Shown here: piece by piece, positions 1-64,000 of the stretch
Layout of the letters: each line of letters starts with the position of its first letter
How positions within the stretch are numbered: position 1 is the stretch's first letter
From: a virus
Taxonomy: Duplodnaviria; Caudoviricetes
IMG/VR virus record: IMGVR_UViG_3300021399_000108
Location: 99,521 to 163,520 of that record
Length of the DNA stretch: 64,000 nucleotides
Reading direction: 5' to 3' (one strand)
Made by a program: the position numbers and the translations under genes
Notes under the pieces: generated by a model
Database searches by the model: none
What the model saw: only the letters and a program-made list of their open reading frames with translations
What the model was told of the DNA's origin: nothing

Positions 1-1
1 A

Positions 2-145
2 TTACGTATTCAAGGAATACGTATTGGAGAAAATTTTATTCCTAAAAAAGCAAAGTCTTCAATTTATCCAGTAATTATGAAAATTATTGGACAGCATGAT
101 GGAATATTAGAGTATCAACAAGAAAGAATGGAGGCAAATGAGTGA
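2..145 (+). CDS. C-terminal fragment of an upstream gene, possibly phage DNA polymerase III alpha (DnaE-like)
   Basis: Open frame LRIQGIRIGENFIPKK...MEANE-TGA, overlapping the next GTG start; GIR..F.PK resembles my recollection of phage DnaE C-termini. Confidence 0.4.
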   Translation, partial: LRIQGIRIGENFIPKKAKSSIYPVIMKIIGQHDGILEYQQERMEANE

Positions 146-1227
146 TTGGTCTTTTAGATTATGATATACAAGTATCAACATCAAATCAAATTATTGTTCC
201 TAATTTAGAAATTATGAAATTAGCGACCTATTACAAACGAGAAGAAAATACCTATTGCCGCCTTTTGGACTTAACTGATACTGAATTAGCTAGTTATGAT
301 AAAATTTTTTTCTTTAGTGAATTAGCGCATAATCCACATATTCCAGAACAATTTTTACGCGCGACTAATGTAATATTTGGAGGAACAGCTTTTACTGAAG
401 GAGAATATAAGCCATTTAAAAATAGTATTATTGATTATACTGTTGCACGTCCAACTATTTATAAAGAATTTCTTAAAGAAAAATATAATAATGGCATTAA
501 AACTAAAGTAATTGGACATGTATTAGATGACGCATATTATAGAATATTTTTAAATGATTCTATATTACCAATCCCTCCAATTAACGCACGGAAACGAATA
601 TTTATTTATGATAGAAATATTTTACATAATAATTGGCAAGAAGTTATTACTAAAATTTCTGACAGAAAACCTTCTTCTATTTTATGTATTCATCCTATCA
701 TTTGTAAAACTATAACAGATTTTATTAATGTTCGTGCCTGTCCAAAAATTGCACGAACAAATACTGTTATATTAGATTTAAATATCCCATTAACTGAAAT
801 ACACTATTTATTAAAATCATATAAACATTTATTTTTAGCAGATATTACAAAAGCTACTGCTGTTGCTATTTTTCTTGGAGGAACGTATCCTGCTACTACG
901 CATTACTATAAAGATTTTATTTATAAAATGAATTTATTATATTCTTTTTGGGCGAAAGGAATTGAACTAAAAATAAAGTATGATTATCCTAAAACAGGGT
1001 ATAAAAATCCTTTACAAGAATTAGAATTAGAAATAGAAAATTGGGTAAATAGCCCTAGTAAAAATAATAGAACACTAGAAGAAAGAACTACTAAATATTT
1101 GTCTAAAGAACATATTATGACTTTGACCGATGAAAAACAACGATTATATAAATTTTATCCCGAAGCTAAAAATTTATTTAATCAAAATTTTACTATGTTA
1201 AAACAAGGAGGCTATTGGAAATTATGA
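142..1227 (+). CDS. Hypothetical protein with an N-terminus like radical-SAM-associated proteins
   Basis: 361-aa ORF, SD GGAGG, N-terminal IGLLDYD...PNLEIMKLATYYK; no CxxxCxxC seen; no TAG. Confidence 0.6.
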   Translation: MIGLLDYDIQVSTSNQIIVPNLEIMKLATYYKREENTYCRLLDLTDTELASYDKIFFFSELAHNPHIPEQFLRATNVIFGGTAFTEGEYKPFKNSIIDYTVARPTIYKEFLKEKYNNGIKTKVIGHVLDDAYYRIFLNDSILPIPPINARKRIFIYDRNILHNNWQEVITKISDRKPSSILCIHPIICKTITDFINVRACPKIARTNTVILDLNIPLTEIHYLLKSYKHLFLADITKATAVAIFLGGTYPATTHYYKDFIYKMNLLYSFWAKGIELKIKYDYPKTGYKNPLQELELEIENWVNSPSKNNRTLEERTTKYLSKEHIMTLTDEKQRLYKFYPEAKNLFNQNFTMLKQGGYWKL

Positions 1228-1445
1228 TAGATGATATTATTGCTGAAAAGGAACGGCTAGAACGATTGTTAAAACAAGCTGTCGCGACAATGGAAAAAAA
1301 AGAAACTATTAATAAAATTCGCGCGCAAATGCGGATAAATCAAGCAAAATGTCCACATTATAGTACAAAATATAATTATGTATTCGTAGATGATACTTGC
1401 CCCTATTGCGGGAAAAAGCATTGTTTTACAAACAAGGAGGAGTAA
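1224..1445 (+). CDS. Small coiled-coil / zinc-ribbon protein
   Basis: ATGA overlap with previous stop; CPH...CPYCG motif. Confidence 0.6.
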   Translation: MIDDIIAEKERLERLLKQAVATMEKKETINKIRAQMRINQAKCPHYSTKYNYVFVDDTCPYCGKKHCFTNKEE

Positions 1446-1446
1446 T

Positions 1447-1671
1447 ATGGAATTTGTATTATATACTCTGCCCACTTGTGGTATTTGTCATATGATTAAA
1501 GCTAAGTTAAATGAATATAATATTCCGTATACTGAAGATAATTTTGAAAAAATTGCATCTTATTTACAAACCGATCGCGCGCCTGTCCTAAAAATTACTC
1601 ATAATGAAAAAGTAGAATTTATTACTAGCCCAGCAGATATGGTAAAATTAATTCAAAATTTTAAGGAGTGA
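1447..1671 (+). CDS. nrdH: NrdH/glutaredoxin-like redoxin
   Basis: SD AAGGAGG, ATG 1447; LYTLPTCGIC (CxxC) and APVL cis-Pro motif; directly upstream of nrdD. Confidence 0.8.
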   Translation: MEFVLYTLPTCGICHMIKAKLNEYNIPYTEDNFEKIASYLQTDRAPVLKITHNEKVEFITSPADMVKLIQNFKE

Positions 1672-1676
1672 TTATT

Positions 1677-3596
1677 ATGGATATTAAAGTACGATTAAGT
1701 AAAAATTTTCAAACTGCTTATAACCGTTTAAGTGAAAAATATGGCGAAGAAATTGCGTATTTAAATGGATTTGGTGATAAGCAATTAAGCTATACTGATT
1801 TTATAGATAATTTTATTGATAAAGACACGGTGGCTGATGTCTCAGTTGATGGTAATTCAAATGTAGGTAATAAAGATATGCGTACACTTATGAATGAAAT
1901 GCCAAAGCCGCATCGTAAATTACTTGCATTTAATAAAATTTATTATGAATTAAATAAAAAATATGGTTTTAAAACAGCTAATGACTGGTTAGAAAAAGAA
2001 TGGACTAAAGCGTTATATATGCATGATGCTGATACTTCTACATATGTGCATTATTGTTTTGCTTATGATTTAAAAGATGTCGCAGAAAAAGGTTTATTTT
2101 TCTTAAATAACTTTAATGCAGAACCACCTAAACATTTGAGCACTTTTGTTGATTTTGTTAAAGAATTTATTAGCTTTGCCTCTAATCGTAGTTCTGGCGC
2201 GGTTGGACTGCCAAACATTATTCCTTATATGTATTATTTTTGGAAACAAGATTGTAAAAATGGATATGCAACCAAGTCTCCAGAATATTATGCTCAGCAG
2301 CAAATTCAACGGTTCGTATATGCAGTAAATCAACCATATGTGCGTGATGGAATGCAATCTGCATTTACTAATTGTTCAGTATTTGATATGGCATATCTTG
2401 AAGCGTTGTTTGCAGGAGCACAATTCCCAGATGGAAGTTATATGTTTGATGATTTAAAAGAAATTCAAAATTTCCAGAAATTATTTATGGAAACAATCGC
2501 TAAAATTCGTCAGCATAATATGTTTACTTTCCCCGTACTCACAATTAGTCTTTTACGAAAAGATGGTAAATTCCAAGATGAAGAATTTGCGCGTTGGGGT
2601 ATAGAACATAATCGTATTTGGAGTGATTCCAATATTTTTATTGATGACTCAGTTAATTCCCTTAGTAACTGTTGTAGGCTAAAAAGTAATATTGAAGATT
2701 TAGGTTATTTTAATAGTATAGGCGGTTCCGCATTAAAAGTAGGTTCAGTAAAAGTTTCAACTATTAATCTTGCTCGTCTCGCACTTGAACATCCTCATGA
2801 TGAGAATGAATATTTAACAGCACTTGCAGATATAGTTGAACTTGATTGTAAGGTACTAGATGTTGTTCGGCATATTATTAAACGTAATGTAGAAAAAGGA
2901 TTATTACCAAATTTTACTTATGGTATTGTTGATTTTGAACATTTATACAATACAGTTGGTATTATTGGAATTTATGAAACAATGAAAACATTTGGGTACA
3001 TTACAACTGATAGTCTTGGCAATACTTTCTATACAGAAAACGCTGATGCCTTTGGGCGAAGAATTTTTGAAGTATTACATCGTACTAAGGATGCTTTCGC
3101 CGCTGATAAAGATTATAAAATTAATTGTGAACAAATTCCAGGAGAATCTGCCGCGGCTAAAATGCAATTAGCAGATGAATTCTTCTTCCCAGATACAGTA
3201 GTAAAAGATCTCCCATTATATGGAAATCAATTTATTCCTCTGGGAATTAAAACAACTATGGCTGAACGTATTCGTATTGCTTCCTTATTTGATAGTTACT
3301 GTAATGGTGGTTCTATTGCACATTTAAATATTGATGCACCTTTCGATTCGTTTGAGAAAGCTTGGGACGCGGTAAACTATATTGCTGATCAAGGTTTAAC
3401 ATATTTTGCATTTAATACTAAAATTCAGGCTTGCGTGCATAACCACGCTTTTTATGGTACTAAGTGTCCCATTTGCGGTGGTGAGGTTGCAACTGAATAT
3501 ACAAGAATTGTAGGATTTTATACACCTATTAAAACCTGGAGCAAAGAAAGGAAACAAGAATTTAAAATGCGTCAATGGGAGCATATAAATGATTAA
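1677..3596 (+). CDS. nrdD: Anaerobic (class III) ribonucleoside-triphosphate reductase, no ATP cone
   Basis: YMHD, TFPV, SNCCRL active-site loop, EQIPGES, C-terminal CxxxH...CPICG and YTRIVGF glycyl-radical loop. Confidence 0.95.
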   Translation: MDIKVRLSKNFQTAYNRLSEKYGEEIAYLNGFGDKQLSYTDFIDNFIDKDTVADVSVDGNSNVGNKDMRTLMNEMPKPHRKLLAFNKIYYELNKKYGFKTANDWLEKEWTKALYMHDADTSTYVHYCFAYDLKDVAEKGLFFLNNFNAEPPKHLSTFVDFVKEFISFASNRSSGAVGLPNIIPYMYYFWKQDCKNGYATKSPEYYAQQQIQRFVYAVNQPYVRDGMQSAFTNCSVFDMAYLEALFAGAQFPDGSYMFDDLKEIQNFQKLFMETIAKIRQHNMFTFPVLTISLLRKDGKFQDEEFARWGIEHNRIWSDSNIFIDDSVNSLSNCCRLKSNIEDLGYFNSIGGSALKVGSVKVSTINLARLALEHPHDENEYLTALADIVELDCKVLDVVRHIIKRNVEKGLLPNFTYGIVDFEHLYNTVGIIGIYETMKTFGYITTDSLGNTFYTENADAFGRRIFEVLHRTKDAFAADKDYKINCEQIPGESAAAKMQLADEFFFPDTVVKDLPLYGNQFIPLGIKTTMAERIRIASLFDSYCNGGSIAHLNIDAPFDSFEKAWDAVNYIADQGLTYFAFNTKIQACVHNHAFYGTKCPICGGEVATEYTRIVGFYTPIKTWSKERKQEFKMRQWEHIND

Positions 3597-3765
3597 ACTC
3601 GAACTTGATATACCGATGCCAAAAGCATGTATTGATTGTCCTTTACAAGATGAAGAATTCCATTATTGTCACGGAAGATTATGTAGCGCGGCATGGGAAT
3701 GTGAAAATTATGAGGAAGCACGACCGAAATGGTGCCCATTAATAGAGGTACAAGATGAAACTTAA
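3589..3765 (+). CDS. 58-aa Cys-rich hypothetical protein (absent from ORF track)
   Basis: MIKLELDIPMPKACIDCPL...RPKWCPLIEV; fills the nrdD-nrdG gap and overlaps both. Confidence 0.7.
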   Translation: MIKLELDIPMPKACIDCPLQDEEFHYCHGRLCSAAWECENYEEARPKWCPLIEVQDET

Positions 3766-4234
3766 AGGAATAATTGATTGTGATTTTACAAATTATAAAG
3801 AACCAGTATTAACATTAGAATTCCCATATTGCGATTTTAAATGTGATAAAATAAATAAATGTCAAGTTTGTCAAAATAGTGCTCTTGCAACCGAACCTGA
3901 TCTTAATATTTCTTTACAAGAAATATGGGGATTATATAGACAAAATCCATTGACAAAAGGCTTTTGCTGTCAGGGATTAGAACCATTTGATTCTGAACAA
4001 GAGTTATATGAATTTATAGATTTTATTCGTGCAGGTATGCAATGTAATGATACTATAATTATTTATACAGGATATGGAAAAAGTGAAATATCTCTACAAC
4101 TAGATGTTTTAAAGAATTATAAAAACATTATTATAAAATATGGCCGTTATTTAATTGGATATGAACCCCATTATGATGATGTACTAGGGGTTAAATTAGC
4201 ATCAAATAATCAATATGCGGAGAAAATATCATGA
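3755..4234 (+). CDS. nrdG: Class III RNR activase (radical SAM)
   Basis: CDFKC...CQN, GLEPF, IIIYTGY, KYGRY, ASNNQ motifs; next to nrdD. Confidence 0.9.
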   Translation: MKLKGIIDCDFTNYKEPVLTLEFPYCDFKCDKINKCQVCQNSALATEPDLNISLQEIWGLYRQNPLTKGFCCQGLEPFDSEQELYEFIDFIRAGMQCNDTIIIYTGYGKSEISLQLDVLKNYKNIIIKYGRYLIGYEPHYDDVLGVKLASNNQYAEKIS

Positions 4235-4428
4235 GACTACATGTAAATACGGATAAAGAACTAGTAAATTTAATTCGTGAAGGTTTACGAAATAATGATG
4301 GATATTGCCCTTGCATTATGAACAGTAAGGGTAAAGAAGAATATAAGTGTATTTGCCAAGATATGCGCGAGAATGTGCCAATAGGACAAACATGCCATTG
4401 CGGCTTATATGTAAAAGACGAGATGTAA
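4231..4428 (+). CDS. Ferredoxin:thioredoxin reductase catalytic-subunit-like protein
   Basis: GYCPC...CIC...CHCGLY matches the CPC/CxC/CHC pattern of the FTR catalytic chain. Confidence 0.8.
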   Translation: MRLHVNTDKELVNLIREGLRNNDGYCPCIMNSKGKEEYKCICQDMRENVPIGQTCHCGLYVKDEM

Positions 4429-4449
4429 TATAACATCTCGTCTTCTTTT
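4415..4449 (+). terminator. Intrinsic terminator after the RNR operon
   Basis: 12-bp stem AAGACGAGATGT/ACATCTCGTCTT followed by CTTTT; stop codon at the loop. Confidence 0.75.
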
Positions 4450-4451
4450 AT

Positions 4452-4480
4452 TTGACTTTTTAGAAAAATTATGATATAAT
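4452..4480 (+). promoter_or_regulatory. sigmaA promoter
   Basis: TTGACT-17 bp-TATAAT with extended -10 TG; SD AGGAGG downstream. Confidence 0.8.
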
Positions 4481-4507
4481 AAATTATCAAGGTAGGAGGA
4501 TATATAA

Positions 4508-5467
4508 ATGATATTTATTATCATAATTTTATTAGGTATTATTGTATTTTTAGGCTTAAAATTAAAAACAAAAGTTGTTATAGATAAAAGTGCAATTGAT
4601 GAATATAATTCCACCATTCAAGAACTAAAAATTTATTAGAATAATTTACATAATGAAATTGATAAATCTGAACAAAAGGCAAGTCAACTTAATGTATAGA
4701 TTAAGTCATTACAATAGGAATATCAATCTCGTTATACAAATTTAAATGAACATTTCGAGCAATTAACATTATCAAGAGAAAAACTGTTAGAACAAGATTT
4801 TGCACGACGTAAGCAAGATAAAGAACAAGCATTAGAAATTTTATCCGAAAATTATTCTAATAAAATAGAAGAATTATCTAAAAAATCTCATGAATTATAG
4901 GAACAATATAATAATTTTTGTAATGAGATTGAAAATAACATAAAAGATGAACAAGCTCGTTTTGATGCGCTTTTATCACCATTACAGCAATATGAAAAAG
5001 AGCAACAAGATAAATTATTTTATACCGTTCAAATACCAGAAGAATTTCGTGCAGATATTTAGTATTTATTAGTAAACATTGCTCCGCAATTAAAGCATCC
5101 AGATATTATTAATAAATTAATTTGGAGTGAGTATGTGCGACCATATCTTGATGCTGCATGTAAACGCATAGGCATTAATAATGAGCCTGGTATTTATAAA
5201 ATAACAAATATTAATGATAATAAAAGTTATATTGGTAAAAGTACCGATATTAAAAAACGTATTGCATAGCATTTTAAGGCCGCGATTGGTATTAGCACGA
5301 TAGCATGGCAAGCAGTTCATGATGCAATGCTTACACAAGGTTTATGGAATTGGTCTATTGAACCGGTTATTTATTGTGATAAAGATAAATTAAGTGAAAT
5401 GGAAAAATTTTATATTGATTTTTTTAAGACGCAAGAATATGGATTTAATCGTAAAAATGGAGGCTAA
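4508..5467 (+). CDS. Membrane-anchored coiled-coil protein with C-terminal GIY-YIG nuclease domain (TAG read-through)
   Basis: N-terminal hydrophobic helix; open to TAA 5467 if TAG is sense; GIYKITN...SYIGKS...KRI..H motif. Confidence 0.8.
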
Positions 5468-5469
5468 TA

Positions 5470-5763
5470 ATGGAATTCAAAGAAATAAAATTTATTAAAG
5501 ATTGGCTTATAGCATTAGTAAAAAATGATAATAACTATGTGATAATTCTTGGGAAAGTTGGTAAAATTAAATTTTAGACAGAACAAGATACTATATCAAT
5601 ATCATCAAAGTATTATGAATTAATGGATGATATTATTAAAAGTATATCAAGCAAAATTGAAATTCCTCTTATCGCACATAATGATAAATTATTTACAATA
5701 ATTAGTTTAAATAATGAACAAGAATATGAAACAATTAAAACTGTATTAGAGGTAATATTATGA
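5470..5763 (+). CDS. Hypothetical protein (one internal TAG)
   Basis: SD GGAGG, 97 aa, ends in TGA overlapping the next ATG. Confidence 0.65.
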
Positions 5764-6116
5764 GTGAAATAAATTTAACAAAAGAACAACTATTAGAACG
5801 CTTTGCAGAAGCACAAAATGTTTCCAAATAGGAAGCTGAAAAATTAATTGGTGGAGAAACAGCAGAAGATATTCTTAAAAATATCAAAAATTTCACCAGA
5901 GAAAAAATTCAAGAACAAATGCCTCCTATGAACCGCGCGCAACGACGTGCGTGGCTTAAAAAGCATAAAAAGCGAATTAAAAGTACAGCTGAAACAATTA
6001 CTGATACGGCACAAAAATTAAATTATATTAGTCTTATTAAAAAACTACGAGAATTAAATGAAAAGAAAGAAAAGGAGAATGAAGAAAATGAGAACACTGC
6101 GGAAAGTAACTTATGA
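5760..6116 (+). CDS. Hypothetical protein (one internal TAG), NRAQRR motif
   Basis: ATG 5760 with SD GAGGT; same frame as ORF 5919-6116. Confidence 0.7.
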
Positions 6117-6300
6117 GTATGATATTAGTTCAGAAGAAGAATCTACTGCTACAATTGAAGAATATAAAACTAATGCTCTTGAGAAAGGATATATGGTAAC
6201 AAATTCTAAAGTTGATTATAAAGTTAAAAAAGATAGAAAAACTGGTGATATAGTAGATGAAAATTGGGTCACTAAAGTAACAATTACATATGACATTTAA
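6088..6300 (+). CDS. Hypothetical protein
   Basis: ORF track; SD AAGGAG is best spaced to ATG 6088. Confidence 0.65.
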   Translation: MRTLRKVTYEYDISSEEESTATIEEYKTNALEKGYMVTNSKVDYKVKKDRKTGDIVDENWVTKVTITYDI

Positions 6301-6318
6301 AATAAAGGAGATATAAAA

Positions 6319-7122
6319 ATGAGTGAATTAAATAATAATATTTTTATGCAAAATGATGGGCTACAACCCCTTCAAGAGATTGTACAATCAATTATGGAGT
6401 TTAATGATGTTTCTTTAACTCCAACCTTAGTAAATAATTTAACTGAATCTATAAATTCTTTAATGACTCCATCAATGAGAGAGAGCACTATCGCGGCAAT
6501 TAAGGATGATTTTGATAAACGACAAATAAATAAAGCAGAAGTAAATCAGTATTATATTAATTTAAAAAATAATATTGCAACTTTAATTAATGAATTAAAG
6601 CCTTCACAACAAAAATTAGCTTTACTTAATTCAGTATTTGATCCAATGATTAGTATGGTTGAAGAAGTAGTACGTACTTATCATGTATATGATATTGTAC
6701 TTCCAATGACTTTAGATGAAGGTGCACAAGAACCTACTTATGCTCATGAAACAGACGCCGCAGCAGACTTATATGCGGCTGATACCGTTGTTCTACCCGC
6801 ACACTCTATTAGTAATATGGTAAGAACTGGGGTTCATATTCAACTTCCAGAAGGTTGGATTGCTATGATTTTCCCACGTTCAAGTATTGGTTCTAAGACT
6901 GGACTTCGATTAAGTAATTCAGCAGGAATTATTGATCAAGAATATCTTGGCCCACTAGGTGTACTTTATGATAACATTTCGGATTCTGATTATACTATTA
7001 ATAAAGGCGACCGTATTGCTCAACTTATGGTTATGCCAAGTTATCATTTTAAGGCTAAAATCGTTGATAAATTAACTCCTACAACACGCGGAGAGGGCGG
7101 TTTTGGTTCTAGCGGAAAATAA
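6319..7122 (+). CDS. dut: Trimeric dUTPase with ~125-aa N-terminal extension
   Basis: AAADL, PRSSIG, GIIDQEYLG, GDRIAQL, RGEGGFGSSG (motifs I-V). Confidence 0.95.
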   Translation: MSELNNNIFMQNDGLQPLQEIVQSIMEFNDVSLTPTLVNNLTESINSLMTPSMRESTIAAIKDDFDKRQINKAEVNQYYINLKNNIATLINELKPSQQKLALLNSVFDPMISMVEEVVRTYHVYDIVLPMTLDEGAQEPTYAHETDAAADLYAADTVVLPAHSISNMVRTGVHIQLPEGWIAMIFPRSSIGSKTGLRLSNSAGIIDQEYLGPLGVLYDNISDSDYTINKGDRIAQLMVMPSYHFKAKIVDKLTPTTRGEGGFGSSGK

Positions 7123-7868
7123 TGCCTATTAATATTTATACTGTCACTAACCATTTAGAACAAGAAGGTTGGAAATTAATTAGTGACAGTTATAAAAATT
7201 TAAATACAGAATTAGAAATGTAGTGCCCCAAAGGGCATCGCCAATTGCAAACATATGCTAATTGGCGTAAACATATGATTTGTGAATAGTGTATGGCTGG
7301 TGATCCATATAAAATTAAAAAAAATAAAGTACCAATCAAAAAGATTGATACTACTAGAATATTAGCATTAGATGCGGCAACTGGAATTACCGGATATGCA
7401 ATTTTTGATGATAATGAATTAGTCCATTATGGAACATATAAGGTAGATAAAGAACAGACAACCGAAAGTCGTATTAATAATGTAAAACATTGGCTTGCTG
7501 CGGCTATTAACGAATGGCAACCTGATTTTGTTGGATTATAGGCGATACAACTACAAAGTTTCGGAAATAATAATAATTATCAAGTAGAAACTTATCGTGC
7601 GCTAGCTAATTTACAAGGCGTCTTAGTTGATACAATCTTTGAAGCCTGTATAGATCATGACCTTGTTTATGCTACACAATGGAGAAAATATTGTGGAGTA
7701 GGTGAAGGAAAAGGACGAGAAAATAAGAAAAAACAAGCACAAGATAAAGTAAAATTATGGTATCAACAAGATTGTACTCAAGATGAAGCAGATGCAATTT
7801 GTATTGGAAAATATTTTTGCCATATTTTAAAAAATAATAAATCAAGCTGGGGTGAAGATATTGATTAA
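7122..7868 (+). CDS. ruvC: RuvC-like Holliday junction resolvase with N-terminal zinc-binding domain (3 internal TAG)
   Basis: TAATG coupling with dut; CPKGH...CE*C; ILALDAATGITGYAIF, WQPDFVGL*, DEADAICIG. Confidence 0.85.
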
Positions 7869-8256
7869 AGTTAAATTAAAACAATTAGTTGAAAGTACAG
7901 AGGCTTTACGATAGTTAGGCGGGAAACCACTTAAAGGGAAATTAGCATATAAAATTGGAAAAATTATTCAACAAATTGATAATGAATTAGCAATTTATGA
8001 TAAAGCTCGTTATAAAATTCTTGAATAGTATTGTGTAAAAGACAATGATAACAAGGTTAAGACTAGTGATAATGGCACAGTTATGATTGCTACCGGTAAT
8101 ATAGAAGATTATAATAATGATATGGCAAAATTAGATGATACAGATATAGAACTTAATGTTACTTTATTAGAGTTAGATGATTTTGAAAATATTGAATTAA
8201 CACCTAAGCACATAATGGACATTGATTGGTTAATAAAAAAAGAGGAGGAAACTTAA
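7861..8256 (+). CDS. Hypothetical phage protein (TAG read-through)
   Basis: TTG start, SD GGGGTG, 131 aa to TAA; LAYKIGK...ELE pattern typical of small tail-associated proteins. Confidence 0.65.
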
Positions 8257-8277
8257 AGTTTCCTCCTTATTTTTTTA
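8235..8277. terminator. Bidirectional terminator at the convergence of the + and - gene blocks
   Basis: A-run, AGGAGGAAACT-TAA-AGTTTCCTCCT stem, T-run. Confidence 0.85.
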
Positions 8278-8296
8278 GTTAAGGCCAGTGAAATTA

Positions 8297-10882
8297 TTAA
8301 GAAATGCTGCCACTATCTTTATCACACTTAAAATAACGCGTATACGCTGCAGTTCCATTAATATAAAATACTACTGAACCACTATAATTACTTCCTCGTA
8401 CTGCGCTATCAAAATTTAATTTTGTACTATCAGTTACTTGTGAACCCGAGATAGTGCCGCCACTAGGATATAAAGCACAAGCAGTTACTGTTATTTGCCC
8501 ATTGCCACTATACTTTATGGAAGTAATATGAGCTTTAACTCCACTGGCCGTATTAAAAGAATGCTTACTAGTGCTCCCATCCGGATTATACCATCGGATT
8601 GTAACATAAGTTGAACCAGTAACACTATAAATCGTTCCTCCTGTAAACCATAAACGGCCACATCCATTAATTTTATCAGCCGTTAGAGCACCATCTTGTG
8701 TAATAGTTAAACTTGCATCACTATTACTCTACCAGACAGTAGCTGTTCTATTATTATATTTATTACGCCAAGTTTCTGATGGTACCCAAAGAACTAAATT
8801 ATTAAAAGGAATAGTTTTAGTAGTATATCCAGTAATCTTATCGTCATCATCTAATATAGGTACTTTAACAGTTATACTTCCCTAAGAATTTTTTGCAACT
8901 GTAGGAGCTAATACTAGTGAAGCAGGATTGTAAAATAATCCTCCTTCCATTGACCAACCGCCTACTTGTCCAGAAGCTGCCTTTAATATCCCATCTTTTC
9001 TAATATAAAATGGTGCATCATCAGGTTTAGCTGCGCCCGCCCAAAATGCATAAGGTGCAGTATCTACAAGTAATTTTTGGCCATTTATAGGATCAGTATA
9101 TGGACTTCCATCTCTATGATAAAGTGCAGTTTCCGAGCCAGCATTAATAGCTACAAATGTAGTATAAACACCATCCTGTACAGCAGAATCTGCCCATAAT
9201 TTATGATTATCAATATTCCATGCACCAATACTACCACCGATAGCATCAATACGGCCTTTAATATTTAAATTGCCATCTTCTGGATCAGCCCAAAATACAC
9301 GTTCATTTTGTAAGTTTCTTAAAATAAAACCATCCCAACTTACTTCTACACGTTTAATTTCTTGTACTCCTAATAATTTACTATTTTTATTTACTTCTTC
9401 ATCATCTAGTACAGTAATATAATCGGTTTTAGCTTTATTTAAAATTTTTGCGCCTTTTTTCATTATTAATGATAAACCTTCATCATTAAATAAGACATAT
9501 TGTTTCCCATCTATACTTTCACTTGGCTAAACATCTGCACCACTTGGATGTTCGCCATTATTTTTTTTATCAACAATAATACTTTTATACGCAAAAATGC
9601 CATCACCGTTCATTTGAAAACGTAAATTATCACCAGAGTAAATACGAATTAAATTAGTATCTAACTGGCCGCTAGTAATTAAATTTGCATTTATACCTTC
9701 AGGGGTAATACCAGTATTCCATTTCCAATTACCTTCAGCATTTTTTTCAGTAGAAGTAAAAATACCACCACCTCTAAAAGCAACTACACCTGTATCACTT
9801 GTGCCCCAAATACCATTATGTTCGTCAATTGTTAAATGCCCATTATTAAAAGCATAATCTAAATCAACTTTCATAATAGAAGTTTGTAATACATCTTCTG
9901 ATAATTCTCCTGAAGCAGTAAATGCAGAAGAAGCAACTTCTAGTAAACGATTATTTTTTTTCATCTATTCTGTTTGTGCAGTAATTGTAGAAAATAAATC
10001 TTCAAATTTTGTTTTATAATTTTTAACTTCAATAACATCTTCATCAAGATTATCTAGATCTAAAGTAATCCCAGAAATATATCCTTGAACATTGTGAAAT
10101 TTTAAATCTTCATCGTTAATCCTTACGATATTACCCATTTGATTATATAAACATTCACAATATTTAGAATTTAAAACATTTGGTTTAACTTCGTATGAAA
10201 CTTTAGGCACTGAATTTTCTTTCGCAATTTCTACCGCATCTAAATAAATCGAAGTATCAGCATTAGAAATAGAGTATTTTATCATTGCTTGACGAGCTTC
10301 TATATTTCCACTATAAGAGCCCGTAGCACCTTTTGTCGCCACCATTTCTGGATTTAAAGTAATTACGTATTGTTCGTCTAAACTACGTGTTAAAACTGAA
10401 TAATCCTCATACGGTTTTAAAGTAATATAGTTAACCACTTGATTCTTATTATTACTATCACTAGCTACATCGTTATAATCCTAATATTTCATAACTAAAG
10501 AATCAGAATCAGTACGCACCTTTAATGACTTAATAAAAATACGAGGATACACAATTTTATCAGTATTATAATTAAGTTGCAGCCAATCTGTCTATCTTGT
10601 AGGATACTATTCATTATAATACTGAATAGTAATTGGTTCTGATTTAAAAGTAACAATATTATGATGTGTGATATCATCCACCCTAGAGGTGATTATACCA
10701 ACACGTCCATGTGCGCTTTCTGTAATAACACGTTCTCCTTCAACCCCTTCACGATTAATACCAGTTAATACTAAAATAGGTATTATACGATTATCTTTTT
10801 TTACAAATTCTATTTTACACCCTGAACCTAATGTTAAAATTCGTTCAGAATGAATATCTAATTCATCTATACTTGTAGGCAT
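8297..10882 (-). CDS. Tail tip protein, C-terminal Tal-like part plus spike/fibre region (861 aa, TAG read-through)
   Basis: Four ORF-track fragments in one frame separated by TAG; PKVSYEV, KNYKTKFEDLF, WNTGITPEGINANLITSGQLDT motifs; own SD AGGAGG. Confidence 0.8.
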
Positions 10883-10894
10883 ATAATCACCTCC

Positions 10895-13800
10895 TTACGT
10901 GTTTATTGGTGGGAAATAAAAGTATTGGGAAACAACTTGGCCCCAAGGGTTTGCAGCATATAAATAAAGATGGGCTGCTAACCCTGCGCCACAATAAATT
11001 GTGTTACGAACTATCCTAATAGGACTATTTTGAATACCAATTTCAGTAACATAAGGTTGATTATTTTTTGCGTCTGTAGTAGTATAAACTGCATATAAAT
11101 TATTGCAAGTTAATATTTCACCATTAATTGACTCAAAAGGAACAATAGTCGCAGAAAGCCTGCCACTACTTCCAACAATAGTAGTAGTACTACCACCACA
11201 TTTCCAAATAATTTGTTCTGGACTAACTGAAGCTAAATTTAAAGAAAAAATTCGTTCATCATCTGCGTGTATTTCTACAGGTTCAGTTAAAGTAGAATCC
11301 GCATTTTGATAATCCCAATGAATTATTTTGTTAGAATCGTAAGTAGGAACAATATTATCAGTGCTAGCCACATAATTATTATTTATATATTCAGGGCCGC
11401 TTTGCCGAACAATAATTGAAGCTATTTGATCCTATGATGTAATTAACATATTATTATCATTAATATTTGGCTGAAAGATCAAAGAATAATTAATTTTAAT
11501 ACGATAGAGTCTATCATTACTAGTATTATTAACATTAACTATATTATTATTATCTATTATTAGTTCATTAAGATTAATTAAACTAAAACGTAGATTTGCA
11601 GAAAAACAAATATTACCATTTATTTCTTTATAAGTAATATGATCTATTTCAAATAATATATTTTGATTATTTAATGTTATATTTTTATTTGTATCTGAAA
11701 TTAATTCTAAGATAGCGGAAACACAATTAATCATAATTTGATTATTATTAATAATATTAGTAATATTTTGTTCTCCAATCAAAGCTTTAGAAATTGAAAA
11801 ATTAATTGTACCAATTTTTACTGCCGTATCTCGTGCGATAGCCCACCATTGTGTTAAACTCGTCGCGGTTACTACAAGTGGATAAGTCACCTTTAAAGAA
11901 GAATATCCTGTTTCTGGAATTATTAAAGTATTTACAGTGAAATTTTTACAAGTACATTTAATCTGTGTTCCATTATCTCGTAAATTATTTGCTGTATCTG
12001 CCATTAATGGTATACGGATTGTTAAAGTTGTTCGATCAGATAAAAATGTTGCAGAATATCTAGCATCTGTAGTAGTAGCATTAATATTATCATTATTTAC
12101 AGTTAAATTAATAGGCGTAGATGAACCCGCTGGAATAATCGTCCAAGTATACTCTAATGCATGGTTAACTTTAATAGTAATTGTTTTTTCATTATATTCT
12201 TGTCCATTTTGTCCATCTGCTTTAAGCAATACAATAGAAGGCGATAATAGTTCATTTGCATCAATAATCTCCATTGGCGTAACAAACTGTATAGCATTAG
12301 TGAATTTATACCAATCAGTGTATCCATTTGTGCTAGTACCAACTCTACCACGGATAAACTTGCCATTTAATAATGTATGTATAGTACTAATATTTACATT
12401 ATTAGCTACAGTTAATGTTAATGTAGACTTACTTTGTGTTGAAGAATTAGATTTTTTATTTGTAGTATTACTTAATGTTATATTATTACCACCAGTTGTA
12501 TTATTTAAATAAGTACTTAAATCCTACCAATTATTCGTGCCATTTGTACTAATTTGCCATTCTGCAGCTAAATTATTATTTAATGATGCTAATGCTACTT
12601 CTGAAGTTAAAATAAATTTTAAAAGTTTTTGCGCAGGATATTCTATTGCTGTAATTGACTCTTCATCTATAGTAGGAATAATCCAAGGCGCAGTATCTCG
12701 GCCATAACATATGAATGGTTCTCCTAATATTCCAGCAGCATTATTAACATAATGATTAAGATTTTTAACCACCAAACGTATATATTTAGTTGAACTATCT
12801 TGAAATAATGTGTCAAAAAAATTACCATTAGTGTTATTTATTTGTAAAGTATGCGTAAAGATATTATTATTACTTTCTTTATTAATTGTTATATTATTTT
12901 GATAAACAGAATTAATATGTGGGGTATCTTCTTGCCCTTCATAATAATCTAAAATTGTTACAGCATTATTAAAATTCTAATTATTGCTTATTTGCCAGAT
13001 ATAGTGATTTGTACTCATATCAGAAATATAATTATTAGAAACTTTATAACTTAAACGTAAATTATGATTAATATTATTTTTAATTACAGTCTGTTCATGT
13101 AAAGAACTTGACGCATAATTTATCGAACTATCAGATAATGCCCGAATATGTGTAGAATCAATTATATTTGATTCATTATTATTTTCATCATATTCAATAT
13201 TCGTGCCAAGTTGATTACCAGCAATCAATCGCACCGTCCAATTATATAATTTTTGATTAGTTGTACTTACTAATTGAATCGTCGAACGAGTTAAAGCTGT
13301 TGAATTAACTAAACGAACATTGTTTTTATAGGCTGCTATGTTAGTAAAAACATATTTATCTGTAGTATTATTTGCTGAATGTGGTTCAATAGATTGAGTA
13401 ACATTAAACCACGATCCATTATCATTATTTTTTGCATACCAAACATAATAACTAAATTCCTATTTTCGTTCTGGAGATATACTATAAGTTAAAGTACCAT
13501 CATAAGCTCTTAATTTATTATTAGAATTTAAAAAATTTTGATAATCTTGAGGTAAATTACTAATATTTAAATGCACAGTTCCATCAGTATTGTTATCCCA
13601 TTGGTATAAATTTGGAATTAACACAATCTACGCCACATCATTATTGCTAGTAGTTGGTTTTCTCCTTGGATATGGATTATCTTCATTAGAGGTAATTGGC
13701 TTATATACAAAACTAATAGGCTATTTATTTTCTACTATCATTTTTAAAATATCGGGATGCTTACTTAAATCAATACAAGGATAAGCTTGTTTATATTGTG

Positions 13801-15865
13801 CTGCTGTATATTCATAATATATATCTTGTTCTCCTTCAAATAATTCATCATCCCATTTGAAATAAGTATTTTCAGTAGAACCATCAACAGGTTTTAAATC
13901 ACTTAATTTAATTGTAAATCTTTCATTATATTGATCGCCATAATCAGTATAATCTTCAGGTTGCCAATAACCTTCACGTAAAGCCGGTCCCATCAATGCA
14001 TTAAAATTTTTAATAGTATCAGCTTTTTCTTGCAATAATTTTTGATATTGTTTCTCTACCGCAACGTCAAAAAGATTAGCTACATTAATACCACGTAAAT
14101 CTTCTTTTGCTGAAGTACCATAAAGGCTATATTTAATACGCGCAAGTTCTTGCTATAAAGATTCACGCCGTGCTTCATCTTCTGCCAATTTATTTATCCA
14201 CATATTCACGATACGATCATAATATAATTTAGGACGATAATCATAAGTAATATAAATTGTTTTTGACTCAATAGCATCATCATAATAAATATTACTAACT
14301 CGTATTACTTCGCCTGCTTCATCAAATTGAATTATTCCAGTTTTTATTTCTTCTTTTAAAGTAGAAGACTTATAATTATAAGTTCTATATAATTTGATAG
14401 TTTCAGGATATACGCCTTTTTGAGTAATTTTAACATAATATGTATTATCCGTATTAGCACCAGTATCTTTTAATAATACAGCAGTTTGTGGATGGTCATT
14501 ATCTACAGATAATACTTCTGTACCATTCGTAATCGCTTTTAAAAGAGCTTCATTGTTAAGTTTTTGTTCCATATCTAATGCAATTGAATTTTTACAAGTT
14601 GTTAATTCTGCCTATAATTTTACTAATTCAGATTGTAGAAAAATTACTTTTGCGGCAACAGGTGTAATTTTCTAATTAATACTACGTATTTTTAATAAAT
14701 AATCTTCTACTGCATCATATTGTTCTTTAGTAATACCACCAATTTTATATAAATAATCAAAATTTAATATATAATCTTCTTGACTTTTATTTGCGCCAAC
14801 ATCTATAATAGTTAAAGTACCGGTATCATTATCTATGTTTTTTACATATAATTTTGTAACTAAATCTGTACTGTCTAAAGAACGATTAATACTATTTGTT
14901 TGATATGGATAAGTAATATCACTTAATCCATTTTGTTCGTTTAAAAAATTATTATAATAAACGACAGTCCGCCCAATGATATGTCCAATTTCATCATGTT
15001 CATAAACATATTTACAAAATACTCCAAAAGTCTATGCTAATGTTTGAGTAATATTATAAATATTACTATCAGATATGTCAATACTAACACGAGCTTTTTC
15101 ACGAGCATAAGTAATATGAGATGGAACTAATTTATTGTCTTTTAGCTTCCATGCATCAATAAAATCCTATTCATAAACTTTATTTGCCGCACGTTTATGC
15201 ATCTATATAAAAATATCATTTGCGGTAGTATAGTCTTCTAATACGCCTTCTGTTTCTGTTCTTGATAAAGAATAATTATCCCAATTCATTTCAATTTTGT
15301 ATTTCCAATTACTAATAGTGCTAAATACTTTATCATTCCAATAATTTAAAGTCGCTAATGGTTCTATTGTTTGAATATTACCATATCCATCAGTCCATTG
15401 TCCGTTCGTTGCCCAATCATAATCATCATTATAAAAATCTTGAGCAGATAATGAAATTTTATATCCAATTTTACCTAATTCATGAAAGGCTAAACCTTCG
15501 CATTCAACTTCACAATATAAGCTATTGTCTACATCATGTTTTTCTTTTACTTTTACAATTAAAAACTAATAAATTTTTTTATTCTAATTATCTTTATTAA
15601 AGATAACTTTTATTTTTCTCATATTAGTTAATAATGCACCAGATTCCACATTATACCAACTTGGATTAGGAATTTTTTCTCCCTCTTTATAATAATACAT
15701 GGGAATGGTAAAAGAAAAAGTTTGTGTCCCATCATCACGATCGGTTAATTTACCATTTTCAATTTGTCCTTTAAACTATAATCCATATTGCTTCAGGATA
15801 GCAATAAAGCTATCCTGAAGACTCCATAACGAAACTTCATAATCACGGGTTCGTCGTTGAATCAT
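10895..15865 (-). CDS. Baseplate hub / Tal-like N-terminal part with long beta-rich (Ig-like) extension (1656 aa, TAG read-through)
   Basis: Six ORF-track fragments share the frame from ATG 15865 to TAA 10895; position downstream of Dit; repeated Y.W..S.....W units. Confidence 0.75.
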
Positions 15866-15883
15866 ATCTCCTTTTCCTCCTTA

Positions 15884-18800
15884 TTATAAATATAAATTTT
15901 TATATATTATAATAAAATTTTGTAATGGTATATCACCATCATATGTAACTTTATGACATAAAGTCCGATCCTATTCTGACCAAGGTTTAATTTTATTAGT
16001 TATTGGCTAAAAATGATTTTGTTCTGAAAATACTAATTCATTTAGTAAAATCATATCGCCTATTGATTCATTAGTCGTATGTAATTCATTGTATCGTAAA
16101 GAAGATAAATAACAAATTTCTTTTGGGTCATTTAAATTCTATAATATGCCATGCGGCCAATTAATAGTATTATAATTAATCTTCATTTCATATTGCCCAG
16201 TTGCACAATCAATACTTATTGGACATAACTGATTTATTGTAGGACTAACAGCTTGCGCGCGTAATCCTCTTGGTACAATATTTCCCATTAATTTAGGCGT
16301 TGACATTAAAGATGCAGAGCCATTAGGTGTTCCTGAAATGCCTTGAAGCGAAACTAAAGTTAATTTAAAATTATTTATTACAGGAAAATTAGATGGCGTA
16401 TACATTCTACTAGAATTAACTCTGTTATCACTATAACCAGTAGCTCCGCCTATATTGCCCGGCCAAGACGTAGTGCCGTTTTGTTTTAAATAATAACTCA
16501 ATATTTCTAATGTAATTATAGCATCACTTGCAAAATGTTCAATTATAAACTATTTTTCGTCATTATTTGCCCATGTCTCCTCTATTCCTAAAACAGTATT
16601 ATTTTGACAAATACGAACTTTAAATTTAAACTATATAGTAGATGGAAATGACATTTTTAATTTTAACTTAATTTGTGAGTATGTATTAACTACCGTTATA
16701 GGAAATTCTAAAATTGTTTGCCAAGCATTTATATTATTTTCGTACTTCTTTAAACATGTATTAACAGCGTTTTCAGTAGTGGTAGACGTTGCCAAAGGAC
16801 CGATATTATCGACATAATCATCATTATCAGCATCCGGCTATAAAGTCGGCGCTGTACCACTACCTATCCAACTATTATTATTATATGTAAATATATAATG
16901 GACATAACAATCCTCTATCTTCTCATAAGCAGCGCCAGATACAGATATCGTCCCATTCGGGGTATTAGCAGTTCCCGAATATTGATAATAATGTAAACAA
17001 GGCCATGTCCAGGACGCGTCAGGACTTTTAAAGTTTAAAATTGATTTATCAATATCTTCAATTTTACTTGTTTTTATAATAATAGAAATTGTAATTGGAG
17101 TATTTTCACTACTATATGTTTTAGTAGTATCATAAAGATCTGTTACTTTACAATAATATTTCATATTATTATAAATATTAACTAAATTGCTTGTGCTTGT
17201 TGCTGTTAATTTATAAGTATTTGAATTATTATTAATAGCTGTTGTTTGTGCATTTTTAATACTATACCAAGTAATTTTAGAATAATCCCCAGTAATAGTA
17301 TATGACAAATTACGTGTCCAATTATTACCAATAGTAATTTCATTACCATTTTGATCTTCTAATATATTTAATTTAGTATAATATGTCCAATTAATAATAC
17401 TTCCTTGTGGATTACTAATTGTTGGTATTATTGCAACATTTAAATAAATTGCTTGTGAATTATCAGGATATATCCGAGTCTATATTTCATTTGAAGGAGT
17501 TGTAACAGTAATTTTAACCTCACATTTATACCAACCTTGATTATTTTTAGTTAAAGCATTATTAAAAGTAAAGGTATTAATTATATTAGTATTAGTAACT
17601 TCATAAATTTTAGTTGCGTTAGACCAATCTGGCTCGCTTGTAGTTTGTATTATTTTATTAGTAAAATACCAACTATAAGTAAAACTATAATCTTGTGCAG
17701 ATGGTGGAACTCTAGTTTCGTGAGAAACAGATAATTTAATTCCTGAATCTCCTGCATATTGCTAAAAACTAGTTTTTCCATATTGAATGACTGGTAATGT
17801 ATTTAAAAAATCATCAACTTCTTGATCCATTTCTGAGGGTTCTAGCTATCGAATAATAATAGTTTGATTGGTAGGCAATGTAAGAGTTTCATCGTTATTT
17901 CCTCCCGCAACAAATCTAATTTGATGATTAAGATCATTCCATGTTTTACTAAAAACCCATTGCAGTTTTGCTTCTGTTGCTTTAATAGTAGGCTGCGCGA
18001 GAGAAGTGGTAATTTTAGTCCATTTATTACCACCATCACTTGAGACCTAGAATCGACTTTTACTTGCAATCATATCTTTCATGCCAGTAATAGATATAGT
18101 AATTGTCGACCCTGCACGAATCGGTATTGGCTTATCAAATGAAGTAACAGCTGGTGCAGTATAAGAGTCTAATGTTGATGACACTGACACTAAAGGATTA
18201 ATTGCCTCTAACCGTTTTAAGTTCATAGTAATTAAAGGAGAATCAATATAACTATTACTAGAAGTTTTATTTACTGCATCAATTTTATATAAGCGTATCT
18301 TAAATGTAGTGTTACGTAAATTTTTTCCTGCGACTGACTCCAATGCAGTAAATTGAAAACTAATACTTTTTTTATTTGTAGCAACTGTTAATTTACCATT
18401 TTGAATTTGACCATTATAGTTATTAACATTATTACTACTTGTTTGTGTAGATCCCCATAAAGTTTCCGTACCGGTACCTTTAGGGTAATAATATAATTCA
18501 GGATAATAATATAATTGTGTAGAAGCATCATATTCTTCTAAAAAATTACCAACAATATTCCAACGTAAAGTACTTGAGCCACCTTGATTAAAAGTAACAC
18601 TAGATGATGCAGCAGTAATGGTAATATTACTATTTAATTGTTTTATCTATAAAATTGTTGCTGTTCCTGTATAAGAAGTACTATTACTTACAATACAACG
18701 TAAATACACTCCATAATCTTCTTCTGTAACATTTAAACAACTTAAAGTTCCTGTTTCATCATTTATCGACCATTTATTTTCTTCATCAAAAATTAGGAAC

Positions 18801-20872
18801 CATTTAGTTTTATCTTTACTATATTGCCATTGATAATATAATGCTTTATTATTTTTTTCAACTTGAATAGTAAAACTTTCTCCTAAATTTACTAAAATTT
18901 CATTATTTGTAGTAATTTTTATGCGAGAATTTAAACGTACAAAAGTAGGCTATTCTAGTTCTTCTGCAGTTTTTTGTATTGTAGATGGTGGATCTTCTTG
19001 CTCTTCAATACCTGCTTCAGAAAAAGAAACAAATAAATATGGCATATAATTTAATAATTGCTGCTTAAAATCATCATCAACTATTAATATTTCTGTATTA
19101 TTATTTATATTATAATTATTTGCATAAATATTAATGCAATTAATAATCCAACTACGTACAATCTGATGACTAACATTATTACGCAATAATTCAATCATAC
19201 TCACAATATCTAAATCTTTATATTGTGGATTTTTAAGAATATTAATTACTTGATTATACGCTGTAAAAATTGCAGGAGTAGTTAATTTAAGTTCATGCTT
19301 ATTTTCGCTCTATAAATTTAATATATTATACTATTTATTATTAGTATGTTTACTATAAAAATTACTAAAAGTATCAATATAACCATTGTTATCAAAATGT
19401 ATGGGCACATTAAATTTAATATGCGGATAAGAAATCGCAGTTCCTGAATAAAAATATGATAAATTATTATTATTAGTTAATATAATATTTTCGCTATCAG
19501 AAAAAATAATTAAATTTAATTTTGCTATAGTGAAAAAATTAAATTCACCATCAGTGTCTACATTCCATTCATTAATGGGTACACTAATCGTTATACGTAT
19601 AAAAAGATTCTAAGCAGCAGTATATAAAGGATGCGATAAATCTAAAGGATATATAGTATCAAATTCATATTGCGCATTCTTTTTATGATAAGTTGCTACC
19701 CTAATTAACCCATGAGGTTTATTACCAATATATTGAATAGTTGAACCTTTTTTAATCGGAATATAGCTCATTATAGACTTTAATAATAAATGAGTTTCAT
19801 TTGATGCATATTGTCGTTCCTCAGCAGCTCCCGTAATAGAAGAAAATTCAATATTGTCCCGTGCTTGCGTAGCGGGAATTGATGTAATAATCTAATCCTA
19901 TTGATATGGGAGTCGATAAACGGGTCCAGCAATTGCGCCTGTCAATGGATAATTAATATCTAATAAATCATTAACAATAGGTGCATTTTTCCCGTCTAAA
20001 GCTTCTGAATTTTGTTCTGAATCCAATGTATATTTACGTGCATTATATTCCTATAATCGTAATCCATTAGCAAAATTAATCTATGATGTAACCATACTTC
20101 CAATAGGTATATGATCTTCTACCATAATTTTATAACCATCATTATCTAAAACTGAGATAGTCTCACCATTTGCATCCTTCCATTGATCAACAAATAAACT
20201 ATGCCCATAACTATCATATACCATTTTTCCAAGCACATCATCAATTGCATACCAAAATGGCTCATCCATAGTTAATTCTAATTGAATATTACCTTTATAT
20301 TCAATTATTTTAATTTCTCGTTCTTCATTATTAATTGCAATATATTCTATTCTTTGAAATGGAATCATAGATATTTGTGGAGCACTACTTACACGTGCAA
20401 GTATACCGCGATTAGGATGCTCTGCGAAAATTAATTCACGAATTTCACCTGGTTGGAACCAAATTTTAAAATTATCTAATTCGTATTGAGTCATACCATC
20501 AGTTGCAAGACTAATACTCATTTCACGTGCTTGATAATGTGAACCCCAATAATATTGCCCATTTAACATTTTTGCCTAAGTAATATAATCTTCATGAGGT
20601 GGTGGAGATTCTCGATCTAAACGATCACTCATTGTAACTGCATTTAATCCAAAATCCTAAATTCGTTTTCCTCCATAGGTAAAACTAATGTATGCCTTAT
20701 CAAAGAAGGGGAGGGAAATATATTTCCCTCCCGTAATATTCCCTTCTGAATCCTTTTCTGTCACCCATTTATGTGTATTACGAAAAGTCTGGCCATGCTT
20801 AGTAACATCTACTGGAATTAATGGCGAATTTCTACCACTTATAGACCCATAATTCATATAATGTTTTGCCAT
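15884..20872 (-). CDS. Evolved distal tail protein (Dit-like) with inserted Ig-like domains (1662 aa, TAG read-through)
   Basis: ISFTYGGKRI*DFGL, GQYYWGS, ELIFAEHP, YKGNIQL, C-terminal YKNLYL; fragments in one frame; directly after the tape measure gene. Confidence 0.75.
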
Positions 20873-20880
20873 TTTATCCT

Positions 20881-23800
20881 TTACCTCCTACTAAGTCCAC
20901 GAGTTCCACTTTTACGAGCAATTTTTAACATTTCATCCATTACCGTATTGCCTATTGAGCGGACATCATAGTCATTAGCAATCTATTTTACATTTACATT
21001 AACATCAACATTTTGGATGTTAATTCCATTACTCTCTTCTTGATGTAAAGTGCTAGAACTATATGTTACTCCATGCATTTGATGCACTATTTGTTGTGCT
21101 AACGATAATAAAGAATTAGAACCACCAAATAAATAATCACGAAGCATTTGTGTTTGTTCAGCATTAATAAAAGCTTCCGGCCGCTGAGGAGTACCATCAA
21201 CTTGCGCAAGACCAGTATAATCGACAAGTCCACCTGAAGAATAATACTTTTTATTTGCTAACCTCTTATGAATTTGATTTAATTTATCATAATTATTATT
21301 ATAAGCATTCTTTGCACTATCAATAGTAGCTTGTGAATATAAATTTGGACTATTGATAATATTCTAATAACTATGCATTAATTTTAGAATATTTTGTTGG
21401 TCTTCCACAGATTCGCCATCTGCTGCTCTAAATGTCCACGAAGTCTTTTTAGAAGCAGTAGTGGAAGTATTTTTATTTGTATTACTATTATTATTATTTC
21501 TATTATAATTATAATCACTTCCATAATCATAATCTTTATAATTATTTTTCTTATAATCAGTAGTAGGAGTAGTAATAGGTGTACTAGTATCCTCAGAAGT
21601 TTCATCAGGCATACGAGGCATCTCTCCAAGAACTGCTTTAAATATAGCGTCAGCGGCTTCACCAGCCAAATTAATATCACCTGTATCTTGTAATACTCTA
21701 TCAAATTCAGCTTTAGCTTGTGATTTTAATTCATCACTTGCTCTTTCACCATAATAACGATCTCTAGATTGCGAATAAGAATTCCAATCATAATATCCGC
21801 CACTGTTCATATCTGGTGCTGATTCATCATCTCGATAACTTATCCATTCATTAATACGTAAATCAATATCACGTATTTTTTCAGCAACATCTAATGCAGA
21901 AGCACTTTGGAAGTCAGGCGTGTTTTCCATAATAAATTGACGAATTTGTTCTGGAGTACTAGCCATAATTTGGTAAACTTCATCCCATAATAATCCTTGC
22001 TACTTTTGATACTCTAAAGCTTCTGTCATAATTTCAATTTGAGAATCCATACGTTCAATTTGTAGGTCAGAAGCTTTTTGAATTGCTGCAATTTGTTGCT
22101 ATTGTTGGCTAAAATATTGATCCTGCTCTTTCGCCGCAATTTGTTCTTGTAAACCATGAATTTGTGATGCTGAACCGCCAGATCTTTGTAAAATTACTAC
22201 TTGTCGACGTAATTTAACCAATTCTTTTTCATTTTCAGCATTTTCATACATTTGCCGTTCTTCTTTTAATTGATCATTTAATCCGTCAATATAGTTTTGA
22301 GTACTCTTTTCAAGTGCATCACGTTCATTCTGTAATTCATCAATTAATTTTTGCTATCTAGCCTCAATAGCTTTTAATACATCTTGTTCTACCGATAATT
22401 GATTGTCAACGATAGTCTGTAATAACTAATTTCGTTTATCTTCATTTTCAAGTACTGTATTTAACTGTTCATGATATTCATCATAAATGCTATCTAAATC
22501 TTCTTTCCAACCATCGAGATTATCCCAGAAATTATTCATCATATCTTCATAAATTTTATCAGGATTATCTTTATAATCGTCAGATGATGCATCAATTACA
22601 GTACCATCACCATTATATTTTAAATTCTAAGTGTTAAATCCGATACTACGTAAATATTCAATCTGCGTTTTAGCATTAGTTGCCGCGCCAGAAGTTTCAC
22701 CATACACATTCTTTTCATTTAATTTGAAAAGAACATCCATACCTTTATCAATGCCATCTTTTAATTGTAATAAACCATTTTCATCATAAGTATAAAAACG
22801 TCCATAATCAGATTCAGTAAATTCTTGTCGTTTAGCTTCATAATAACTCTTTTGTAGCATAGCTAGCTCTTGATTACGTATAATCTACTGATCTAATAAA
22901 TCTATTTCACGTTTATAACTTTTATATACTGCCTAGCCATTAGCAATTCTATCGCTTTGTAATTTTGATTGTAACGTCTATTGATAAGTAATATCTTGCT
23001 CAATTTTAGCAATTTGACGTACTAAATTATACCAACGTTCAATATCATCTAAAATAGCTTTTAGTTGCGGAGGTTTCTTACCGCCACCTCCGCCGCCTCC
23101 GCCACCACCTTCATTACCAGCGAGAGCACCAAGATCTTTCATTGAAGCGCCAAGCATAGCTTGCCACATTGCGCGAATTTGTTTTAACGCAGCTAAGACT
23201 GCTTCAGCGCTCGCCATAGCAGGACCTGTACCTTTAGCCCAAGCAACGGCAGTACGCTAATTAGTTATTGGTTTTCCACGGCCAGCATGTCCATTAGCTA
23301 ATAATCGTTTTGTTTGTAAATGATTAAAGACAATAGCATCAGGTGCTAAATCTACCATTTCAGCACCATTCTAGCCAACAAGGCGATAACGGCCATCCGA
23401 TACCACTAATTCAGGACCAAGTTCACCCATTAATGTTTTTTGGCCACGAGCTAATGCAACGTTACCTTTTGCTGCAACTTGTACTGGACCTAAAGGAGAC
23501 TGACTAGTCACAGTGCCATTAGTAGCTTTAACTTCAACCTAAACTGATACATGTACAGGAGGTTTAGAACCGCTTGGTAAATTATTATAAGTATTACGAA
23601 TTGCACCAGCAGCCCGTGTTACTCCACTAGAAGCTTCACTTGCTGCACTACTCATGCTACTCATAGCCCCAGCAAAAGATTCAACTGCGCCACTAACGTT
23701 TCCTGCCGCAGCATTAACAGATTCTACCGCTTGATTTAGTGTATCTGTTGCAGCCTGTACAATAGCTTGTGCTTGCGCAGCGCCTTTATCATCTTTTGCA

Positions 23801-26800
23801 GAAGAGCTACTTTCTTTGCCAGAGGTTTCAGAAGTTTCAGACGGTTTAGTTAAATTATCTTCTCTCGCATCTTTAACTTGTTGTTCACTAATATTTTGTA
23901 CCGTAGATCCAACATTATCAACCGCAGATTCAAGAGATTGTAACGCAGTAGCTGTTTGTTCACCACTTTGTTCGACTGCGCTTATAGTATCAGCACCGCT
24001 CTTATTGACAGTATCTACTAATTCAGCAGCAGTATTATTTTTTCCAGTAGTATCAACAGTATTTAACATTGCACCAGGATTTGCCGTATCTCCGCCAAGA
24101 TTACTATTAATAATACTTGCACCAGCAACATCAATATTATCTGCAACTAAATCAACATGCACTGGACCAGAAATTTCTACTGATTGACCATCAGCAGTAA
24201 TATCTGCTTTTAATTGTACATCAGACTAATTAATTTTACTTTGTAAATCATTATTAAAAGCAGCATCTGTATTCTAGGCTAATTTAAATTCATAATTTGC
24301 TTCAAACGTAATTGGATCTTTTTGATAAGCAGCCTAAATATCTTCTTTTGTTTGTAACTGATTAGCTTTTAATTTTTGAATTTGATCTGCTGATAATTGA
24401 CTTACAGAACTAATTTCAGGGGTAGCATCAAATTTTAAAGCAATACGTGCTTCTTTCGTCGTTCTTGAAGGATTACTTTGAATATATTGATCTACCATAG
24501 CTTGCTCTACTTGTGCCCAAGTATCATATTGCTTGCCATTAACTTCAAATCCTTTATCTTCTCCTGGCTGAATAGCAAATACTTGTCCTGCAATTTCCAT
24601 CATAGTACGGCCTTGAGAATCAACTACTATATTATCTCCTTTGCCTCGTCTACTATCAGTAAATTGCTTAATAGTATCTTCCGCGGTTTTCTTATTACGA
24701 TAAGTTAATGCTGCATTAGGATCAGTAAACTATTTACCATCAACTTGATATTTTCCAGGTTCACTACTCATAATCCACTAGCCATCTTGAACAACTAATG
24801 TATTACCATCAGGCATCTTATATTGTAAATTAAGACCAGATTGAGCAATTAAATCTAGATTTTCTTGTGCCAAAGGATTCTATAAATTAAAATCATCTGA
24901 TTGTACTAATTTATAAAAAGAATTCCAAGCATTTGTAAATGTTTTAACATCAATGTCTTTAAAATCTTTCGCACCTTTAGTAAATAACTATTGTAAAGAC
25001 ATAGTAGTATTATCTAAAGTAATTTGTGTATTCTAGATTGCATTTTGTAAATCCTTATTATCTTTTGCCATATTAAGAATCTAACTTCTAAAATCTTCAA
25101 ATTCTTTAGTAAAACCATTAGCCCAATCTTTGCCATTAGCAAAAATTTCGCCCATATCAATACTACCACTAAAGTCAGTATCGACACTTCCTAATTTCTA
25201 CATGGCTACAATAGTCTCTAAGAAAGCAATAAGACCATCTAACATATCAATTTGAGATTGCGCCATTGCATGAATGCCGTCTTCAATATTACCAGACATT
25301 CCTGCGGCACCACTCTCAAAATCAATGCCAATACCTTCTAAAGTAACTTTTGCACCTTTGCCATCTACATTTTTAATAGTCTGGAAACCTTTTTCAATAA
25401 GTTTAGTCATATTTTCGATTCCACCATCTAAAGTTTCACCAAAAATAGTAAACTCTTTACCAGTTAATCCAGCAATATTGTTCATTTCATTAACAATATT
25501 ATAAAAATCTTGAATAGCATAGCCACCATTTTCCGCGGCATTATTCATAGCATTAAAAGCGTTACCCCAAGCGTTCCAATAATTTTCTGGCCCTTGAAGA
25601 TAATCAGGCAAACCTTGACCCATAAAGTCATAAGCAGAAGGATCTCCACCTGCGCGTTGTTGAGCAATTTGTTGATATAATTCTAATTCTTGCTGTAACT
25701 TCCCAATTACCTTATCAGCATTCGCCGCGGCTTTAGCATCACCACTCGCACGTGCTTGCGCAGCATTCTTAGTCGCTTCTGTAATTTGTCGCTGTAAATC
25801 AGCAATTTTTTGCATTTGGCCAGTCATAGTCTGCATTCCAGCAGTAGAACCAAATGTGCGTTCAGATAAGCCTTCAAATAGTTTAGATGCTTGCACACTA
25901 TCAATTTGTTTTAATGCAGAATACATACGAATCGCAGCGTCAGTAGTCAATTTAAATCCATCAGCTGTTCTAATAAAATCATTATCCGATAAATCTTCTT
26001 GTAAAAATTGTTTTGCTTGACTGATTACGCTACGTTTTCCAGAGCCACTTAAATTACCACTAATACCATTAGATAAAGCATCAATGAAACCTTCAAGTAC
26101 TTCTTGTATCGCATCCTGAATTGCTTGTAATTGCTCAGGAATAATCATTCCTGCGTCAGAACATGCTTGCGCAATTGCATTTGCAACACCTAATAAATCA
26201 GATTCTTCTACTATTGTAGCTATACCGTCTTCTAAAAGAATACCAAAATCTTTAAAAATAGAAGTATCTTTAAATATATTAGCTAAAGTAGAAAGATTTA
26301 ATTTATCACCAGGCTTAGCTTCAAGAATAGAATTGATTTCTTCCTCAATAGATTCTCTTAATCTTGTTTGTTCTTCAATAACAGTATCCTGTAAAGAACT
26401 ATAAGCTTCAATAAATTCTTTAGAAGACTCATTAACATTAAACTTTTGTGCAAATTGATGAAGATTTAATCTTAAATTATTAGCATCAATCATTGAGAAG
26501 ATACCTTCATCTTGCATTTGTTGCATAATTTGATCAGTTAATGTGTAACCTTGTTCTTCTAAGAAATTCCCAAATTCACTTAAAGTCATAGATGCTGCAT
26601 TACTTAATACTTTGGCAACACTAGTATCTTGCGCGCCAGTAGCATCCCAACTTTTCTTAAGTAATTCGTTCAATTTATCTTGAGATAAATGCTAAGCTAA
26701 GCCTTCATAATATGCTTGCATATAAGCATTAGCAAGTTGATCTGGACTAATAGCTTGAGTAACTTTCCATACATCAGAAGTACCTTGCCGTTCCGCAGCA

Positions 26801-29800
26801 CCGCCTGCACGTTCCAGAAGTTGTGCGGCATACTAATCAATATTCTCGCCTACCGCCGCAGTAAATACATCAGTTGCTTTAATTAATTTATCGGCTGATG
26901 CATTTAATAATGAAGATTGTTCATCAAAGGTCATAGTACGACCAAGAATAGAATAAATTTGAGAAATGGCATCAAAACTACCATTTAAAGCATTTGAAAT
27001 TAAATCATTAGTAATTTCTTGATAGCCAGTTTGTCCAGCAGCAAAATTATAATTATCAATTGCTTTAAAGAAAGCTTGTGTTGCTTGGGTTTTTTCTAAC
27101 TCACCTGTTGCATCTAAAACTGCTTTAAGATCTATTTGTTCCCCAAGAGTGTGCATAAAAGATTCACGCTATTTTTCGAGTAACTATAAATCTTGTGCAG
27201 TTATATCCTTCTTGTTTAATAAATCTTCATTAAAACGTTTTAATTGTTCAGCTATACCAGTTTGAGTTAATACAAAAGAATGTGTTATATCACTATACTA
27301 ATAAATATCTGAATAATTTAATTTAGGTGCATTCTTTCTAGACTAATTAATATCATCTAATACTTTTTTCATTTCAGTAGCGCTATTTGTACCAGAAGTA
27401 ACTTGGCTACCTAATGAATTAATAGTTTCTAAAATATCAGTAGCTTGTTGTTCTAATAAGTCTAGTATCCACTGTTCAAAATTTAAGCTAACATTATTTT
27501 GTAACTATTGCACAAATGCTTGAATAGTGTTACCTTCAATAAGTCTATAATTATTATCGCTACCTAATGTAAAATACTTTTGTATAATTTCTGCTGATGC
27601 GGGCAGTCTAGCAATTAAACTATTTATTAATTCTGCACTAATTGCTTCACCGCTATTAATAATAGCTAAAACTACGGATTCAGGACTCTCCTACCATTGT
27701 ATTGACTTAATTTGAGATAATAAATTATTTTTAGTCTAATCTGATATAAATCCTTGTGACCATAAATTGTTAATCGAATCAATAATTTCTTGTACATTAT
27801 CTAGATTTAATTTATATTGTCCAGGACTCTATTCAGTTGCAATTTTTTCTATATCTAGTCCTAAAGTTTGACTTACTAAATATAATTTATCATATGCAAT
27901 ATTCGTATAATCTTTTAATAAATCAGTTAGTAAAGTTTGAGGAGAAATTGCAGCTTGTGATGACTTCAAAGAAGTAATTAAGTTATTGATTTCTGTATCT
28001 GTTACATTACCAAGCCAACTACTTTCATTTGCTCGTATTTCATCATTATCACGTAATAAGGTAAGAACATCAATTGCTGCTGTAATATTCTATTGAGTTG
28101 CATGTAAAATATATTTATAAATATTTCCATTCTAGTCCGCAACTCCTTGCATCATATCTGGTAATTGTGAAGCCATAAATGCAAGCATCTGGCTATTTTC
28201 TGTAGAAGTTTCTATTTCTTGATAAGTACCCTATTCTAGAACAGAAGCAATACCAGAAAATAAATTAGAAAAACTATCTTTAATAACTTCCGCTTCTGCA
28301 TCATACGTTTTCTGTATTTCTGCATCAATATTAAATTTATCTTTATTAGCATCTAAATATGCTTTTACTTTATTAGGATCATAAGTATCAGTAATAAAAT
28401 CATATCCTAATTGAGTACGTAATACATTAAAATCAATATTTAAATTTGTTGCTAATTTTTTTACTAATTCATTTGATAAATTTTTATAATTTAACGCAAC
28501 ATCTCTAAATGAAATTTCTACACTACTCTCTCTATCCATTTGATTTAAAGTTTGTTCAACTTCATTTAATTCTTTAGGATCATAGAGATATTTAAATCTA
28601 GACAATAAAGCTTGACGTAATTCTTGAGTTTGCCGTAAATGATCGCCTTCATCAATAAAATATTTATTAATAAAATCATTTATCTCATTTTCATCAACAA
28701 TGCCTAAAGATTCAATTAAATTGTCAACTAATTCTATTGAAATATTATCATAAGCAGATGTTAAAATTGGAGTAATGTCAGAAGCAGATAATTCTTGTTG
28801 AATAGAATTACGAGCTTGTCTACGCAAAGATAATTTTGTTTTTCCTTGTAATCCACTATTAAAAATTGCGCTAATAACAGCATCTCTAATTGTATCAATT
28901 CCATCAACAAAATATCCAATAATATTACCATAAGCATCTATATCTTCATGTAAGATGTTATCTAATCCTAAATTTTGTATTAACATCTTCAATTGTGGAT
29001 TTTTGTTAACATCAATATATCCTTGTTGCCCATTACCTAATGTAGCTTGCTGTAATACTAATGAAAATACTGATTCAACATCACTGTTTAAAGATGAAAA
29101 AACGGTTGAATAAAATACTCCAAGCCCAGTTTTATATTTGGTTGTTAAAGTATTAAGATCACGATTAATAATCGCATTTTTAAGCCCTTCTTTATCAGAC
29201 TGCGCGTAACCACTTAATTGAGTTGCAGCCTCTACAAACTAATCAACATATCCAAAGTCCCACATAGTAGAAGCAAATTCTTGCAATTTAGAAGGGATCT
29301 ATGAAATTTCTTTTAAATAAGCTTTAGCAACTTGTTTTGTTCTAGAACCATATTGCATACCCTTTCCTGTACTAGCAGTAACGCCATGATTCTATAAAAT
29401 ATCCATATCTTCTTGATCTAGCGCTTGATTCTATAATAACTTTTGTAAAACTTCATATAGTTCATTATTTTTTTCAGCAATTACTTGCTTACTTACATCA
29501 AATTCTTGCGCCTGAAGTTCATTTATCCATTCTTGAAGACCTTTGTATGTCCATTTTGCTTTTCCATTCTATATTTTTAGCCAATCATCTTCGTAAGCAA
29601 TTTGTGTACCATGTAATTGATTATAATTACCTAAGGCTAAATCTAAGTCTTCTTTCTTAAAAAACTCTTTAGTAAAAAACTATCCTAACATTTCTTCTGA
29701 ACTATAGCCAGAAAGCATGTTATTTAATGTCTGTGCTCGATACTATTGAAAAGCATTGGCTTCTTTTGTAATATACTATTGTACTTTTCCTAAATTTAAT

Positions 29801-32800
29801 GTAGTACGTCCGTCCGCAGTTGATAATAGAGATGATAATTCTAAATCTTTAGCTCGAGAAATTTGTTCTTTTGATATATCGGTAGCATTATTTAACATTT
29901 CCTTAATCAATGTAAATCGCTGTTCTGCTGTATTGTTAATGCCATTTAATACATTATCAAAATCATTGCCAAACGCCTACTTATATTTTTTCATAGCTGA
30001 TTCTATAGCTATATCACCAATATAATTGTCTTTAAATTGAATAGAACGGTTTTCACGATCAACAGTAATTAAAGATGTTAAACTTAAATTTTCTTTAACA
30101 ATTTTTTCCGCAGCATCTAATAATTCATCACCAACATTAGTTATTTGTTTTACTTTTGATTCATTATTAGCTTCAATTAGATATTCAAATACTGTTCTAA
30201 TATTAGAATTCTATTTTTCTCTAAGATCTGCTTCAACTTTTTGAATTTCTTGTATTAAATAATCATTATCATTCTAATTTTCTTTAATATATTCTCTGAT
30301 AGCTGGACCATTAGTAATAAAATGTTGCCCTTCTTTTGTTAGAAATTTTTGTCCTAATTGTGTTAATTGACCATCTTGTAATAATGGGCCACCTAAAATA
30401 GAACCTAATTTTTCAATTTGATCTAAAGACACTTTAGCATTATCTTGTAATATATTTAATAATGCTTCTTCTTGCTCTTGCTAAGACTATAATGCACCAG
30501 TATGATAGGCTTTTAAAGCGTTCTAACCATAAGTTTCTGCAAATTGTTTAAAATCATCTAAAGTTTTAAATCTATCTTTTATTATTCCAGCATCTGATTT
30601 CTAATATTCAGTACCTATAAATGCATTACGATTACGCTCAATATCTTGAGTAGTTAATTTTCCATTTTCTGTTAAAAGTTTTATTAAATTAGAAATTCCA
30701 TCTGCTCTATTAATAAATACCTATTCCATCTAATCCATATAAGTTAATGCACCAGGTAAATCCTATAAAGCAGTTAAATCACCTTTTTGTAAGCGTGAAA
30801 TAATATTAGATTTAGCACTTATCCATCCGTTGACGCCAACACCATATTTTTTCCTACCAATTTGCTTAAAAGTATCAACAAAGCCCTCTATATCACCTGT
30901 TTGTAAATAAAAACTGCGTAATTGGTCCATTACTTGCTATTCACTTGCTGCATCAGTTGCTTTAGTTAAAGCATCAGTTAATGCATTTATATACTATTGT
31001 ACTGTATTAGCACTCATCACAAAGCCATGTAATGCTGTGCTATATTCAAACGCACCATTAGTTAATGTGCCGGTGAACTACTTATTATATTTTTTAATAG
31101 TATCAATAATTCCTTGCATTTCTGCAAGATTACTAGTACCAGAAGTTTGTAATTTTCCGACATTTTGTAAAGCATTTATTGCATCTTGAGCGGTTTGTTG
31201 TGAATCAGTAAGAATTACACGAGTAACAACCTTAGATACCTATTCATTAATATTTTCTGCCGCAGCTTTTATCTATGCTTTTCCAGCAGAACTTACTGTG
31301 ACCTTACCAGATACATTTTCCTCAAATAATTCTACGCCTTGGCTTAAAGAAATGCCTAGATTCGTTAATAATTGTTTTAATTGCTATTGTTCTTTTTTAT
31401 CTAAATCTGAATCACTTAATAATGATTCTAATTGAGCTACATGCTCTTGCATGGAAATAGCCTTTTGTAAAACCCAATTATCAGCTGTTGTAAATTGTCC
31501 ATCAATCTCAGTCAAAGAATCTGTTAATAATTGATAATATTCATTATCACCAATTTTAGTTGCAGACTCACTGATAAGCTAATTTATTGGTATATGAGCA
31601 ATATCAGCTAATGTTTCTGCATTAGATTGTGTAATATATGCTACATCATTAAAAAATTCAAGTGAAGAAACAATATCTTTAACCGCAGTTTTCTAACGTA
31701 ATGGTGCATTATAGTCTCTTACTTTAAGCAATAGAGCATTTTGTTCTTCAATTGTTTGGCCTAATTGATCTTGATAATTCTATAAGAAATTATCAATACC
31801 ATTATCAAGTAAGTCATAAACAATATTCTGTCTAATACCCTCATATTTTTGAGCACGAACATAATCAGTACCATAAGTTAAATAATCATTAATTAAATTT
31901 ATTAAACCATTTCTATATTGGTCTACTGCTTTAGCCTAAGTCTCATCTAATTCCTTAGGTGTAGCTTTTGCTAAAGTGCCAATAGATTTTTTTAATCCAG
32001 TGTAATTCCCTTTTTTCCAATTAGATTGTTGTTGCATAGTATTAGTAGCCAAATCTAACATGGAAAGAATATTTTCAAATGGTACTTGAAGATTAGTATA
32101 AGCAGTCTATACCGCTGATCTAAATTCTGCAACCTTACCTTCAATTATTGAATATGAATTACTAGCCTAATCCCAATTTAATAATTCATTAAATTGTTTA
32201 TCTCCTAAAAGTTCTCTTAAAAGTGTAGTATTAGTAGTAATGAAATCAATCCCACCCTGACTAATAAGGCTATCATCATTATACTTACTTAACTCCTGAA
32301 TGAAAGCTTCCATATTAGACAATTCTTCTTGAATATTATTAGCACCTTGTCTTAAATGATCTCTCCAAATTTGATAAGCCTCATTTAAGCTTTCAGTGGC
32401 CATCATAATTTTTCCAGAAGAATCTACAATAGTATCAGTTTGGAAATCAAAAATTCTATTTTTGCCTTGTTCTTTTGCCCAAGAATTTAACTTATCAATA
32501 ATTTCCTTAAACTCTGGAACTGTTCCCCCAGATTGAAGTTTATTAATAGTTTTCTATTCGTCAGTTAATTGCTTTAATGCATTATCTTCATATTCTTGAA
32601 TTGATAATCCAACATATGATATTAAATGTTCACGAATAGTTTTTAATGCCTATTCTGCACGACTTAATAACTACTGTTGTTCAGGGCTAGAAAATTCCTC
32701 TTTTGCACTTTGAATTTGAGTAATAGTTTCATCTATTCCTTGCTTTGTTAATAGTCCATTTTTATTAATAGCCTATTGTACTTCTGTAGGTAATTGCGAA

Positions 32801-35800
32801 ATAATAGATATAAGCTAATTACCTTGCTATCCTACCTAAGCAATTGCCTCATCAGGTGAATAATCAGTAATTTGCTTAATTACTCCAATTACTGCTTGCC
32901 CTACTATTCTCTCAGCTTCAGTATTAACATCAGTGCCAATAAGCGATTCAATCGTGTCTTTAGCTTTTTGTCGTGAAGTAGTCTAAATTTGTCCTCGTGC
33001 ATAATTATTAAATTGCTATATAATATTTTCTGTAGAAGTTTGTATACGATTCCTAAAAAATTCATACAAAGCGGTATCAGTATCTACTGTAGTATCAGAA
33101 AAAAAGTCATCAATATTAGAATAATTTTGTAAATTACCACTACGTTCGATAAGTATATTACGAATAGATTCATCCAAGCCTTGCCATTCTGCTTGTAAAG
33201 CATCAATTTCCGCGTCTAAAATTGATTCATTCTAATATTCACCAGCAAATATTTTTTGGCTAATTAATGAATAAATAGAATTTGCATTTAAGATATTATC
33301 AATATTTTTCTCAACTTCACTTTGTAATTGAGTTTGTTTTACTTTTAATTCTGTTTGTAATACATTTTTTTCCGCAACTTGCTAATTATTAAAAGACTAT
33401 CCTAAATTTTTAAATAGATCAATATAATAACTAATAATATCAGCATATCTCTGTACAGGACTACCACCATTATCTAAATATGTTTTATATGCACTATTAA
33501 ATAAATTAAACTGCTATCTTAAACTATTTCTATCTTCATCAGTGATATTTTCTTTATGAGTAAAAGTATCAATAGAAGCTAAAAAATTATTATAGTCTTC
33601 TAAAAATGTATATACTTCATTAGTATCAGGCACAACTTCCTATAATAATGCATAAAGTCCAGATGCTTGATCTGTTTGAGCTGTACGTTCAAGTTCAGTT
33701 TTAACATTGCTAAAAAGTTCTTGTAATGAACTTGAACCTGCTTTAAAATCAGTAATATAATTTTCAATAATTTCAAAGCTAGCCTCATCAATATCTGCCA
33801 ATGCACTATCTAACGCAGTTTGACTATCAACTAATATTTCTCTTAAAATAGACTCATTAACAGATAGTCCAGAATAAGTGCTTTTATTACCACGTACTGT
33901 TAATAAATTATCATACCAAGCTTGTCCACTAAATAACTTACGAGAAGTGGCAGTTGTCTGACGTTCCTAAGTAAATGTCTGTACGCCTTCATCAAATTTA
34001 GCTTTATCAACTTTATTTTGTTCTTTTTTTGCTTCTAGTTCTTTCTTTGCTGCTTCTAATGTCGCCTCTGCGCTAGCCTGCCTCGCCGCAGCTAATTGTT
34101 GTTCTAACGCAGTAGCATTAATTGTAGCATTGCCAACAGCATCTATTGACTCTACTAAGGAAGGAAATTCATCTGCTATACTATTTTGAATATCTCTAAA
34201 CTGCTGTGCTGCTTCTTCACTATCATACTGTTTTTCTCTTAAATCATCATATTGAGTTTTTAAATTTTGTAATGAACGTTCTTCCCCTTTTAATTGTGCC
34301 GCACGATCAGATAATTGTTTTGCTTCATTAGCAACTCGTGCAATTCGCTACTCAGCAGATTCCCAAAGAGTACTTAAACTAGCAATAATAGACATAGAAC
34401 CAGAAATAATATTCATTATTCCCGCAGCTCGTTGTCCTGGCATAAATAATTGCGCAATACCTGCACCGCCTTGCACAACTCCACCAAGACTATTTAATGC
34501 ACCACTTAAATACTGCCCTTCACGCGTTTGTTGATCAATCATTAGTGAAGCGCCACTAATCATAGAACCAATTAATCCAGCAATACCCGCAGAACCACCA
34601 AGATTTTTCTTTATACCTGTTGATATACCTGTATTAATAGTTTGCCCTATTTGAGTAGCACCACTTTGAGCAACTTGATTTGCTTGTTGCAAAGCAGATT
34701 CAACCGCAGGTGTAATAATCGTAGCTAATTGCTGTAAACTAGCCATTAATATAGTTTTTCCTGCATTAATAATGTTCATAATGGCAGCTATTGCCACCAC
34801 TGGAATCTTATTAAATAATTTCGGGAAAGAATTTAATGTATTTAATACATTTTTTGCGCCATCTAAGAATCCTTTCCAAACCTATTCAACACCAATACTT
34901 GTATAAAATTGTTGATATGCATTCTGTACTTGATTAATTTTTGACTCTAAGCTATCTAATGCTTTTAATGCTTGAGTGGTTCCAGTTCCTTCACTTTCTT
35001 CCGCTACTCGTAAATTATTTTTAAGTAAATCACCATTAGATACTAACGCTAAGAAACGAGATTGTTGACGGTTTCCTGCAAACTGAGTTGCGATATATCT
35101 TTGTTGCGTAGATTCTAGTGTCTACCATTTATCACTTAATTCAATAATAACGTCAGTAAAACTTCTAAATTGGTTTTCAGTTGTTTTCATATTGATACCG
35201 ACAGATTGTAAAGCGGTATCAACTTTATTAAAACTTAAAGCTTCTCCTTCAGAATCCATTAATTCTTCTGGCGCTTTTTTCATTTCACCATAACGAGAAG
35301 CAATACTCTTTAAAGCACTACCAATATTACTTGCACTCTAACGAGTAACAGCAACCATAGTAGAAATCATAGCAGAAGCTTCTTCAAATGTAGAACCAAC
35401 AGATTCCATAGAAGATGCTGTCCTAGTCATAGCTTCAGCTAACTATTGTTGTGAAACAGCAGTATTCGCCGCTAATGCACTATATACATCTACTACTCTT
35501 GATGCATCTGTCATCTACATTTTGAAACCACGTAAAGCCGTAGTCATATAGTCAGTTGTAGTAGCGTAATCCAATCCTGAAATTTTAGATAACTTTAACG
35601 TCTATTCCGTTAAAGCCATAACATCTCTTTGCTATAAACCTTGCTGGTAATAAATTTTAGAAACTTCATATGCACCTTTGGTTGTAACACCATATTGTTG
35701 CGCCATTTTAGTGTAAGCATCAACTTGATCCCATAAATCAGAAGTTGACATTTTTGTAACAATAGAAATACCGTTCATAACAGTATCTAACTATTTTATG

Positions 35801-37035
35801 TTTTTAGCAGCATCTTTTACTCCACGTTTTACTAAACTTAAAACTTGAGTAAAGCCCATAAAGTTCATTACAGTAGATTTAATAGCATTAAATGTATTTT
35901 GCATTTGTTGATATTTCAACATTGCAACATTTGCTTGCTCTAATTGAGATTTAAATTCTTGTAGTTGGCTCGCTGCCGCGCTCATCGAAGCAGGAATTTG
36001 TTTAATAGCACCATTAGCATTTAATGTGCCATTTTCTAAATTTTGAATAGCACTAACTAAAATATTTATATCAGAATTAAATTGAGTAGCTTGCGCACCA
36101 GTTGCTCCAAAAGCTTGACCTAATTGAGTGAAATCAGTAATATTAGTTTGGACATTACCTATTATATTAGACAAATCAATTTTTTGTACTTGTTGCCCTT
36201 GATTTACTTCTTCCCAAAAATTAATAGAGCCTAATATATTTTGAATTTGTTTAGCTGTTTTATTTCTTAGCTATTCAATTTTATTATCTGGTATATTAAA
36301 TTGCTATTGCATATATTGCAAAAATTGTTCTTGAATACCACCGCCTTTAATGCTCTTAAATATTACATCTCCATTTTGTTTAGTAGAGAAGAATTTCTTA
36401 AAAGCCGCTGGATCCAATAATCCAGATAAAGTATCACCTGAACCACTATCTACTTTGCTCTGAATATTTTGTGTTTTGGTCATTTGTTCCTATAATTTAG
36501 CATAAGCCTCTTGTAATTGTTGTAATTCAGATTCCGCGGCTTTAACACCATCAGAAATACCTTTAACAATTTCATCAAAACTTTTATTAACTAAATCAGG
36601 ATTAATTGCCTATAAAATTTGTTTATTACTACCCTGAGCAAGAGTATCTTTTACCATTGTTTTTTGAAAATTCTCATACTAATGACGAGCTTTTTTCAAA
36701 TCATCTACTAATTTACTATATTGATCTGTTGTTGCTTTATCTAATTTTAAATCAGAAAATGTTATACTTTTAGTAATATCTCCAGTTTTAGATAAAGCTG
36801 TACTTATTCGTTCTATAATTTTTTCAGTTGCCTTAAAATCCGCATTACTACTAAAACCTTTTGCTATATTAGTCTATACTGCACCTAAATCTTTTGTCAT
36901 ATTTTTGACAATATTTTGTAAGGCGGTAAATGCTTTTGTATCTGGTTTCAAAGTATTTAATACTTTCTGTATATCATCAACTGAATTTTTCAACATTTCT
37001 AACTCAACTGATATTTTTACAGTGTGTTGACTCAT
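20881..37035 (-). CDS. Giant tail tape measure protein (~5384 aa, many internal TAG)
   Basis: Eleven ORF-track fragments share one frame from ATG 37035 (SD AGGAG) to TAA 20881; TMP core motifs IYYQQG, NIGSALKSI, AGNRQQSRF; C-terminal GELGPEL and GGLVDYTG. Confidence 0.85.
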
Positions 37036-37060
37036 AAAACCACTCCTTTTTCTCTAAAAT

Positions 37061-37097
37061 AAAAAAACAGCCGCTTCTCATATCGTGAGAAACGGCT
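37061..37097 (-). terminator. Intrinsic terminator upstream of the tape measure gene
   Basis: Minus strand AGCCGTTTCTCA-CGATA-TGAGAAGCGGCT then a T-run. Confidence 0.75.
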
Positions 37098-37098
37098 A

Positions 37099-37989
37099 TT
37101 AAATCTCAGCATCTATATCTGAGTCTAAACGTGTCATCTATAAAATTAATCCTTCTTTATTGGATCCTAAATTTTCTGGCATCCCAATAATATTAAATAC
37201 CGACATTGTAGGATCAGCCTTTTCTCCCAAGCGTAAGTTGATGTCACTCACTACTCTTACTTTTGGCATATAAATTAAATTTGTATAATTTATACCCTCA
37301 TTTTCATCTTTAGAATAAAATTTACCTTCTAAAGAGAATAACCCATTAAATCTTTCTTTTTGTATACGGTATATTAATGCATCTCTATTTTTAGGATATT
37401 CATAATAATATTCAATAATATATTCTGCATTAATATCTGCTAAAGATTCTTTACTTAATGTTTTATCATCATACACTTGAATACAAGGTAATTCTTGTTC
37501 AGAATCCCAAGGATCAATTTTTCCATGAATGCGTTTACCATACATTTTTTTCTATATAGTATCACGCGAATATTTATAAATAAAAGCTTTTTTCTTTATT
37601 GTATCTACAGGCCAATTCTTTAATATCATACAATGATCTTGATCCAATTGCATTGGGCCCTCTCTACGTCGTACTAATAATTCATCTTGACCTTTTTTTT
37701 CTAGAACATCTGCACTTAATAAGATACCCATTCCAACAGATGAAAGTACTCCTTCAGATAAAGAAAAAGTGACTTCAGAACGATCCTCCCACACAACTTG
37801 TGGGAGGTTCGCCCATCCGCCACGCGCCATAATTGGCGTATTTCTTTCAGAAAGAAGTGATATATTTATATTTTCAAAATATAAAATAGGTTCATCTACT
37901 TCAATATACCTTGATCCAAAATGCATAGGAGTTCTAGCTTTAAGCACAACTTCATATAACTATTTTATACCAAAGTATTGATCTTGCAT
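37099..37989 (-). CDS. Tail-tube-like protein, paralog of the major tail protein (296 aa, 3 TAG)
   Basis: FGIK*LYEV, ARGGWANLPQVVW and ADPTMSVF mirror YGIKEVANV, AQGGWGNPRLIQW and GDPSTFEM in the neighbouring tube gene. Confidence 0.75.
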
Positions 37990-38001
37990 TTATATCACCT
38001 A

Positions 38002-38913
38002 TTAAGTACCAGTAGAAATGCTACCAATATCATCCTTATCATTAGTACTAGCTTCATCGGCAGTTCCATAACGAACTAATTTCATCATCTCATCACCGCT
38101 TTCGCCACGTAGAACATTTAGAGTCATTTCAAAAGTAGAAGGATCACCTTCGGCTTCTAGAGTTAAAGTGACACTGGATTGAACTTTTGCACGGTCGATG
38201 ATAAATTGGAAAGGTTCATCCTTACCATTCTGGTTACGCATAAAAGTATCACCAACAATACGATAAGTTCCAGGGAAAGTATCGGGGCTAATAGTTACTT
38301 CAACTGCACCAGCATCCGCAGTACCGCCTTCGCGCTCTTCTTCCCAGAAAATACGTAAATGATCACCTGCTACTGCAGCAACATTATTAACATTTGCAGC
38401 ATCATTAGTAACGCTCACAACACGACCTTTTTCAAACGTACCGCTAGTGATCTGAGTACGTACACCAGTAGTTAAATTAATAACACGAACAGGATGTTCA
38501 GTAGAAGCAGTAAATGTATAAGGACCACCAAATCTGTCTTTAATATCAGGTAATTTTCCACCAGTACCACAAACTACTTCAGCTGTGTGACGTACTAATA
38601 CCTTATCTTGACTAGTGGCTTCTTTAATAGCGCCGCCCATCATAAAACGAAGAGATTCTAAAGACATTAAAGCATCAGTTAAGGTGACATTAATTTCCTT
38701 ACCATAGTCCCACTGAATTAAACGAGGATTTCCCCAGCCGCCTTGTGCAGCAACATTTTCAGCGGTAGTTTCAATTGTAGAAACTTTTAAAGTATCAAGG
38801 AAAAGTACAATATCTCCTTCAAAAACACCTTGTGTTAGGTCAGTTTCTAAGGCTTCAAAATATACATTTGCGACTTCTTTAATACCATATTTTTCAAAAA
38901 TATTAACAGCCAT
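38002..38913 (-). CDS. Major tail tube protein (no TAG)
   Basis: GIKEVA, LDTLK, GGWGNPRLIQWDYGKE, FPGTYRIVGDT, EGDPSTF motifs; position; SD GGAGGT. Confidence 0.8.
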   Translation of the reverse strand: MAVNIFEKYGIKEVANVYFEALETDLTQGVFEGDIVLFLDTLKVSTIETTAENVAAQGGWGNPRLIQWDYGKEINVTLTDALMSLESLRFMMGGAIKEATSQDKVLVRHTAEVVCGTGGKLPDIKDRFGGPYTFTASTEHPVRVINLTTGVRTQITSGTFEKGRVVSVTNDAANVNNVAAVAGDHLRIFWEEEREGGTADAGAVEVTISPDTFPGTYRIVGDTFMRNQNGKDEPFQFIIDRAKVQSSVTLTLEAEGDPSTFEMTLNVLRGESGDEMMKLVRYGTADEASTNDKDDIGSISTGT

Positions 38914-38929
38914 AAAAATTACCTCCAAA

Positions 38930-39691
38930 TTAATTGTTAATTGATCGCATCCAATATTTTAATTGCGATTTATTTAATTTCGCGCCAGCCATTGCTGCAC
39001 GACTATTTATATTATATTCATCACGCCAGCCCATTCGTTTAAGCTGATCATGGAACATATAATATGTCATATCATAAATATTAATTCCATTAACATTACA
39101 ATTATTAATTGTAAAACTACCTATTAAATCAGAAAAATGCAAATCTGTACCTTTTCTCGCAGCTTCTTTTGCTTTGGCTCTACGTACTTTCTAACGATTT
39201 TCTCGCATTTGCATTTTTAGACGTTTTAATGAAGGTGGATCATCTTTATTAATAATAATTTCTTCACCTTCTAATTCTAAAAAATAAGCTCGTTTAATTA
39301 ATGCTTGTAACTAATAAAATTTCTCCTCATTGAGAATGTGTTTTTCCTAGATAGGGCCAATAATAATTTGCGCAGGATTTAAAGAAAAACTTACAGAATC
39401 ATGTATAAAAAAATTAAATGCCTATTTTAAACTTTGATTAGACTTTAAATCCATATGTACCATCATTAATATATATTCAAAATCTGATAATTTATTTAAT
39501 GCTTTCATTAATTCATCATCTTGATGAATATTGGGTTTAACTGCTGTAATAATACTTAAATATTCTTGAAATTTGCTATAACCTAAATCCACAATTTCAC
39601 CAATTGTTGCAGAATAAACTGCACAAATATCATCTAAAAAAACAGGAGAACCTTTTTGGAATTTTAAAATTTCATCATCAGTTAAATTCAT
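38930..39691 (-). CDS. Hypothetical tail-region protein (253 aa, TAG read-through)
   Basis: Fragments 39422-39691 and 38930-39142 are in frame; C-terminal IYDMTYYMF...AMAGAK..LKYW. Confidence 0.7.
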
Positions 39692-40193
39692 TGATTTTAT
39701 ACACCATTGAATATCCGCCCATCCATGGAGTAAGAACTAGATTATCCGCGCGATAAAATCGTAGATTGCCAATTCCTGCTAATTTACTACCGTTAAATAA
39801 TGCATCTAATTCTTGCATAATTAAATATGGGCGTAATGAATGTTTATTTAAGAGCCATTCATCATAAGGACAAGCCACGTCAAAACGTATAGTGGATACT
39901 TTAAATTCTTCATTTAATTGATTTACTACAAAGTTATCAAAAATTGCAGTAATATATGACATTTTTTCTGTACTGTCATCAAAAATTTTTGGAACAATTA
40001 ATATTTGTCTATTAATTAATTCAGCGCCATCTACATCTGGTTGCGGCTTGCCATTACATTCTTCTGCAAAAGGATCTCGTGTTTGATATTTAAGTAATCT
40101 ACAAATATTTTGATTTTTCATAATTTTATTTGCAATACTAAAAGTATTTTCTCCCATTACAGCAAAACGACGTTGTGTTAGTTTTAAATCCAT
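39678..40193 (-). CDS. Putative tail completion / terminator protein
   Basis: 171-aa ORF, LRPYLIMQELDALFNG..GIG; lies between neck and tube genes. Confidence 0.6.
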   Translation of the reverse strand: MDLKLTQRRFAVMGENTFSIANKIMKNQNICRLLKYQTRDPFAEECNGKPQPDVDGAELINRQILIVPKIFDDSTEKMSYITAIFDNFVVNQLNEEFKVSTIRFDVACPYDEWLLNKHSLRPYLIMQELDALFNGSKLAGIGNLRFYRADNLVLTPWMGGYSMVYKINEFN

Positions 40194-40206
40194 AATTTCT
40201 CACCCC

Positions 40207-41403
40207 TTACCATAATGGAATAATTGAAATATTTTTAGTATAAGATATACCATTATATTCAGCAGTTATAATACAATCACCAAGAATATTTTTATTATTT
40301 GCATGAACCTTACACTCATTGTTCTATTGGCTCATTACCTTCGCTAATTTAGTATTATTAATAGTAAAATTAACTTCTTGATTAATTTCTTCTGTGCCAA
40401 TTAATTTATAAGTTGCATCACGATCCAATCTAATAGATGCAGGTCCTTCAATATATGCAGAAAAAATCTCTTCTGCTCCAACAGTAACTTGTAAAGTTTG
40501 ATGAATAGTAGGATAATTAATCAAAGTAATTATAACATTTGCAGTACCATTACCAACCGCAGTTAATTGTCCATTAACTAATTTAATTACTTCTTTATCA
40601 TTAGAACTAAATTGTACTGGCTAATCAATAGGAATACCGTTTTTAGTTAAGGTAAAAGTAGGATTAATTATATTACCAATAGCAAAATTTTGTTTTTCTT
40701 CTGGAATTGAAAGCTCATAATTAGCAATTTTATCAGTATCAGCAATATTGTTTTCAACATCATCATATATACTATTTATCTTACCTTCTGTCAAAGAAAG
40801 ATAAATTACTCCTGGCACACTAGTATGATCATATTCTACTACTGTCCAAGACTCTTGCTCTACAATAAAATTTGTAGCTCTATCTATTGGATAACGCGGC
40901 ATTAAAATTTCAGCATATTTATTTGGTTGAGGAGAAATTAAACTATTCCAAGTTCTAAAATTTCCCTTAATTTTACTATCTAATGAACTTACAAAGTAAC
41001 TCCATGACTGTTGAACATGTCCATTGCTATCTACCCATTTCATTAAATAGTTACACCGCACAATCCAAAAAGTACGATAAGTGCCATTAACTTTTTTTTC
41101 TTCTTGTATAATAATCCATTTTTCTTCTGTACCATTTTCTAATGGCCAAGTAATAATATCTCCAACTAATAAAGGCGTTTCATTACTTACATTTAAAAAC
41201 ATAATCTTTTGATATTCTTTATCTTTACTAGTTAAAATAATACTATCAAAATGTATGCCTCGTTCTACTGACAGATCTCTTACCGTATGAGGAGATTCTG
41301 CCATCCATTTATAGAAAGATCTAATTCCACCATTTCTAATACGCTCGGCAGTAGACTCACCCATATGATTAATGCGCGAATTATATACTTCAAAATAATT
41401 CAT
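40207..41403 (-). CDS. Putative head-closure / neck protein with C-terminal Ig-like domains (398 aa)
   Basis: GDIITW, RCNYLMKW, PGVIYL motifs; read-through of TAGs at 40621 and 40324 to TAA 40207. Confidence 0.65.
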
Positions 41404-41662
41404 CGGGTTTATTTAAAACGCCTACAAGATTCATACACTAGAAAATTGTTTTTCTAAAATAATCATAATTTAGACGTTTTAATGAATTTAATTTACCAAT
41501 CAAAGACCAATAATTAATTGAATTCGCGCCAAGACCTTCTAACTAAATTATAATAGATTCTAAAAATTTTTCCCATTCGCCATTCTTTTCTTTTTCACAT
41601 AATACACCATATAGGCGGCCTTTCATCTTTCTTTTATAACCGTCAAATGTTTCATTTGACAA
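41390..41662 (-). CDS. Small conserved neck-region protein (90 aa, 2 TAG; absent from ORF track)
   Basis: TTG start; EWEKFLESIII*LEG...YFRKTIF*CMNL; overlaps both neighbours. Confidence 0.65.
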
Positions 41663-42122
41663 TATTGTTTTTTCCAGCTAGTTTTCTAAACAAGTTTGCT
41701 GGTCGTTTAAACCGTGATCTGTCATAAATTCCTTCTGCATGTTGCACTTCAAGTGCAATCGCTGCTTCTAGTTTATTTAATTTATCAAGATGATTAGCTT
41801 GTGAAAAATCTTTATCCGCATATAATTGACGAATATTCTACCAACTTGCAATACATCGCTTTACCCACTCATGTTTCATATATAATGCAAGCAATTGAAT
41901 CTAATCATTAGTTAAATCTTCAGTAAATTGGTATACACTATTTTCATCAGTACTTTCCTCAATTTCTAATGAGACACGAGGATATTTAAACCGAAAAATT
42001 GCCATCTTTAAAAGCTACCGCCAATCCCGCTCTACGATTGCCAGTTCTTCTTCTAAAGTCCATTCATCGGCAGTAATTCGAGCTAAGAATGCATCGTACA
42101 CTTGTACGAAAGGAGTAGCCAT
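41652..42122 (-). CDS. Head-tail adaptor-like protein (156 aa, 3 TAG; absent from ORF track)
   Basis: MATPFVQVYDAFLARITAD...DLTND*IQLLALYMKHEW...KDFSQANHL; TAATG coupling. Confidence 0.75.
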
Positions 42123-42574
42123 TATTCTTCTTCGGCCTGATGCTTCATATTAATTGCACTAATAACATCAACGCCGCAATATTTTTTAATTAGAGCGGTA
42201 AAGCCAGTATTTGTAATACCTTTTTCAATCGCTAATTTTACAGCAGTTTCTTTTTCTGCTTCTGCTGCGGTAGGAATAAACTTGGCAAAGCCAGTCACAT
42301 CCATTTTATCAAACATTTTAGCGATTTCCTCAGCAGAGAATATGCGCTCAGAACCTTGAACCTCATTAACTTCTTCTCCCTCATTTACTCCATTTAATTT
42401 AATATAATGGCTATTAAGTAAAGAAGCGAAGCCAGTATCAAAAGAAAGTTCTTCATATTCTTCTTCTGTTAGCGGTACTACACGTCCAGGTGCTAATTCA
42501 CGCCGAAATCTAATATTAGGCGCGGATAATAATACAGTAGCTGTACTAATATTTTTAACTGTTAAATTTTTCAT
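42122..42574 (-). CDS. Hypothetical head-associated protein
   Basis: 150-aa ORF with SD AGGAGG directly after the capsid gene. Confidence 0.7.
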   Translation of the reverse strand: MKNLTVKNISTATVLLSAPNIRFRRELAPGRVVPLTEEEYEELSFDTGFASLLNSHYIKLNGVNEGEEVNEVQGSERIFSAEEIAKMFDKMDVTGFAKFIPTAAEAEKETAVKLAIEKGITNTGFTALIKKYCGVDVISAINMKHQAEEE

Positions 42575-42595
42575 ATAAAATCCTCCTTTTATCTC

Positions 42596-42624
42596 AAAAA
42601 AGAGGGGTGAGGGATACTCACCCC
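42596..42624 (-). terminator. Intrinsic terminator after the major capsid gene
   Basis: GGGGTGAG/CTCACCCC stem followed by TCTTTTT on the minus strand. Confidence 0.8.
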
Positions 42625-42637
42625 ATTAAAACTACTA

Positions 42638-43708
42638 TTAAGCAGTTAAGGTTTGATTATAAGTTTTCCAACCGCTATCTTCATTTAGAGCAGCATTATA
42701 GTAAATGCCCCAATAGTTAGGAGTAGCAACAACAGCAACACCAACTTTAGTATAAGCCTGGACAGTAATGGAGTTATCGCCTTCATGGTCATCCCATTCA
42801 CGGAAATAAGAATTACCTTCAAAGACTAGCTTGATTAGCTTTTCCTTACCAGTAGGAATAACATAAGCGAAAGAAGGATTCATAGCTAGCTTAGTGTTAG
42901 TTTCATCAGTGAAGGATTGAGGCATAACAACAACATTAACGCCCTGGAACTTGCCAATATAGCCACGCTCACGAACATCAATCATATCCTGATCAGAAAT
43001 CTTAGTAGTGTTATTATAAACAATAGCATTAACCATTTCAGCAGCAAATTCAGGAGAGCAATAAATAACAGGAGTGCCATAAGCAGCAACAGTATTGCAA
43101 AGTTTCTTCATTGCAGCAGGGTCAAAATTATTGCCAGCAACCTTATTACGAGCGGGACGACCAGCTAACTTCCAAGTAGAAAGTAGAGCTTCCTGTACCA
43201 TTTCAAAAATACGATCTAGCATACCCTCATTAATTACTTCATAAATATCCTGAATGCTTTCAGCGCCATCTAAATAGCGTTCAAAATCAACACGTCCAGC
43301 ACCACCAATAGCAACAGGATAGACATCAAAACGATCCCTATCAAGACGGAAAGTCTCGTAATTGCCGGATTCGGTGGCACGAGTGACAAATTGCTTGCCG
43401 CGTTGCTTACCACGGGTTACGGTGAAAGCAGGACGAGAGCCCTGAGGAACACGCATAACCTCAGCAAACATATAAACAGCCTGTTCAACACTCTGAGGAA
43501 GAACTTCATCAAGATTTTGAGAAAGAAGTTCAAATAAATCAATCTTATTGCGTTCAAATTTATAACGATTAATGCGACCATTCTCATCGCAAAGAAGTTT
43601 TACTAGCTCATCATGTAGAGCAGCTTCATAATCATAATTTTCGGCGGCGAACTCAGCAGGAACTTTACGACCAAATACGCCGTTCATAAGAACTTGTAAA
43701 TTATTCAT
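42638..43708 (-). CDS. Major capsid protein (no TAG)
   Basis: ~356 aa after scaffold/decoration genes; codon bias of a highly expressed gene; YETFRLD and RGYIGKFQG motifs; followed by a terminator. Confidence 0.8.
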   Translation of the reverse strand: MNNLQVLMNGVFGRKVPAEFAAENYDYEAALHDELVKLLCDENGRINRYKFERNKIDLFELLSQNLDEVLPQSVEQAVYMFAEVMRVPQGSRPAFTVTRGKQRGKQFVTRATESGNYETFRLDRDRFDVYPVAIGGAGRVDFERYLDGAESIQDIYEVINEGMLDRIFEMVQEALLSTWKLAGRPARNKVAGNNFDPAAMKKLCNTVAAYGTPVIYCSPEFAAEMVNAIVYNNTTKISDQDMIDVRERGYIGKFQGVNVVVMPQSFTDETNTKLAMNPSFAYVIPTGKEKLIKLVFEGNSYFREWDDHEGDNSITVQAYTKVGVAVVATPNYWGIYYNAALNEDSGWKTYNQTLTA

Positions 43709-43722
43709 AGTTCGCACCTCCA

Positions 43723-44334
43723 TTAACCTACAGATACAATTTCATACTTAACGCCTTTTTCGCCGTTAGGTACAGTGTAGTATTTAGTAACCTTGCCATA
43801 TGTGCCGGCATTGGGCTTGGTCTTGGTTAGCTGAGGAACAGGAGAACCGGCAACTGCCTTAACATATACTGGTGTAGTAGCATAAGCAGCAAGAGTCGCC
43901 TAAACATTCTCTTCCTCGGTCTTTGCAGTATCGCCACTGCCGCTGGCGCCAAAGCCATCTTCACTATTATCATACTGTAAGCAATTAGTGGTTACAGTAT
44001 CACCTAAGCTAAAAATACCAACACGAGGATAATCACCAGCAACTTTACGGCCAAAAGTCTTTAGACCATAGTGCATAATATCATATTCTTTTTCAGCGGT
44101 ATAAACAATACCAATAGGGGTGTCCGTCGCGGCGGCAGGAGCGTCTAGATAACCCTTAGACTTATCAGCCACGACCCACATACCATTCTCGCATACACCA
44201 TAATTGCCGCTTCCGCCTTCTACAAACTTTGCGCCTAGTGGGGTCTGAGATACGACCATGCCAGTCTGAGGGAAAGCGACTTGATTTAACTCTAGAGAAG
44301 CATATTGCTCTAGAGGAAAGCGTTTCATACTCAT
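43723..44334 (-). CDS. Putative capsid decoration / structural protein (203 aa, 1 TAG)
   Basis: LELNQVAF, CENGM, PRVGIFSLGDTVTTN; frame continues past TAG 43900 to TAA. Confidence 0.7.
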
Positions 44335-44349
44335 AGCTTTATTTCCTCC

Positions 44350-45633
44350 TTAATTTTTACGATATTTTTTCATTAGTAAAGCAAATTGAGATTCTTCATG
44401 AGCTACTAGTGGAATTTTCTTTTCTTCCTCACTATTAGCTAATTGCTGATTAGCAAATACAATTGCTAATTTACTATTTAGCTCGTCATAAGAATAGTTG
44501 CCGGATTCATTACGGAAACGGTTAATTTCCTCCTAATCTTTAATAATTTTTTCATACTTTTTAATTAGTTCTTCTTTCCGGCTATTCTCAACTTCTGTTA
44601 CTTGTGCTTCATAAGAAGTAACAGTAGCTTGGAGCTGTTCATTTTGTGTACGAAGCGTTTCAAGATTAGTATTAGCCTCGTGCTGAAAGATTTCAAGTTC
44701 ACTAATACGATTCTGCGCAGCTTCATACTGATTTTTTAATTCTTCATAAGAAGATTGTAAATCACTTAATTGCTGTTGTAATTTTTCAAACTCAGTAGTC
44801 TATTCAATAGTGACTTCTGGTTCAGATTCAACTACTGGTTCTGTAACTACAGATTCTTCTACAGTTGTTTCTTGTGCATTTTCTGTAGCAAAATTTTCTA
44901 CTTCGGGAGTAGTATTCTCAACAGCTTCTTGATTTTCTTCAGGTACGATATCCTTATTTTCAAACTCGTCCATTGGTTGTTCTCCTCCCTTTTTTTCTTT
45001 TTCTGCCTCTTCAACTTGTGCTTTAGCCATTGCTAAAAGTGAAGAGAACTTTTCATATTGTGTATTGTATGTTTCATCGTTCTTAGAGAAGAATGAAGAA
45101 ACGGAAAAGCATGGTTCGTGTGAACCAATTACGCATAAACCTTGAATTGCGGCGGTAGTGTATACATAATATTCAATACCATTAATATCCGCCCAATCAC
45201 CAGTAATAGAATTAATATCTAGTTCCATTGACTGGTTTTGTCCCACAATTAAATTTGCTTCTTCAAAATACTTAGTAAATAATACTACATTAAAAACAGC
45301 ATAATCTCTAGTTTCACCATCTGTATCAGTTAATGGCTACCAGCCTTCAAAACTTTCAACATATCCATAGGCACTAGCTAAAGTTGGACCAGTATGACTT
45401 GCCCAACTTTTGCTTTCTGGATCAAAAAAGCCAATAACAGGAGTATCTCCCTTTATGGCACTATTGATTAGCTGCTCCGCAACTTCATCAGTAATATATG
45501 ACCCATTACGATTACCATATTTAGTAAATACGCCTACTCGTAATCTGCCAAGATTAGGATTCGTTTCAGAAACTTGCTGCATAGGAGAAGCAATAATAAC
45601 ATTATCAAAATATACTGGAATATTATTACGCAT
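44350..45633 (-). CDS. Prohead protease-scaffold fusion (427 aa, 3 TAG)
   Basis: GNRNGS, QSMEL, GLCVIG..EPCF protease motifs, then acidic linker and coiled coil; between portal and capsid. Confidence 0.8.
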
Positions 45634-45647
45634 TGTTATCTTTCTCC

Positions 45648-47198
45648 TCAACCCATTGACTAAATATTAGCCTGAGTTTTTTCTGATTTTTGTTCATCAG
45701 GAAGTTCTGGACGCCCTCCTGTATTTGTTATGTCTCGTACCTATTGACGAGATATTGTATTTTGCGCTGATTTTCCAGAATTATTTTCTTCATTTGCAAT
45801 TGTATTACCGGAAGTAGTATAAGAAGATTGTAATGGTATCATCTTTGTAGACATCTTTAAGAAATCATTTTCAAAGTTCATTAAGCTTAGTTGATCCATT
45901 TGTTTAATGCCCATTGCTACGCCAGCAAACATCTTAGAATATCCGTATTGCGCGCCACGGAAATAATTCTGTTGTAACTCTGAACGATTAAAAACAGTTA
46001 AGGGCAAAATTTCAAAATCAAATGTTAAGCCTTTACGCGAAAACTTATCATTGATTAAAAACTTAATCCAACTCTAATAAATATTAAGATATGCTAACAT
46101 TAATGTTTCATCTTTTTTAATACTATAAGCCAGAGAAGAACTATTTGTCGCGCTAAACAAAATCTCTCCTCTACCTAATGCATCCCATGCATTCTTCTTA
46201 TATTTTTCAATACGATCAGCTGATTGACTCGCCGCAGAACTTTCTTGCAGACTTTCTAAATCAGTATCACCAAAAGTAGTTAATACATCAACAGTATCAG
46301 TATCTTTTAGCATCTATGCGACTGATGCATGAATATCAGCGACTTCATCTAATTGAAAAACTAATTCACCATTACTTCCAATTGGCATTTTTTGAATTAA
46401 TAATTTATATAATTCATTTTCATCGCGCTTTTCTTCGCGCCCTACTGCATTTTCTAATTTCTTTAGCTAAGGAATACTAGCTACTAATAATGGAGTTTGA
46501 TCGTGCGCGAAACAAAAACATACACCGCCAAATTCAGGAGTAATAGCAACCCATTCATCACTTGTTTTTCCACCAGTTTTCCGCCAAGCTTTTTGTACAA
46601 TAGATGGAAAAGTACGAATAACTTCTTCACGTTGCTTATCATCACGTATAGTTAAAAAATACGCTAGATTAAACTCTAAAATGTTTAAATTATTAAAGTC
46701 TTTGAAACGTGTGCGGCAATATTCAATCGGTAAATCTTGTAATACAACTTTGTTGTCAATAGTCCTTAAAATACCATAATAAATACCAGTAATTAACCAC
46801 TATGTGGTCACATGTGCTAGTGTATTTGGTAAATCAAGTTTATCTATAAAATCACACGCGGAATAGAATGCTTTTAAGATTTGTGCTTCTGAACCCTTAC
46901 CTTCTTGGAATACTGGTACTACCACGCTATCGTATAATGGTAAATGCGCGAGAAAATCAATATTGTTTCTATAATTACCATTAACACGATAATAATAACG
47001 TGATAATTCGCGTAGAGATGCTAAATCACCTGAACGAATGATGCGTAAGATTTCATCGAGTGTAAAATCCTATGCAACAGGATCATTAGTATATCCATAT
47101 CTACCATAATAGGAGCGACGGCCATTTATAGGGGTGCGACTACGCTCAAGCTATAAACGGAATTGCTTAAAATCTCGTTTTATATTTTCTTTTCCCAA
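45648..47198 (-). CDS. Portal protein (516 aa, TAG read-through)
   Basis: Follows terminase; LRELSRYYYRVNG.Y, LPIEYCR, KMIPLQSSYT and GGRP C-terminus; fragments in frame. Confidence 0.8.
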
Positions 47199-47203
47199 AA
47201 TTA

Positions 47204-48985
47204 TCACCCCCTCTTTTTCTTAGGACTAAAAAATATATACTAACTAAAATTTTTCTTTTTCTTACGGTAAGTTTCTTTATCCTCATAATATTTAACTCGA
47301 TATAATAAATACTATAAAGCACTAAATCTATCTTTTTCAATTGAGCGAGAAATTCTATCTATTTTAAATTGGTTTTTCTATCCGGTGGGTTTTAATTTTA
47401 AATTATTTAATTCATCAATTAAACGTGATGTCATTTCATAAGGTAATAAAAATACACGTCGATCATACAGGGTCATTTTTTGACCTTTTTTAGTTGTTAA
47501 TAATTTATCTTTAACAATACGTTCATGTGCTAGTAAAGATACAGCACCACTATTAATTTGTGAAAAGAAATTAGAATGTATAATATCATCATTACCTATT
47601 CCAGCTTTAATATCATAGATAATTGCATTATATTCTGATCTAGGCTCATCACTAGGATTATTCATTTCTGGCGGCAAATGATGATCATTATTAAATACAT
47701 AATATGCTGGGAATGTCTCACCTGTTTTCAAATCTATGGAAGGTAAAACCATAGCGTCAAGTAGGCCAATTCCAGGTCCATTTCCATCTATGACTATTTC
47801 CCGAGGATGATATAACTATACTAATTTTTTAATTCGCGGTGCTTGCTAAGTAATATAATTGGCGCCATGAATAACTTCCGTATAAATAATGTGCTTTTTA
47901 AAACCATTATTTATAGGCAAAATTTTCCCTACCATGACAGCAGTATTTGCTGAATAGCGGGCAACATCAACACCTATCATATAAAACGTGTTAGGGTTAA
48001 CAGGATTCTATTGCGCTTTTCGCTCACATTTTAATAAATTTCTTCGTTTATTTAAAATTTTTGAATCAAGCCATGCCTACTTATTGTTCCCAGTCCAAAT
48101 ACTGAGGTTTTCTCTGGAAAAGGAATCATCACTTACAGTAGAAGAATAGCGCTGATCTAATAATGTAGATTTATCAAGAAGTCCATAGTGTAACGGTACT
48201 TCGTAACTCATGCCCCAAGAAAAATACTACTTTGGCCGCAAAACCGCATTAACAGTTATCTCAATTAATCTACTATACATATACACGGTACGTTCACGTG
48301 CAGTTGTAATAAATGTTTGTGGAGAACTAGGTTCATCAAGATTAATAGTCCCATCTACTTCTCTCCGCTTTACGTTCATTTGCGGCAATAATACCTCTGT
48401 ATATGGTTCTTCTTCGATTGTCGCTGCTTCTTCTAATATAGCCGCGGTTGCACGTAGACCACGAGATGTATCCTTAGAAACAACAGTGATTATGCTGCCA
48501 TTCTTGAAATATAGTTCGTAATAATTATTACTGGACTTAATACCAGTTTTTCCATCATCTGCCCTAGTCGATAATTCTTTTCGTAGCAAAGGCCAATGTC
48601 GAAAAATTTCTTCAAATTTAGCTTCTGCAATTTTAATAACTGTGCCTTTAACATCAGAAGCAATCATGATATTAGAGCCTGGTAATAATACGGCCCGACA
48701 TACTGAACTTAAATATGCGGTAAATGATTTAGATGTTGCACGGGTTGACGTCCAGAAATGATAGCGATAGCGCATACTCGCGCGCAAAGCAATTCGTTGA
48801 TAAGGTAAGAGGTGGAAATGTTTTGCATCCTAGGAGTCTTGAATTGTATCTAAAAAGGCATCAGGATATAATATCCAAAAATTTAGATATTTAGTAAATA
48901 ACTATTGATTATGGTCCAAAAACTATCTAGTTAATACGATGCCTTTCTATATCGGAATTCCGTTTTTTAATACTGCCTCATTCAT
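47204..48985 (-). CDS. terL: Terminase large subunit (593 aa, TAG read-through)
   Basis: RATSKSF Walker A variant, RGLRATAAILEE Walker B, IGVDVAR, IDGNGPGIG, KDRFSA nuclease motifs. Confidence 0.9.
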
Positions 48986-49916
48986 CTAATTCCTCCTCTA
49001 ATTCATCTCCCCCTTCATATTCAATATTATCGTTACCGTCATCTTCTAGTGCTTCATTTTCAATTTCTTCTAAACGCTACGTCATATTATAACGAGCTTT
49101 TTTATCTTCAACCTGTTCGGCAAAATTACCCTCATTGCGCACTAGCCGCTGTAAATAATTTTGAATATTTTCCATCATAAAATCAATTGAATCTTGTGGT
49201 TCAGTATGCCAATTAGGATGCCAACCTTTTTTGCCATAATAAACCATAAGCTAACCCACAGACTAAAAGTCTGCCGCGGATTTCGCATTAGAAGCTTCAA
49301 ATTTAGCAATCTTAATAATATTATCGCGCGCGTCCATATCTTTTTTTACATCCATATTTTCGCGCAGACCTTTTTTAATACGTAATTCAATTTCGCAAAG
49401 ATCGCGCGCGTAATTTTGGAGAATGGGAGTTGATACGTTTTGAGTCGCAACAATTTGATTATAATAATTGTCTAACCATAATAACTATTCTTTTTTATAA
49501 GAGGGCGACCAATCTTTTTTTAATTGCTTTAATTTGGCCGCGCCTAATGCTTCAATTTCTTCATCAATTGTTTGTTCTTTTTGGGCAAGATGCCAGCGTT
49601 CGTTCTCATCTGCCCATTGCAAGGCTTGATAATGGTCATCCAATAATAAATTACAATAGGCGGTTAAGGTATGATCTTTATGCGTCTAATACAAAGACGT
49701 CCACTTATTTAAATCAAATGGTATATCTAAATAGCGGCATAATCTATCTACTTCTCCTAAACTATCTTGTGCAACCATTGTTTCTAAACAATTAATACAA
49801 ATTAAAGAATGATGTTGAGGGAAAAATTTGCTAGGAGTTCGCACAAAATCACTTAGTGGTTTTATTTGTTTGCATTTCAGGCATTTCCTTGATGTTGTCT
49901 TTTCTTCTTCTATCAT
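48978..49916 (-). CDS. Zinc-finger protein, candidate terminase small subunit (312 aa, TAG read-through)
   Basis: CLKC...CINC, LCRYLDIPF; SD AGGAGG; immediately upstream of and overlapping terL. Confidence 0.6.
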
Positions 49917-51183
49917 ATAATGTTTGTCCTCCTTTTGCAATTCGTCTTAATCTTTCACATTCTTTACAATTAGAAGCCCATCCGTCTTTTCGTCCCGCAT
50001 TGCGCCCAAAGAATAAGGGATCACGGGGTAACATTTTGCCGCAACGGAAACACTTCTTTAATTTTGAGTCGGGAGTCTATACCAGAATGCGGGCTTTTTT
50101 CGCTGCGGTCGCGATTGCTTTTGGAAGAGTACGCGCCATGATAGAACTTAAATGATTTTCATTATATACTAATCCAAACCTAATTTCTAATTCTTTTAAT
50201 ATATCACTATAAGGTACATGTTGAATTTTTCGCGTTAATAGAAAGTCTTGTACAGGATTCAGATTAGCGAGCGCGCGATAACGTTCAAAGTCAAAAATAA
50301 AAGTACGCCCGTATGTCTAAATTCTTGTTCTAAAAGTATCATATAATAAATCATAATTATTAATTAAAGCCGCAACATGATGATAGTCTTCCCAATCAAA
50401 TGTGTGCTGGCGCACCACCCATTTTACGAATGTCCCCTGCTTCGTCACTTTTGACTCATAGTCATCTATATTTTTAGAAATAGTATGTAATAGCGCATTA
50501 TCCACTCGCTTTTGCCATTGTTCTAGCGGCATCCAATAAGCGCAATCTTGTGACCAATCAACAAATTGCGCATGAGGATGCTGCATGAACATAAAATGTA
50601 GAGTAGGCTTATAGGCATCTTTCAAATAATATTGGTGCCGCCGCAGATCAATTAACCAATGCTTTAATTGGTATAGGCGATAATCACTAGCTAATTCTGG
50701 GGTATCTTCGGTAGGCGCAATTTCACCCTTATAGGCCGCAATAATTTTTTCTAAATTATCAATAGAGTCCCAAAGTTCTACCATACCGGGTATATCACTA
50801 TCGCCCGCGTCAATTAGCTCGCCCGTCTTTTTATTATAGCGGGGCCGCACAATAGTGGGTTTAGGGACGGTGTAGGTGCGCCTCTCCGTCATATGTTTTA
50901 GCGCCAATTGATCCGCGCCCGGGTTTTCTAAAATTTCATCAAGCGACGCATTTTTGTCTTCTTTTTTGCGGTAGCTTTGGTATCGCGTATTATTTGTCAT
51001 TATTTCGCCACGTTTTGCGGCGTTTAAACCTTCTTCATCTTTGCCGTAAAGTATGTATGAACCCATTTGCTATAATTCAGCAGGTGCGGGATCATACTAT
51101 AATTTGTCTAATATATCTGTAACAGCGGCGACTCGGTCTACGTCGCGCTATATTGAATAATCTAAGGAATAATTTTTTTTCAT
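49849..51183 (-). CDS. First gene of the morphogenesis operon; putative DNA-binding protein with C-terminal zinc finger (444 aa, 4 TAG)
   Basis: SYILYGKD; fragments 50317-51066 and 49849-50034 in frame; CFRC...KDGWASNCKEC. Confidence 0.7.
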
Positions 51184-51225
51184 TACTTTGTTACCACCTC
51201 GAGGTTATAGAATCCCTTCAGATAT

Positions 51226-51254
51226 ATGGTAACATATTTTTTAATTTTTGTCAA
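51226..51254 (-). promoter_or_regulatory. sigmaA-type promoter of the morphogenesis operon
   Basis: TTGACA-17 bp-TACCAT with extended -10 TG; SD GAGGTG before ATG 51183. Confidence 0.75.
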
Positions 51255-51414
51255 GTATTTGAGTGTAGGAAAATTGAGGTTTTTAAAATTAGGTTTAATT
51301 TTAAAAAAATTGGTGGGAGATGTAGACAGGGGTGCGGTTTGAGTTAGACACAACTAACTTTTTCCTCATACTATCCGCCCAACTATCATTTTATGAGGGA
51401 ATACAACAAACAAT

Positions 51415-51440
51415 AAAAAAGCAGGGCCTTGCCCTGCTTT
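51415..51440 (-). terminator. Intrinsic terminator
   Basis: AAAGCAGGGC-AAG-GCCCTGCTTTTTT on the minus strand after gene 51457. Confidence 0.85.
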
Positions 51441-51456
51441 CCTGTTTTATTATGGT

Positions 51457-52233
51457 TTACAATGTTTCATAAACCCCATTTTCAATATTCTCTAAAAAAT
51501 TGAAATACATTCCGGGAGTAAATTGTAATTGCACATTGCCACTTTTTATAGTGAGCGCTTTTATCTCTTTTCCGTTTTTCCCCAAATGGTTTATATCATA
51601 CTGAAATTGATATTTATTTGTCCAAATTGCGGTTCTTTTTTTAATTTCAGTGATTGCCTGTTGTATGTTTCCTTCCATACAGAGGGAATAAATAAGATTT
51701 TTGTCAATGTCTGAAAACATGCCATAAATAACCGTTGAATAGTTACCTTCCATATAATCAAAGCAGGTTCCTTCTGTGAATGTTTTGCCATTGTGACCTA
51801 TTTCAATGACGCCATATTTTTTTGAAATAACATCGCTTTTTCCGAATTGCGCAACGGAAAGAGCGGTTGAGCGAACGAGATTTAAGTTTCCAATGATAAT
51901 AATTCGAACAAGCAATTCGAACAAATCGCCAAACGCGCCAAAATCCTTGCTATTGACGGCCATTTCCTGTTTGTGTGTAGCATAAAATTTAATATAATCG
52001 GATAAAGAAAGCACATTTTCAGAATACAGTTTTTTCATACATTCTGAAATAAGAAAAGCAAGAAAAGAATTAATATCATTTGCGGAAAAAACAGAGGGAA
52101 ACTTTTCTGTCAATTCTACCACTTTTTCCATTGCTACCATGTTTACGTTTTCCGGCGTGAAAGCCATTTCTTCTATTGCCTTTTTTAACGTCCTTGCCTG
52201 CAAGGTATTAATAGAATAGTTATGCCGTGCCAT
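51457..52233 (-). CDS. Hypothetical 258-aa protein, possible degenerate PD-(D/E)XK fold
   Basis: SD GAGGT, ATG 52233, own promoter and terminator, no TAG; GDLFE...SD...IEIG pattern. Confidence 0.7.
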   Translation of the reverse strand: MARHNYSINTLQARTLKKAIEEMAFTPENVNMVAMEKVVELTEKFPSVFSANDINSFLAFLISECMKKLYSENVLSLSDYIKFYATHKQEMAVNSKDFGAFGDLFELLVRIIIIGNLNLVRSTALSVAQFGKSDVISKKYGVIEIGHNGKTFTEGTCFDYMEGNYSTVIYGMFSDIDKNLIYSLCMEGNIQQAITEIKKRTAIWTNKYQFQYDINHLGKNGKEIKALTIKSGNVQLQFTPGMYFNFLENIENGVYETL

Positions 52234-52288
52234 TGTTTTGCTACCTCTTTTCATAAGATACAAGACTTTTTTGTCTTGTTCGTGTCCT

Positions 52289-52317
52289 ATTTTACACGAA
52301 AAAATCAACTTTTGCAA
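52289..52317 (-). promoter_or_regulatory. sigmaA promoter for gene 51457-52233
   Basis: TTGCAA-17 bp-TAAAAT. Confidence 0.65.
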
Positions 52318-52351
52318 GCCCTTTTTAAATTGTTCATAAAAAATTCATATT

Positions 52352-52378
52352 TTAGCACTCTATCAAAAAGAGTGCTAA
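52352..52378. promoter_or_regulatory. CIRCE element (HrcA operator) 1
   Basis: TTAGCACTC-tatcaaaaa-GAGTGCTAA, exact consensus. Confidence 0.92.
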
Positions 52379-52385
52379 AATACAA

Positions 52386-52418
52386 AGTCAAAAATAGTCA
52401 AAGTCAAAAATAGTCAAT
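52386..52418 (+). promoter_or_regulatory. Two tandem CtsR boxes
   Basis: AGTCAAA-AAT-AGTCAAA (52386-52402) and AGTCAAA-AAT-AGTCAAT (52402-52418); consensus RGTCAAA-NAN-RGTCAAA. Confidence 0.8.
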
Positions 52419-52419
52419 T

Positions 52420-52446
52420 TTAGCACTCACTTGAAAAGAGTGCTAA
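52420..52446. promoter_or_regulatory. CIRCE element (HrcA operator) 2
   Basis: TTAGCACTC-acttgaaaa-GAGTGCTAA, exact consensus with a different spacer. Confidence 0.92.
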
Positions 52447-52466
52447 CATTTGCGCGAACGTTCATA

Positions 52467-52661
52467 TGTTACAACTTTGTTACAATCGTAATATTTTTGT
52501 AATATTTAAATGTATAATATGGCCATTTTTTGACCATATTTTTTTAGATGTGTAACATCTAAGAATGAAAATTGACAATATGGTCAAAAAGTGATACCAT
52601 ATACATGAAGGGAGGGAGGAAAGATGTTAAGTAAATGTTACAATCGTAACAATTCCGTAAC
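52467..52661 (+). promoter_or_regulatory. WalR/OmpR-family-like direct-repeat boxes, two composite copies
   Basis: TGTTAC-N5-TGTTAC-aat-CGTAAT-N5-TGTAAT (52467-52503) and TGTTAA-N5-TGTTAC-aat-CGTAAC-N5-CGTAAC (52625-52661); consensus TGTWAH-N5-TGTWAH. Confidence 0.5.
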
Positions 52662-52756
52662 AATTGTCGATTCTGGTAAAAATTCATACATTGTTGAATC
52701 TGGTACCAAAAAAGACATCACCACCACTTCCGCACCTCTCGCGCACATCCGGGCGC

Positions 52757-52843
52757 ACAAGCCGCAAGCAAGCTGCAAACAAGCTGCGAGCTGGAAAGCT
52801 ACAAGCTACAAGCTGAAAGGAGAAGCTACAATGACAAGCTACA
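52757..52843 (+). repeat. Cluster of short CAAGCT-like repeats
   Basis: AGCT at 52771, 52782, 52789, 52797, 52804, 52811, 52824, 52837. Confidence 0.7.
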
Positions 52844-52992
52844 TGATTGAAGGTATTTCACGCGATGGTCACAAAATGATTGATTGCACGTGCTACACAA
52901 CAAAAGAAGAAGCAGAAAAAGCCATTATGGTTGGAGATTGGCTGACAAAAAATGGCAAGATATACGCGCATATAGTGGAACGAGAGGCGTAA
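52831..52992 (+). CDS. Small early protein (53 aa)
   Basis: SD AAAGGAG before ATG 52831; stop codon inside a hairpin. Confidence 0.6.
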   Translation: MTSYMIEGISRDGHKMIDCTCYTTKEEAEKAIMVGDWLTKNGKIYAHIVEREA

Positions 52993-53035
52993 TGCCTCTT
53001 ATAATTATTAGATGTTTAACATCTAAAAAAATATG

Positions 53036-53064
53036 TTGACAATCTGATTTTTGTATGCTATAAT
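53036..53064 (+). promoter_or_regulatory. Consensus sigmaA early promoter, representative of more than 20 in 52.5-63.8 kb
   Basis: TTGACA-17 bp-TATAAT with extended -10 TG, 9 bp after a palindrome. Confidence 0.9.
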
Positions 53065-53094
53065 AAAGCCATCAAATGAAGGGAGACGGAAACC

Positions 53095-53397
53095 ATGCTA
53101 AACACTCTGAAAGCACTCAAAAACAATGACGGGCTCACTTTGAAAGATTACAAGTCTATTGTCTACAAAACAGGCTATCAGGTTGCCGATTATGGCGTCG
53201 AGTGCAAAACCGCCGAAGAAGCATTGAAAGCCATTGACGAAATGAATGGCGATTGCGGCATCTGGTACAGTGACGGCGTCTATTATGTAGATCACAGCTA
53301 CCGAGTAAATACGAAAAAGCAAGCTCTTGCGGATGGAAAAAAGTATAATCAAATCAGTGTGTTAAAATGGTCGGATATGTCTCTGGTGTATTGTTAA
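53095..53397 (+). CDS. Hypothetical early protein
   Basis: Own promoter, SD, 100 aa. Confidence 0.8.
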   Translation: MLNTLKALKNNDGLTLKDYKSIVYKTGYQVADYGVECKTAEEALKAIDEMNGDCGIWYSDGVYYVDHSYRVNTKKQALADGKKYNQISVLKWSDMSLVYC

Positions 53398-53517
53398 GCG
53401 ATACACCTTTTTCTTTTTGTTATAAAAATTAGATGTTAAACATCTAAAAAAATCTATTGACAACTAAAAATCTTTGCTGTATAATATAGACAAAGAAAAC
53501 GAAAGGAGATTGACACC

Positions 53518-53853
53518 ATGAAAACCGCCACGATGACAAGCCACTGCGCAAATGATAGATATAATCGAATTCAGAATATTATCTCGTTAATCGGTTTAGG
53601 AAACATTGTGCAGGAAAGAATAGAAGTATCCAGCAACAGAAACTTCGCGCGCAAAGTGCTTTGTGTAACAGATACGGGTGTAACCATTGTGAAATCAGAG
53701 AATAAAATGAAGATTATTACAATCTATGTAACCACTACACGAGAATTAATCAGAGTATACAATGGAAGAATGAACGTGCCAGAAAACGTTTGGGAGAAAG
53801 TACAATATAATGAAAGACGATATATCCGAAATGGTAAAACCATATGGCCGTGA
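53518..53853 (+). CDS. Hypothetical early protein, paralog of 56361-56681
   Basis: Shared IGxG, CxTDTGxTxVK, TxYVTT and GKTIW motifs. Confidence 0.85.
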   Translation: MKTATMTSHCANDRYNRIQNIISLIGLGNIVQERIEVSSNRNFARKVLCVTDTGVTIVKSENKMKIITIYVTTTRELIRVYNGRMNVPENVWEKVQYNERRYIRNGKTIWP

Positions 53854-53970
53854 TGGCCATATCTATATTTTTAGATGTTAAACATCTATTTTTTATGATT
53901 GACAACTATTAGATTCTTTGCTATAATTAAGATGTTCCAAGGAACAAAACAGAAAGAGAGGGAAAATACC

Positions 53971-54240
53971 ATGACAGTTACTTTCTACGTCTACAATCTG
54001 AATCAGGACATGATTCTCACTGCTGAGCATCTTCTGAACAAATCTATTCGATTCTTCATTAATTGGGATGGCGTCAAAGTCAAAGAGCATACAAAAGTGC
54101 GCATCACTTGGACAGTACCAACCACTCAAAAAGTAGCACTTAAAATTATGCAACAGTTTCAGGCACGGCTTTGCCGTATTCATGAATGGAATAAAGATGA
54201 AGTTGGTATATATGACTATGAATGGACGCTTGGAGACTAA
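53971..54240 (+). CDS. Hypothetical early protein
   Basis: SD GAGGG before ATG 53971; own promoter. Confidence 0.75.
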   Translation: MTVTFYVYNLNQDMILTAEHLLNKSIRFFINWDGVKVKEHTKVRITWTVPTTQKVALKIMQQFQARLCRIHEWNKDEVGIYDYEWTLGD

Positions 54241-54346
54241 AAGTCTCCAAGAAAAAATTAGATGTTTAACATCTAAGTTTGTCAATTGACAAAACAGTCT
54301 TTTCATGATAAAATGGGCTTGTTCCAAATGAGGAAGAGAATGGAGG

Positions 54347-54820
54347 ATGTCAAAAATGGTTACTAAAAAGACAATGTCAAAAATGGTATGGTTTGATATG
54401 GATGGCACTATTGCGGACCTTTATGGTGTTGAAGGTTGGCTTGAAGCTTTACGCGCGGAAGATACATATCCATATGAGCAAGCTGGCACGCTGGTAAATA
54501 TGGCACAGCTGGCAAAACTGTTACATAAGCTACAAGCTGTCGGCTATGGTATTGGTATTATTAGTTGGACAAGTAAATGCGGTTCTGATCTTTATAATGG
54601 TCAGGTTGCTTTAACTAAAATGTGTTGGTTGCATAAGCATCTTCCGTCAGTCAGTTGGGATGAAATAAGGATTGTCACTTATGGCACGCCTAAGCACACG
54701 TTCAAACATTATGACGATGACATTCTTTTTGATGATGAAGCAAATAACCGCAATGCTTGGCAGGGATTAGCATACAATCAGAATGACATTATTAGTACAC
54801 TTAAAGCGCTTATCAAATAA
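54347..54820 (+). CDS. HAD-superfamily phosphatase (nucleotidase-like)
   Basis: WFDMDGTIAD motif I, ISW motif II, K, LFDD motif IV. Confidence 0.85.
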   Translation: MSKMVTKKTMSKMVWFDMDGTIADLYGVEGWLEALRAEDTYPYEQAGTLVNMAQLAKLLHKLQAVGYGIGIISWTSKCGSDLYNGQVALTKMCWLHKHLPSVSWDEIRIVTYGTPKHTFKHYDDDILFDDEANNRNAWQGLAYNQNDIISTLKALIK

Positions 54821-54942
54821 GCGCTTATATTTTTTAGATGTTAAACATCTAAATATATCTATTGACACATACATATATTTATGGTATACTCTATTTGTAC
54901 AAAAGAGAAGGAAACTCTAACAAACCAGAAAGGAACAAAATT

Positions 54943-55146
54943 ATGAAGAAATATACGGTTGCGGAAGCTATTGGATATTTGATTGGTTCTCTTCTTATTG
55001 GTGTAGCTTTTCCGGCAGGACTGTTTACTCTTGCGTGGAATAATGTAATTGCAGATGCTTTTAACACCGCGCATTTCAACTATTGGACTTTCTTTACAGT
55101 GTGCTTAGGAATTTATTATCTTCGAGGAAATAAAAGTGCTAAGTAA
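54943..55146 (+). CDS. Small membrane protein
   Basis: Two hydrophobic segments; SD AAAGGA. Confidence 0.75.
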   Translation: MKKYTVAEAIGYLIGSLLIGVAFPAGLFTLAWNNVIADAFNTAHFNYWTFFTVCLGIYYLRGNKSAK

Positions 55147-55253
55147 TTAGCACTTTTATTTTCAAATTAGATGTTAAACATCTAAAAATAATAATTGACA
55201 ATCTTTCAAAGTCATGCTATAATAAAGCCATAAAAGAAAGGGAGGAACGAGTC

Positions 55254-55439
55254 ATGGAAAACAGATTTCAGATTATCACGGTATACGAAGATTGCGCGAG
55301 CAAAACAGAAAGCGTATCTGATATTCAAAGAGCACTTGAGGCCGCAAGTATTTATTGGATGGATCCCGATTGTCTGATCATAACAATTTATGATTTTAAA
55401 ACCCAGTCTACAATTTTAAAATATAACAAGCCGGAATAA
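55254..55439 (+). CDS. Hypothetical early protein
   Basis: Promoter, SD GGAGG, stop codon in hairpin. Confidence 0.75.
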   Translation: MENRFQIITVYEDCASKTESVSDIQRALEAASIYWMDPDCLIITIYDFKTQSTILKYNKPE

Positions 55440-55539
55440 CCGGCTTATTAAATTAGATGTTATACATCTAAACGCACCCCTTGACATTTCCATATATACA
55501 TGATATAATTTCATTATCAAATGGAAGGAGAGAAGAAGT

Positions 55540-55776
55540 ATGTACTATATTCATTATTACATTAATAACCAGCCCCATCGCTATGAATATGCTTTCGATT
55601 CCTTGTGGGCCGCAATATTTAAAGCTCGGGCGATCTTTGAAGAACATGGTATTCCTACCGACGTAATGCACGCAATGACAGGTGAAGTTTTAGCAATCTT
55701 TCAGCCCAATCATATCGAAATTAATGATGATTTAGAAGTTGACATTCAAGTTTTGGCTCTTACTCCGCTTGAATAA
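55540..55776 (+). CDS. Hypothetical early protein
   Basis: Promoter, SD AAGGAG, stop codon in hairpin. Confidence 0.75.
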   Translation: MYYIHYYINNQPHRYEYAFDSLWAAIFKARAIFEEHGIPTDVMHAMTGEVLAIFQPNHIEINDDLEVDIQVLALTPLE

Positions 55777-55896
55777 GCGGAAATTCTATTTTAGATGTTT
55801 AACATCTAAAATTATTAATTGACATTTTTCTAAATATATAGTATACTTATTTCAGAAAGACAAGGAAAAGTCTTTAAAACCAGGAAGGAACAAAGC

Positions 55897-56121
55897 ATGA
55901 AGGTTTATGTAGTTATTGAAGATGGCTGTGTTGAAGGTGTTTTCGATTCTGAGGGAAAAGCAGAAAACAAGATTGTAGATTGTGTAAAACATGATGAAAT
56001 TTCTCAGAATTTTTATGTAGATGATATTATTACAGGCAGATTTACCGGCACAATTGAAGAATGGGTACGAAAAGGAAATGTAAGTGATTATTGGTCTATT
56101 GAAGAATGGGAGGTGGAATAA
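55897..56121 (+). CDS. Small acidic early protein
   Basis: MKVYVV...GVFDSEGKA; promoter, leader hairpin, SD. Confidence 0.75.
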   Translation: MKVYVVIEDGCVEGVFDSEGKAENKIVDCVKHDEISQNFYVDDIITGRFTGTIEEWVRKGNVSDYWSIEEWEVE

Positions 56122-56360
56122 TCCACCTTTTATTTTTAAATGTTAGATATTTAATTTTTAATTTGACTTTATAAAAATTTATTGTATAATGTTATTACAA
56201 AATAAAGAAGATCAAGCACATAGACGTCTATCTGGTATGATATTTCAACTCTAATTTCATTTTATTTTTGAAACTTAGATGTTAAACATCTAACTATCAG
56301 GCTTGACTATATCCCAAAATTATGATATACTTTAATCATCAAAGAGAGGAGGACGAGACA

Positions 56361-56681
56361 ATGGAAATGACCTACCATGTACAGTATCAGCGTGCGGACA
56401 GAGTAAAGCATATCATTGAAGAAATTGGTATTGGTCAGGTAATTCGAGAGAAGTATATAGGTGCTGGTATGTCAGCTGGTAAATATATCTGTATTACAGA
56501 CACGGGTATAACACTGGTAAAAAACGAAGATAAGACAAAGCTGGTAACTATGTATGTTACAACACAGCATGAGCTGGTCATGGTTTATGGCGGAACTAAA
56601 AAGATTCCGGCGTTTCTAAAAAAGAAAGTAGATCATAATCAAAGTAAATTTATTAAAGAAGGAAAAACAATTTGGCGCTAA
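56361..56681 (+). CDS. Hypothetical early protein, paralog of 53518-53853
   Basis: SD GAGGAGG; motifs shared with the paralog. Confidence 0.85.
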   Translation: MEMTYHVQYQRADRVKHIIEEIGIGQVIREKYIGAGMSAGKYICITDTGITLVKNEDKTKLVTMYVTTQHELVMVYGGTKKIPAFLKKKVDHNQSKFIKEGKTIWR

Positions 56682-56825
56682 AACGCCAAATTTTTATTTT
56701 TAGATGTTAAACATCTAATTATATTCAGAAATAATTTTAAAAATATCTTGACAATTTTATTTTCATATAGTATAATGATTAAGAAAGTTGAAGGAAAACA
56801 ACTCAAAACCAGAAAGGACAACAAC

Positions 56826-57506
56826 ATGGAAAAGAAGCAGATTATCGTATTGGATACCGAAACTTGCAACATTCATAAAACTGATGAAGTCATTCCTGGC
56901 AATAATCTCACCTATAATATCGGTTGGGAAGCCGTTGTCCCAACTACTGGTGAAGTTCTTGAAGAACGTTCTTACCTTGTGCCGGAGATTTTTATGGGCG
57001 AATGGCGGAAAATGCAAACGGCATATTATGCAGATAAAATTCCGCAGTATTGGGCCGGATTGGCAACTGGTGAATATATTATGAAGCCGTTTTTTGAAAT
57101 TATGGTAGAAATTATCAAGTATTGCAAGAATCATAATGTTGTTGCAATTTGCGCGCATAATGCAAGATTTGATATTGACGCGCTTAACACAACCGCCGAA
57201 TATTTGACAGGGTATCGTTCCCGAGTGCTACCCGACCTTGAAGTCTGGGACAGTATGAAAATGGCCCGTTCTATATTTAATAATCGTCCTTCCTATAAAA
57301 ATTTCTGTACTGAAAATGGTTTTATGACTAAACACAAGACCCCGCGGTGTCAACTTACGGCAGAAGTTCTTTATCGTTTTATTACGCAGGATGTAGAATT
57401 TAACGAAGAACATACAGCCCTTGAAGATGTAAAAATTGAAAGTGAAATTGTCTTCGCTTGTTATCGTGCTCATAAGAAAATGGACAAAGTTCTGTTTCCC
57501 GCATAA
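56826..57506 (+). CDS. DEDDh (DnaQ-like) 3'-5' exonuclease
   Basis: VLDTET, AHNARFD, HTALED. Confidence 0.9.
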   Translation: MEKKQIIVLDTETCNIHKTDEVIPGNNLTYNIGWEAVVPTTGEVLEERSYLVPEIFMGEWRKMQTAYYADKIPQYWAGLATGEYIMKPFFEIMVEIIKYCKNHNVVAICAHNARFDIDALNTTAEYLTGYRSRVLPDLEVWDSMKMARSIFNNRPSYKNFCTENGFMTKHKTPRCQLTAEVLYRFITQDVEFNEEHTALEDVKIESEIVFACYRAHKKMDKVLFPA

Positions 57507-57632
57507 TGCGGGAAATTATTTAGATGTTAAACATCTAATATTCATTATTAAAAATTATAAAAAAGTCTTGACAAGACTATATGACTATGCTATAATAGGG
57601 TTGTCCGAAAGGGACAGGAAGGAGATAAAAAT

Positions 57633-57869
57633 ATGAAACCTAATAAAAATACTTTTGATGGATTTTCTACTGAGGAACTTGGTGCACTAATTGAAACACT
57701 TACAGCAACATATAAAGAGCGCCTTGAAAAAGATAAGCGCCGCAAGAAAGCCGAAGAATATGAAGGTAGAATTTATGATCTAATTTCTGAGGCACAGTCT
57801 GATGGTTTTGATGTTCGTATTAATGACGCATATATTCCTAAAGATAGTGCAGTTAATGTTGATTGGTAA
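57633..57869 (+). CDS. Hypothetical early protein
   Basis: Promoter, SD AAGGAG, 78 aa. Confidence 0.75.
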   Translation: MKPNKNTFDGFSTEELGALIETLTATYKERLEKDKRRKKAEEYEGRIYDLISEAQSDGFDVRINDAYIPKDSAVNVDW

Positions 57870-57893
57870 TATAGGAGAAAGGAAGTAAAAGTA

Positions 57894-58073
57894 ATGCGAG
57901 ACGCAGAAAAAGGAACTTACAATAATGAACCTGTTTTCTGTACTGTTAATGCTTATGGTGATTGTCCTTATTGTGATGAGTTTAACAGATGTCACATTGC
58001 AGACCCGATTGAAGATTGCGATGATTTTGCTTCTTTTTTTGAATCATGGGATGATTGGCTTGGAGCTTAGTAA
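57894..58073 (+). CDS. Small acidic Cys-rich protein ending TAG-TAA (absent from ORF track)
   Basis: MRDAEKG...CPYCDE...CHIADP.EDC...WDDWLGA; SD AAAGGA. Confidence 0.7.
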
Positions 58074-58352
58074 TTGGCGGTTAAACCGCCATTATTATTT
58101 AGATGTTAAACATCTAAAAATATATAAGAAATTAAAGAAAAAAGTTATTGACTTTTTCTATAAATTGTAGTATACTATAATTGTTCCAAGGGAAGGAACA
58201 AACAAAAGTGCCCAATGCCTATTTGAGGCGGGCGTCACACCTTCGGCCGTTCGTGTGACAAAAAAACTCTTGACAAACTACAAAATCAGTGCTATAATAA
58301 ATACGTAATCAAGAGAAGGAAAACTCTTAAAAACCAGAAAGGAAATTAAATT

Positions 58353-58682
58353 ATGTCTATGAACGCTTCTGAAATCAAGTCTGTCGCTCGTACTAACACT
58401 GTCGCTCTGCTGTCTGATGTTTTTGAAGCTAATGATGCCGTTCAGTTTGCTGACGCCTCTTGGGCTATCTTGCAGGAAGTTGACGGACAGGAAGTATGGA
58501 CGGAAATCACCGTCAAGAGCAAGGCTTATAAGCCGACTAAGGTTTCTCCGGTGTTTGATCCTTATGAAATTGCCGAAGAGTGGAAGGCCGAAAAGGAAAT
58601 GAAGGCCGCCGAGAAAAAGGCTAAGGAAGAAGAAAAGGCCCGCAAGATTGCGGAAAAGAAGGCGAAGGAAGAGGCGGAGTAA
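58353..58682 (+). CDS. Early protein with Lys/Ala/Glu-rich tail, probable paralog of 59594-59995
   Basis: Tandem promoters; FDPYEIAEEWK vs FDGYAAAEDFK; KAAEKKAKE tail. Confidence 0.8.
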   Translation: MSMNASEIKSVARTNTVALLSDVFEANDAVQFADASWAILQEVDGQEVWTEITVKSKAYKPTKVSPVFDPYEIAEEWKAEKEMKAAEKKAKEEEKARKIAEKKAKEEAE

Positions 58683-58917
58683 TCCGCCTTTTCAATTTCA
58701 TTTTAAAAATTTAGATGTTAAACATCTAATTCTAATACTTGACTTTTTCCTAAAATTATACTATACTGTTATTGTCATCAGGGAGGGGACAACAAAGAGT
58801 AAACAAAAAAACTTCAAAAAAAGTTGAAAAAAACTCTTGACAAGTTCCCGAAACTGTGATATAATAAATACGTAAACAGGACAAGGAAAAGTCCTTAAAA
58901 CCGGAAAGGAATTAAGT

Positions 58918-59277
58918 ATGAAGAAGAACACTATGCAGACCCTCGTCGCCTATTTCTCTGTTCAGGACTATCTTCCTTCTGATGTCGCTGATGCTGTTGA
59001 TGAAATCAAGGCCGAACTGAACCGTGGCGCGGAGAAGGCGCAGAAGAATCGTGAACTGTATGAGAGTGTAAAGCCGATTGTGTGGGAAGGCTTCCGCTCT
59101 GCTGGCGTCCCTGTCACTATCTCTGAACTGTTTGAAGAAATCAAGAACAAACTGCCTGATGGCTTTGGCAAGTCTAAGGTACAGTATGCAGTCACCCGTT
59201 TGTGGATTGGTGAACTTGTGAAGAAGGAAGGTAAAGTTAATGCCTACACTCTTCCGGAACTTGCAGAAAGGGCGTAA
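58918..59277 (+). CDS. Winged-helix-like protein, paralog of 61174-61503
   Basis: PVTISELFEEI...KVQYAVTRLW...GKVNAY. Confidence 0.75.
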   Translation: MKKNTMQTLVAYFSVQDYLPSDVADAVDEIKAELNRGAEKAQKNRELYESVKPIVWEGFRSAGVPVTISELFEEIKNKLPDGFGKSKVQYAVTRLWIGELVKKEGKVNAYTLPELAERA

Positions 59278-59593
59278 GCCCTTTCTTTTTTTTATAATTT
59301 CATTTTAGATGTTAAACATCTAAATATTATCAAAAAATTATAAAAAATTTCCCTAAAAAATACTTGACAACTATTATAAATTATAGTATAATAAAGGTGT
59401 TCCAAGGGAAGAAATGGAAACCTCGCAAGTCATCACTGAGGCTCAGCTTAAATGCTCTCGTGTAGTTTAGAAGCGTTAAATAAAACATCCTTTGGAAAAA
59501 TTAAAAAAACACTTGACAAACCTCAAACAAAGTGCTATAATGTAAGAGAACTAAGGGAAGGAAAACCCATCAAACCGGAAAGGACGAAAAATT

Positions 59594-59995
59594 ATGACTA
59601 ACACCGCTCTGAACACGAATCTGCGTAACTCTATCCTGCGTGACTTTATGGAGTTCGTCGCTGGTAAGTATGAAACGGACACGCTTTCCTGTTCTTCCTC
59701 TTCCTTTACATTCCCGGTTGTTGATGAAGAAGGAAATGAAAAGTTCGCTAAGATTTCAATTTCAATTCCCCGTGGCACTCGCAACGGTGAGGGCGGATAT
59801 GATGCTTTTGATGGATACGCCGCCGCGGAAGATTTCAAGCTTGAACAGGAAGAGAAGGCCGCAAAGAAGGCCGCGAGTGAAGCAAAGAAGGAAGCTAAGC
59901 GTAAGGCCGATGAAGCTAAGCGCGAAGCAAAGAAGGTAGTAAAGGAACTGAATGAAAAGGGCCTTGATGGTATGATTAAGGAAAGTGCGGAATAA
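59594..59995 (+). CDS. Early protein with Lys/Ala/Glu-rich tail
   Basis: Tandem promoters, SD, KAAKKAASEAKKEAKRK tail. Confidence 0.8.
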   Translation: MTNTALNTNLRNSILRDFMEFVAGKYETDTLSCSSSSFTFPVVDEEGNEKFAKISISIPRGTRNGEGGYDAFDGYAAAEDFKLEQEEKAAKKAASEAKKEAKRKADEAKREAKKVVKELNEKGLDGMIKESAE

Positions 59996-60115
59996 CCGCA
60001 CTTTTTTGTTTAGATGTTTAACATCTAAAATCCATACTTGACAACTAAAATATTTTATGGTATACTGCTTATGAAAAGTGAAGGAACAACACTTTAAAAC
60101 CAGAAAGGTATTATC

Positions 60116-60490
60116 ATGGTATTTAAAAGAAATAAAAAGGAAAACGTCTCTGAAACTATTAACGATAAAGAATATGCCAAATTATGGGATGATTGTTTCT
60201 TAGGACAAAAATTAGTAGAAGATATAATTAATGAGTATAAAATAAAAGAAATTAAAACTAAACTTTTCCCTACAAATACAGATGATTATAATATGGCATT
60301 GAAAGAATATCAAGAAATAAAAACAAAAATAATGATAGCAAAATCAGCATATAAAATGCAACTTAATAAAATAAAAGAATATTATGATAATCATTATAAT
60401 AATTTAGTCTATACAAAAACTTGGTTGCCTACACAATGGTTATCTCCGGATGAAGTTATTGAACGCACGATTAAAAGGGTTTTTAAATAA
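60116..60490 (+). CDS. Hypothetical early protein (AT-rich)
   Basis: Promoter, leader hairpin, 124 aa. Confidence 0.75.
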   Translation: MVFKRNKKENVSETINDKEYAKLWDDCFLGQKLVEDIINEYKIKEIKTKLFPTNTDDYNMALKEYQEIKTKIMIAKSAYKMQLNKIKEYYDNHYNNLVYTKTWLPTQWLSPDEVIERTIKRVFK

Positions 60491-60594
60491 CCCTTTAAAA
60501 ATATTTAGATGTTTAACATCTAAAATAAATGCTTGACAAATAACAAGGTCAATGTTATAATCAATATGTAAAAAAGAAACGGGAGGATAAAATT

Positions 60595-60759
60595 ATGACA
60601 AAGCGATATGTAACTCGGCAGTATCTTTGGAATACATTCTATACTTGGGGTGTATGGGATAAAAAAGAATGTAAATGGATTGTAAATGATAGATTGTATA
60701 GAAGAAATGTTCTTGAAATTGCGGATAAACTAAATAAAGAAAATAATAAGACTGTATAA
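60595..60759 (+). CDS. 54-aa hypothetical early protein (absent from ORF track)
   Basis: SD GGGAGG; MTKRYVTRQYLW...; stop codon in hairpin loop. Confidence 0.7.
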   Translation: MTKRYVTRQYLWNTFYTWGVWDKKECKWIVNDRLYRRNVLEIADKLNKENNKTV

Positions 60760-61173
60760 TACAGTCTTATAAAATTAGATGTTTAACATCTAAATATCAT
60801 TAGAAAAAACTTCAAAAAAGTTATTGACATATTTTCAAATCTATGGTATTATATCTGTGTCAGGTGAGGGGAGCAACCCTGGCAGGTCAAGGCAGGTTGC
60901 CGAAAGTCAACAGAGACAAGACGCATGGACGACGGAAACATTTGGCCAATAGCAAACAAAATGTGCGAAAAAAGTTTGCGAAACCCCTTGACAAACTCCC
61001 GAATCTATGATATAATAAAGATGTTCCAAGGGAGAGGATATTCCGAAATGCCCAACACGCTATCGAAAAATTCCTCTCCCAAAGGAAAAACCCCTTGACA
61101 TTCTCCACAAAATGTGGTAGAATATAAAAGAACAGAGGAAGGAAAACCTCAACAAACCAGAAAGGAAATTATT

Positions 61174-61503
61174 ATGACTAACGCTTCTCTGAACACTATC
61201 TACGCCGTGCTGTCCTCTGTCGATTTTGAGAACAAGGAAACCGTGCTTGCCGAAGTTTACAAGGATCTTCATCGCAACGATGAAGTCAAGGCAAAGAAGG
61301 CCGAAGCTTATGACGCTCTGCACGATATTATTGTCGGCGCTCTTGATGAAACTCCCGTTACTTGTGCCGAACTTTATGAAAGCATTGAGGACAAGTTGCC
61401 CGCTCGTGGTATTCGTGGCAAGGTGCAGTATGCTCTGACGCACCTGTGGCAGGATGAAATCAAGATCATTCCCGGCAAGCCGAACACTTACTGCCGGGCG
61501 TAA
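61174..61503 (+). CDS. Winged-helix-like protein, paralog of 58918-59277
   Basis: PVTCAELYESI...KVQYALTHLW...GKPNTY; three tandem promoters upstream. Confidence 0.75.
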   Translation: MTNASLNTIYAVLSSVDFENKETVLAEVYKDLHRNDEVKAKKAEAYDALHDIIVGALDETPVTCAELYESIEDKLPARGIRGKVQYALTHLWQDEIKIIPGKPNTYCRA

Positions 61504-61506
61504 TAC

Positions 61507-61543
61507 AAGAAAAGAACCGCTCTCAGCGGTTCTTTTCTTTTTT
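61507..61543 (+). terminator. Intrinsic terminator
   Basis: AAGAAAAGAACCGCT-CTC-AGCGGTTCTTTTCTT followed by a T-run. Confidence 0.85.
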
Positions 61544-61644
61544 AAAAAAATTAGATGTTAAACATCTAAAATGTATTCTTGACATTTCCTTATCTATATG
61601 ATATATTATACTTGTCCCAAAGGGATAGAAAGGAAGTAATCACT

Positions 61645-62115
61645 ATGACGAATGAAGTTATTAAAGCAATGCAGAGCAAGAATAGAAAAGAACATAAAAT
61701 TCGCAAGTGGTGGAATAAAAATAGCTATAAGATTCTTCGCGTAATTCTATTCCCGCTCTGGATTGGTAGTATACTGTTTGAAAAAATTCATGCATGGCTT
61801 AACAGCAAAGAAGCATGGAGCGAAAAACGTGCAAACGAAATTCTAAACTATTACATTCCTCGTCGTTCTCATTGGGACGCCGAAAATAAAAGTTTTGACT
61901 TCTTTGATAATGGTATGGGTTGGAATATCAAACTTGCAAAAAAATATTTGAAATTAAAAGACCGTAGATTCTGGAAAGTTCATTGTGCTTGGTGGGGTGG
62001 GAAAATGCGGAGTTTTCTTATGGACAAATTTGAACTTGAAGGCTTTACAAAAGAACTTGGTAATTGTTCCGAAGGATGGACAGAAGTTTTTTTCATACTA
62101 AACGAAAAGGAGTGA
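61645..62115 (+). CDS. Trp-rich protein with one transmembrane segment
   Basis: ILRVILFPLWIGSILF; SD AAAGGA. Confidence 0.75.
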   Translation: MTNEVIKAMQSKNRKEHKIRKWWNKNSYKILRVILFPLWIGSILFEKIHAWLNSKEAWSEKRANEILNYYIPRRSHWDAENKSFDFFDNGMGWNIKLAKKYLKLKDRRFWKVHCAWWGGKMRSFLMDKFELEGFTKELGNCSEGWTEVFFILNEKE

Positions 62116-62277
62116 ACAAGTCCATCATACACTACAATATAATTGTTAAAGGCGACTAACTCGCCTTAATATATTAGATGTTAAACATCTAAAATATTCT
62201 CTTGACATTTCAAAATAATATGTTATACTATCTATGAAAGGTGAAGGAAAACACCATAAACCGGAAAGGGCAAGGGC

Positions 62278-62769
62278 ATGAAATCTAACTATAAAATTCG
62301 CGCGCAAAAATTCATCCCTGTTATTGATGAAATTATTTATAATCATTGCAATATTGAATTGGAAATCAAACGTTTTAATGAAAAGCATAACCGTAGAGTT
62401 ATTTTTGAATATGGCTCGACACGTTATGCGTTTATTACATCTGATTATGTTATTAAAATGGATTATGATGATGGTGAAATTGAACGTTTCGGTGGTTGTG
62501 AAGATGAAATGGAACTATACGCGTCCGCCGTAGAAGATGGCATGGAATATCTTTTCGCAGAAATCACAAAATATGAATATAACGGGCATAATTATTACAT
62601 TATGCCCCGCATTAAAGGAATTGGCAGAACTTATGACAATGCAGAAGATTATATGACCGATAAAGAATTTATCTGGTGCAATGCTCACAAATTAACAGAC
62701 TTACATTATTTGAATTATGGTTGGAGAAATCGGCATATCTGTATTATAGATTATAGCGCTCGTGATTGA
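62278..62769 (+). CDS. Minimal protein-kinase-fold protein
   Basis: GSTR, YVIK, alphaC-like E, IMPRI, DLHYLNYG, IIDY. Confidence 0.7.
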   Translation: MKSNYKIRAQKFIPVIDEIIYNHCNIELEIKRFNEKHNRRVIFEYGSTRYAFITSDYVIKMDYDDGEIERFGGCEDEMELYASAVEDGMEYLFAEITKYEYNGHNYYIMPRIKGIGRTYDNAEDYMTDKEFIWCNAHKLTDLHYLNYGWRNRHICIIDYSARD

Positions 62770-62906
62770 GCGCTTTTAATTTAGATGTTAAACATCTAAA
62801 AAATATTTGGCAGCATTTAAAAAAAGTTGTTGACAAATCTTCTTTTCCGTGGTATTATGTTTACGTAAAGAGGAAGGAAACCTCACAAACCGGAAAGGAA
62901 ACTAAA

Positions 62907-63656
62907 ATGAGCAGAATTGTACTGGATACCGAAACCGCCGGAAGTCTGAACAAGCCCTTTGCGTATGATGTTAGCTATAAGGTTATTGGTGATGATGGAG
63001 ACAGCCTTGCGGAAAAGCATTTTGTGGTTGAACAGGCATGGCATAATCTCCCCCTGTTTGAAAGTGCTTACTATAAAGAAAAGCGCCCTAAGTATGTAGC
63101 ACTCATGCGGGCACGTAAAGCAGAAATGAAAAAATACGGCCATATTATGCAGGAATTGAAAAGAGACATCAAAAAATATGATGTAAAAGCCGTTTATGCT
63201 TACAACAGTGATTTTGATGATAATGTCATTACCTTTAATTGTGATTGGTATAAATGCGAAAATCCTCTTGATAATGTTCCCGTATTTGATATTATGGGCT
63301 ATGCAGGACAATTCATCACTAACACGCCGGAATATAAAGCTTTTTGTGAACAGCATAGTTTCTTTACCGAATCAGGAAATTATAGTCAAACAGCAGAAAC
63401 AGTTTTCCGTTATATTACGGGCAATGTTGATTTTGAAGAAGCACACATGGGCTTGATGGATTGTAACATTGAAACAGAGATTTTGCTCACTTGCTTTAAT
63501 GAAGGCGCCGTTCCTGAAACCGAATATCAGAAAGTCCGGGTTCTTGAAAGACCGCATAAAACCCCGTACATGATTAAAATTAATGGGAAAGTATTTTATC
63601 AGGGCGAATATCTGAAAAAGACACAGCGTAATAATGTATGGTACTTCACTGAGTGA
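62907..63656 (+). CDS. DEDDh (DnaQ-like) 3'-5' exonuclease, paralog of 56826-57506
   Basis: VLDTET, AYNSDFD, HMGLMD; shared TAExxxRxIT motif. Confidence 0.9.
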   Translation: MSRIVLDTETAGSLNKPFAYDVSYKVIGDDGDSLAEKHFVVEQAWHNLPLFESAYYKEKRPKYVALMRARKAEMKKYGHIMQELKRDIKKYDVKAVYAYNSDFDDNVITFNCDWYKCENPLDNVPVFDIMGYAGQFITNTPEYKAFCEQHSFFTESGNYSQTAETVFRYITGNVDFEEAHMGLMDCNIETEILLTCFNEGAVPETEYQKVRVLERPHKTPYMIKINGKVFYQGEYLKKTQRNNVWYFTE

Positions 63657-63782
63657 AGTACCTTTTATATTAAATTATATTTAGATGTTAAACATCTAAA
63701 AATTATTTACTTAATATAAAAATAATTGTTGACTTTTCTTAAATTATATAGTATAATAATTATGAAAGTGAGGGATGACGTG

Positions 63783-63926
63783 ATGAAAGTGATTGGCAGT
63801 CTCGCAATTTTATTTTCAAGTTGGGGCCTGATTTGGGGAATATTTGATAGAAAGTTTCTTCCCTTAACACTTATTGGTATTGCGCTTTCTGGTTTATATT
63901 TTTATGGTATGAAAGGAGAACATTAA
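63783..63926 (+). CDS. Small membrane protein
   Basis: Two hydrophobic segments; own promoter. Confidence 0.6.
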   Translation: MKVIGSLAILFSSWGLIWGIFDRKFLPLTLIGIALSGLYFYGMKGEH

Positions 63927-63927
63927 A

Positions 63928-64000
63928 ATGACTTTTGTTATGACAAGAACAAGCGATTCTACTCCTCAGATAAAAACTTTTGATACTATTCAAGACCTTA
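63928..64000 (+). CDS. Partial ORF running off the window
   Basis: SD AAAGGAG, ATG 63928, open to the window end. Confidence 0.55.
   Translation, partial: MTFVMTRTSDSTPQIKTFDTIQDL

Follow-up and report, generated by a model that had tools for sequence, protein, structure and literature searches.

An amber codon probably read as glutamate, and a suppressor derived from tRNA-Glu, in a phage of gut or rumen Firmicutes

Genes of the locus and their in-frame TAG codons

The locus belongs to a virus of the class Caudoviricetes (IMG/VR record IMGVR_UViG_3300021399_000108), most likely a phage of gut or rumen Firmicutes, and lies at positions 4508-51183 of the window, that is, the whole stretch of 64,000 nucleotides analysed here (positions 99,521 to 163,520 of the record). 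When called with translation table 11, it holds only short open reading frames strung together; with TAG taken as a sense codon these fuse into abutting long genes (Table 1), so that the recoding of TAG claimed by the first-pass annotation is borne out. Essential genes, including those for the large terminase (TerL), portal and tail, are broken by in-frame TAGs and restored by read-through. Over the whole 163.5-kb genome, the 214 called genes contain 353 in-frame TAGs, which are evenly distributed along gene length; 157 genes end in TAA and 57 in TGA, as follows by construction from a gene call that allowed these two stops only. The TAGs are concentrated in the late and structural genes, with 2-96 per gene in the virion block, and are absent from most replication and early genes. 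Roughly one in five Glu codons of the late genes (virion and lysis) and of a few others is TAG, and when TAG is counted as Glu, this residue amounts to 7.3% of residues in late genes and 7.1% in TAG-free genes.

Table 1. Features of the locus (window coordinates), with TAG read as sense. Where TAG columns are given, the position of the TAG is followed by the Glu count at its alignment column.
Feature	Position	Strand	Length (aa)	In-frame TAGs	Remarks
GIY-YIG domain protein	4508-5467	+	319	6	Pfam GIY-YIG, E 2e-8; open only with TAG as sense
RuvC-like resolvase	7122-7868	+	248	3	
TAG at putative catalytic Glu	7539-7541	+			Residue 140 of RuvC-like protein
Large tail or baseplate gene	8297-10882	-	861	7	
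Large tail or baseplate gene	10895-15865	-	1656	15	
Large tail or baseplate gene	15884-20872	-	1662	21	
Giant tape-measure-like gene	20881-37035	-	5384	96	
Tail-tube paralogue	37099-37989	-	296	3	
Tail-tube paralogue	38002-38928	-		0	
Two small head/tail-joining genes	41390-42122 (one at 41390-41758)	-			Strongly conserved Glu columns: 41543 E41/43; 41438 E38/43; 41901 E38/38; 41838 E34/38
Portal-like gene	45648-47207	-	519	8	For example 46800 E52/64
Large terminase (YonF type)	47204-49063	-	619	15	48947 E62/66; 48227 E67/73; 47312 E60/65
Gene upstream of terminase	48978-49940	-	320	5	49263 E67/69; 49251 E69/69; 49077 E63/69
444-aa gene	49849-51183	-	444	5	51070 E56/58; 51148 E46/58

TerL shares about 30% identity with its counterparts in SPbeta-like phages, Geobacillus phage E3 and Enterococcus phage H1, and a phmmer search with it against PDB gave nothing useful. 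The two tail-tube paralogues align with each other (E 1e-9), and FGIK-TAG-L in one stands opposite YGIKEV in the other, as had been read from their translations at the outset.

Glutamate at the TAG columns

The meaning of TAG was assessed by comparing codon columns between related phages. Across 76 related loci, the codons aligned with our TAGs are GAA (35%), GAG (10%), GAT (9%), CAA (4%) and CAG (1%), a profile that is the same as that of the phage's own GAA and GAG columns, and Glu is the majority residue in 25 of 46 TAG columns. Against the three complete relatives that read their own TAG as Gln (Gln-type), the 199 TAG columns favour Glu over Gln by 154 nats of log-likelihood (bootstrap 105-205), with Asp at -221, and where all three relatives agree with one another they have Glu 30 times, Asp twice, Lys once and Gln never. 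In the reverse direction, Gln is favoured by 124-158 nats for the TAGs of the Gln-type relatives G003, G004 and G005, and Glu by 185 nats for those of G001, a Glu-type relative. Relatives that have no in-frame TAG carry Glu rather than Gln at our TAG sites (in L012, for example, 24 Glu and 4 Gln), and in four cultured standard-code phages Glu stands at 24% and Gln at 4%. A mixture model assigns 59% of the TAG columns to Glu, compared with 81% of true Glu columns, a gap that arises in part from mis-called N-terminal extensions, TAG also being found at less conserved sites. The columns are thus not dominated by Gln, and standard-code relatives have Glu much more often than Gln at these sites. 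Together with the origin of the tRNA described below, the two-way likelihoods, the cultured homologues and the TAG-free relatives support the reading of TAG as glutamate in this phage, instead of the Gln that is usual in phages, as the annotation had proposed.

Single sites that had been picked out beforehand as Glu-like could be followed in the relatives. At 20657, in the tail or baseplate block, G003-G005 have GAA and G001 has TAG; at 35791, 35515 and 35443, in the tape-measure-like gene, whose TAGs mostly face Glu in relatives, all of these relatives have Glu; and at 37960, in the tail-tube paralogue, 26 of 26 have it. The sites at 41438, 41901, 47312, 49263 and 51070 likewise have Glu in relatives, and of the sites named only 45660, in the portal-like gene, did not hold up, its column being variable (A36 D15 E6). 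Two other sites had been set apart as looking more like Gln, and rightly so: the relatives all have Gln at 23371 (tape-measure-like gene) and have Gln or a Gln-type TAG at 37552 (tail-tube paralogue). A single change from CAG to TAG accounts for each.

TAG at putative catalytic glutamates

The RuvC-like protein scores 20.5 bits with Pfam RuvC, against a gathering cut-off of 22.2. Phmmer searches of PDB with this protein and with the helicase gave nothing useful and a profile of five RuvC sequences had no match there, so the catalytic assignment relies on motifs and on the sub-threshold Pfam match. D84, E/TAG140, D221 and D224 are invariant in five relatives and follow the canonical order of the D-E-D-D tetrad, and they are putatively equivalent, by motif and not by structure, to D7, E66, D138 and D141 of the E. 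coli enzyme. The TAG, which comes directly after PDFVGL, is GAA in G003, G004 and G005 and TAG in G001; its position at the Glu of the tetrad, with the three Asp intact, had been noted before any relative was compared and is in line with them. Five codons further on, the situation is reversed, and G003 and G004 have TAG where our phage has CAA (Gln). In the helicase, TAG lies at the Glu of D-E-x-D (Walker-B, motif II).

A suppressor tRNA derived from tRNA-Glu

The tRNA-CUA of the phage lies outside the window, at genome positions 63845-63919, about 35.6 kb before the start of the window (Rfam tRNA, 56.6 bits); five matches of a loose tRNA pattern scan were rejected as not being tRNAs. Read from its sequence, the tRNA has a G1.U72 pair, U11-A24, U13.G22, a variable loop of 4 nucleotides and A73. 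The augmented D-helix of tRNA-Glu, which is the GluRS identity set of E. coli, is present (U11-A24 and U13.G22 with A46, and no base 47) and does not change among three variants of the tRNA. These variants differ by five compensatory pairs; the D-arm stem is invariant and the acceptor stem nearly so, as only pair 7-66 varies. In a covariance-model search of 121 Clostridia genomes, tRNA-Glu accounts for 28 of the 30 best matches, including the top 24. Judged on these comparisons of sequence, the tRNA-CUA is shown to descend from tRNA-Glu and to be conserved with compensatory changes. The change that would make it a suppressor is in the anticodon, which is CUA and not the YUC of bacterial tRNA-Glu. 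Pyrrolysine was also considered, since ARAGORN labels any CUA tRNA 'Pyl', and was ruled out by the derivation from tRNA-Glu and by the Glu columns. Neither an RF-1 domain nor a GluRS or GlnRS catalytic domain was found in the phage genome, the record of which is estimated to be 93% complete.

Proposed decoding and its alternatives

We propose, at a probability of roughly 85%, that the phage uses TAG as a glutamate codon that is decoded by its own tRNA-Glu-derived suppressor. In the proposed model, a tRNA-Glu(CUC) has acquired a C to A change at anticodon position 36 and retained the tRNA-Glu features of its acceptor and D-arm; it would most likely be charged with glutamate directly by the host GluRS and, once charged, would compete with the host RF1 at UAG. 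GluRS normally reads anticodon position 36, as is known from E. coli and Thermus thermophilus, which may bear on the efficiency with which a CUA tRNA-Glu is charged. TAG would be used in genes that appear, from their kind, to be expressed late, most of the presumed early genes being free of it.

By default the literature takes TAG as Gln (NCBI code 15), the reading given for every other TAG-recoded phage described, and most relatives within the same phage family also have this code. We give this reading next to no weight: besides the likelihood deficit reported above, it would swap out the invariant, putatively catalytic Glu of the RuvC-like protein and of helicase motif II, and the suppressor does not resemble tRNA-Gln. 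A substantial mixture of Glu and Gln, with the suppressor charged in part by GluRS and in part by the host GlnRS, is unlikely, although GlnRS mischarges amber suppressors and is encoded by the candidate hosts, and the weak G1.U72 pair could favour it, by inference from work on the E. coli enzyme. Gln-like columns make up 6.6% of the TAG columns compared with 2-3% in true-Glu controls, an excess that overlaps zero in the bootstrap; some minor insertion of Gln beside Glu may occur (Gln-like component 0.6-11%). The two TAGs at universally Gln positions need only the single changes noted above. Mixed charging also fits poorly with relatives that, when in agreement, never have Gln, with putative catalytic Glu sites that tolerate TAG, and with a tRNA that has A73 rather than G73 and is without U1-A72.

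The annotation had offered, by way of example, another mechanism, in which a non-discriminating GluRS glutamylates the tRNA-CUA and the Glu stays in place as GatCAB does not amidate it. U1-A72 is an established determinant for bacterial GatCAB; our tRNA lacks this pair, and the Gln-type suppressors of G004 and G005 have it together with G73. This route is nevertheless unlikely, a little more so than mixed charging: all three candidate host metagenome-assembled genomes (MAGs), which are linked to the phage through phage-like contigs binned into them, encode a genuine GlnRS (644-742 bits, cut-off 426), and two of them, both Acutalibacteraceae, yielded no GatB. As the tRNA-CUA derives from tRNA-Glu and not from tRNA-Gln, it would need no escape from amidation, and with these host genes direct charging by GluRS is the simpler route. 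A host that reads TAG as Glu, with a phage that merely adopts its code, is improbable, more so than either charging variant. All candidate host MAGs encode RF1, and no Glu-like tRNA-CUA occurs in these MAGs or among the top matches in the 121 sampled Clostridia; in addition, a phage with its own suppressor and mostly TAG-free early genes has the pattern of a phage-imposed switch. Given RF1 and GlnRS in the candidate hosts, the code therefore looks imposed by the phage.

Three codes in one phage family

For most relatives in the family TAG stands for Gln; others lack in-frame TAGs altogether, and a small clade has the same Glu code as our phage, so that three codes coexist in one family. The Gln-type sister lineages (G003, G004, G005 and 56 of the 76 TerL-related loci) share 55-58% amino-acid identity genome-wide with our phage; gene order is conserved between them, as are the kinds of genes that are recoded. 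They differ in that their TAGs fall at our Gln codons and in that their suppressor, where found, carries U1-A72 and G73 and has a long extra arm, unlike our tRNA. One might picture a single family of gut or rumen Firmicutes phages with a standard, a TAG = Gln and a TAG = Glu code and two unrelated suppressor tRNAs, in which the Glu code is an isolation or interference device; this we regard as a tentative and rather doubtful idea. If it were true, upon co-infection the Glu-type suppressor would insert Glu wherever a Gln-type relative uses TAG for Gln, at hundreds of sites, and the Gln-type suppressor would make the opposite error in the Glu-type phage. Late genes could therefore not be swapped between the two lineages, and in a cell taken over by one lineage those of the other would not be expressed correctly. 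How a codon is captured could be studied in this natural set of close relatives with three codes.

Comparison with known systems

TAG-recoded (code 15) gut phages include crAss-like, Lak, Garnet, Amethyst and other phages (Borges et al., bioRxiv 10.1101/2021.08.26.457843; Peters et al., PMC9523058). Like our phage, they use TAG in structural and lysis genes, keep early genes largely free of it and have their own tRNA-CUA. Their hosts apparently use the standard code, as the candidate hosts here, which encode RF1, may also do; unlike in these phages, TAG here appears to mean Glu and the suppressor to be a tRNA-Glu derivative. The phAss-1 or 'Phassvirus' group (PMC10607447) is also similar, being large, siphovirus-like and of Firmicutes type, with in-frame TAGs in genes of the virion and with tRNA-CUA genes of its own. 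With a terminase 31% identical to ours, phAss-1 is a distant relative only, and its authors assigned TAG to Gln (PMC10607447). Gln is the reading reported for all other TAG-recoded phages, and the Glu reading differs from it; our literature search found no report of a phage that reads TAG as Glu. Pipelines and databases for recoded phages translate TAG as Gln (table 15); for this lineage, some 350 residues per genome would then be wrong, putatively catalytic ones included. On the basis of observed cases alone, it has been proposed that phage code switching exploits GlnRS and TrpRS, and a GluRS-dependent suppressor would widen the set of host synthetases open to repurposing by phages.

A change from stop to glutamate is likewise found in the nuclear code of peritrich ciliates (NCBI table 30), which is eukaryotic and genome-wide and in which both TAA and TAG are Glu, whereas the code described here is viral and TAA is its main stop. 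The tRNA itself would be a natural Glu-inserting amber suppressor of Firmicutes phages, which may serve synthetic biology. In work by Normanly, Kleina, Abelson and Miller from about 1990, an E. coli tRNA-Glu body with a CUA anticodon could reportedly insert Glu at UAG, and some of these laboratory tRNA-Glu suppressors are said to have inserted Gln. Those suppressors were engineered, whereas the one described here occurs naturally and is conserved within a clade of phages.

TAG as a sense codon

The phage is represented by a single contig of 163,520 bp (GC 32.7%), of which the window is the final 64 kb. Under the standard code its virion half consists of many scattered short ORFs; with TAG as a sense codon the whole virion array becomes a compact run of long genes, as the first-pass annotation had proposed when joining broken ORFs. 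A gene call that treated TAA (157 genes) and TGA (57 genes) as the sole stops gave 214 genes with 353 in-frame TAGs genome-wide, which are evenly spread within genes, concentrated in the virion block plus a few further genes, and absent from most early and replication genes. The terminase shares ~30% identity with its counterparts in SPbeta-like, Geobacillus E3, Enterococcus H1 and Lactococcus 949-like siphoviruses and in the recoded phage phAss-1. The tape-measure-like ORF is very long even among 163-kb siphovirus-like phages, and is alignable to relatives over only about two thirds of its length.

The right end of the window (51457-64000) is a short-gene array, mostly on the plus strand and nearly TAG-free, consistent with an early region that is read with the host code. 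About eight small genes outside the window carry one TAG in their last few codons, with TAA or TGA soon after; TAG may still be the true stop of some early genes, followed by a reserve stop that would act in the presence of the suppressor. Two plus-strand ORFs (49194-49385 and 49430-49795) have tblastn matches in relatives, yet are shadows of the minus-strand gene 48978-49940, and automatic callers using table 11 would misannotate them.

Features of the recoded phage and its relatives (window positions unless marked genome; E and Q, residues in relatives)
Feature	Position	Details
Tape-measure-like gene	20881-37035 (-)	5,384 aa, 96 TAGs
Large terminase		619 aa, 15 TAGs, open with TAG as sense
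Portal-like gene		8 TAGs, open with TAG as sense
RuvC-like gene	7122-7868 (+)	TAG at 7539-7541
Helicase	genome 6061-7437, outside window	motif II D-TAG-C-D in this phage and G001; D-E-x-D in G003, G005
Near-invariant Glu at TAG columns	37960; 41901; 48947; 48227; 47312; 51070	E26/26; E38/38; E62/66; E67/73; E60/65; E56/58
The same, two genes added to the call	49251; 49263; 41543	E69/69; E67/69; E41/43
TAG sites in TAG-free relatives		L012 E24/Q4; L046 E19/Q5; L059 E23/Q5
Small genes with one TAG near their end	genome, outside window: 9519-9707, 12938-13186, 13639-14052, 14252-14476, 18378-18758, 78771-79136, others
Glu-type tRNA-CUA	genome 63845-63919	Rfam tRNA, 56.6 bits
Gln-type tRNA-CUA	L095:83-168 (= G004 55157-55242); G005 51768-51854	86-87 nt

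The residue inserted at TAG

Four complete relatives were compared with this phage using empirical substitution profiles that were built on the sense codons of the genes compared. Over 199 TAG columns aligned to the three Gln-type relatives (G003, G004 and G005, whose own TAGs fit Gln), Glu scored highest; Gln was 154 nats behind (bootstrap 95% interval 105-205) and Asp 221 nats. Where these three relatives agreed with one another, they carried Glu in 30 columns, Asp in two, Lys in one and Gln in none. In the reverse test, Gln led the next-best residue by 124-158 nats at the TAGs of these three, and Glu was preferred by 185 nats at those of the Glu-type relative G001.

All aligned codons were also mapped across 76 related loci, obtained by a terminase search of viral contigs (70-80% identity). 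Opposite the TAGs of this phage stand GAA (35%), GAG (10%), GAT (9%), TAG (5%), CAA (4%) and CAG (1%), the profile of its own GAA and GAG columns, and of 46 TAG columns 25 have Glu as their majority residue; TAGs of the relatives mostly face its CAA and CAG codons. Standard-code relatives could have carried Gln at these sites; instead, those without in-frame TAG in ~4,000 aligned codons have Glu there, and in four cultured standard-code phages TAG columns hold 24% Glu and 4% Gln (34% and 8% in true-Glu columns, 11% and 22% in true-Gln columns). These comparisons favour the initial reading of TAG as Glu rather than the usual phage Gln.

In a mixture model the Glu class takes 59% of TAG columns versus 81% of true Glu columns, a shortfall due in part to ORFs that had been extended past their true start codons (39779, 39737, 41678, 49046); the remainder suggests that TAG tends toward less constrained sites. 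A Gln-like class accounts for 6.6% (bootstrap 0.6-11%) versus 2-3% in controls, so that a minor Gln component is possible. Two sites described earlier as Gln-like, 23371 and 37552, do have Gln in all relatives, Glu-type ones included, and the simplest reading is a recent one-step change from CAG to TAG (Gln to Glu).

One TAG had been placed at the putative catalytic Glu of the RuvC-like protein (Pfam 20.5 bits, slightly below the cut-off), and the alignment agrees: residue 140, after PDFVG(L/I), is TAG in this phage and G001 and GAA in the three Gln-type relatives. Five codons further on, this phage has CAA and G003 and G004 have TAG; the two codes can thus be seen side by side in a stretch of six codons. 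D84, E140, D221 and D224 are invariant.

A suppressor related to tRNA-Glu

No tRNA genes were found within the window. The whole genome has 14, among them the tRNA-CUA that the first-pass annotation had suggested seeking. It has G1.U72, U11-A24, C12-G23, U13.G22, A73, an encoded CCA and a four-base variable loop with A46, unlike the phage's own tRNA-Gln(UUG) with U1-A72 and G73. Homologues occur in G001 and in contigs L146 and L218; the three variants show five pairs with compensatory changes, located in the anticodon and T stems, with an invariant D-arm stem and an acceptor stem variable only at pair 7-66. When a covariance model of the suppressor was searched against 121 Clostridia genomes, the top 24 matches were all tRNA-Glu, as were 28 of the 30 best (22 CUC, six UUC), which identifies it as a tRNA-Glu(CUC) with A in place of C at position 36. 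About 280 nt upstream of the gene there is a near-consensus sigma-70 promoter, and a terminator-like hairpin follows directly downstream; no ribozyme was detected, and the gene looks from its sequence like its own unit.

A tRNA-Glu(CUC) in a phage-like tRNA cluster on a contig of an Acutalibacteraceae MAG (L155, G007 contig C51, 3636-3709) has a D-arm almost identical to that of the suppressor, and may be close to its ancestral form. ARAGORN also reports a tRNA-like element with an abnormal anticodon loop (given as a two-base anticodon) at genome 37796-37869, outside the window, with similar calls in G001 (57724-57796) and G004 (64854-64925).

The tRNA-CUA of G004 and G005 has U1-A72 and G73, hallmarks of tRNA-Gln, and a long extra arm; it differs from the Glu-type tRNA, so the two reassignments use unrelated suppressors. 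This class II-like architecture is odd for a Gln suppressor. In G003, with ~190 sense TAGs, ARAGORN found no tRNA-CUA among 17 tRNAs (L126-L134, whole genome); its suppressor gene could be split or atypical, or the tRNA could come from another source. Another tRNA-CUA (L164, G007 contig C133, 3309-3381), from the MAG that also contains L155 and class I with G73 on a contig with several tRNAs, is probably from a different recoded phage.

Candidate hosts and charging

Binning has placed contigs that carry terminase relatives in three MAGs, two of Acutalibacteraceae and one of rumen Bacilli, which gives a weak hint to the host. All three MAGs encode RF1 and a GlnRS well over the curated cut-off; GatB is present in the Bacilli MAG and was not found in the other two, and no Glu-like tRNA-CUA was found in any of the three. 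These RF1 and tRNA findings give no support to the rival reading in which the host has the same code as the phage. Release-factor and aminoacyl-tRNA synthetase genes had been thought worth seeking in the rest of the phage genome, which yielded no RF-domain protein and no GluRS or GlnRS. Given these results, the simplest mechanism would be that the host GluRS glutamylates the tRNA-Glu-derived suppressor directly and that the charged tRNA then competes with host RF1. The route suggested earlier, through a non-discriminating GluRS and GatCAB, is not required, with GlnRS in the candidate host MAGs and GatB found only in that of the Bacilli.

Relationship to known recoded phages

By type, the 76 loci comprise 56 Gln-type, three Glu-type, nine without in-frame TAG and eight unclear. 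The terminase tree groups this phage with L058 and L060 in a single clade (SH-aLRT 80), whose sister is a standard-code pair (82) and which is nested in a family dominated by Gln-type lineages. In the accessible literature phage TAG is assigned to Gln, and our literature search found no report of TAG read as Glu in a phage. Where phage codes differ from that of the host, Borges et al. (bioRxiv 10.1101/2021.08.26.457843) observed only TAG to Gln and TGA to Trp; in contrast to their TAG-recoded phages, the phage described here appears to read TAG as Glu.

Follow-up and report, generated by a model that had tools for sequence, protein, structure and literature searches.

In Firmicutes, chaperone promoters can be under the dual control of HrcA, through CIRCE, and of CtsR, as is found for dnaK and groESL of Staphylococcus aureus. 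Phages are also known to read regulators of their hosts, such as LexA and Spo0A, and to our knowledge the known host-regulator sites in virulent phages act in cis. Spo0A boxes with a demonstrated effect are found in the virulent Bacillus phages phi29 and Nf; those of phi29 overlap early promoters and flank the origins (PMC2731898). Loci that titrate a regulator are represented by datA for DnaA and by synthetic decoy arrays (PMC7826281, PMC8599769).

The DNA analysed here, called the window, is the final 64 kb of a 163.5-kb IMG/VR phage record, and it carries a compact block of CIRCE elements and CtsR boxes. As in the dual control of Firmicutes, a CtsR box adjoins a CIRCE within a few bases and the same two consensus sequences are used. 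However, the Firmicute pair overlaps the promoter of a chaperone gene, while the phage sites have no chaperone gene and no strong promoter beneath them. In the hsp20 promoters of rumen Clostridia the -35 box lies inside the CIRCE spacer, whereas the phage has several copies of each site in a sandwich arrangement. Chaperone genes of phages and prophages can likewise be preceded by an exact CIRCE, but the CIRCE elements of this phage family are orphans. The likeness to phi29 and Nf is that consensus sites for a global regulator of the host are placed in control regions, tying development to the state of the host; the signal there is sporulation, while here it would be protein-folding stress, with an effect that we infer. 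Like datA and the decoy arrays, the block is a cluster of putative high-affinity sites whose number relative to the regulator could set the level of free regulator. Those arrays are chromosomal or engineered, whereas the phage block is, to judge from its sequence, a candidate titration locus. In the literature searched, we found no paper on CIRCE or CtsR sites borne by phages, and no description of a phage in which such sites are detached from chaperone genes.

Sites of the HrcA and CtsR type are thus conserved, multiplied and shuffled across a family of large rumen phages, and the block suggests that the phage senses or disturbs the protein-folding stress system of its host. If the sites act in cis, a lytic phage would time its genes by the folding load that its own infection creates. 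As a sink, the sites would let the phage take over the heat-shock response of the host in a protein-free manner. Both operator consensus sequences are common to Firmicutes, which makes either reading accessible to a test in Bacillus subtilis.

The CIRCE/CtsR block and its control hub

The record is low in G+C. The block sits in a gene-free divergent control hub between leftward genes and early cassettes. The leftward side, all on the minus strand, comprises the portal, terminase, 320-aa, 444-aa and 258-aa genes, which were translated with TAG read as Glu. The rightward side is an array of short early cassettes, each with a 19-bp palindrome and a strong promoter at its head. Gene orientation and GC skew both switch at the hub, and the replication genes are found to its right. 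Neither a tyrosine integrase nor a serine recombinase was found in the 163.5-kb record, and the phage appears virulent. A search of positions 51400-53400 against public phage genomes gave no similar DNA, and an Rfam search over 51000-54000 gave nothing above noise.

Two exact CIRCE elements with different spacers, enclosing two tandem CtsR boxes, had been reported by a sequence-only reading of this DNA, and scans of the window and of the whole record confirm the arrangement. CIRCE 1 (52352-52378) and CIRCE 2 (52420-52446), neither of which has a strand, are exact HrcA operator palindromes. In both, a 9-bp inverted repeat with a 9-nt spacer matches the consensus arms; the arms of CIRCE 1 are extended to 14 bp, and the spacer of CIRCE 2 differs from that of CIRCE 1. 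With up to three mismatches allowed, 0.01 CIRCE matches are expected by chance in the window, and these two are the only matches in the 163.5-kb record. The tandem CtsR operators (52386-52418, plus strand) are formed by four GTCAAA heptads in two overlapping boxes, exact in box 1 (52386-52402) and with one mismatch in box 2 (52402-52418). Each box fits the consensus of a tandem heptad direct repeat with a 3-nt spacer, and the two boxes are a 16-bp tandem duplication. At one mismatch or fewer, 0.05 CtsR boxes are expected in the window, and a count of two was reached in 1 of 100 shuffles. The arms of CIRCE fold strongly as single strands (z = -5.9).

The block is not an assembly artefact, because it is found without any difference in a second, independent contig from a rumen metagenome (L223). 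A comparison of this contig with window positions 50522-53476 shows identity from 51107 on and 33 differences within 50563-51106, the pattern of a recombination joint inside the 444-aa gene. Because of this identity from 51107 onward, the contig is uninformative on selection at the block.

Promoters were called as matches to the consensus. The leftward sigma-A-type promoter of the 258-aa gene (52289-52317, minus strand) has its -35 box at 52312-52317 and its -10 box at 52289-52294, separated by a 17-nt spacer. In the first rightward early cassette (52545-52600, plus strand), the 19-bp palindrome at 52545-52563 is followed by a -35 box at 52572-52577 and a -10 box at 52595-52600. The leftward -35 box is 34 bp from CIRCE 1, and CIRCE 2 is 125 bp from the rightward -35 box, in agreement with the earlier statement that the block overlaps neither promoter. 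Relative to the leftward start the block lies at roughly -70 to -165, and consensus matching finds no strong promoter under it, again as had been stated.

The 258-aa gene (51457-52233, minus strand) stands alone and is without an in-frame TAG. It is preceded by a leader hairpin (52260-52279) and followed by an intrinsic terminator hairpin (51407-51438). Its product has no match in Pfam or PHROGs. The structure model is confident (pLDDT 89), and the fold searches returned weak matches of the restriction-endonuclease-like type (best Foldseek E 0.3; VIA Z 5.9 for NhoI), so that the modelled protein may weakly resemble restriction endonucleases. The conserved 444-aa gene (49849-51183, minus strand) adjoins the hub, and its product matches a PHROG annotated as sigma factor (E 1.6e-16). 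A four-cysteine zinc ribbon is found at the end of this protein. The 444-aa gene has a strong promoter of the host type, which mirrors the first early promoter as an inverted repeat (51213-51254 with 52572-52613).

Chaperone genes, bacterial counterparts and related phages

No gene for Hsp20, Cpn10/GroES, Cpn60/GroEL or Hsp70/DnaK was found in the whole record, which upholds and extends the earlier observation that no chaperone gene adjoins the block. The CIRCE elements thus lack the usual position at a class I heat-shock gene, where the operator overlaps the promoter or follows it closely. Likewise, the CtsR boxes are not at the promoter or start site of clp or another class III gene, and no such gene is adjacent. 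The sole ClpP-family gene, which is probably the prohead protease, lies 84 kb away and has no box near it. Genes for HrcA and CtsR are not encoded by the phage either. The reader of the sites should therefore be a host protein, barring an unrelated protein of the phage that imitates the specificity of both repressors.

An exact CIRCE is present at no fewer than 113 loci on viral contigs. Among the matches listed for 100 open reading frames beside viral CIRCE elements, there are 22 GroES, 20 Hsp20, 6 HtpG, 1 HrcA and 1 Clp-type protein. Where a viral CIRCE is adjacent to a chaperone gene, this is ordinary cis control of that gene. Eight viral contigs of 5-6.8 kb (L007, L015, L021, L034, L046, L056, L059 and L073) carry a replication-protein gene (PF23343) and an hsp20 gene preceded by an exact CIRCE, and they look like small replicons bearing a heat-shock gene.

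The tandem of a CtsR box followed by CIRCE is found in no other viral contig. It is present in 22 bacterial genomes (one per species searched), 16 of which are rumen or gut Clostridia, and it sits on an hsp20 promoter wherever the downstream frame is readable. Five of the tandem-bearing genomes have one ctsR gene and 3-4 CIRCE elements each. This distribution of a sequence motif suggests a host among the rumen or gut Clostridia. The rumen Clostridia in this set (L201-L222) include Saccharofermentans, Mageeibacillus, the Ruminococcaceae strains YAD3003 and AB4001, and many MAGs. Their hsp20 promoter consists of a CtsR box, 4-5 bases (about 15 in some) and a CIRCE with the -35 box in its spacer. 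Capture of such a host promoter as a working copy was considered and rejected: the hsp20 layout, with -35 in the CIRCE spacer and -10 nine bases after, is not reproduced in the phage.

Relatives of the phage were obtained by a scan for exact CIRCE, by a profile of the 444-aa gene and from a protein database (homologues of the 258-aa protein); an exact-peptide search of viral contigs with the 258-aa protein gave no relative. Five further phages have a 258-aa gene that is 59-100% identical, and each of them shows the CIRCE-CtsR-CIRCE sandwich, with 2-3 CIRCE elements and 1-3 CtsR boxes. L223 has the same block, identical to the window across its whole length. The order is CIRCE, CIRCE, three CtsR boxes, CIRCE in both L224 and L226 (258-aa protein 86% and 63% identical, respectively). 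It is CIRCE, two CtsR boxes, CIRCE in L232 (77%) and CIRCE, one CtsR box, CIRCE in L228 (59%).

An alignment of the window with L224, L232, L226 and L228 was used for pairwise identities of the elements. The CIRCE arms are 98-100% identical (CIRCE 1 100%, CIRCE 2 98%) and the CtsR heptads 94%, while the values are 55-76% for the linkers and 34-43% for the CIRCE spacers (CIRCE 1 34%, CIRCE 2 43%). The boxes are kept in relatives and the spacers have diverged, which is the outcome that the sequence-only reading had proposed to look for. By this pattern of substitution, the CIRCE/CtsR cluster is under selection. A similar picture emerges when the window is combined with nine relatives obtained by way of the 444-aa gene: over their 16 CIRCE copies, the arms are 96% and the spacers 29% identical. 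The spacer and flanks of CIRCE 2 are almost identical to those of CIRCE 1 of a distant relative (L077/L173). One phage has four CIRCE copies at a 49-bp period.

The gap between the leftward -35 box and CIRCE 1 is constant at 34-36 bp in the sandwich subclade. In other relatives, CIRCE adjoins iterons or is separated by 41-85 bp from the promoter of an unrelated leftward gene; the leftward genes next to CIRCE in L016 and L055 have no detectable homology to the 258-aa protein. One phage (L009) shows the classical order of promoter, CIRCE, ribosome-binding site and start codon. In almost no phage examined do the sites overlap a strong sigma-A promoter. CIRCE 1 and the AAT following it read as a weak promoter-like element in both directions. 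The leftward element, with an extended -10, is found in all five aligned phages plus L077 and L233; its score is 8.0 versus 9.7-13 for real promoters, and it is partly a consequence of the palindrome itself. A rightward CIRCE-1 promoter for a small RNA was rejected, as L228 and L232 have not kept its -10 box. Only one compensated pair was seen in a consensus fold of the downstream region.

Relatives whose 258-aa protein is 35-52% identical have one or two CIRCE elements and no CtsR boxes, and one of them is without any CIRCE. The profile search with the 444-aa gene gave 80 further loci; a hub CIRCE is present in 10 of 72 tree rows, the window included, which requires at least six gains or losses. 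The closest phage by the 444-aa gene (L121, 2400-5000; 75% identity) is without the 258-aa gene, the CIRCE/CtsR block and the iterons. Because the entire module is missing there, it is a unit of insertion or deletion. CtsR-type boxes also recur by themselves, with 18 exact copies in 812 kb of family loci versus 0 in simulations. They are often part of a fixed composite, in which the box is flanked by a GGCCGGCC motif and, on the opposite side, by ATTGA; this composite is carried by L122, L123, L126-L129, L142, L151, L152, L164, L176 and L187. L176 has three of these GGCCGGCC/CtsR-type composites within 130 bp.

Possible functions of the block

The earlier proposal that these are operators of the host HrcA and CtsR type agrees with their exact consensus and with the conservation of arms and heptads in relatives. 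The block very probably represents sites for these host repressors that are maintained by selection, an interpretation well supported because the phage encodes neither repressor. Among its consequences, the likeliest would be action in cis, through which the block senses the state of host proteostasis and the number of phage genome copies; we propose this tentatively and at somewhat less than an even chance. HrcA dimers would bind to the two CIRCE elements and CtsR dimers to the heptad boxes between them. When a single genome enters an unstressed cell, free GroEL would keep HrcA active, and HrcA and CtsR together would occupy some 95 bp immediately upstream of the leftward promoter. The coated pad would cover the weak CIRCE-1 element and damp the leftward side. 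It would be emptied when phage proteins occupy GroEL, when stress inactivates CtsR, or when replicated genomes exceed the repressors, and the leftward accessory gene, perhaps with neighbouring hub functions, would then be turned up. Some titration of the repressors by replicating genomes would be an unavoidable by-product.

The main rival turns this by-product into the function: the sites would regulate nothing in cis, and hundreds of replicated copies would soak up HrcA and CtsR, so that groESL, dnaK, hsp20 and clp of the host are derepressed when the virion proteins must fold. We regard such a dedicated sink as possible, at distinctly less than an even chance. The sequence features agree with the two readings to about the same degree. 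The cluster is invariably within the divergent control hub and, in the sandwich subclade, at the fixed 34-36 bp from the leftward -35 box, which argues for cis action and against a sink. The conserved leftward element of CIRCE 1 and AAT (five aligned phages, L077 and L233), the classical order in L009 and the precedent of the Spo0A boxes of phi29 and Nf (PMC2731898) point in the same direction. However, the block lies away from every strong promoter, and an overlap with a strong sigma-A promoter is missing from almost all phages examined. In addition, the CIRCE-embedded element is weak (8.0 versus 9.7-13) and partly a product of the palindrome, and other relatives have CIRCE at 41-85 bp from a promoter whose leftward gene is unrelated, or adjoining iterons. 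The copy number is variable and expanding, from 2-3 CIRCE with 1-3 CtsR boxes to four CIRCE at a 49-bp period. An expansion to three CIRCE and three CtsR boxes, or to four CIRCE, is unneeded for simple occlusion and favours a sink. The scattered occurrence of the trait resembles that of an accessory element (at least six gains or losses; module missing from the nearest 444-aa-gene relative), and the leftward neighbour gene varies between lineages, which also suits a sink better than a cis switch. The sole commonality of the two operator types is that they bind the repressors of the two arms of the proteostasis regulon, in a phage without chaperone genes of its own. With 3-4 CIRCE in each candidate host, a replicating phage would soon outnumber the host sites, and related phages have 8-9 exact Rex-type sites in the same hub. 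Against a sink, each genome carries 2-4 sites only. The hrcA gene is normally autoregulated, which would buffer titration, and in the literature searched we found no natural case of phage DNA acting as a decoy for a regulator of the host. In a broader form of the sink, to which we give a similarly limited likelihood, the whole hub, with CIRCE, CtsR boxes and the Rex arrays of relatives, would be a DNA sponge that strips stress and redox repressors from the host during replication. Chaperones, the Clp machinery and fermentation genes would then be switched on without any phage protein.

Less probable than cis sensing or a sink is an architectural role, in which the hub is a replication origin or DNA-processing site that recruits HrcA and CtsR of the host as structural or gating factors; we consider this unlikely. 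Analogues exist in the blocking of phi29 origins by Spo0A and in IHF at lambda sites. In favour of this role, conserved iterons are densely packed next to the block, together with nested inverted repeats and repeats of 11-nt period; the hub is the switch point of gene orientation and GC skew, and the replication genes are to its right. But the GC skew follows gene orientation anyway, and the absence of the whole module from the closest 444-aa-gene relative would be odd for an essential origin. It is quite unlikely that the sites are look-alikes read by phage proteins, or DNA or RNA hairpins with a coincidental host match, or else a neutral relic of a captured promoter. The hub does contain many other palindromes that are specific to single lineages and whose readers are probably phage proteins; the CtsR-type boxes of relatives often stand in the fixed composite with the GGCCGGCC motif, and the CIRCE arms fold strongly when single-stranded (z = -5.9). 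Nevertheless, phages whose proteins are 35-100% identical repeatedly show the 18/18 match to the host operator while their spacers vary freely, and no homologue of HrcA or CtsR is encoded by the phage. Compensated changes, which a hairpin would tolerate, are not seen, and neutrality would not leave the arms at 98-100% while the linkers are at 55-76%. An attachment site, with the CIRCE copies as the phage half of an integration site aimed at CIRCE of the host, is highly improbable: a CIRCE does lie some 100 bp or less from a locus end in several viral contigs, but the 163.5-kb record has no tyrosine integrase or serine recombinase, the multiple copies are interleaved with CtsR boxes, and the phage looks virulent. 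Even taken together, look-alikes, relics and an attachment site remain improbable, and cis sensing stays the reading that we prefer.

Other repeats in the hub

Next to the block, a TTCATA-N5-TTCATA direct repeat had been noted, and it is present at 52333-52349 (plus strand; 0.04 expected), in the A/T-rich stretch between the leftward -35 box and CIRCE 1. Only the copy proximal to CIRCE 1 is conserved in relatives. The two TGTWAH-N5-TGTWAH matches reported at 52467 and 52625 are also found; four of the six matches in the window fall within 52467-52662, and 1.3 are expected in the whole window. Their description as WalR-like is not supported, since the consensus is degenerate, the conserved unit is a longer iteron in nested inverted repeats, and nothing in the sequence singles out a binder. 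The TGTTAC-type iteron recurs on either side of the first early promoter. Its first cluster, with a CATATG box and nested inverted repeats (52461-52507, plus strand), is 88% identical among relatives. The second cluster (52625-52662, plus strand) lies at the start of a doubtful 122-codon frame, and its DNA is conserved in relatives. The iteron bears a closer resemblance to a half-site of clostridial Rex than to any WalR-specific sequence.

Exact Rex-type operators are arrayed in the same hub of more distant relatives, two of which also have CIRCE. One of these (L063, 3353-5243) has nine exact Rex-type copies interleaved with two CIRCE elements, and the other (L095, 7091-10260) has a Rex-type operator array plus CIRCE. 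A third relative (L180, 3650-4470) carries eight identical Rex-type copies. In other lineages, arrays of different palindromes occupy the same position of the hub; the array types of relatives include TGTATACA, CACTTTA-type and Rex-type. From these varied arrays across lineages, the hub can therefore be seen as a fast-evolving collection of operator arrays. CIRCE and CtsR boxes are the two operator types in it whose host reader can, on their consensus, be named with confidence. Across the early cassettes of one relative (L020, whole locus) about 24 Rex-like and 9 LexA-like boxes are found. Repeats rich in AGCTG with an 11-nt period lie at 52758-52820, just before a small open reading frame (52831-52992). 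They are found at the same place in all relatives examined, within the doubtful 122-codon frame, which starts at 52624.

Follow-up and report, generated by a model that had tools for sequence, protein, structure and literature searches.

Why should the small early genes of a large phage be joined to one another by copies of a single palindrome? The question arises in the window analysed here, a stretch of 64,000 nucleotides that forms the final 64 kb of the 163,520-bp contig of a large, uncultured, rumen-type phage, in which the early genes are arranged as about 32 small promoter-gene-terminator units. Most uncharacterised genes of large phages, anti-defence genes among them, are located in the early host-takeover regions, and the switching and turnover of such regions are known in detail for only a few model phages. 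We found no publication on cassettes joined by these palindromes.

The palindrome (TTAGATGTTWAACATCTAA) is a 19-bp inverted repeat with two 8-bp arms around a central triplet, TTAGATGT-N3-ACATCTAA. Allowing up to three mismatches, 22 matches were found in the window, all at positions 52544–63699, against 0.07 expected from dinucleotide shuffles, and positions 1–52543 contained none; the array described in an earlier note, and its apparent absence from the first 52.5 kb, are thus real. The first copy occupies 52544–52562 (TTAGATGT-GTA-ACATCTAA, without strand), and the others, each 19 bp long, start at 53008, 53429, 53871, 54258, 54834, 55167, 55453, 55791, 56275, 56700, 57520, 58099, 58711, 59305, 60010, 60505, 60775, 61551, 62174, 62781, and 63681. 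Eighteen copies are exact and four have one mismatch, with variation confined to the central triplet (52544, GTA; 55453, TAT; and genome position 1799 outside the window, TGA) or to the last base (53871). The count of about 22 cassettes given earlier holds within the window, but the array is larger, as it spans the contig end and reaches genome position 5058; ten further palindromes at genome positions 442–5058 bring the total to 32 genome-wide, all in one region of ~16.5 kb.

The window part of the array (52544–63699, plus strand) comprises 22 units, each composed of the palindrome, a sigmaA promoter, a leader, one or two small genes, and a terminator hairpin, in agreement with the unit structure previously proposed. 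The promoter in each unit matches the consensus at 10–12 of 12 positions on the plus strand (33 promoters of this quality lie in 52300–64000), every unit has one or more ORFs with a Shine-Dalgarno sequence, and terminator-like hairpins, of which there are 20 compared to 7.3 in shuffles, occur in most units. A supposedly empty cassette was not recovered, because every palindrome-to-palindrome unit contains an ORF, in some cases behind an ORF-less leader. In the units at 58099, 58711, 59305, and 60775, the palindrome-linked promoter is followed by such a leader of 90–150 nt and then by a second promoter without a palindrome. These palindrome-less promoters inside units (58270–58298, plus strand; others at 58837, 59513, 60988, and 61095) drive both winged-helix genes and both genes with a Lys-rich tail. 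Genome-wide, 31 of the 32 palindromes are located upstream of a promoter, while the palindrome accompanies none (0/42) of the strict consensus promoters in the rest of the genome, which have a distinct conserved spacer. The single promoterless copy (genome 3261) is flanked by two convergent terminators where the unit orientation flips, and the four minus-strand units at genome 3295–4977 have the palindrome 9 bp upstream of their own −35 box; the element serves promoters in either orientation.

The position of the palindrome relative to the promoter is discrete. In the window, the gap to the −35 box is 9 bp in 15 units, including the first copy (ahead of TTGACA-17-TACCAT) and the unit with the promoter at 53036–53064 (plus strand, TTGACA-17-TATAAT with TG), 29 or 30 bp in six (palindromes 56700, 57520, 58099, 60775, 62781, and 63681; e.g. 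the gap-29 promoter at 56748–56776, plus strand), and 40 bp in one (promoter start 59364), and the corresponding genome-wide counts are 22, eight, and one. The upstream placement reported earlier is therefore correct, but its range of roughly 6–45 bp was too loose. In 538 palindrome-promoter pairs from the array of the studied genome and its relatives, gaps of 7–10 (484), 17–21 (20), 28–31 (21), and 39–40 bp (7) were found, with peaks at 9, 19, 29, and 39 bp, and 45 of the 54 pairs with a gap of at least 13 bp are within 1 bp of 19, 29, 39, or 59 bp, compared to ~30% expected. The site positions are thus limited to one helical face in steps of ~10–11 bp, as class I-type upstream operators require; inheritance of promoter variants could account for part of these spacing classes. 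The DNA in the gap is A/T-rich without being conserved in sequence, and the distance is fixed from the palindrome to the next promoter rather than to the preceding gene. By a strict promoter pattern, 242 of 780 palindrome copies in the relatives have no promoter within 60 bp.

Relatives of the phage share this layout, with both arms altered symmetrically or a different element in its place. The arm pair TTAGACGT/ACGTCTAA occurs in 130 symmetric copies versus one hybrid, TTGGATGT/ACATCCAA is found in 33 copies in a single genome (G002), and TTAGGTGT/ACACCTAA is another symmetric pair. The centre varies freely in the relatives, whereas the arms are uniform inside one genome and differ between lineages, which points to a reader acting in trans. 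Symmetric arm changes are equally expected of a hairpin, and the element might need no sequence-specific protein if a cruciform or hairpin, by its DNA or RNA structure alone, insulated neighbouring units, formed a roadblock between them, or signalled processing. The perfect dyad symmetry maintained by paired changes, the location directly after terminators, and the stability of the single-stranded fold (−7.6 kcal/mol; −7.6 and −8.8 kcal/mol for the hairpin, z ~−6) agree with this. We nevertheless consider it very unlikely, as it leaves unexplained why a genome keeps ~30 sites of the same sequence when the adjoining true terminators, G+C hairpins separate from the palindrome, all differ from unit to unit. 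The T-rich or T-run flank upstream and the A-rich or A-run flank downstream are the reverse of a terminator on either strand, and the spacing is fixed to the following promoter. Furthermore, one genome allows A or G at position 5 and tolerates hybrids at 11 of 37 sites, which fits independent half-sites better than an obligatory hairpin.

With one copy per joint and a fixed helical face ahead of a host-type promoter, the palindrome most likely serves a master regulator as its docking site. On these sequence comparisons, we regard it as probable that the palindrome is an operator bound by a dimeric regulator, which is specific to the lineage and touches RNA polymerase, with shuffling of units as a by-product. 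The binder would be a dimeric, sequence-specific DNA-binding protein, probably encoded by the phage, and one dimer would occupy each joint, behind a terminator and ahead of the following unit's promoter, with the operator centre near −54 or, two or three helical turns farther upstream, at −74/−75 or −85. The bound dimer may contact the promoter-bound host RNA polymerase, most plausibly by way of the alpha C-terminal domain seated on the A/T-rich DNA that separates the operator from the −35 box. In this way, a single factor could switch ~31 immediate-early promoters jointly and apart from the ~42 other host-type promoters. Since the palindrome-linked promoters already have consensus −35, extended −10, and −10 elements, shut-off by over-stabilising or trapping the polymerase would be favoured over activation. 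CRP at class I promoters and p4 of phage phi29 bind upstream on one face of the helix and touch the alpha C-terminal domain; through the same contact, p4 turns up a weak promoter but represses a strong one. The dimer site upstream of the −35 box, the positions one helical turn apart, and the possibility of upstream repression of strong promoters are common to both situations. In contrast to those systems, which concern single promoters or host regulons, one type of site here tags ~31 phage promoters and also serves as the cassette seam.

The palindrome is where units enter the array, leave it, or change place. Unit 19 (61551–62173, plus strand; palindrome and gene 61645–62115) is missing from the closest relative, with the crossover inside the common palindrome, a paralogous exonuclease unit occupies different array positions in the two phages, and the 714 units compared fall into 241 cassette families, including 152 singletons. 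These observations would also suit a palindrome whose main role is in recombination, as a site at which cassettes are captured and shuffled, its promoter proximity being incidental; it would be either the target of a dedicated site-specific enzyme or a homology patch selected for this role, like those of the PeSL cassettes described below. The promoterless copy at the orientation flip and a T5orf172/GIY-YIG-like gene inside the inverted block would suit such a site as well. That gene is restricted to a few relatives, however, and a search of all six frames of the whole 163.5-kb genome for tyrosine recombinases (PF00589) gave no match at E ≤ 0.1, while controls were positive in 14 of 14 genomes. 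The 10-bp phasing to the −35 box is not needed for recombination, and arms that are uniform per genome and different between lineages argue for a reader in trans. In addition, the homology of a cassette with 87% identity between a TTAGATGT phage and an AGTTAR phage runs only from the −35 box to the terminator, the upstream element being supplied by each genome itself. Exchange between lineages with different elements thus begins at the −35 box, so that units move without the element. The shuffling role suggested by the earlier note, for which a comparison of breakpoints among relatives had been proposed, is consequently upheld for palindrome-bounded indels and family diversity but not for a dedicated enzyme or for cross-lineage exchange, and we consider recombination an unlikely primary function. 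Because no identical sequence at a joint is longer than the palindrome, ordinary homologous recombination there would delete, insert, move, and invert whole units, and the turnover resembles homologous exchange where shared sequence is longest rather than the product of a dedicated site-specific system.

If the palindrome is an operator, its reader could also be a borrowed host transcription factor that ties early expression to host physiology, with the palindrome types reflecting different hosts. A protein required at time zero most simply pre-exists in the cell, no convincing binder emerged from the phage proteins examined (winged-helix, 405-aa, and fam4), and host-type CIRCE and CtsR operator sequences at 52351–52446, just left of the array, indicate that the phage does use host regulators. 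Yet the exact palindrome was found in only 13 stretches in 596 Gb of bacterial genomes, as single copies or on short multi-copy contigs (MAGs of Acutalibacteraceae, Oscillospiraceae, and Bacillota) that resemble phage fragments included in the bins, and repeated exact copies were present on 0 chromosomes of 185,579 species, a scan that degenerate natural sites would escape. Typical host regulons lack such perfect and invariant sites, and near-identical cassettes with different elements would demand frequent switching of the host factor, making this origin of the reader improbable in our view. Phasing, restriction to one promoter class, lineage-specific symmetric arms, and absence from host chromosomes lend most support to the earlier suggestion of one phage regulator, although not to the binders proposed for it.

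These were the protein encoded at 51457–52233, which is poorly conserved (three loci), and the winged-helix proteins of the array (58918–59277, plus strand, 119 aa; paralog 61174–61503). The model of the latter (pLDDT 90.4) has ArsR/MarR/Fur/H1-type winged helices as top fold matches, but the recognition helix is the same in phages with different palindromes, and the proteins failed the covariation test. A conserved array neighbour (49852–51066, minus strand), a 405-aa protein that requires readthrough of two TAG codons and resembles, in its C-terminal part, an HTH combined with a zinc ribbon, did not covary with the palindrome type either. The only candidate binder, and a weak one, is the small basic protein fam4, encoded by two paralogs (53518–53853, plus strand, 111 aa, pI 10.0, without a recognised fold; 56361–56681, plus strand, 106 aa, pI 9.5), which is the only family that tracks the TTRGRTGT types and is missing in the TTAGACGT-type genome. 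The second paralog is modelled (md7c1eb7f3a4b, pLDDT 84.7) as a helix, a four-strand meander, and two helices, a predicted fold with no match to known folds and no recognisable DNA-binding fold. It is conceivable, though rather unlikely, that palindromes are swappable address tags, each lineage pairing its own palindrome with its own small reader, in which case the basic ~105-aa fam4 would read TTRGRTGT. The pair would then act as the master switch of ~30 early promoters via polymerase contact, its replacement would re-tag the early region, and the tag would set the points of unit exchange; this would imply a new DNA-binding fold and a new organisation of the phage host-takeover region.

The closest known arrangements are the promoter-early stem-loop (PeSL) cassettes of T4-type phages (Arbiol et al. 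2010, PMC2839356; Comeau et al. 2014, PMC4122927). Both systems have dense, small, mostly ORFan early genes with a strong sigma70-type promoter, an A/T-rich upstream region, and a stem-loop terminator, and in both, indels or replacements among close relatives are bounded by the motif, as for unit 19. In PeSL cassettes, however, the stem-loop is a G+C-rich terminator of variable position relative to the promoter (five subclasses) without an invariant common sequence (PMC2839356; PMC4122927), whereas the terminators here differ from unit to unit, and the A/T-rich 8-N3-8 palindrome, a separate and invariant element that is not itself a terminator or attenuator, is phased upstream of the −35 box and changes as a set between lineages. 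The formation of excised mini-circles between neighbouring motifs is a further trait of PeSL cassettes. The present host is also of Firmicutes type, and the phage is not T4-like. In the Bacillus phage SPbeta, the 15-bp SPBRE motif in about ten promoter regions is bound by MrpR (YopR), a master repressor with a tyrosine-recombinase fold that maintains lysogeny (PMC10516654). The recurrence of a short conserved element in many phage promoter regions (here 31 of 32 copies), all read and jointly controlled in SPbeta by one phage regulator, is comparable. The studied phage differs in having three times as many sites, each at a terminator-promoter joint with fixed phasing, and neither lysogeny genes nor, in the whole-genome PF00589 search, a tyrosine-recombinase fold were found. 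The stoperators of mycobacteriophages L5 and D29, ~30 copies of one short operator-like sequence in short intergenic spaces read by one phage protein, are asymmetric 13-mers within transcribed DNA that act on elongating polymerase and whose orientation follows the direction of transcription. Copy number and intergenic location are alike, but the present element is palindromic, serves both orientations, and separates terminator from promoter at a position upstream of the −35 box (stoperators are summarised in PMC12266134). Integron cassettes, finally, are promoterless and carry an imperfect attC of 57–141 bp at their end with conserved R''/R' core sites, in contrast to the promoter per unit and the perfect 19-bp palindrome found here, and no IntI-type tyrosine recombinase was detected (PF00589, six frames, 163.5 kb). 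The GTTRRRY/RYYYAAC fit, already suspected to be fortuitous, is a chance resemblance, since the centre that carries it varies freely in relatives.

Across this family of uncultured, TAG-recoded rumen and gut phages, a simple rule holds: a unit carries a single palindrome, the helical face is constant, and lineages differ in the whole set of copies at once. The rule supplies a sequence signature by which early regions and their promoters can be located in phage genomes from metagenomes, a 19-mer that could be used as a defined bait for the master regulator, and natural unit boundaries for tracing the exchange of phage accessory genes. Should the reader protein be new, orthogonal operator-regulator pairs for Firmicutes may follow.

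Beyond the candidate regulators, all four internal paralog pairs listed in the earlier note (53518/56361, 56826/62907, 58353/59594, and 58918/61174) were confirmed. One pair encodes DEDD-type exonuclease-like proteins (56826–57506, plus strand, phrog_20187; paralog 62907–63656), the latter paralog belonging to the most widespread cassette family, and a further array gene (54347–54820, plus strand) encodes an NT5C-type 5'(3')-deoxyribonucleotidase-like protein.

A search of the window with TTAGATGTTWAACATCTAA, allowing up to three mismatches, returned 22 matches, all between 52544 and 63699, compared to 0.07 in shuffled sequence, and none in the first 52.5 kb, which bears out the palindrome array described in the earlier note. 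The window covers the final 64 kb of one phage contig of 163,520 bp (32.7% G+C), and the array runs past the window end, with 10 further copies at genome positions 442-5058. This gives a total of 32 copies across ~16.5 kb, provided that the contig ends are contiguous; as the record lacks an end repeat and its completeness is 93%, some units may be absent from this count. Deviations from the consensus are confined to the central three bases (GTA, TAT, TGA) or the last base, so that TTAGATGT-N3-ACATCTAA describes the element best, with a TWA centre preferred in this phage. Two complete relatives with direct terminal repeats (G002, comprising loci L156-L164, and G006, L185-L191) carry a palindrome array that straddles the contig ends, as here, and by analogy with SPO1- or T5-like phages the early array may lie in or beside the terminal redundancy.

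Each unit opens on the left with a unit-specific G+C hairpin that has a T-run; next come the palindrome and an A/T-rich gap, then a promoter of the form TTGACA-17-(TG)nTATAAT, a leader, a Shine-Dalgarno sequence, and one or two small genes. Terminator-like sites number 20, compared to 7.3 in shuffles. In the mean profile of 538 oriented sites, taken from this genome's array and its relatives, only the palindrome, one additional flanking T...A pair, and both promoter hexamers are conserved, while the terminator appears as a G-rich followed by a C-rich bump ending ~9 bp upstream. The palindrome itself was rejected as a terminator, since its flank polarity is wrong on both strands.

The majority of the array gene products have no database match. 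Those that could be assigned include an NT5C-type nucleotidase (54347-54820), two DEDD-exonuclease-like paralogs (56826-57506 and 62907-63656), two winged-helix paralogs (58918-59277 and 61174-61503), and, in a short block of inverted units beyond the window, a T5orf172/MUG113 (GIY-YIG-like) protein (minus strand, 3295-3885 of L058, the locus at this genome's start). All four paralog pairs listed in the earlier note (53518/56361, 56826/62907, 58353/59594, and 58918/61174) were recovered, whereas the reported empty cassette was not, as the array contains no truly empty unit. In four units, the palindrome-linked promoter is followed by a leader devoid of ORFs and then by a second promoter without a palindrome; these double-promoter units contain the winged-helix genes and the Lys-tail genes (58353-58682 and 59594-59995). 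No known RNA family reached its gathering score in the array. About ten units between 54903 and 62900 share a 5' leader (e.g. 54903-54934, 58311-58342, 61135-61166, and 62868-62899) that has a 4-5-bp stem with covarying sequence and a conserved AAGGAAAA loop, followed by AAACCRGAAAGGA ahead of the start codon, and a second leader type, GTTCCAAGGGA...GGAAC, is found downstream of several palindrome-linked promoters. The array ORFs end in TAA (n = 28), TGA (n = 9), or TAG (n = 3). A small Cys-rich ORF (57894-58070) has a TAG stop directly followed by TAA, an ending that fits TAG readthrough later in infection.

The distance between palindrome and promoter, given in the earlier note as a range of 6-45 bp upstream of the -35 box, is in fact quantised. 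In this genome, the gap from palindrome to -35 box is 9 bp (22 copies), 29/30 bp (8), or 40 bp (1), placing the dyad centre at about -54, -74/-75, or -85, given a 17-bp spacer. The exact palindrome is also present in about two dozen IMG/VR contigs, which, judged from their sample identifiers, look like rumen metagenomes, and generalised arm patterns recovered more. Among the 538 palindrome-promoter pairs, 484 have a gap of 7-10 bp, 20 of 17-21 bp, 21 of 28-31 bp, and 7 of 39-40 bp, with 6 other gaps; at gaps of at least 13 bp, 45 of the 54 pairs fall within 1 bp of 19, 29, 39, or 59. Since the gap sequences vary between sites, the spacing is kept and the spacer itself is not. In the four minus-strand units at genome 3295-4977, the palindrome precedes each unit's own -35 box by 9 bp as well, and this identical gap suggests that the palindrome is functional in either orientation. 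The copy at genome 3261 has convergent terminators on its two sides and lacks a promoter; it sits just downstream of the T5orf172/MUG113 gene.

Only a subset of the promoters is tagged in this way. A strict consensus search identified 69 promoters genome-wide, 27 in the array and 42 elsewhere, and none of the latter carries an upstream palindrome, indicating that a functional-looking promoter does not need one. Most of these non-array promoters (38 of 42) are plus-strand promoters at 5.9-104 kb of the genome, including window positions 1-4500, and they have a common spacer, TTGACtTtT..taaAAaTTATg.TATAAT, which differs from that of the array class and contains a palindrome of its own, TTTTATAAAA. 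By sequence, they look like a second class under separate control.

Relatives were collected as loci retrieved via the exonuclease and winged-helix proteins, together with six complete genomes; a megablast search against 50,697 GenBank phage records matched no close relative. The relatives keep the layout and carry other elements, including TTAGATGT-AWT-ACATCTAA, TTAGACGT-N3-ACGTCTAA (130 symmetric sites vs. 1 hybrid, with a free centre), TTGGATGT-AWT-ACATCCAA (33 copies in one complete genome), TTAGGTGT with a centre of 2 or 3 bases, and a longer double element, AGTTAR-N6-YTAACT with a GCCGGCG core, at a greater distance from the -35 box, as well as further types. The arms are uniform inside each genome with one exception, in which an A/G polymorphism at arm position 5 makes 11 of 37 sites hybrid, showing that half-sites are able to vary independently. 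L019 (of the TTAGATGT type) and L085 (of the AGTTAR type) share a double-promoter winged-helix unit, with 87% identity that starts at the first base of the -35 hexamer and extends through the terminator; the upstream element differs, being each genome's own. Homology of this unit without its element implies that the element is tied to the resident genome instead of moving with the unit.

Taken together, several features match those expected from a putative dimeric protein that recognises a specific sequence and acts on promoter-bound polymerase. They are the perfect dyad with 8-bp arms about one helical turn apart, the uniformity within each genome, the change of the whole set from lineage to lineage, and the restriction to one promoter class and to one helical face upstream of the -35 box. 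A bare hairpin or a pure recombination site would not be expected to yield the same features. Because the palindrome-linked promoters are already at consensus, such a protein would more readily impose a coordinated shut-off or hold polymerase at the promoter, as phi29 p4 does at its strong early promoter; activation, or insulation of tandem strong promoters, would be less likely. As regulatory systems, SPBRE/MrpR of SPbeta (PMC10516654) and the L5/D29 stoperators (PMC12266134) come closest. The literature yielded neither the palindrome sequence in a phage context nor comparable early-promoter palindromes, and we found no published description of a palindrome-tagged early array.

The protein reading the palindrome could be encoded by the host or the phage. 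In a scan of one genome per species for 185,579 bacterial and archaeal species, the exact 19-mer occurred in only 13 stretches, either as single copies in unrelated taxa, which are chance matches, or in multiple copies on short MAG contigs assigned to Acutalibacteraceae, Oscillospiraceae, Clostridium, and Bacillota. These short contigs resemble pieces of phage genomes that were binned together with a possible host, and the bins hint at an Oscillospirales host. As the exact palindrome is repeated in no scanned bacterial chromosome, a host regulon was rejected, with the proviso that an exact-match scan misses degenerate sites. The intergenic region between the minus-strand gene at 51457-52233 and the first palindrome contains, at 52340-52450, two exact CIRCE-type inverted repeats (TTAGCACTC-N9-GAGTGCTAA) around two CtsR-box-like direct repeats (AGTCAAAAATAGTCAAA), which by their sequence are putative host heat-shock repressor operators inside a phage.

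On the phage side, the earlier note proposed the 51457-52233 protein and the winged-helix proteins as binders, and neither proposal held. The former has no Pfam or PHROG match and homologues in just three loci (30-35% identity). The winged-helix family yields a confident winged-helix model (pLDDT 90.4), with ArsR/SmtB, MarR, Fur, H1, and Z-alpha type domains as best fold matches at weak E-values. Its recognition helix is unchanged, sometimes to the residue, in phages with TTAGATGT, AGTTAR, TTGGATGT, or TTAGGTGT elements and in element-less phages, and thus does not set the palindrome specificity. The neighbouring minus-strand gene at 49852-51066 yields a 405-aa frame only with readthrough of two TAG codons, an indirect sign that this phage translates TAG as an amino acid, and 12 relatives encode it at full length. 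The product has no Pfam match, and its C-terminal part resembles a helix-turn-helix followed by a four-cysteine ribbon; it was rejected as the binder, as the same HTH-like segment occurs in four element types. The gene heads a minus-strand block with almost no sigmaA-type promoters, and its sequence suggests that it could encode a delayed transcription factor.

A phyletic profile of genome-wide presence and absence across seven complete genomes left fam4, the paralogs at 53518-53853 and 56361-56681, and, less cleanly, a 100-aa protein (53095-53397) that is found in other element types too. Within this profile, fam4 is the one real family following TTRGRTGT-type palindromes, and no family is common to all TTAGNNGT-type genomes yet missing elsewhere. 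The fam4 proteins are basic (pI 9.5-10.0) and well modelled (pLDDT 84.7), and beyond a generic four-strand meander they have no match in Pfam, PDB sequences, Foldseek searches (PDB, BFVD), or VIA. Even profile search detected no fam4 homologue for the TTAGACGT-type genome, where the element has a single-base difference in each arm. Lacking a structural relative and missing from that genome, fam4 is a lead rather than a finding.

Shuffling at the palindrome, which the earlier note had weighed against an operator role, is real. Compared to the closest relative, represented by two contigs (L042 and L010) abutting in unit 20, many units are replaced or absent, shared units are 70%-98% identical, and an exonuclease paralog is at a different array position. 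One indel comprises exactly unit 19 (61551-62173), with the crossover within the shared palindrome. The 714 palindrome-bounded units of the retrieved loci and this genome's array fall into 241 families, including 152 singletons, and the commonest family has 22 distinct right-hand neighbours in 39 observations, with locus orientations left as retrieved. An integron-like system was rejected, as no integrase or other tyrosine recombinase is encoded in the genome, all units have promoters, and the resemblance to core sites is confined to the variable centre. Turnover instead looks like homologous exchange at a common regulatory joint, as in the promoter-early stem-loop (PeSL) cassettes of T4-type phages, the closest architectural precedent (Arbiol et al., PMC2839356; Comeau et al., PMC4122927). 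Since the palindrome is the longest sequence shared between units, the simplest view of the shuffling is that it is a by-product.

Directly after the last palindrome and adjoining a TAG-rich helicase-like gene, L058 5195-5600 contains clusters of a AAGCTGGAA(A)GCTGGAA repeat on both sides of a ~150-bp near-pure A+T stretch, an arrangement resembling a replication origin. Unit 1 contains a comparable AGCTG-rich run, at window positions 52740-52830.

Follow-up and report, generated by a model that had tools for sequence, protein, structure and literature searches.

A shared leader precedes ten early genes

This 163-kb phage from the gut or rumen carries the same element in front of ten of its early genes: what is it, and what might read it? 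Within the 64-kb stretch of DNA analysed here (the window), the first-pass annotation had placed ten hairpins between 54904 and 62900, each with a conserved loop and each followed by AAACC(A/G)G(A/G)AAGG, and had read them as a leader common to these early genes and linked to their ribosome-binding sites. This description held throughout. All ten units, consisting of a hairpin plus AAACCRGRAAGG, were verified at their coordinates; the loop is AAGGAAA(A) in nine of them and AAGGAACAA (at 60081) in the other, AAACC(A/G)G(A/G)AAGG lies 3′ of every hairpin, an ATG follows it after 7-10 nt in all ten units, and the distance from the end of the loop to the CC is always 9-10 nt. AAACCRGRAAGG has 10 exact matches in the window, all on the plus strand, where 0.68 would be expected by chance, and a single further one, on the minus strand, appears when 1 mismatch is allowed. 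A covariance model trained on relatives matched exactly these 10 units in the window (28-57 bits), the next-best match scoring 12.7 bits, and it also detected four further copies at the opposite end of the phage record. The leader is ~45 nt long; among related uncultured phages, it stands at the start of hundreds of genes.

All ten modules are on the plus strand. Module 1 (54904..54945; 46.2 bits with covariance model R1) follows a TTGACA-17-TATACT promoter ending at 54890 and comprises stem S1 AGAG/CTCT, loop AAGGAAA (54908-54914), tail AACAAA, CC at 54925-54926, the Shine-Dalgarno sequence (SD) AGAAAGGA (54927-54934) and ATG at 54943; its client gene encodes a 67-aa membrane-like protein. 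In module 2 (55856..55899; 49.5 bits; promoter end 55847), S1 AAAGAC/GTCTTT encloses loop AAGGAAAA, CC falls at 55880-55881, and SD AGGAAGGA precedes ATG 55897 of a gene for a 74-aa protein with a sub-threshold match to DUF7336 (24.6 bits against a cut-off of 25). The loop AAGGAAAA is also that of modules 3 to 6, 8 and 9. Module 3 (56786..56828; 53.6 bits; promoter end 56776) combines S1 AGTTG/CAACT with CC 56809-56810, SD AGAAAGGA and ATG 56826, and its client is a 226-aa DnaQ-like exonuclease (phrog_20187). Two tandem promoters (58148-58176 and 58270-58298) precede module 4 (58311..58355; 56.9 bits), in which the leader follows the second promoter and S1 AAGAG/CTCTT, CC 58334-58335, SD AGAAAGGA and ATG 58353 introduce a 109-aa, GC-rich conserved early protein. 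Module 5 (58878..58920; 52.2 bits; promoters 58739-58767 and 58837-58865), with S1 AGGAC/GTCCT, CC 58901-58902, SD GGAAAGGA and ATG 58918, serves a 119-aa winged-helix protein (cluster 0), and module 6 (59555..59596; 34.9 bits; promoters 59364-59392 and 59513-59541), with S1 GGG/CCC, CC 59575-59576, SD GGAAAGGA and ATG 59594, serves a 133-aa protein (cluster 1). Module 7 (60075..60118; 45.6 bits; promoter end 60066) is the one with loop AAGGAACAA; S1 is AAAGTG/CACTTT, CC lies at 60100-60101, and SD AGAAAGGT and ATG 60116 belong to a 124-aa AT-rich protein. The module 7 cassette is missing as a whole in one close relative. Module 8 (61135..61176; 52.2 bits) lies after the third of three tandem promoters (60824, 60988 and 61095) and has S1 GAGG/CCTC, CC 61157-61158, SD AGAAAGGA and ATG 61174, its client being a 109-aa winged-helix protein (cluster 0). 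Module 9 (62240..62280; 41.7 bits; promoter end 62229) joins S1 GGTG/CACC to CC 62261-62262, SD GGAAAGGG and ATG 62278 of a gene for a 163-aa protein. Finally, module 10 (62870..62909; 28.1 bits; promoter end 62858), with S1 GAGG/CCTC, loop AAGGAAA, CC 62890-62891, SD GGAAAGGA and ATG 62907, precedes the gene for a 249-aa paralogue of the DnaQ-like exonuclease.

The hairpin stem covaries, and the loop is predicted to pair with the tail

The first-pass annotation had read the compensatory changes between stems as selection on RNA structure, and shuffle-tested covariation in a wider alignment confirmed this. There are 27 different S1 arms among 162 unique relatives. In a gapless alignment of 68 sequences, 87% of S1 cells were paired, compared with 55% after shuffling, and the covariation score was 0.81, compared with 0.19; 0 of 500 shuffles reached 0.81, and slid controls gave at most 0.18. 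Three of four positions in the 5′ arm of S1 are purines in 80-95% of copies. On its own, S1 is a weak stem (-1.8 to -6.1 kcal/mol).

Pairing between loop and tail is a new result, beyond the hairpin that had been annotated. As judged from these sequence comparisons, the leader is a predicted minimal H-type pseudoknot in which the GG at loop nucleotides 3-4 of AAGGAAAA forms base pairs with the tail CC (..AAACC). It would consist of a 4-bp S1 core, L1 (AA), P2 of 2-4 bp, L2 of 2-5 nt ending in A, and L3 of 4-7 nt ending in AAA. At the loop-tail pair 9:28 of alignment A5, 33 rows have GC, 5 have CG and none is unpaired; all loop-tail cells in this alignment are paired, and 0 of 500 shuffles match the score. 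Loop GG occurs with tail CC in ~190 unique leaders; across IMG/VR, 20 genuine copies, on many different stems, combine loop CG with tail CG, while IMG/VR-wide scans for the two mismatched combinations yielded no genuine copy among 10 and 13 pattern matches. A second sub-class behaves similarly: AGGTTCAA is found with AACC in 8 genuine copies and ACGTTCAA with AACG in 2. Of the 11 matches in this sub-class that passed the stem and ATG filters, one, from a contig of 2.2 kb, combines AAGTTCAA with CC and is not complementary; we judged it to be a chance match. Other complementary loop:tail types are UG:CA, CCG:CGG, CUG:CAG and CGU:ACG, and overall the 214 unique leaders include 2 exceptions to complementarity (permutation p = 0.003). 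In the main class, P2 has only 2 canonical pairs. A1, A2, the last A of the loop and the tail AAA are invariant, and L2 is variable (AAAA, ACA, ATA, CCA or AACAA), with no conserved specificity base.

The leader is anchored to the ribosome-binding site

The SD, RGAAAGGR, starts 0-1 nt past the pseudoknot; it is complementary to the final 8 nt of the 16S rRNA of the likely host family (..CCUCCUUUCU), and the start codon follows it after 7-10 nt. The positions flanking GAAAGG are purines able to pair with U of the 16S rRNA. The hairpin is present in 245 of 246 SD-anchored copies. The AAGGR of the loop is likewise complementary to the anti-SD, and P2 includes no SD bases. In all ten units in the window, the hairpin starts 8-13 nt past a strong sigma-70-type -10 box, so its predicted position is in the first ~2-8 nt of the mRNA. 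Across copies, spacing from leader to ATG is tight, while anything between 7 and 18 nt separates the leader from the -10 box; internal copies, which follow a stop codon or another 5′ hairpin, make up ~10%. The leader is strand-specific and positioned by the start codon rather than by the promoter, and intact copies exist far from promoters.

Clients and host

The client genes encode phage early proteins of 79 unrelated clusters, and complete relatives carry from 1 to 16 copies of the leader. Winged-helix proteins are the commonest clients: 85 of 110 assessable genes of this family have the leader (114 matches, 4 of them excluded as too near the locus end), as does a winged-helix gene in 3 of the 4 complete relatives with a single copy. 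In metagenome-assembled genomes (MAGs), leader copies occur on a few phage-like contigs only, and MAG binning indicates that the host is likely to belong to the Acutalibacteraceae/Oscillospirales. A search of Rfam and of phage genomes, suggested in the first-pass annotation, found no Rfam family matching the leader and many copies in related phages. Searches of the phage found no gene for a cold-shock domain, for S21 or for any of the known RNA-binding regulator families searched; the RegA search gave no match in any control genome.

What the leader may do

A GGA in a hairpin loop together with a second GGA in the SD is the architecture of CsrA/RsmA targets, and it had been proposed for these leaders that a CsrA dimer bridges the two, making them targets or a sponge. 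The main class does have loop AAGGA and SD AAAGGA 23 nt apart, an arrangement resembling that of the hag leader, but its likeness to CsrA sites is only superficial. The base after the GG of the SD is A in 0.56 of copies, G in 0.31, C in 0.07 and T in 0.06, and A or G there fits wobble with a U of the 16S rRNA rather than a need for GGA; the variant loops AACGACA, AGCCGAA, AGCTGAA and AAGGC/T.. lack GGA; and since loop GG and tail CC covary, the GG is paired in P2, not free. CsrA (PF02599) was not found in the phage, nor in any of 5 MAGs holding such phage contigs (MAGs that are incomplete and whose host is assigned by binning), and of 61 sampled genomes from the Acutalibacteraceae only 5 have it. 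With GGA conserved at neither site, the loop GG paired and CsrA mostly not found in the genomes searched, the CsrA/RsmA reading is not supported, and we regard it as extremely improbable.

The best explanation, to which we give roughly even chances, is that the leader is a portable cis-acting unit that would use the unmodified host ribosome to give high, context-independent expression and would shield the 5′ end; its role would probably be to drive or tune early protein synthesis. The compact fold would hold the adjoining SD single-stranded regardless of the downstream gene, and P2 may offer a stacking surface for the SD:anti-SD helix. Together, the initiating ribosome and the folded 5′ end could shield the mRNA from 5′-end-dependent decay of the RNase J/RppH type, which is known for Firmicutes. 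In Bacillus, a 5′-proximal structure or a bound ribosome stabilises mRNAs (reviewed in PMC3997798). Copy numbers of 1-16 per complete relative, the 79 unrelated client clusters and the failure to find a CsrA, cold-shock or S21 gene in the phage analysed here support host machinery as the reader. On the other hand, a fold adjoining the SD might impede 30S binding rather than aid it. A simpler version, which we consider quite unlikely, is a plain 5′ stabiliser hairpin that exposes AAGGA as an auxiliary SD-like sequence without tertiary pairing. The SP82 polypurine element and the cryIIIA STAB-SD, free SD-like sequences bound by ribosomes, provide a precedent from Bacillus and SP82 (Hue 1995 and Agaisse 1996, as cited in PMC3997798). 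Like them, the leader is 5′-proximal, purine-rich (in its 5′ arm and loop) and SD-like, with an AAGGR that can pair with the anti-SD, and it occurs in Firmicute/phage early mRNA; protection from 5′-end-dependent decay is plausibly common to both. Nevertheless, its SD-like loop bases are paired, as covariation with the tail CC indicates, and are replaceable by non-SD sequence, the AACGACA, AGCCGAA and AGCTGAA loops still keeping the module; moreover, a generic stabiliser needs neither a fixed loop size nor a fixed spacing. A role at the DNA level, as a recombination substrate for cassette shuffling or as a winged-helix operator downstream of the promoter, would accord with the gain and loss of whole cassettes in a close relative, with junctions in repeated palindrome/promoter DNA, with the conservation of promoter plus leader, which is the best-conserved DNA between distant relatives, and with the presence of GGAA-type cores and the prevalence of winged-helix clients. 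Free covariation of both helices, however, points to single-stranded pairing and not to protein-DNA contact or recombination, and strand specificity, placement by the start codon and intact copies distant from promoters argue in the same direction. Shuffling can go along with an RNA function and is no substitute for one, and a purely DNA-level element is very unlikely.

A rather unlikely, though tenable, alternative to the portable expression unit is that the mini-pseudoknot is the sensor of a posttranscriptional regulon, in which a ligand or a phage or host RNA-binding protein would stabilise or melt P2 and so time or stop early translation. A winged-helix early protein, the most constant client, would be one candidate regulator, and its association with the leader makes autoregulation conceivable. 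A P2 of 2 bp is marginal by itself, and with so weak an S1 the fold may require a ligand, Mg2+ or a protein, as expected of a regulatory switch; the A residues that do not vary in L1, L2 and L3 could line a binding pocket instead of making A-minor contacts alone. The leader agrees in topology and dimensions with the preQ1-I aptamer (RF00522), which is the smallest of the H-type pseudoknot riboswitches, with its short P1, A-rich L3 and very short P2 by the SD (PMC11625349). Both have a short P1, an L1 of 1-3 nt, a very short P2 formed from loop and 3′ tail, an A-rich L3 just before P2, and an SD at or beside the 3′ strand of P2. The leader nevertheless has no conserved specificity C in L2 or U in L1, and its P2 does not bury SD bases; cmscan gave no preQ1 match to the leader at E values up to 10, and queuosine synthesis or transport genes are not among the 79 client clusters. 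The resemblance to preQ1-I is one of fold only and not of family membership. Against a switch of any kind stand the variable L2, the SD bases lying outside P2, the functionally unrelated clients, the lack of a known RNA-binding regulator among the families searched in the phage, and the variation in copy number between phages. Overall, the regulon and enhancer readings of the first-pass annotation both stay in play, with the pseudoknot and not a GGA hairpin as the object recognised.

Relationship to other repeated phage elements

In Cluster K mycobacteriophages, SD-containing sequences termed SAS precede ~10-19 unrelated non-structural genes (Pope et al. 2011, PMC3203893). They do not occur in the host chromosome and are presumed to function in translation initiation, and the inverted repeats of the ESAS were judged by the authors not to support RNA pairing (PMC3203893). 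Like SAS, the leader is phage-specific, asymmetric, rare in the host and SD-including, and it lies a few nucleotides upstream of start codons; it differs in sequence and host phylum, in the covariation of both helices and in being mostly promoter-proximal. It falls in the same functional class as SAS and not in a homologous family.

The leader sits in terminator-palindrome-promoter-leader cassettes, whose gain or loss affects the whole block. This organisation recalls the promoter-early stem-loop (PeSL) cassettes of T4-type phages (PMC2839356, PMC4122927), in that repeated composite cassettes flank small early genes of a plastic region, with indel junctions in repeats. In PeSL cassettes the stem-loop is a terminator and precedes the promoter, whereas the structure described here lies 3′ of the promoter, in the 5′ untranslated region, as a predicted pseudoknot tied to the SD 8-13 nt past the -10 box, and separate terminators precede the palindrome. 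As in PeSL systems, repeats mark the indel junctions between close relatives: L153 is without window segments 60048-60504 and 61609-62168, and the junctions of both indels fall at palindrome/promoter repeats.

The hairpin and its setting in the early region

The window forms the final 64 kb of a 163,520-bp IMG/VR phage record (32.7% GC; CheckV completeness, 93%), and a single early region comprises window positions 52.5 to 64 kb plus the record's first ~5 kb. The palindrome TTAGATGTTWAACATCTAA occurs 32 times in this region, 22 of them in the window, and each cassette has the same order: a terminator, the palindrome, a near-consensus TTGACA-17-TATAAT promoter, and one small gene. The first-pass annotation had placed ten hairpins, each followed by an AAACCRGRAAGG element, before early genes (54904 to 62900). 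All ten hairpins and all ten elements were confirmed at these coordinates, on the plus strand, and at each leader an ATG lies 7 to 10 nt past the GG. A covariance model, which the annotation had proposed as a check, was built from a gapless alignment (model R1) and recovered the ten at 28 to 57 bits, compared with a next-best score of 12.7 bits; at the opposite end of the record it also detected four extra leaders, of which one lies on the minus strand and one is a sequence variant. The hairpin starts 8 to 13 nt past the -10 hexamer at each leader and, because of this distance, is predicted to lie within ~2 to 8 nt of the transcript 5' end, assuming standard promoter spacing.

The covariation proposed for the hairpin stem (P1) also held. 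At least four contiguous pairs flank the loop in 84% of 162 unique viral copies, which carry 27 different 4-nt arms, compared with 16% (maximum, 22%) when arms were swapped between copies. In a gapless alignment of 68 sequences (A2), 87% of stem cells are paired versus 55% after shuffling, and the covariation score is 0.81 versus 0.19, a value reached by none of 500 shuffles; sliding the alignment gave scores of at most 0.18. An alignment made with MAFFT that included the variable flanks (A1) set the loop off by 1 nt and was excluded from the counts. P1 strictly retains just four pairs, the closing one being nearly always G-C or C-G, and its 5' arm is rich in purines. Folded alone, the hairpin has little stability (-1.8 to -6.1 kcal/mol).

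Loop and tail pair to form a pseudoknot

When copies were anchored on the Shine-Dalgarno sequence (SD) only, a hairpin or an AAGGAA motif was found just upstream in 245 of 246 unique copies, and the loop in this set reads AAGG followed by 3 to 5 variable bases, the last of them A. When they were anchored on the hairpin only, ACC was present in ~96% of copies, even those with a differing SD. A rare sister form has the loop AACGACA, invariably with the tail AAACGAG, and loops of the AAGG type never occur with that tail. In a clean alignment of 38 sequences, every row is paired at the loop-tail position, 33 as GC and 5 as CG, and all 38 have GC at the neighboring loop-tail pair. An IMG/VR-wide scan for the matched CG:CG form returned 26 unique matches, of which 20 are genuine and have many different stems; the same scan for the two mixed loop/tail forms returned 10 and 13 matches, none of them genuine. 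A second subclass combines the loop AGGTTCAA with AAAACC (eight genuine copies), or in switched form ACGTTCAA with AAAACG (two genuine copies), and its loop-tail helix (P2) can extend to 4 bp (GGUU:AACC). Further complementary loop/tail types are UG:CA, CCG:CGG, and CUG:CAG. One noncomplementary copy, AAGTTCAA with CC on a 2.2-kb contig, passed the filter for stem and ATG and was judged to be a chance match. Among 214 strictly defined unique leaders, two break the pairing rule (P = 0.003 by permutation over loop/tail types).

Complementary double changes are not explicable by a fixed partner in trans, be it rRNA or protein, but they are explicable by intramolecular pairing, which makes the unit a minimal H-type pseudoknot. 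Its parts are a 4-bp core of P1 and a P2 of 2 to 4 bp, joined by the connecting loops L1 (A or AA), L2 (2 to 5 nt, ending in A), and L3 (4 to 7 nt, ending in AAA); among the window leaders, the distance from the loop end to the CC is constant at 9 to 10 nt. The conservation of the ACC, the AAA preceding it, and the limited size of the loop are all explained by this fold. The pairing of the loop with the ACC element, as read from these comparisons, is a new finding of this analysis.

The ribosome-binding site and identities set aside

The SD starts 0 to 1 nt past P2. In the family to which a near-identical contig was binned, the 16S rRNA ends in ..GGAUCACCUCCUUUCU, and the leader sequence RGAAAGGR can form 8 pairs with its last 8 nt. 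The SD-flanking positions 6 (A, 0.90; G, 0.06) and 13 (A, 0.56; G, 0.31) are mostly purines, as predicted by pairing to U. The spacing from leader to ATG is tight, the distance from promoter to leader varies from 7 to 18 nt, and in other phages ~10% of the copies follow either a stop codon or a further 5' hairpin. The link of the element is therefore to translation initiation and not strictly to the 5' end. Separately, a terminator hairpin at window positions 59265 to 59286 has the arms AGAAAGGGC and GCCCUUUCU; its 3' arm repeats the anti-SD terminus of 16S rRNA, so that base pairing with the SD of the leader would be possible. As no other terminator has this feature, the likeness is probably due to chance.

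The AAGGA loop had been read in the first-pass annotation as a CsrA/RsmA-type target. This assignment is tempting but wrong: neither of the defining GGA motifs is conserved, and the GG of the loop is base-paired. Searches for CsrA found none in the phage and none in the five incomplete MAGs with leader contigs, and found it in only 5 of 61 sampled genomes of the likely host family, the Acutalibacteraceae. The idea that the loop AAGGA serves as a free auxiliary or standby SD, or as a STAB-SD, is weakened by the variant loops that do not resemble an SD and by the loop-tail pairing. Pairing of the ACC with bases further 3' in 16S rRNA was set aside for lack of complementarity, the 16S rRNA of the likely host family ending in ..CCUCCUUUCU and then A(U/A)GGAG. 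The PyrR binding site is CCAGAGAGG, and the leader's likeness to it was discounted, with no Rfam PyrR match at E values up to 10. Searches of the phage found no antisense RNA against the leader, the sole antisense stretch outside the leaders being one 11-mer within a coding sequence at 63884, which is at chance level. No S21 or cold-shock domain was found among the phage genes; a RegA search gave no signal in any control genome and carries no weight.

Distribution among phages and genomes

At least 118 stretches in IMG/VR, mostly from rumen or gut metagenomes and on contigs of up to 240 kb, contain the leader pattern. More than 300 distinct copies were gathered, in a lineage of uncultured 90- to 240-kb gut and rumen phages of Clostridia. 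In 26 large relatives, each phage has 1 to 16 copies, which lie within 10 to 15 kb of each other where there are several. In a scan of 596 Gb of prokaryote genomes, genuine copies (a stem of at least 3 bp and an ATG at the right distance) were told apart from chance matches (a stem of 0 to 2 bp and no start codon, in any phylum). Nearly all genuine copies came from MAGs of Clostridia (Acutalibacteraceae, Oscillospiraceae, Christensenellales, and others); MAGs labeled Elusimicrobiaceae and Ornithospirochaeta gave single copies. Within these MAGs the copies are restricted to a few contigs, and the element is therefore a property of phages and not of host genes. The 2.3-Mb MAG JAZQHA01 (G001; labeled Acutalibacteraceae) has 32 copies on 7 contigs, those named being C67, C68, C77, C176, C186, and C217, and one of its leader contigs is ~86% identical to the window. 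Judging from these counts, this MAG includes DNA of several related large phages, reflecting either a host link or binning contamination.

Against the GenBank phage collection, megablast gave no match and blastn gave none over the leader part of the query; the lone weak blastn match, to Enterococcus phage RioGrande (E = 1e-4), covers query positions 1 to 61, the promoter part. Searches of Rfam with the window and with the main and variant leaders, at the gathering threshold and at permissive E values, returned no family, and the motif strings gave only unrelated eukaryotic matches in the literature searched.

Genes downstream of the leader

The genes that follow the leader (clients) fall into 79 clusters, and annotation of their proteins with Pfam and PHROG yielded little. 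The biggest cluster, with 96 members, encodes a small protein predicted to have a winged-helix fold (AF2 pLDDT, 94), in which a long N-terminal helix precedes the winged-helix domain. Its two window paralogues lie at 58918 to 59277 and 61174 to 61503, and related phages have 1 to 6 copies of the family. A fold search gave generic winged-helix matches and nothing more specific, the best profile match being the Hop2 winged helix (E = 8e-5). The exact leader precedes 85 of 110 assessable genes of this family, and variant leaders precede several others. The next cluster is an uncharacterized family of 43 members, followed by 21 DnaQ-like 3'-5' exonucleases, the third commonest client among the relatives; both window paralogues of the latter (56826 to 57506 and 62907 to 63656; phrog_20187, E = 1e-30 to 1e-32) carry the leader.

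A proposed role in translation initiation

A covarying pseudoknot adjoins an SD that matches the 16S rRNA 3' terminus; its predicted position is the 5' end of early mRNAs, and it is portable, being carried by unrelated genes. From sequence, we see about an even chance that the leader is a cis-acting, high-expression element read by the unmodified host ribosome. In such an element the pseudoknot would insulate the SD from its sequence context, may serve as a stacking platform for the SD:anti-SD helix, and, together with the initiating ribosome, would protect the mRNA against 5'-end-dependent decay, a form of shielding documented in Firmicutes (PMC3997798). The main rival explanation is that a ligand or protein, possibly the winged-helix client itself, stabilizes or melts the marginal P2 to time early translation. 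The winged-helix gene is the sole client in three of the four single-copy complete relatives, and the leader has its fold topology in common with the preQ1-I riboswitch (PMC11625349) but lacks the ligand-contacting bases, gene context, and model match of preQ1-I; we regard this explanation as unlikely. Somewhat unlikely, and put forward tentatively, is the suggestion that the leader represents a new minimal pseudoknot class with a ~24-nt core, acting either as a ligand or protein sensor that times early translation or as a ribosome dock in which the SD:anti-SD helix, made with the extreme 3' terminus of 16S rRNA, stacks on P2. If true, the sensor or dock would constitute a phage-specific takeover of translation initiation in Clostridia that lack CsrA.

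As a structured RNA, the leader is both very small and very abundant, and it has no Rfam match; because the comparative evidence for both helices is clean, it could go straight to curation as a new RNA family. If the leader boosts or insulates translation, it would offer a natural, compact part for gene expression in Firmicutes; if instead it acts as a switch, it would reveal how the phages that carry it schedule early protein synthesis.

Cassette organization and other early-region features

L153, a close relative of the window phage (~86% identical; contig JAZQHA010000067.1 of an Acutalibacteraceae MAG), lacks the whole cassettes 60048 to 60504 and 61609 to 62168, and the indel junctions fall in the 19-bp palindrome/promoter repeats. 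These junctions point to cassette shuffling, and the PeSL cassettes of T4-type phages (PMC4122927) likewise have indel junctions in repeats.

A second class of leader was seen on other early transcripts (window positions 53934, 54321, 57600, 58183, 59399, and 61023, plus strand). These leaders start with GTTCCAAGG.. or GTTGTCCGAAAGG.., 5 to 6 nt past the -10 box, and contain a hairpin whose stem is conserved (GTTCC/GGAAC type) and whose loop is rich in purines; they are also found in relatives, at times 5' of the pseudoknot leader.

Two or three strong promoters stand in tandem before four GC-rich conserved early genes (window positions 58148 to 58298, 58739 to 58865, 59364 to 59541, and 60824 to 61123). 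They are 70 to 130 nt apart, and the spacers between them, which are noncoding, rich in hairpins, and without a U-run terminator, are possible small RNAs or long structured leaders. The GC-rich early genes (window positions 58353 to 58682, 58918 to 59277, 59594 to 59995, and 61174 to 61503, and record positions 570 to 965) have 43 to 49% GC (GC3, 0.44 to 0.55), compared with 24 to 39% in neighboring early genes and 32.7% in the genome, and their families are those in which the leader is most constant. Their high GC content may stem from a foreign origin or from codon use that resembles the host's and serves very early, very high expression.
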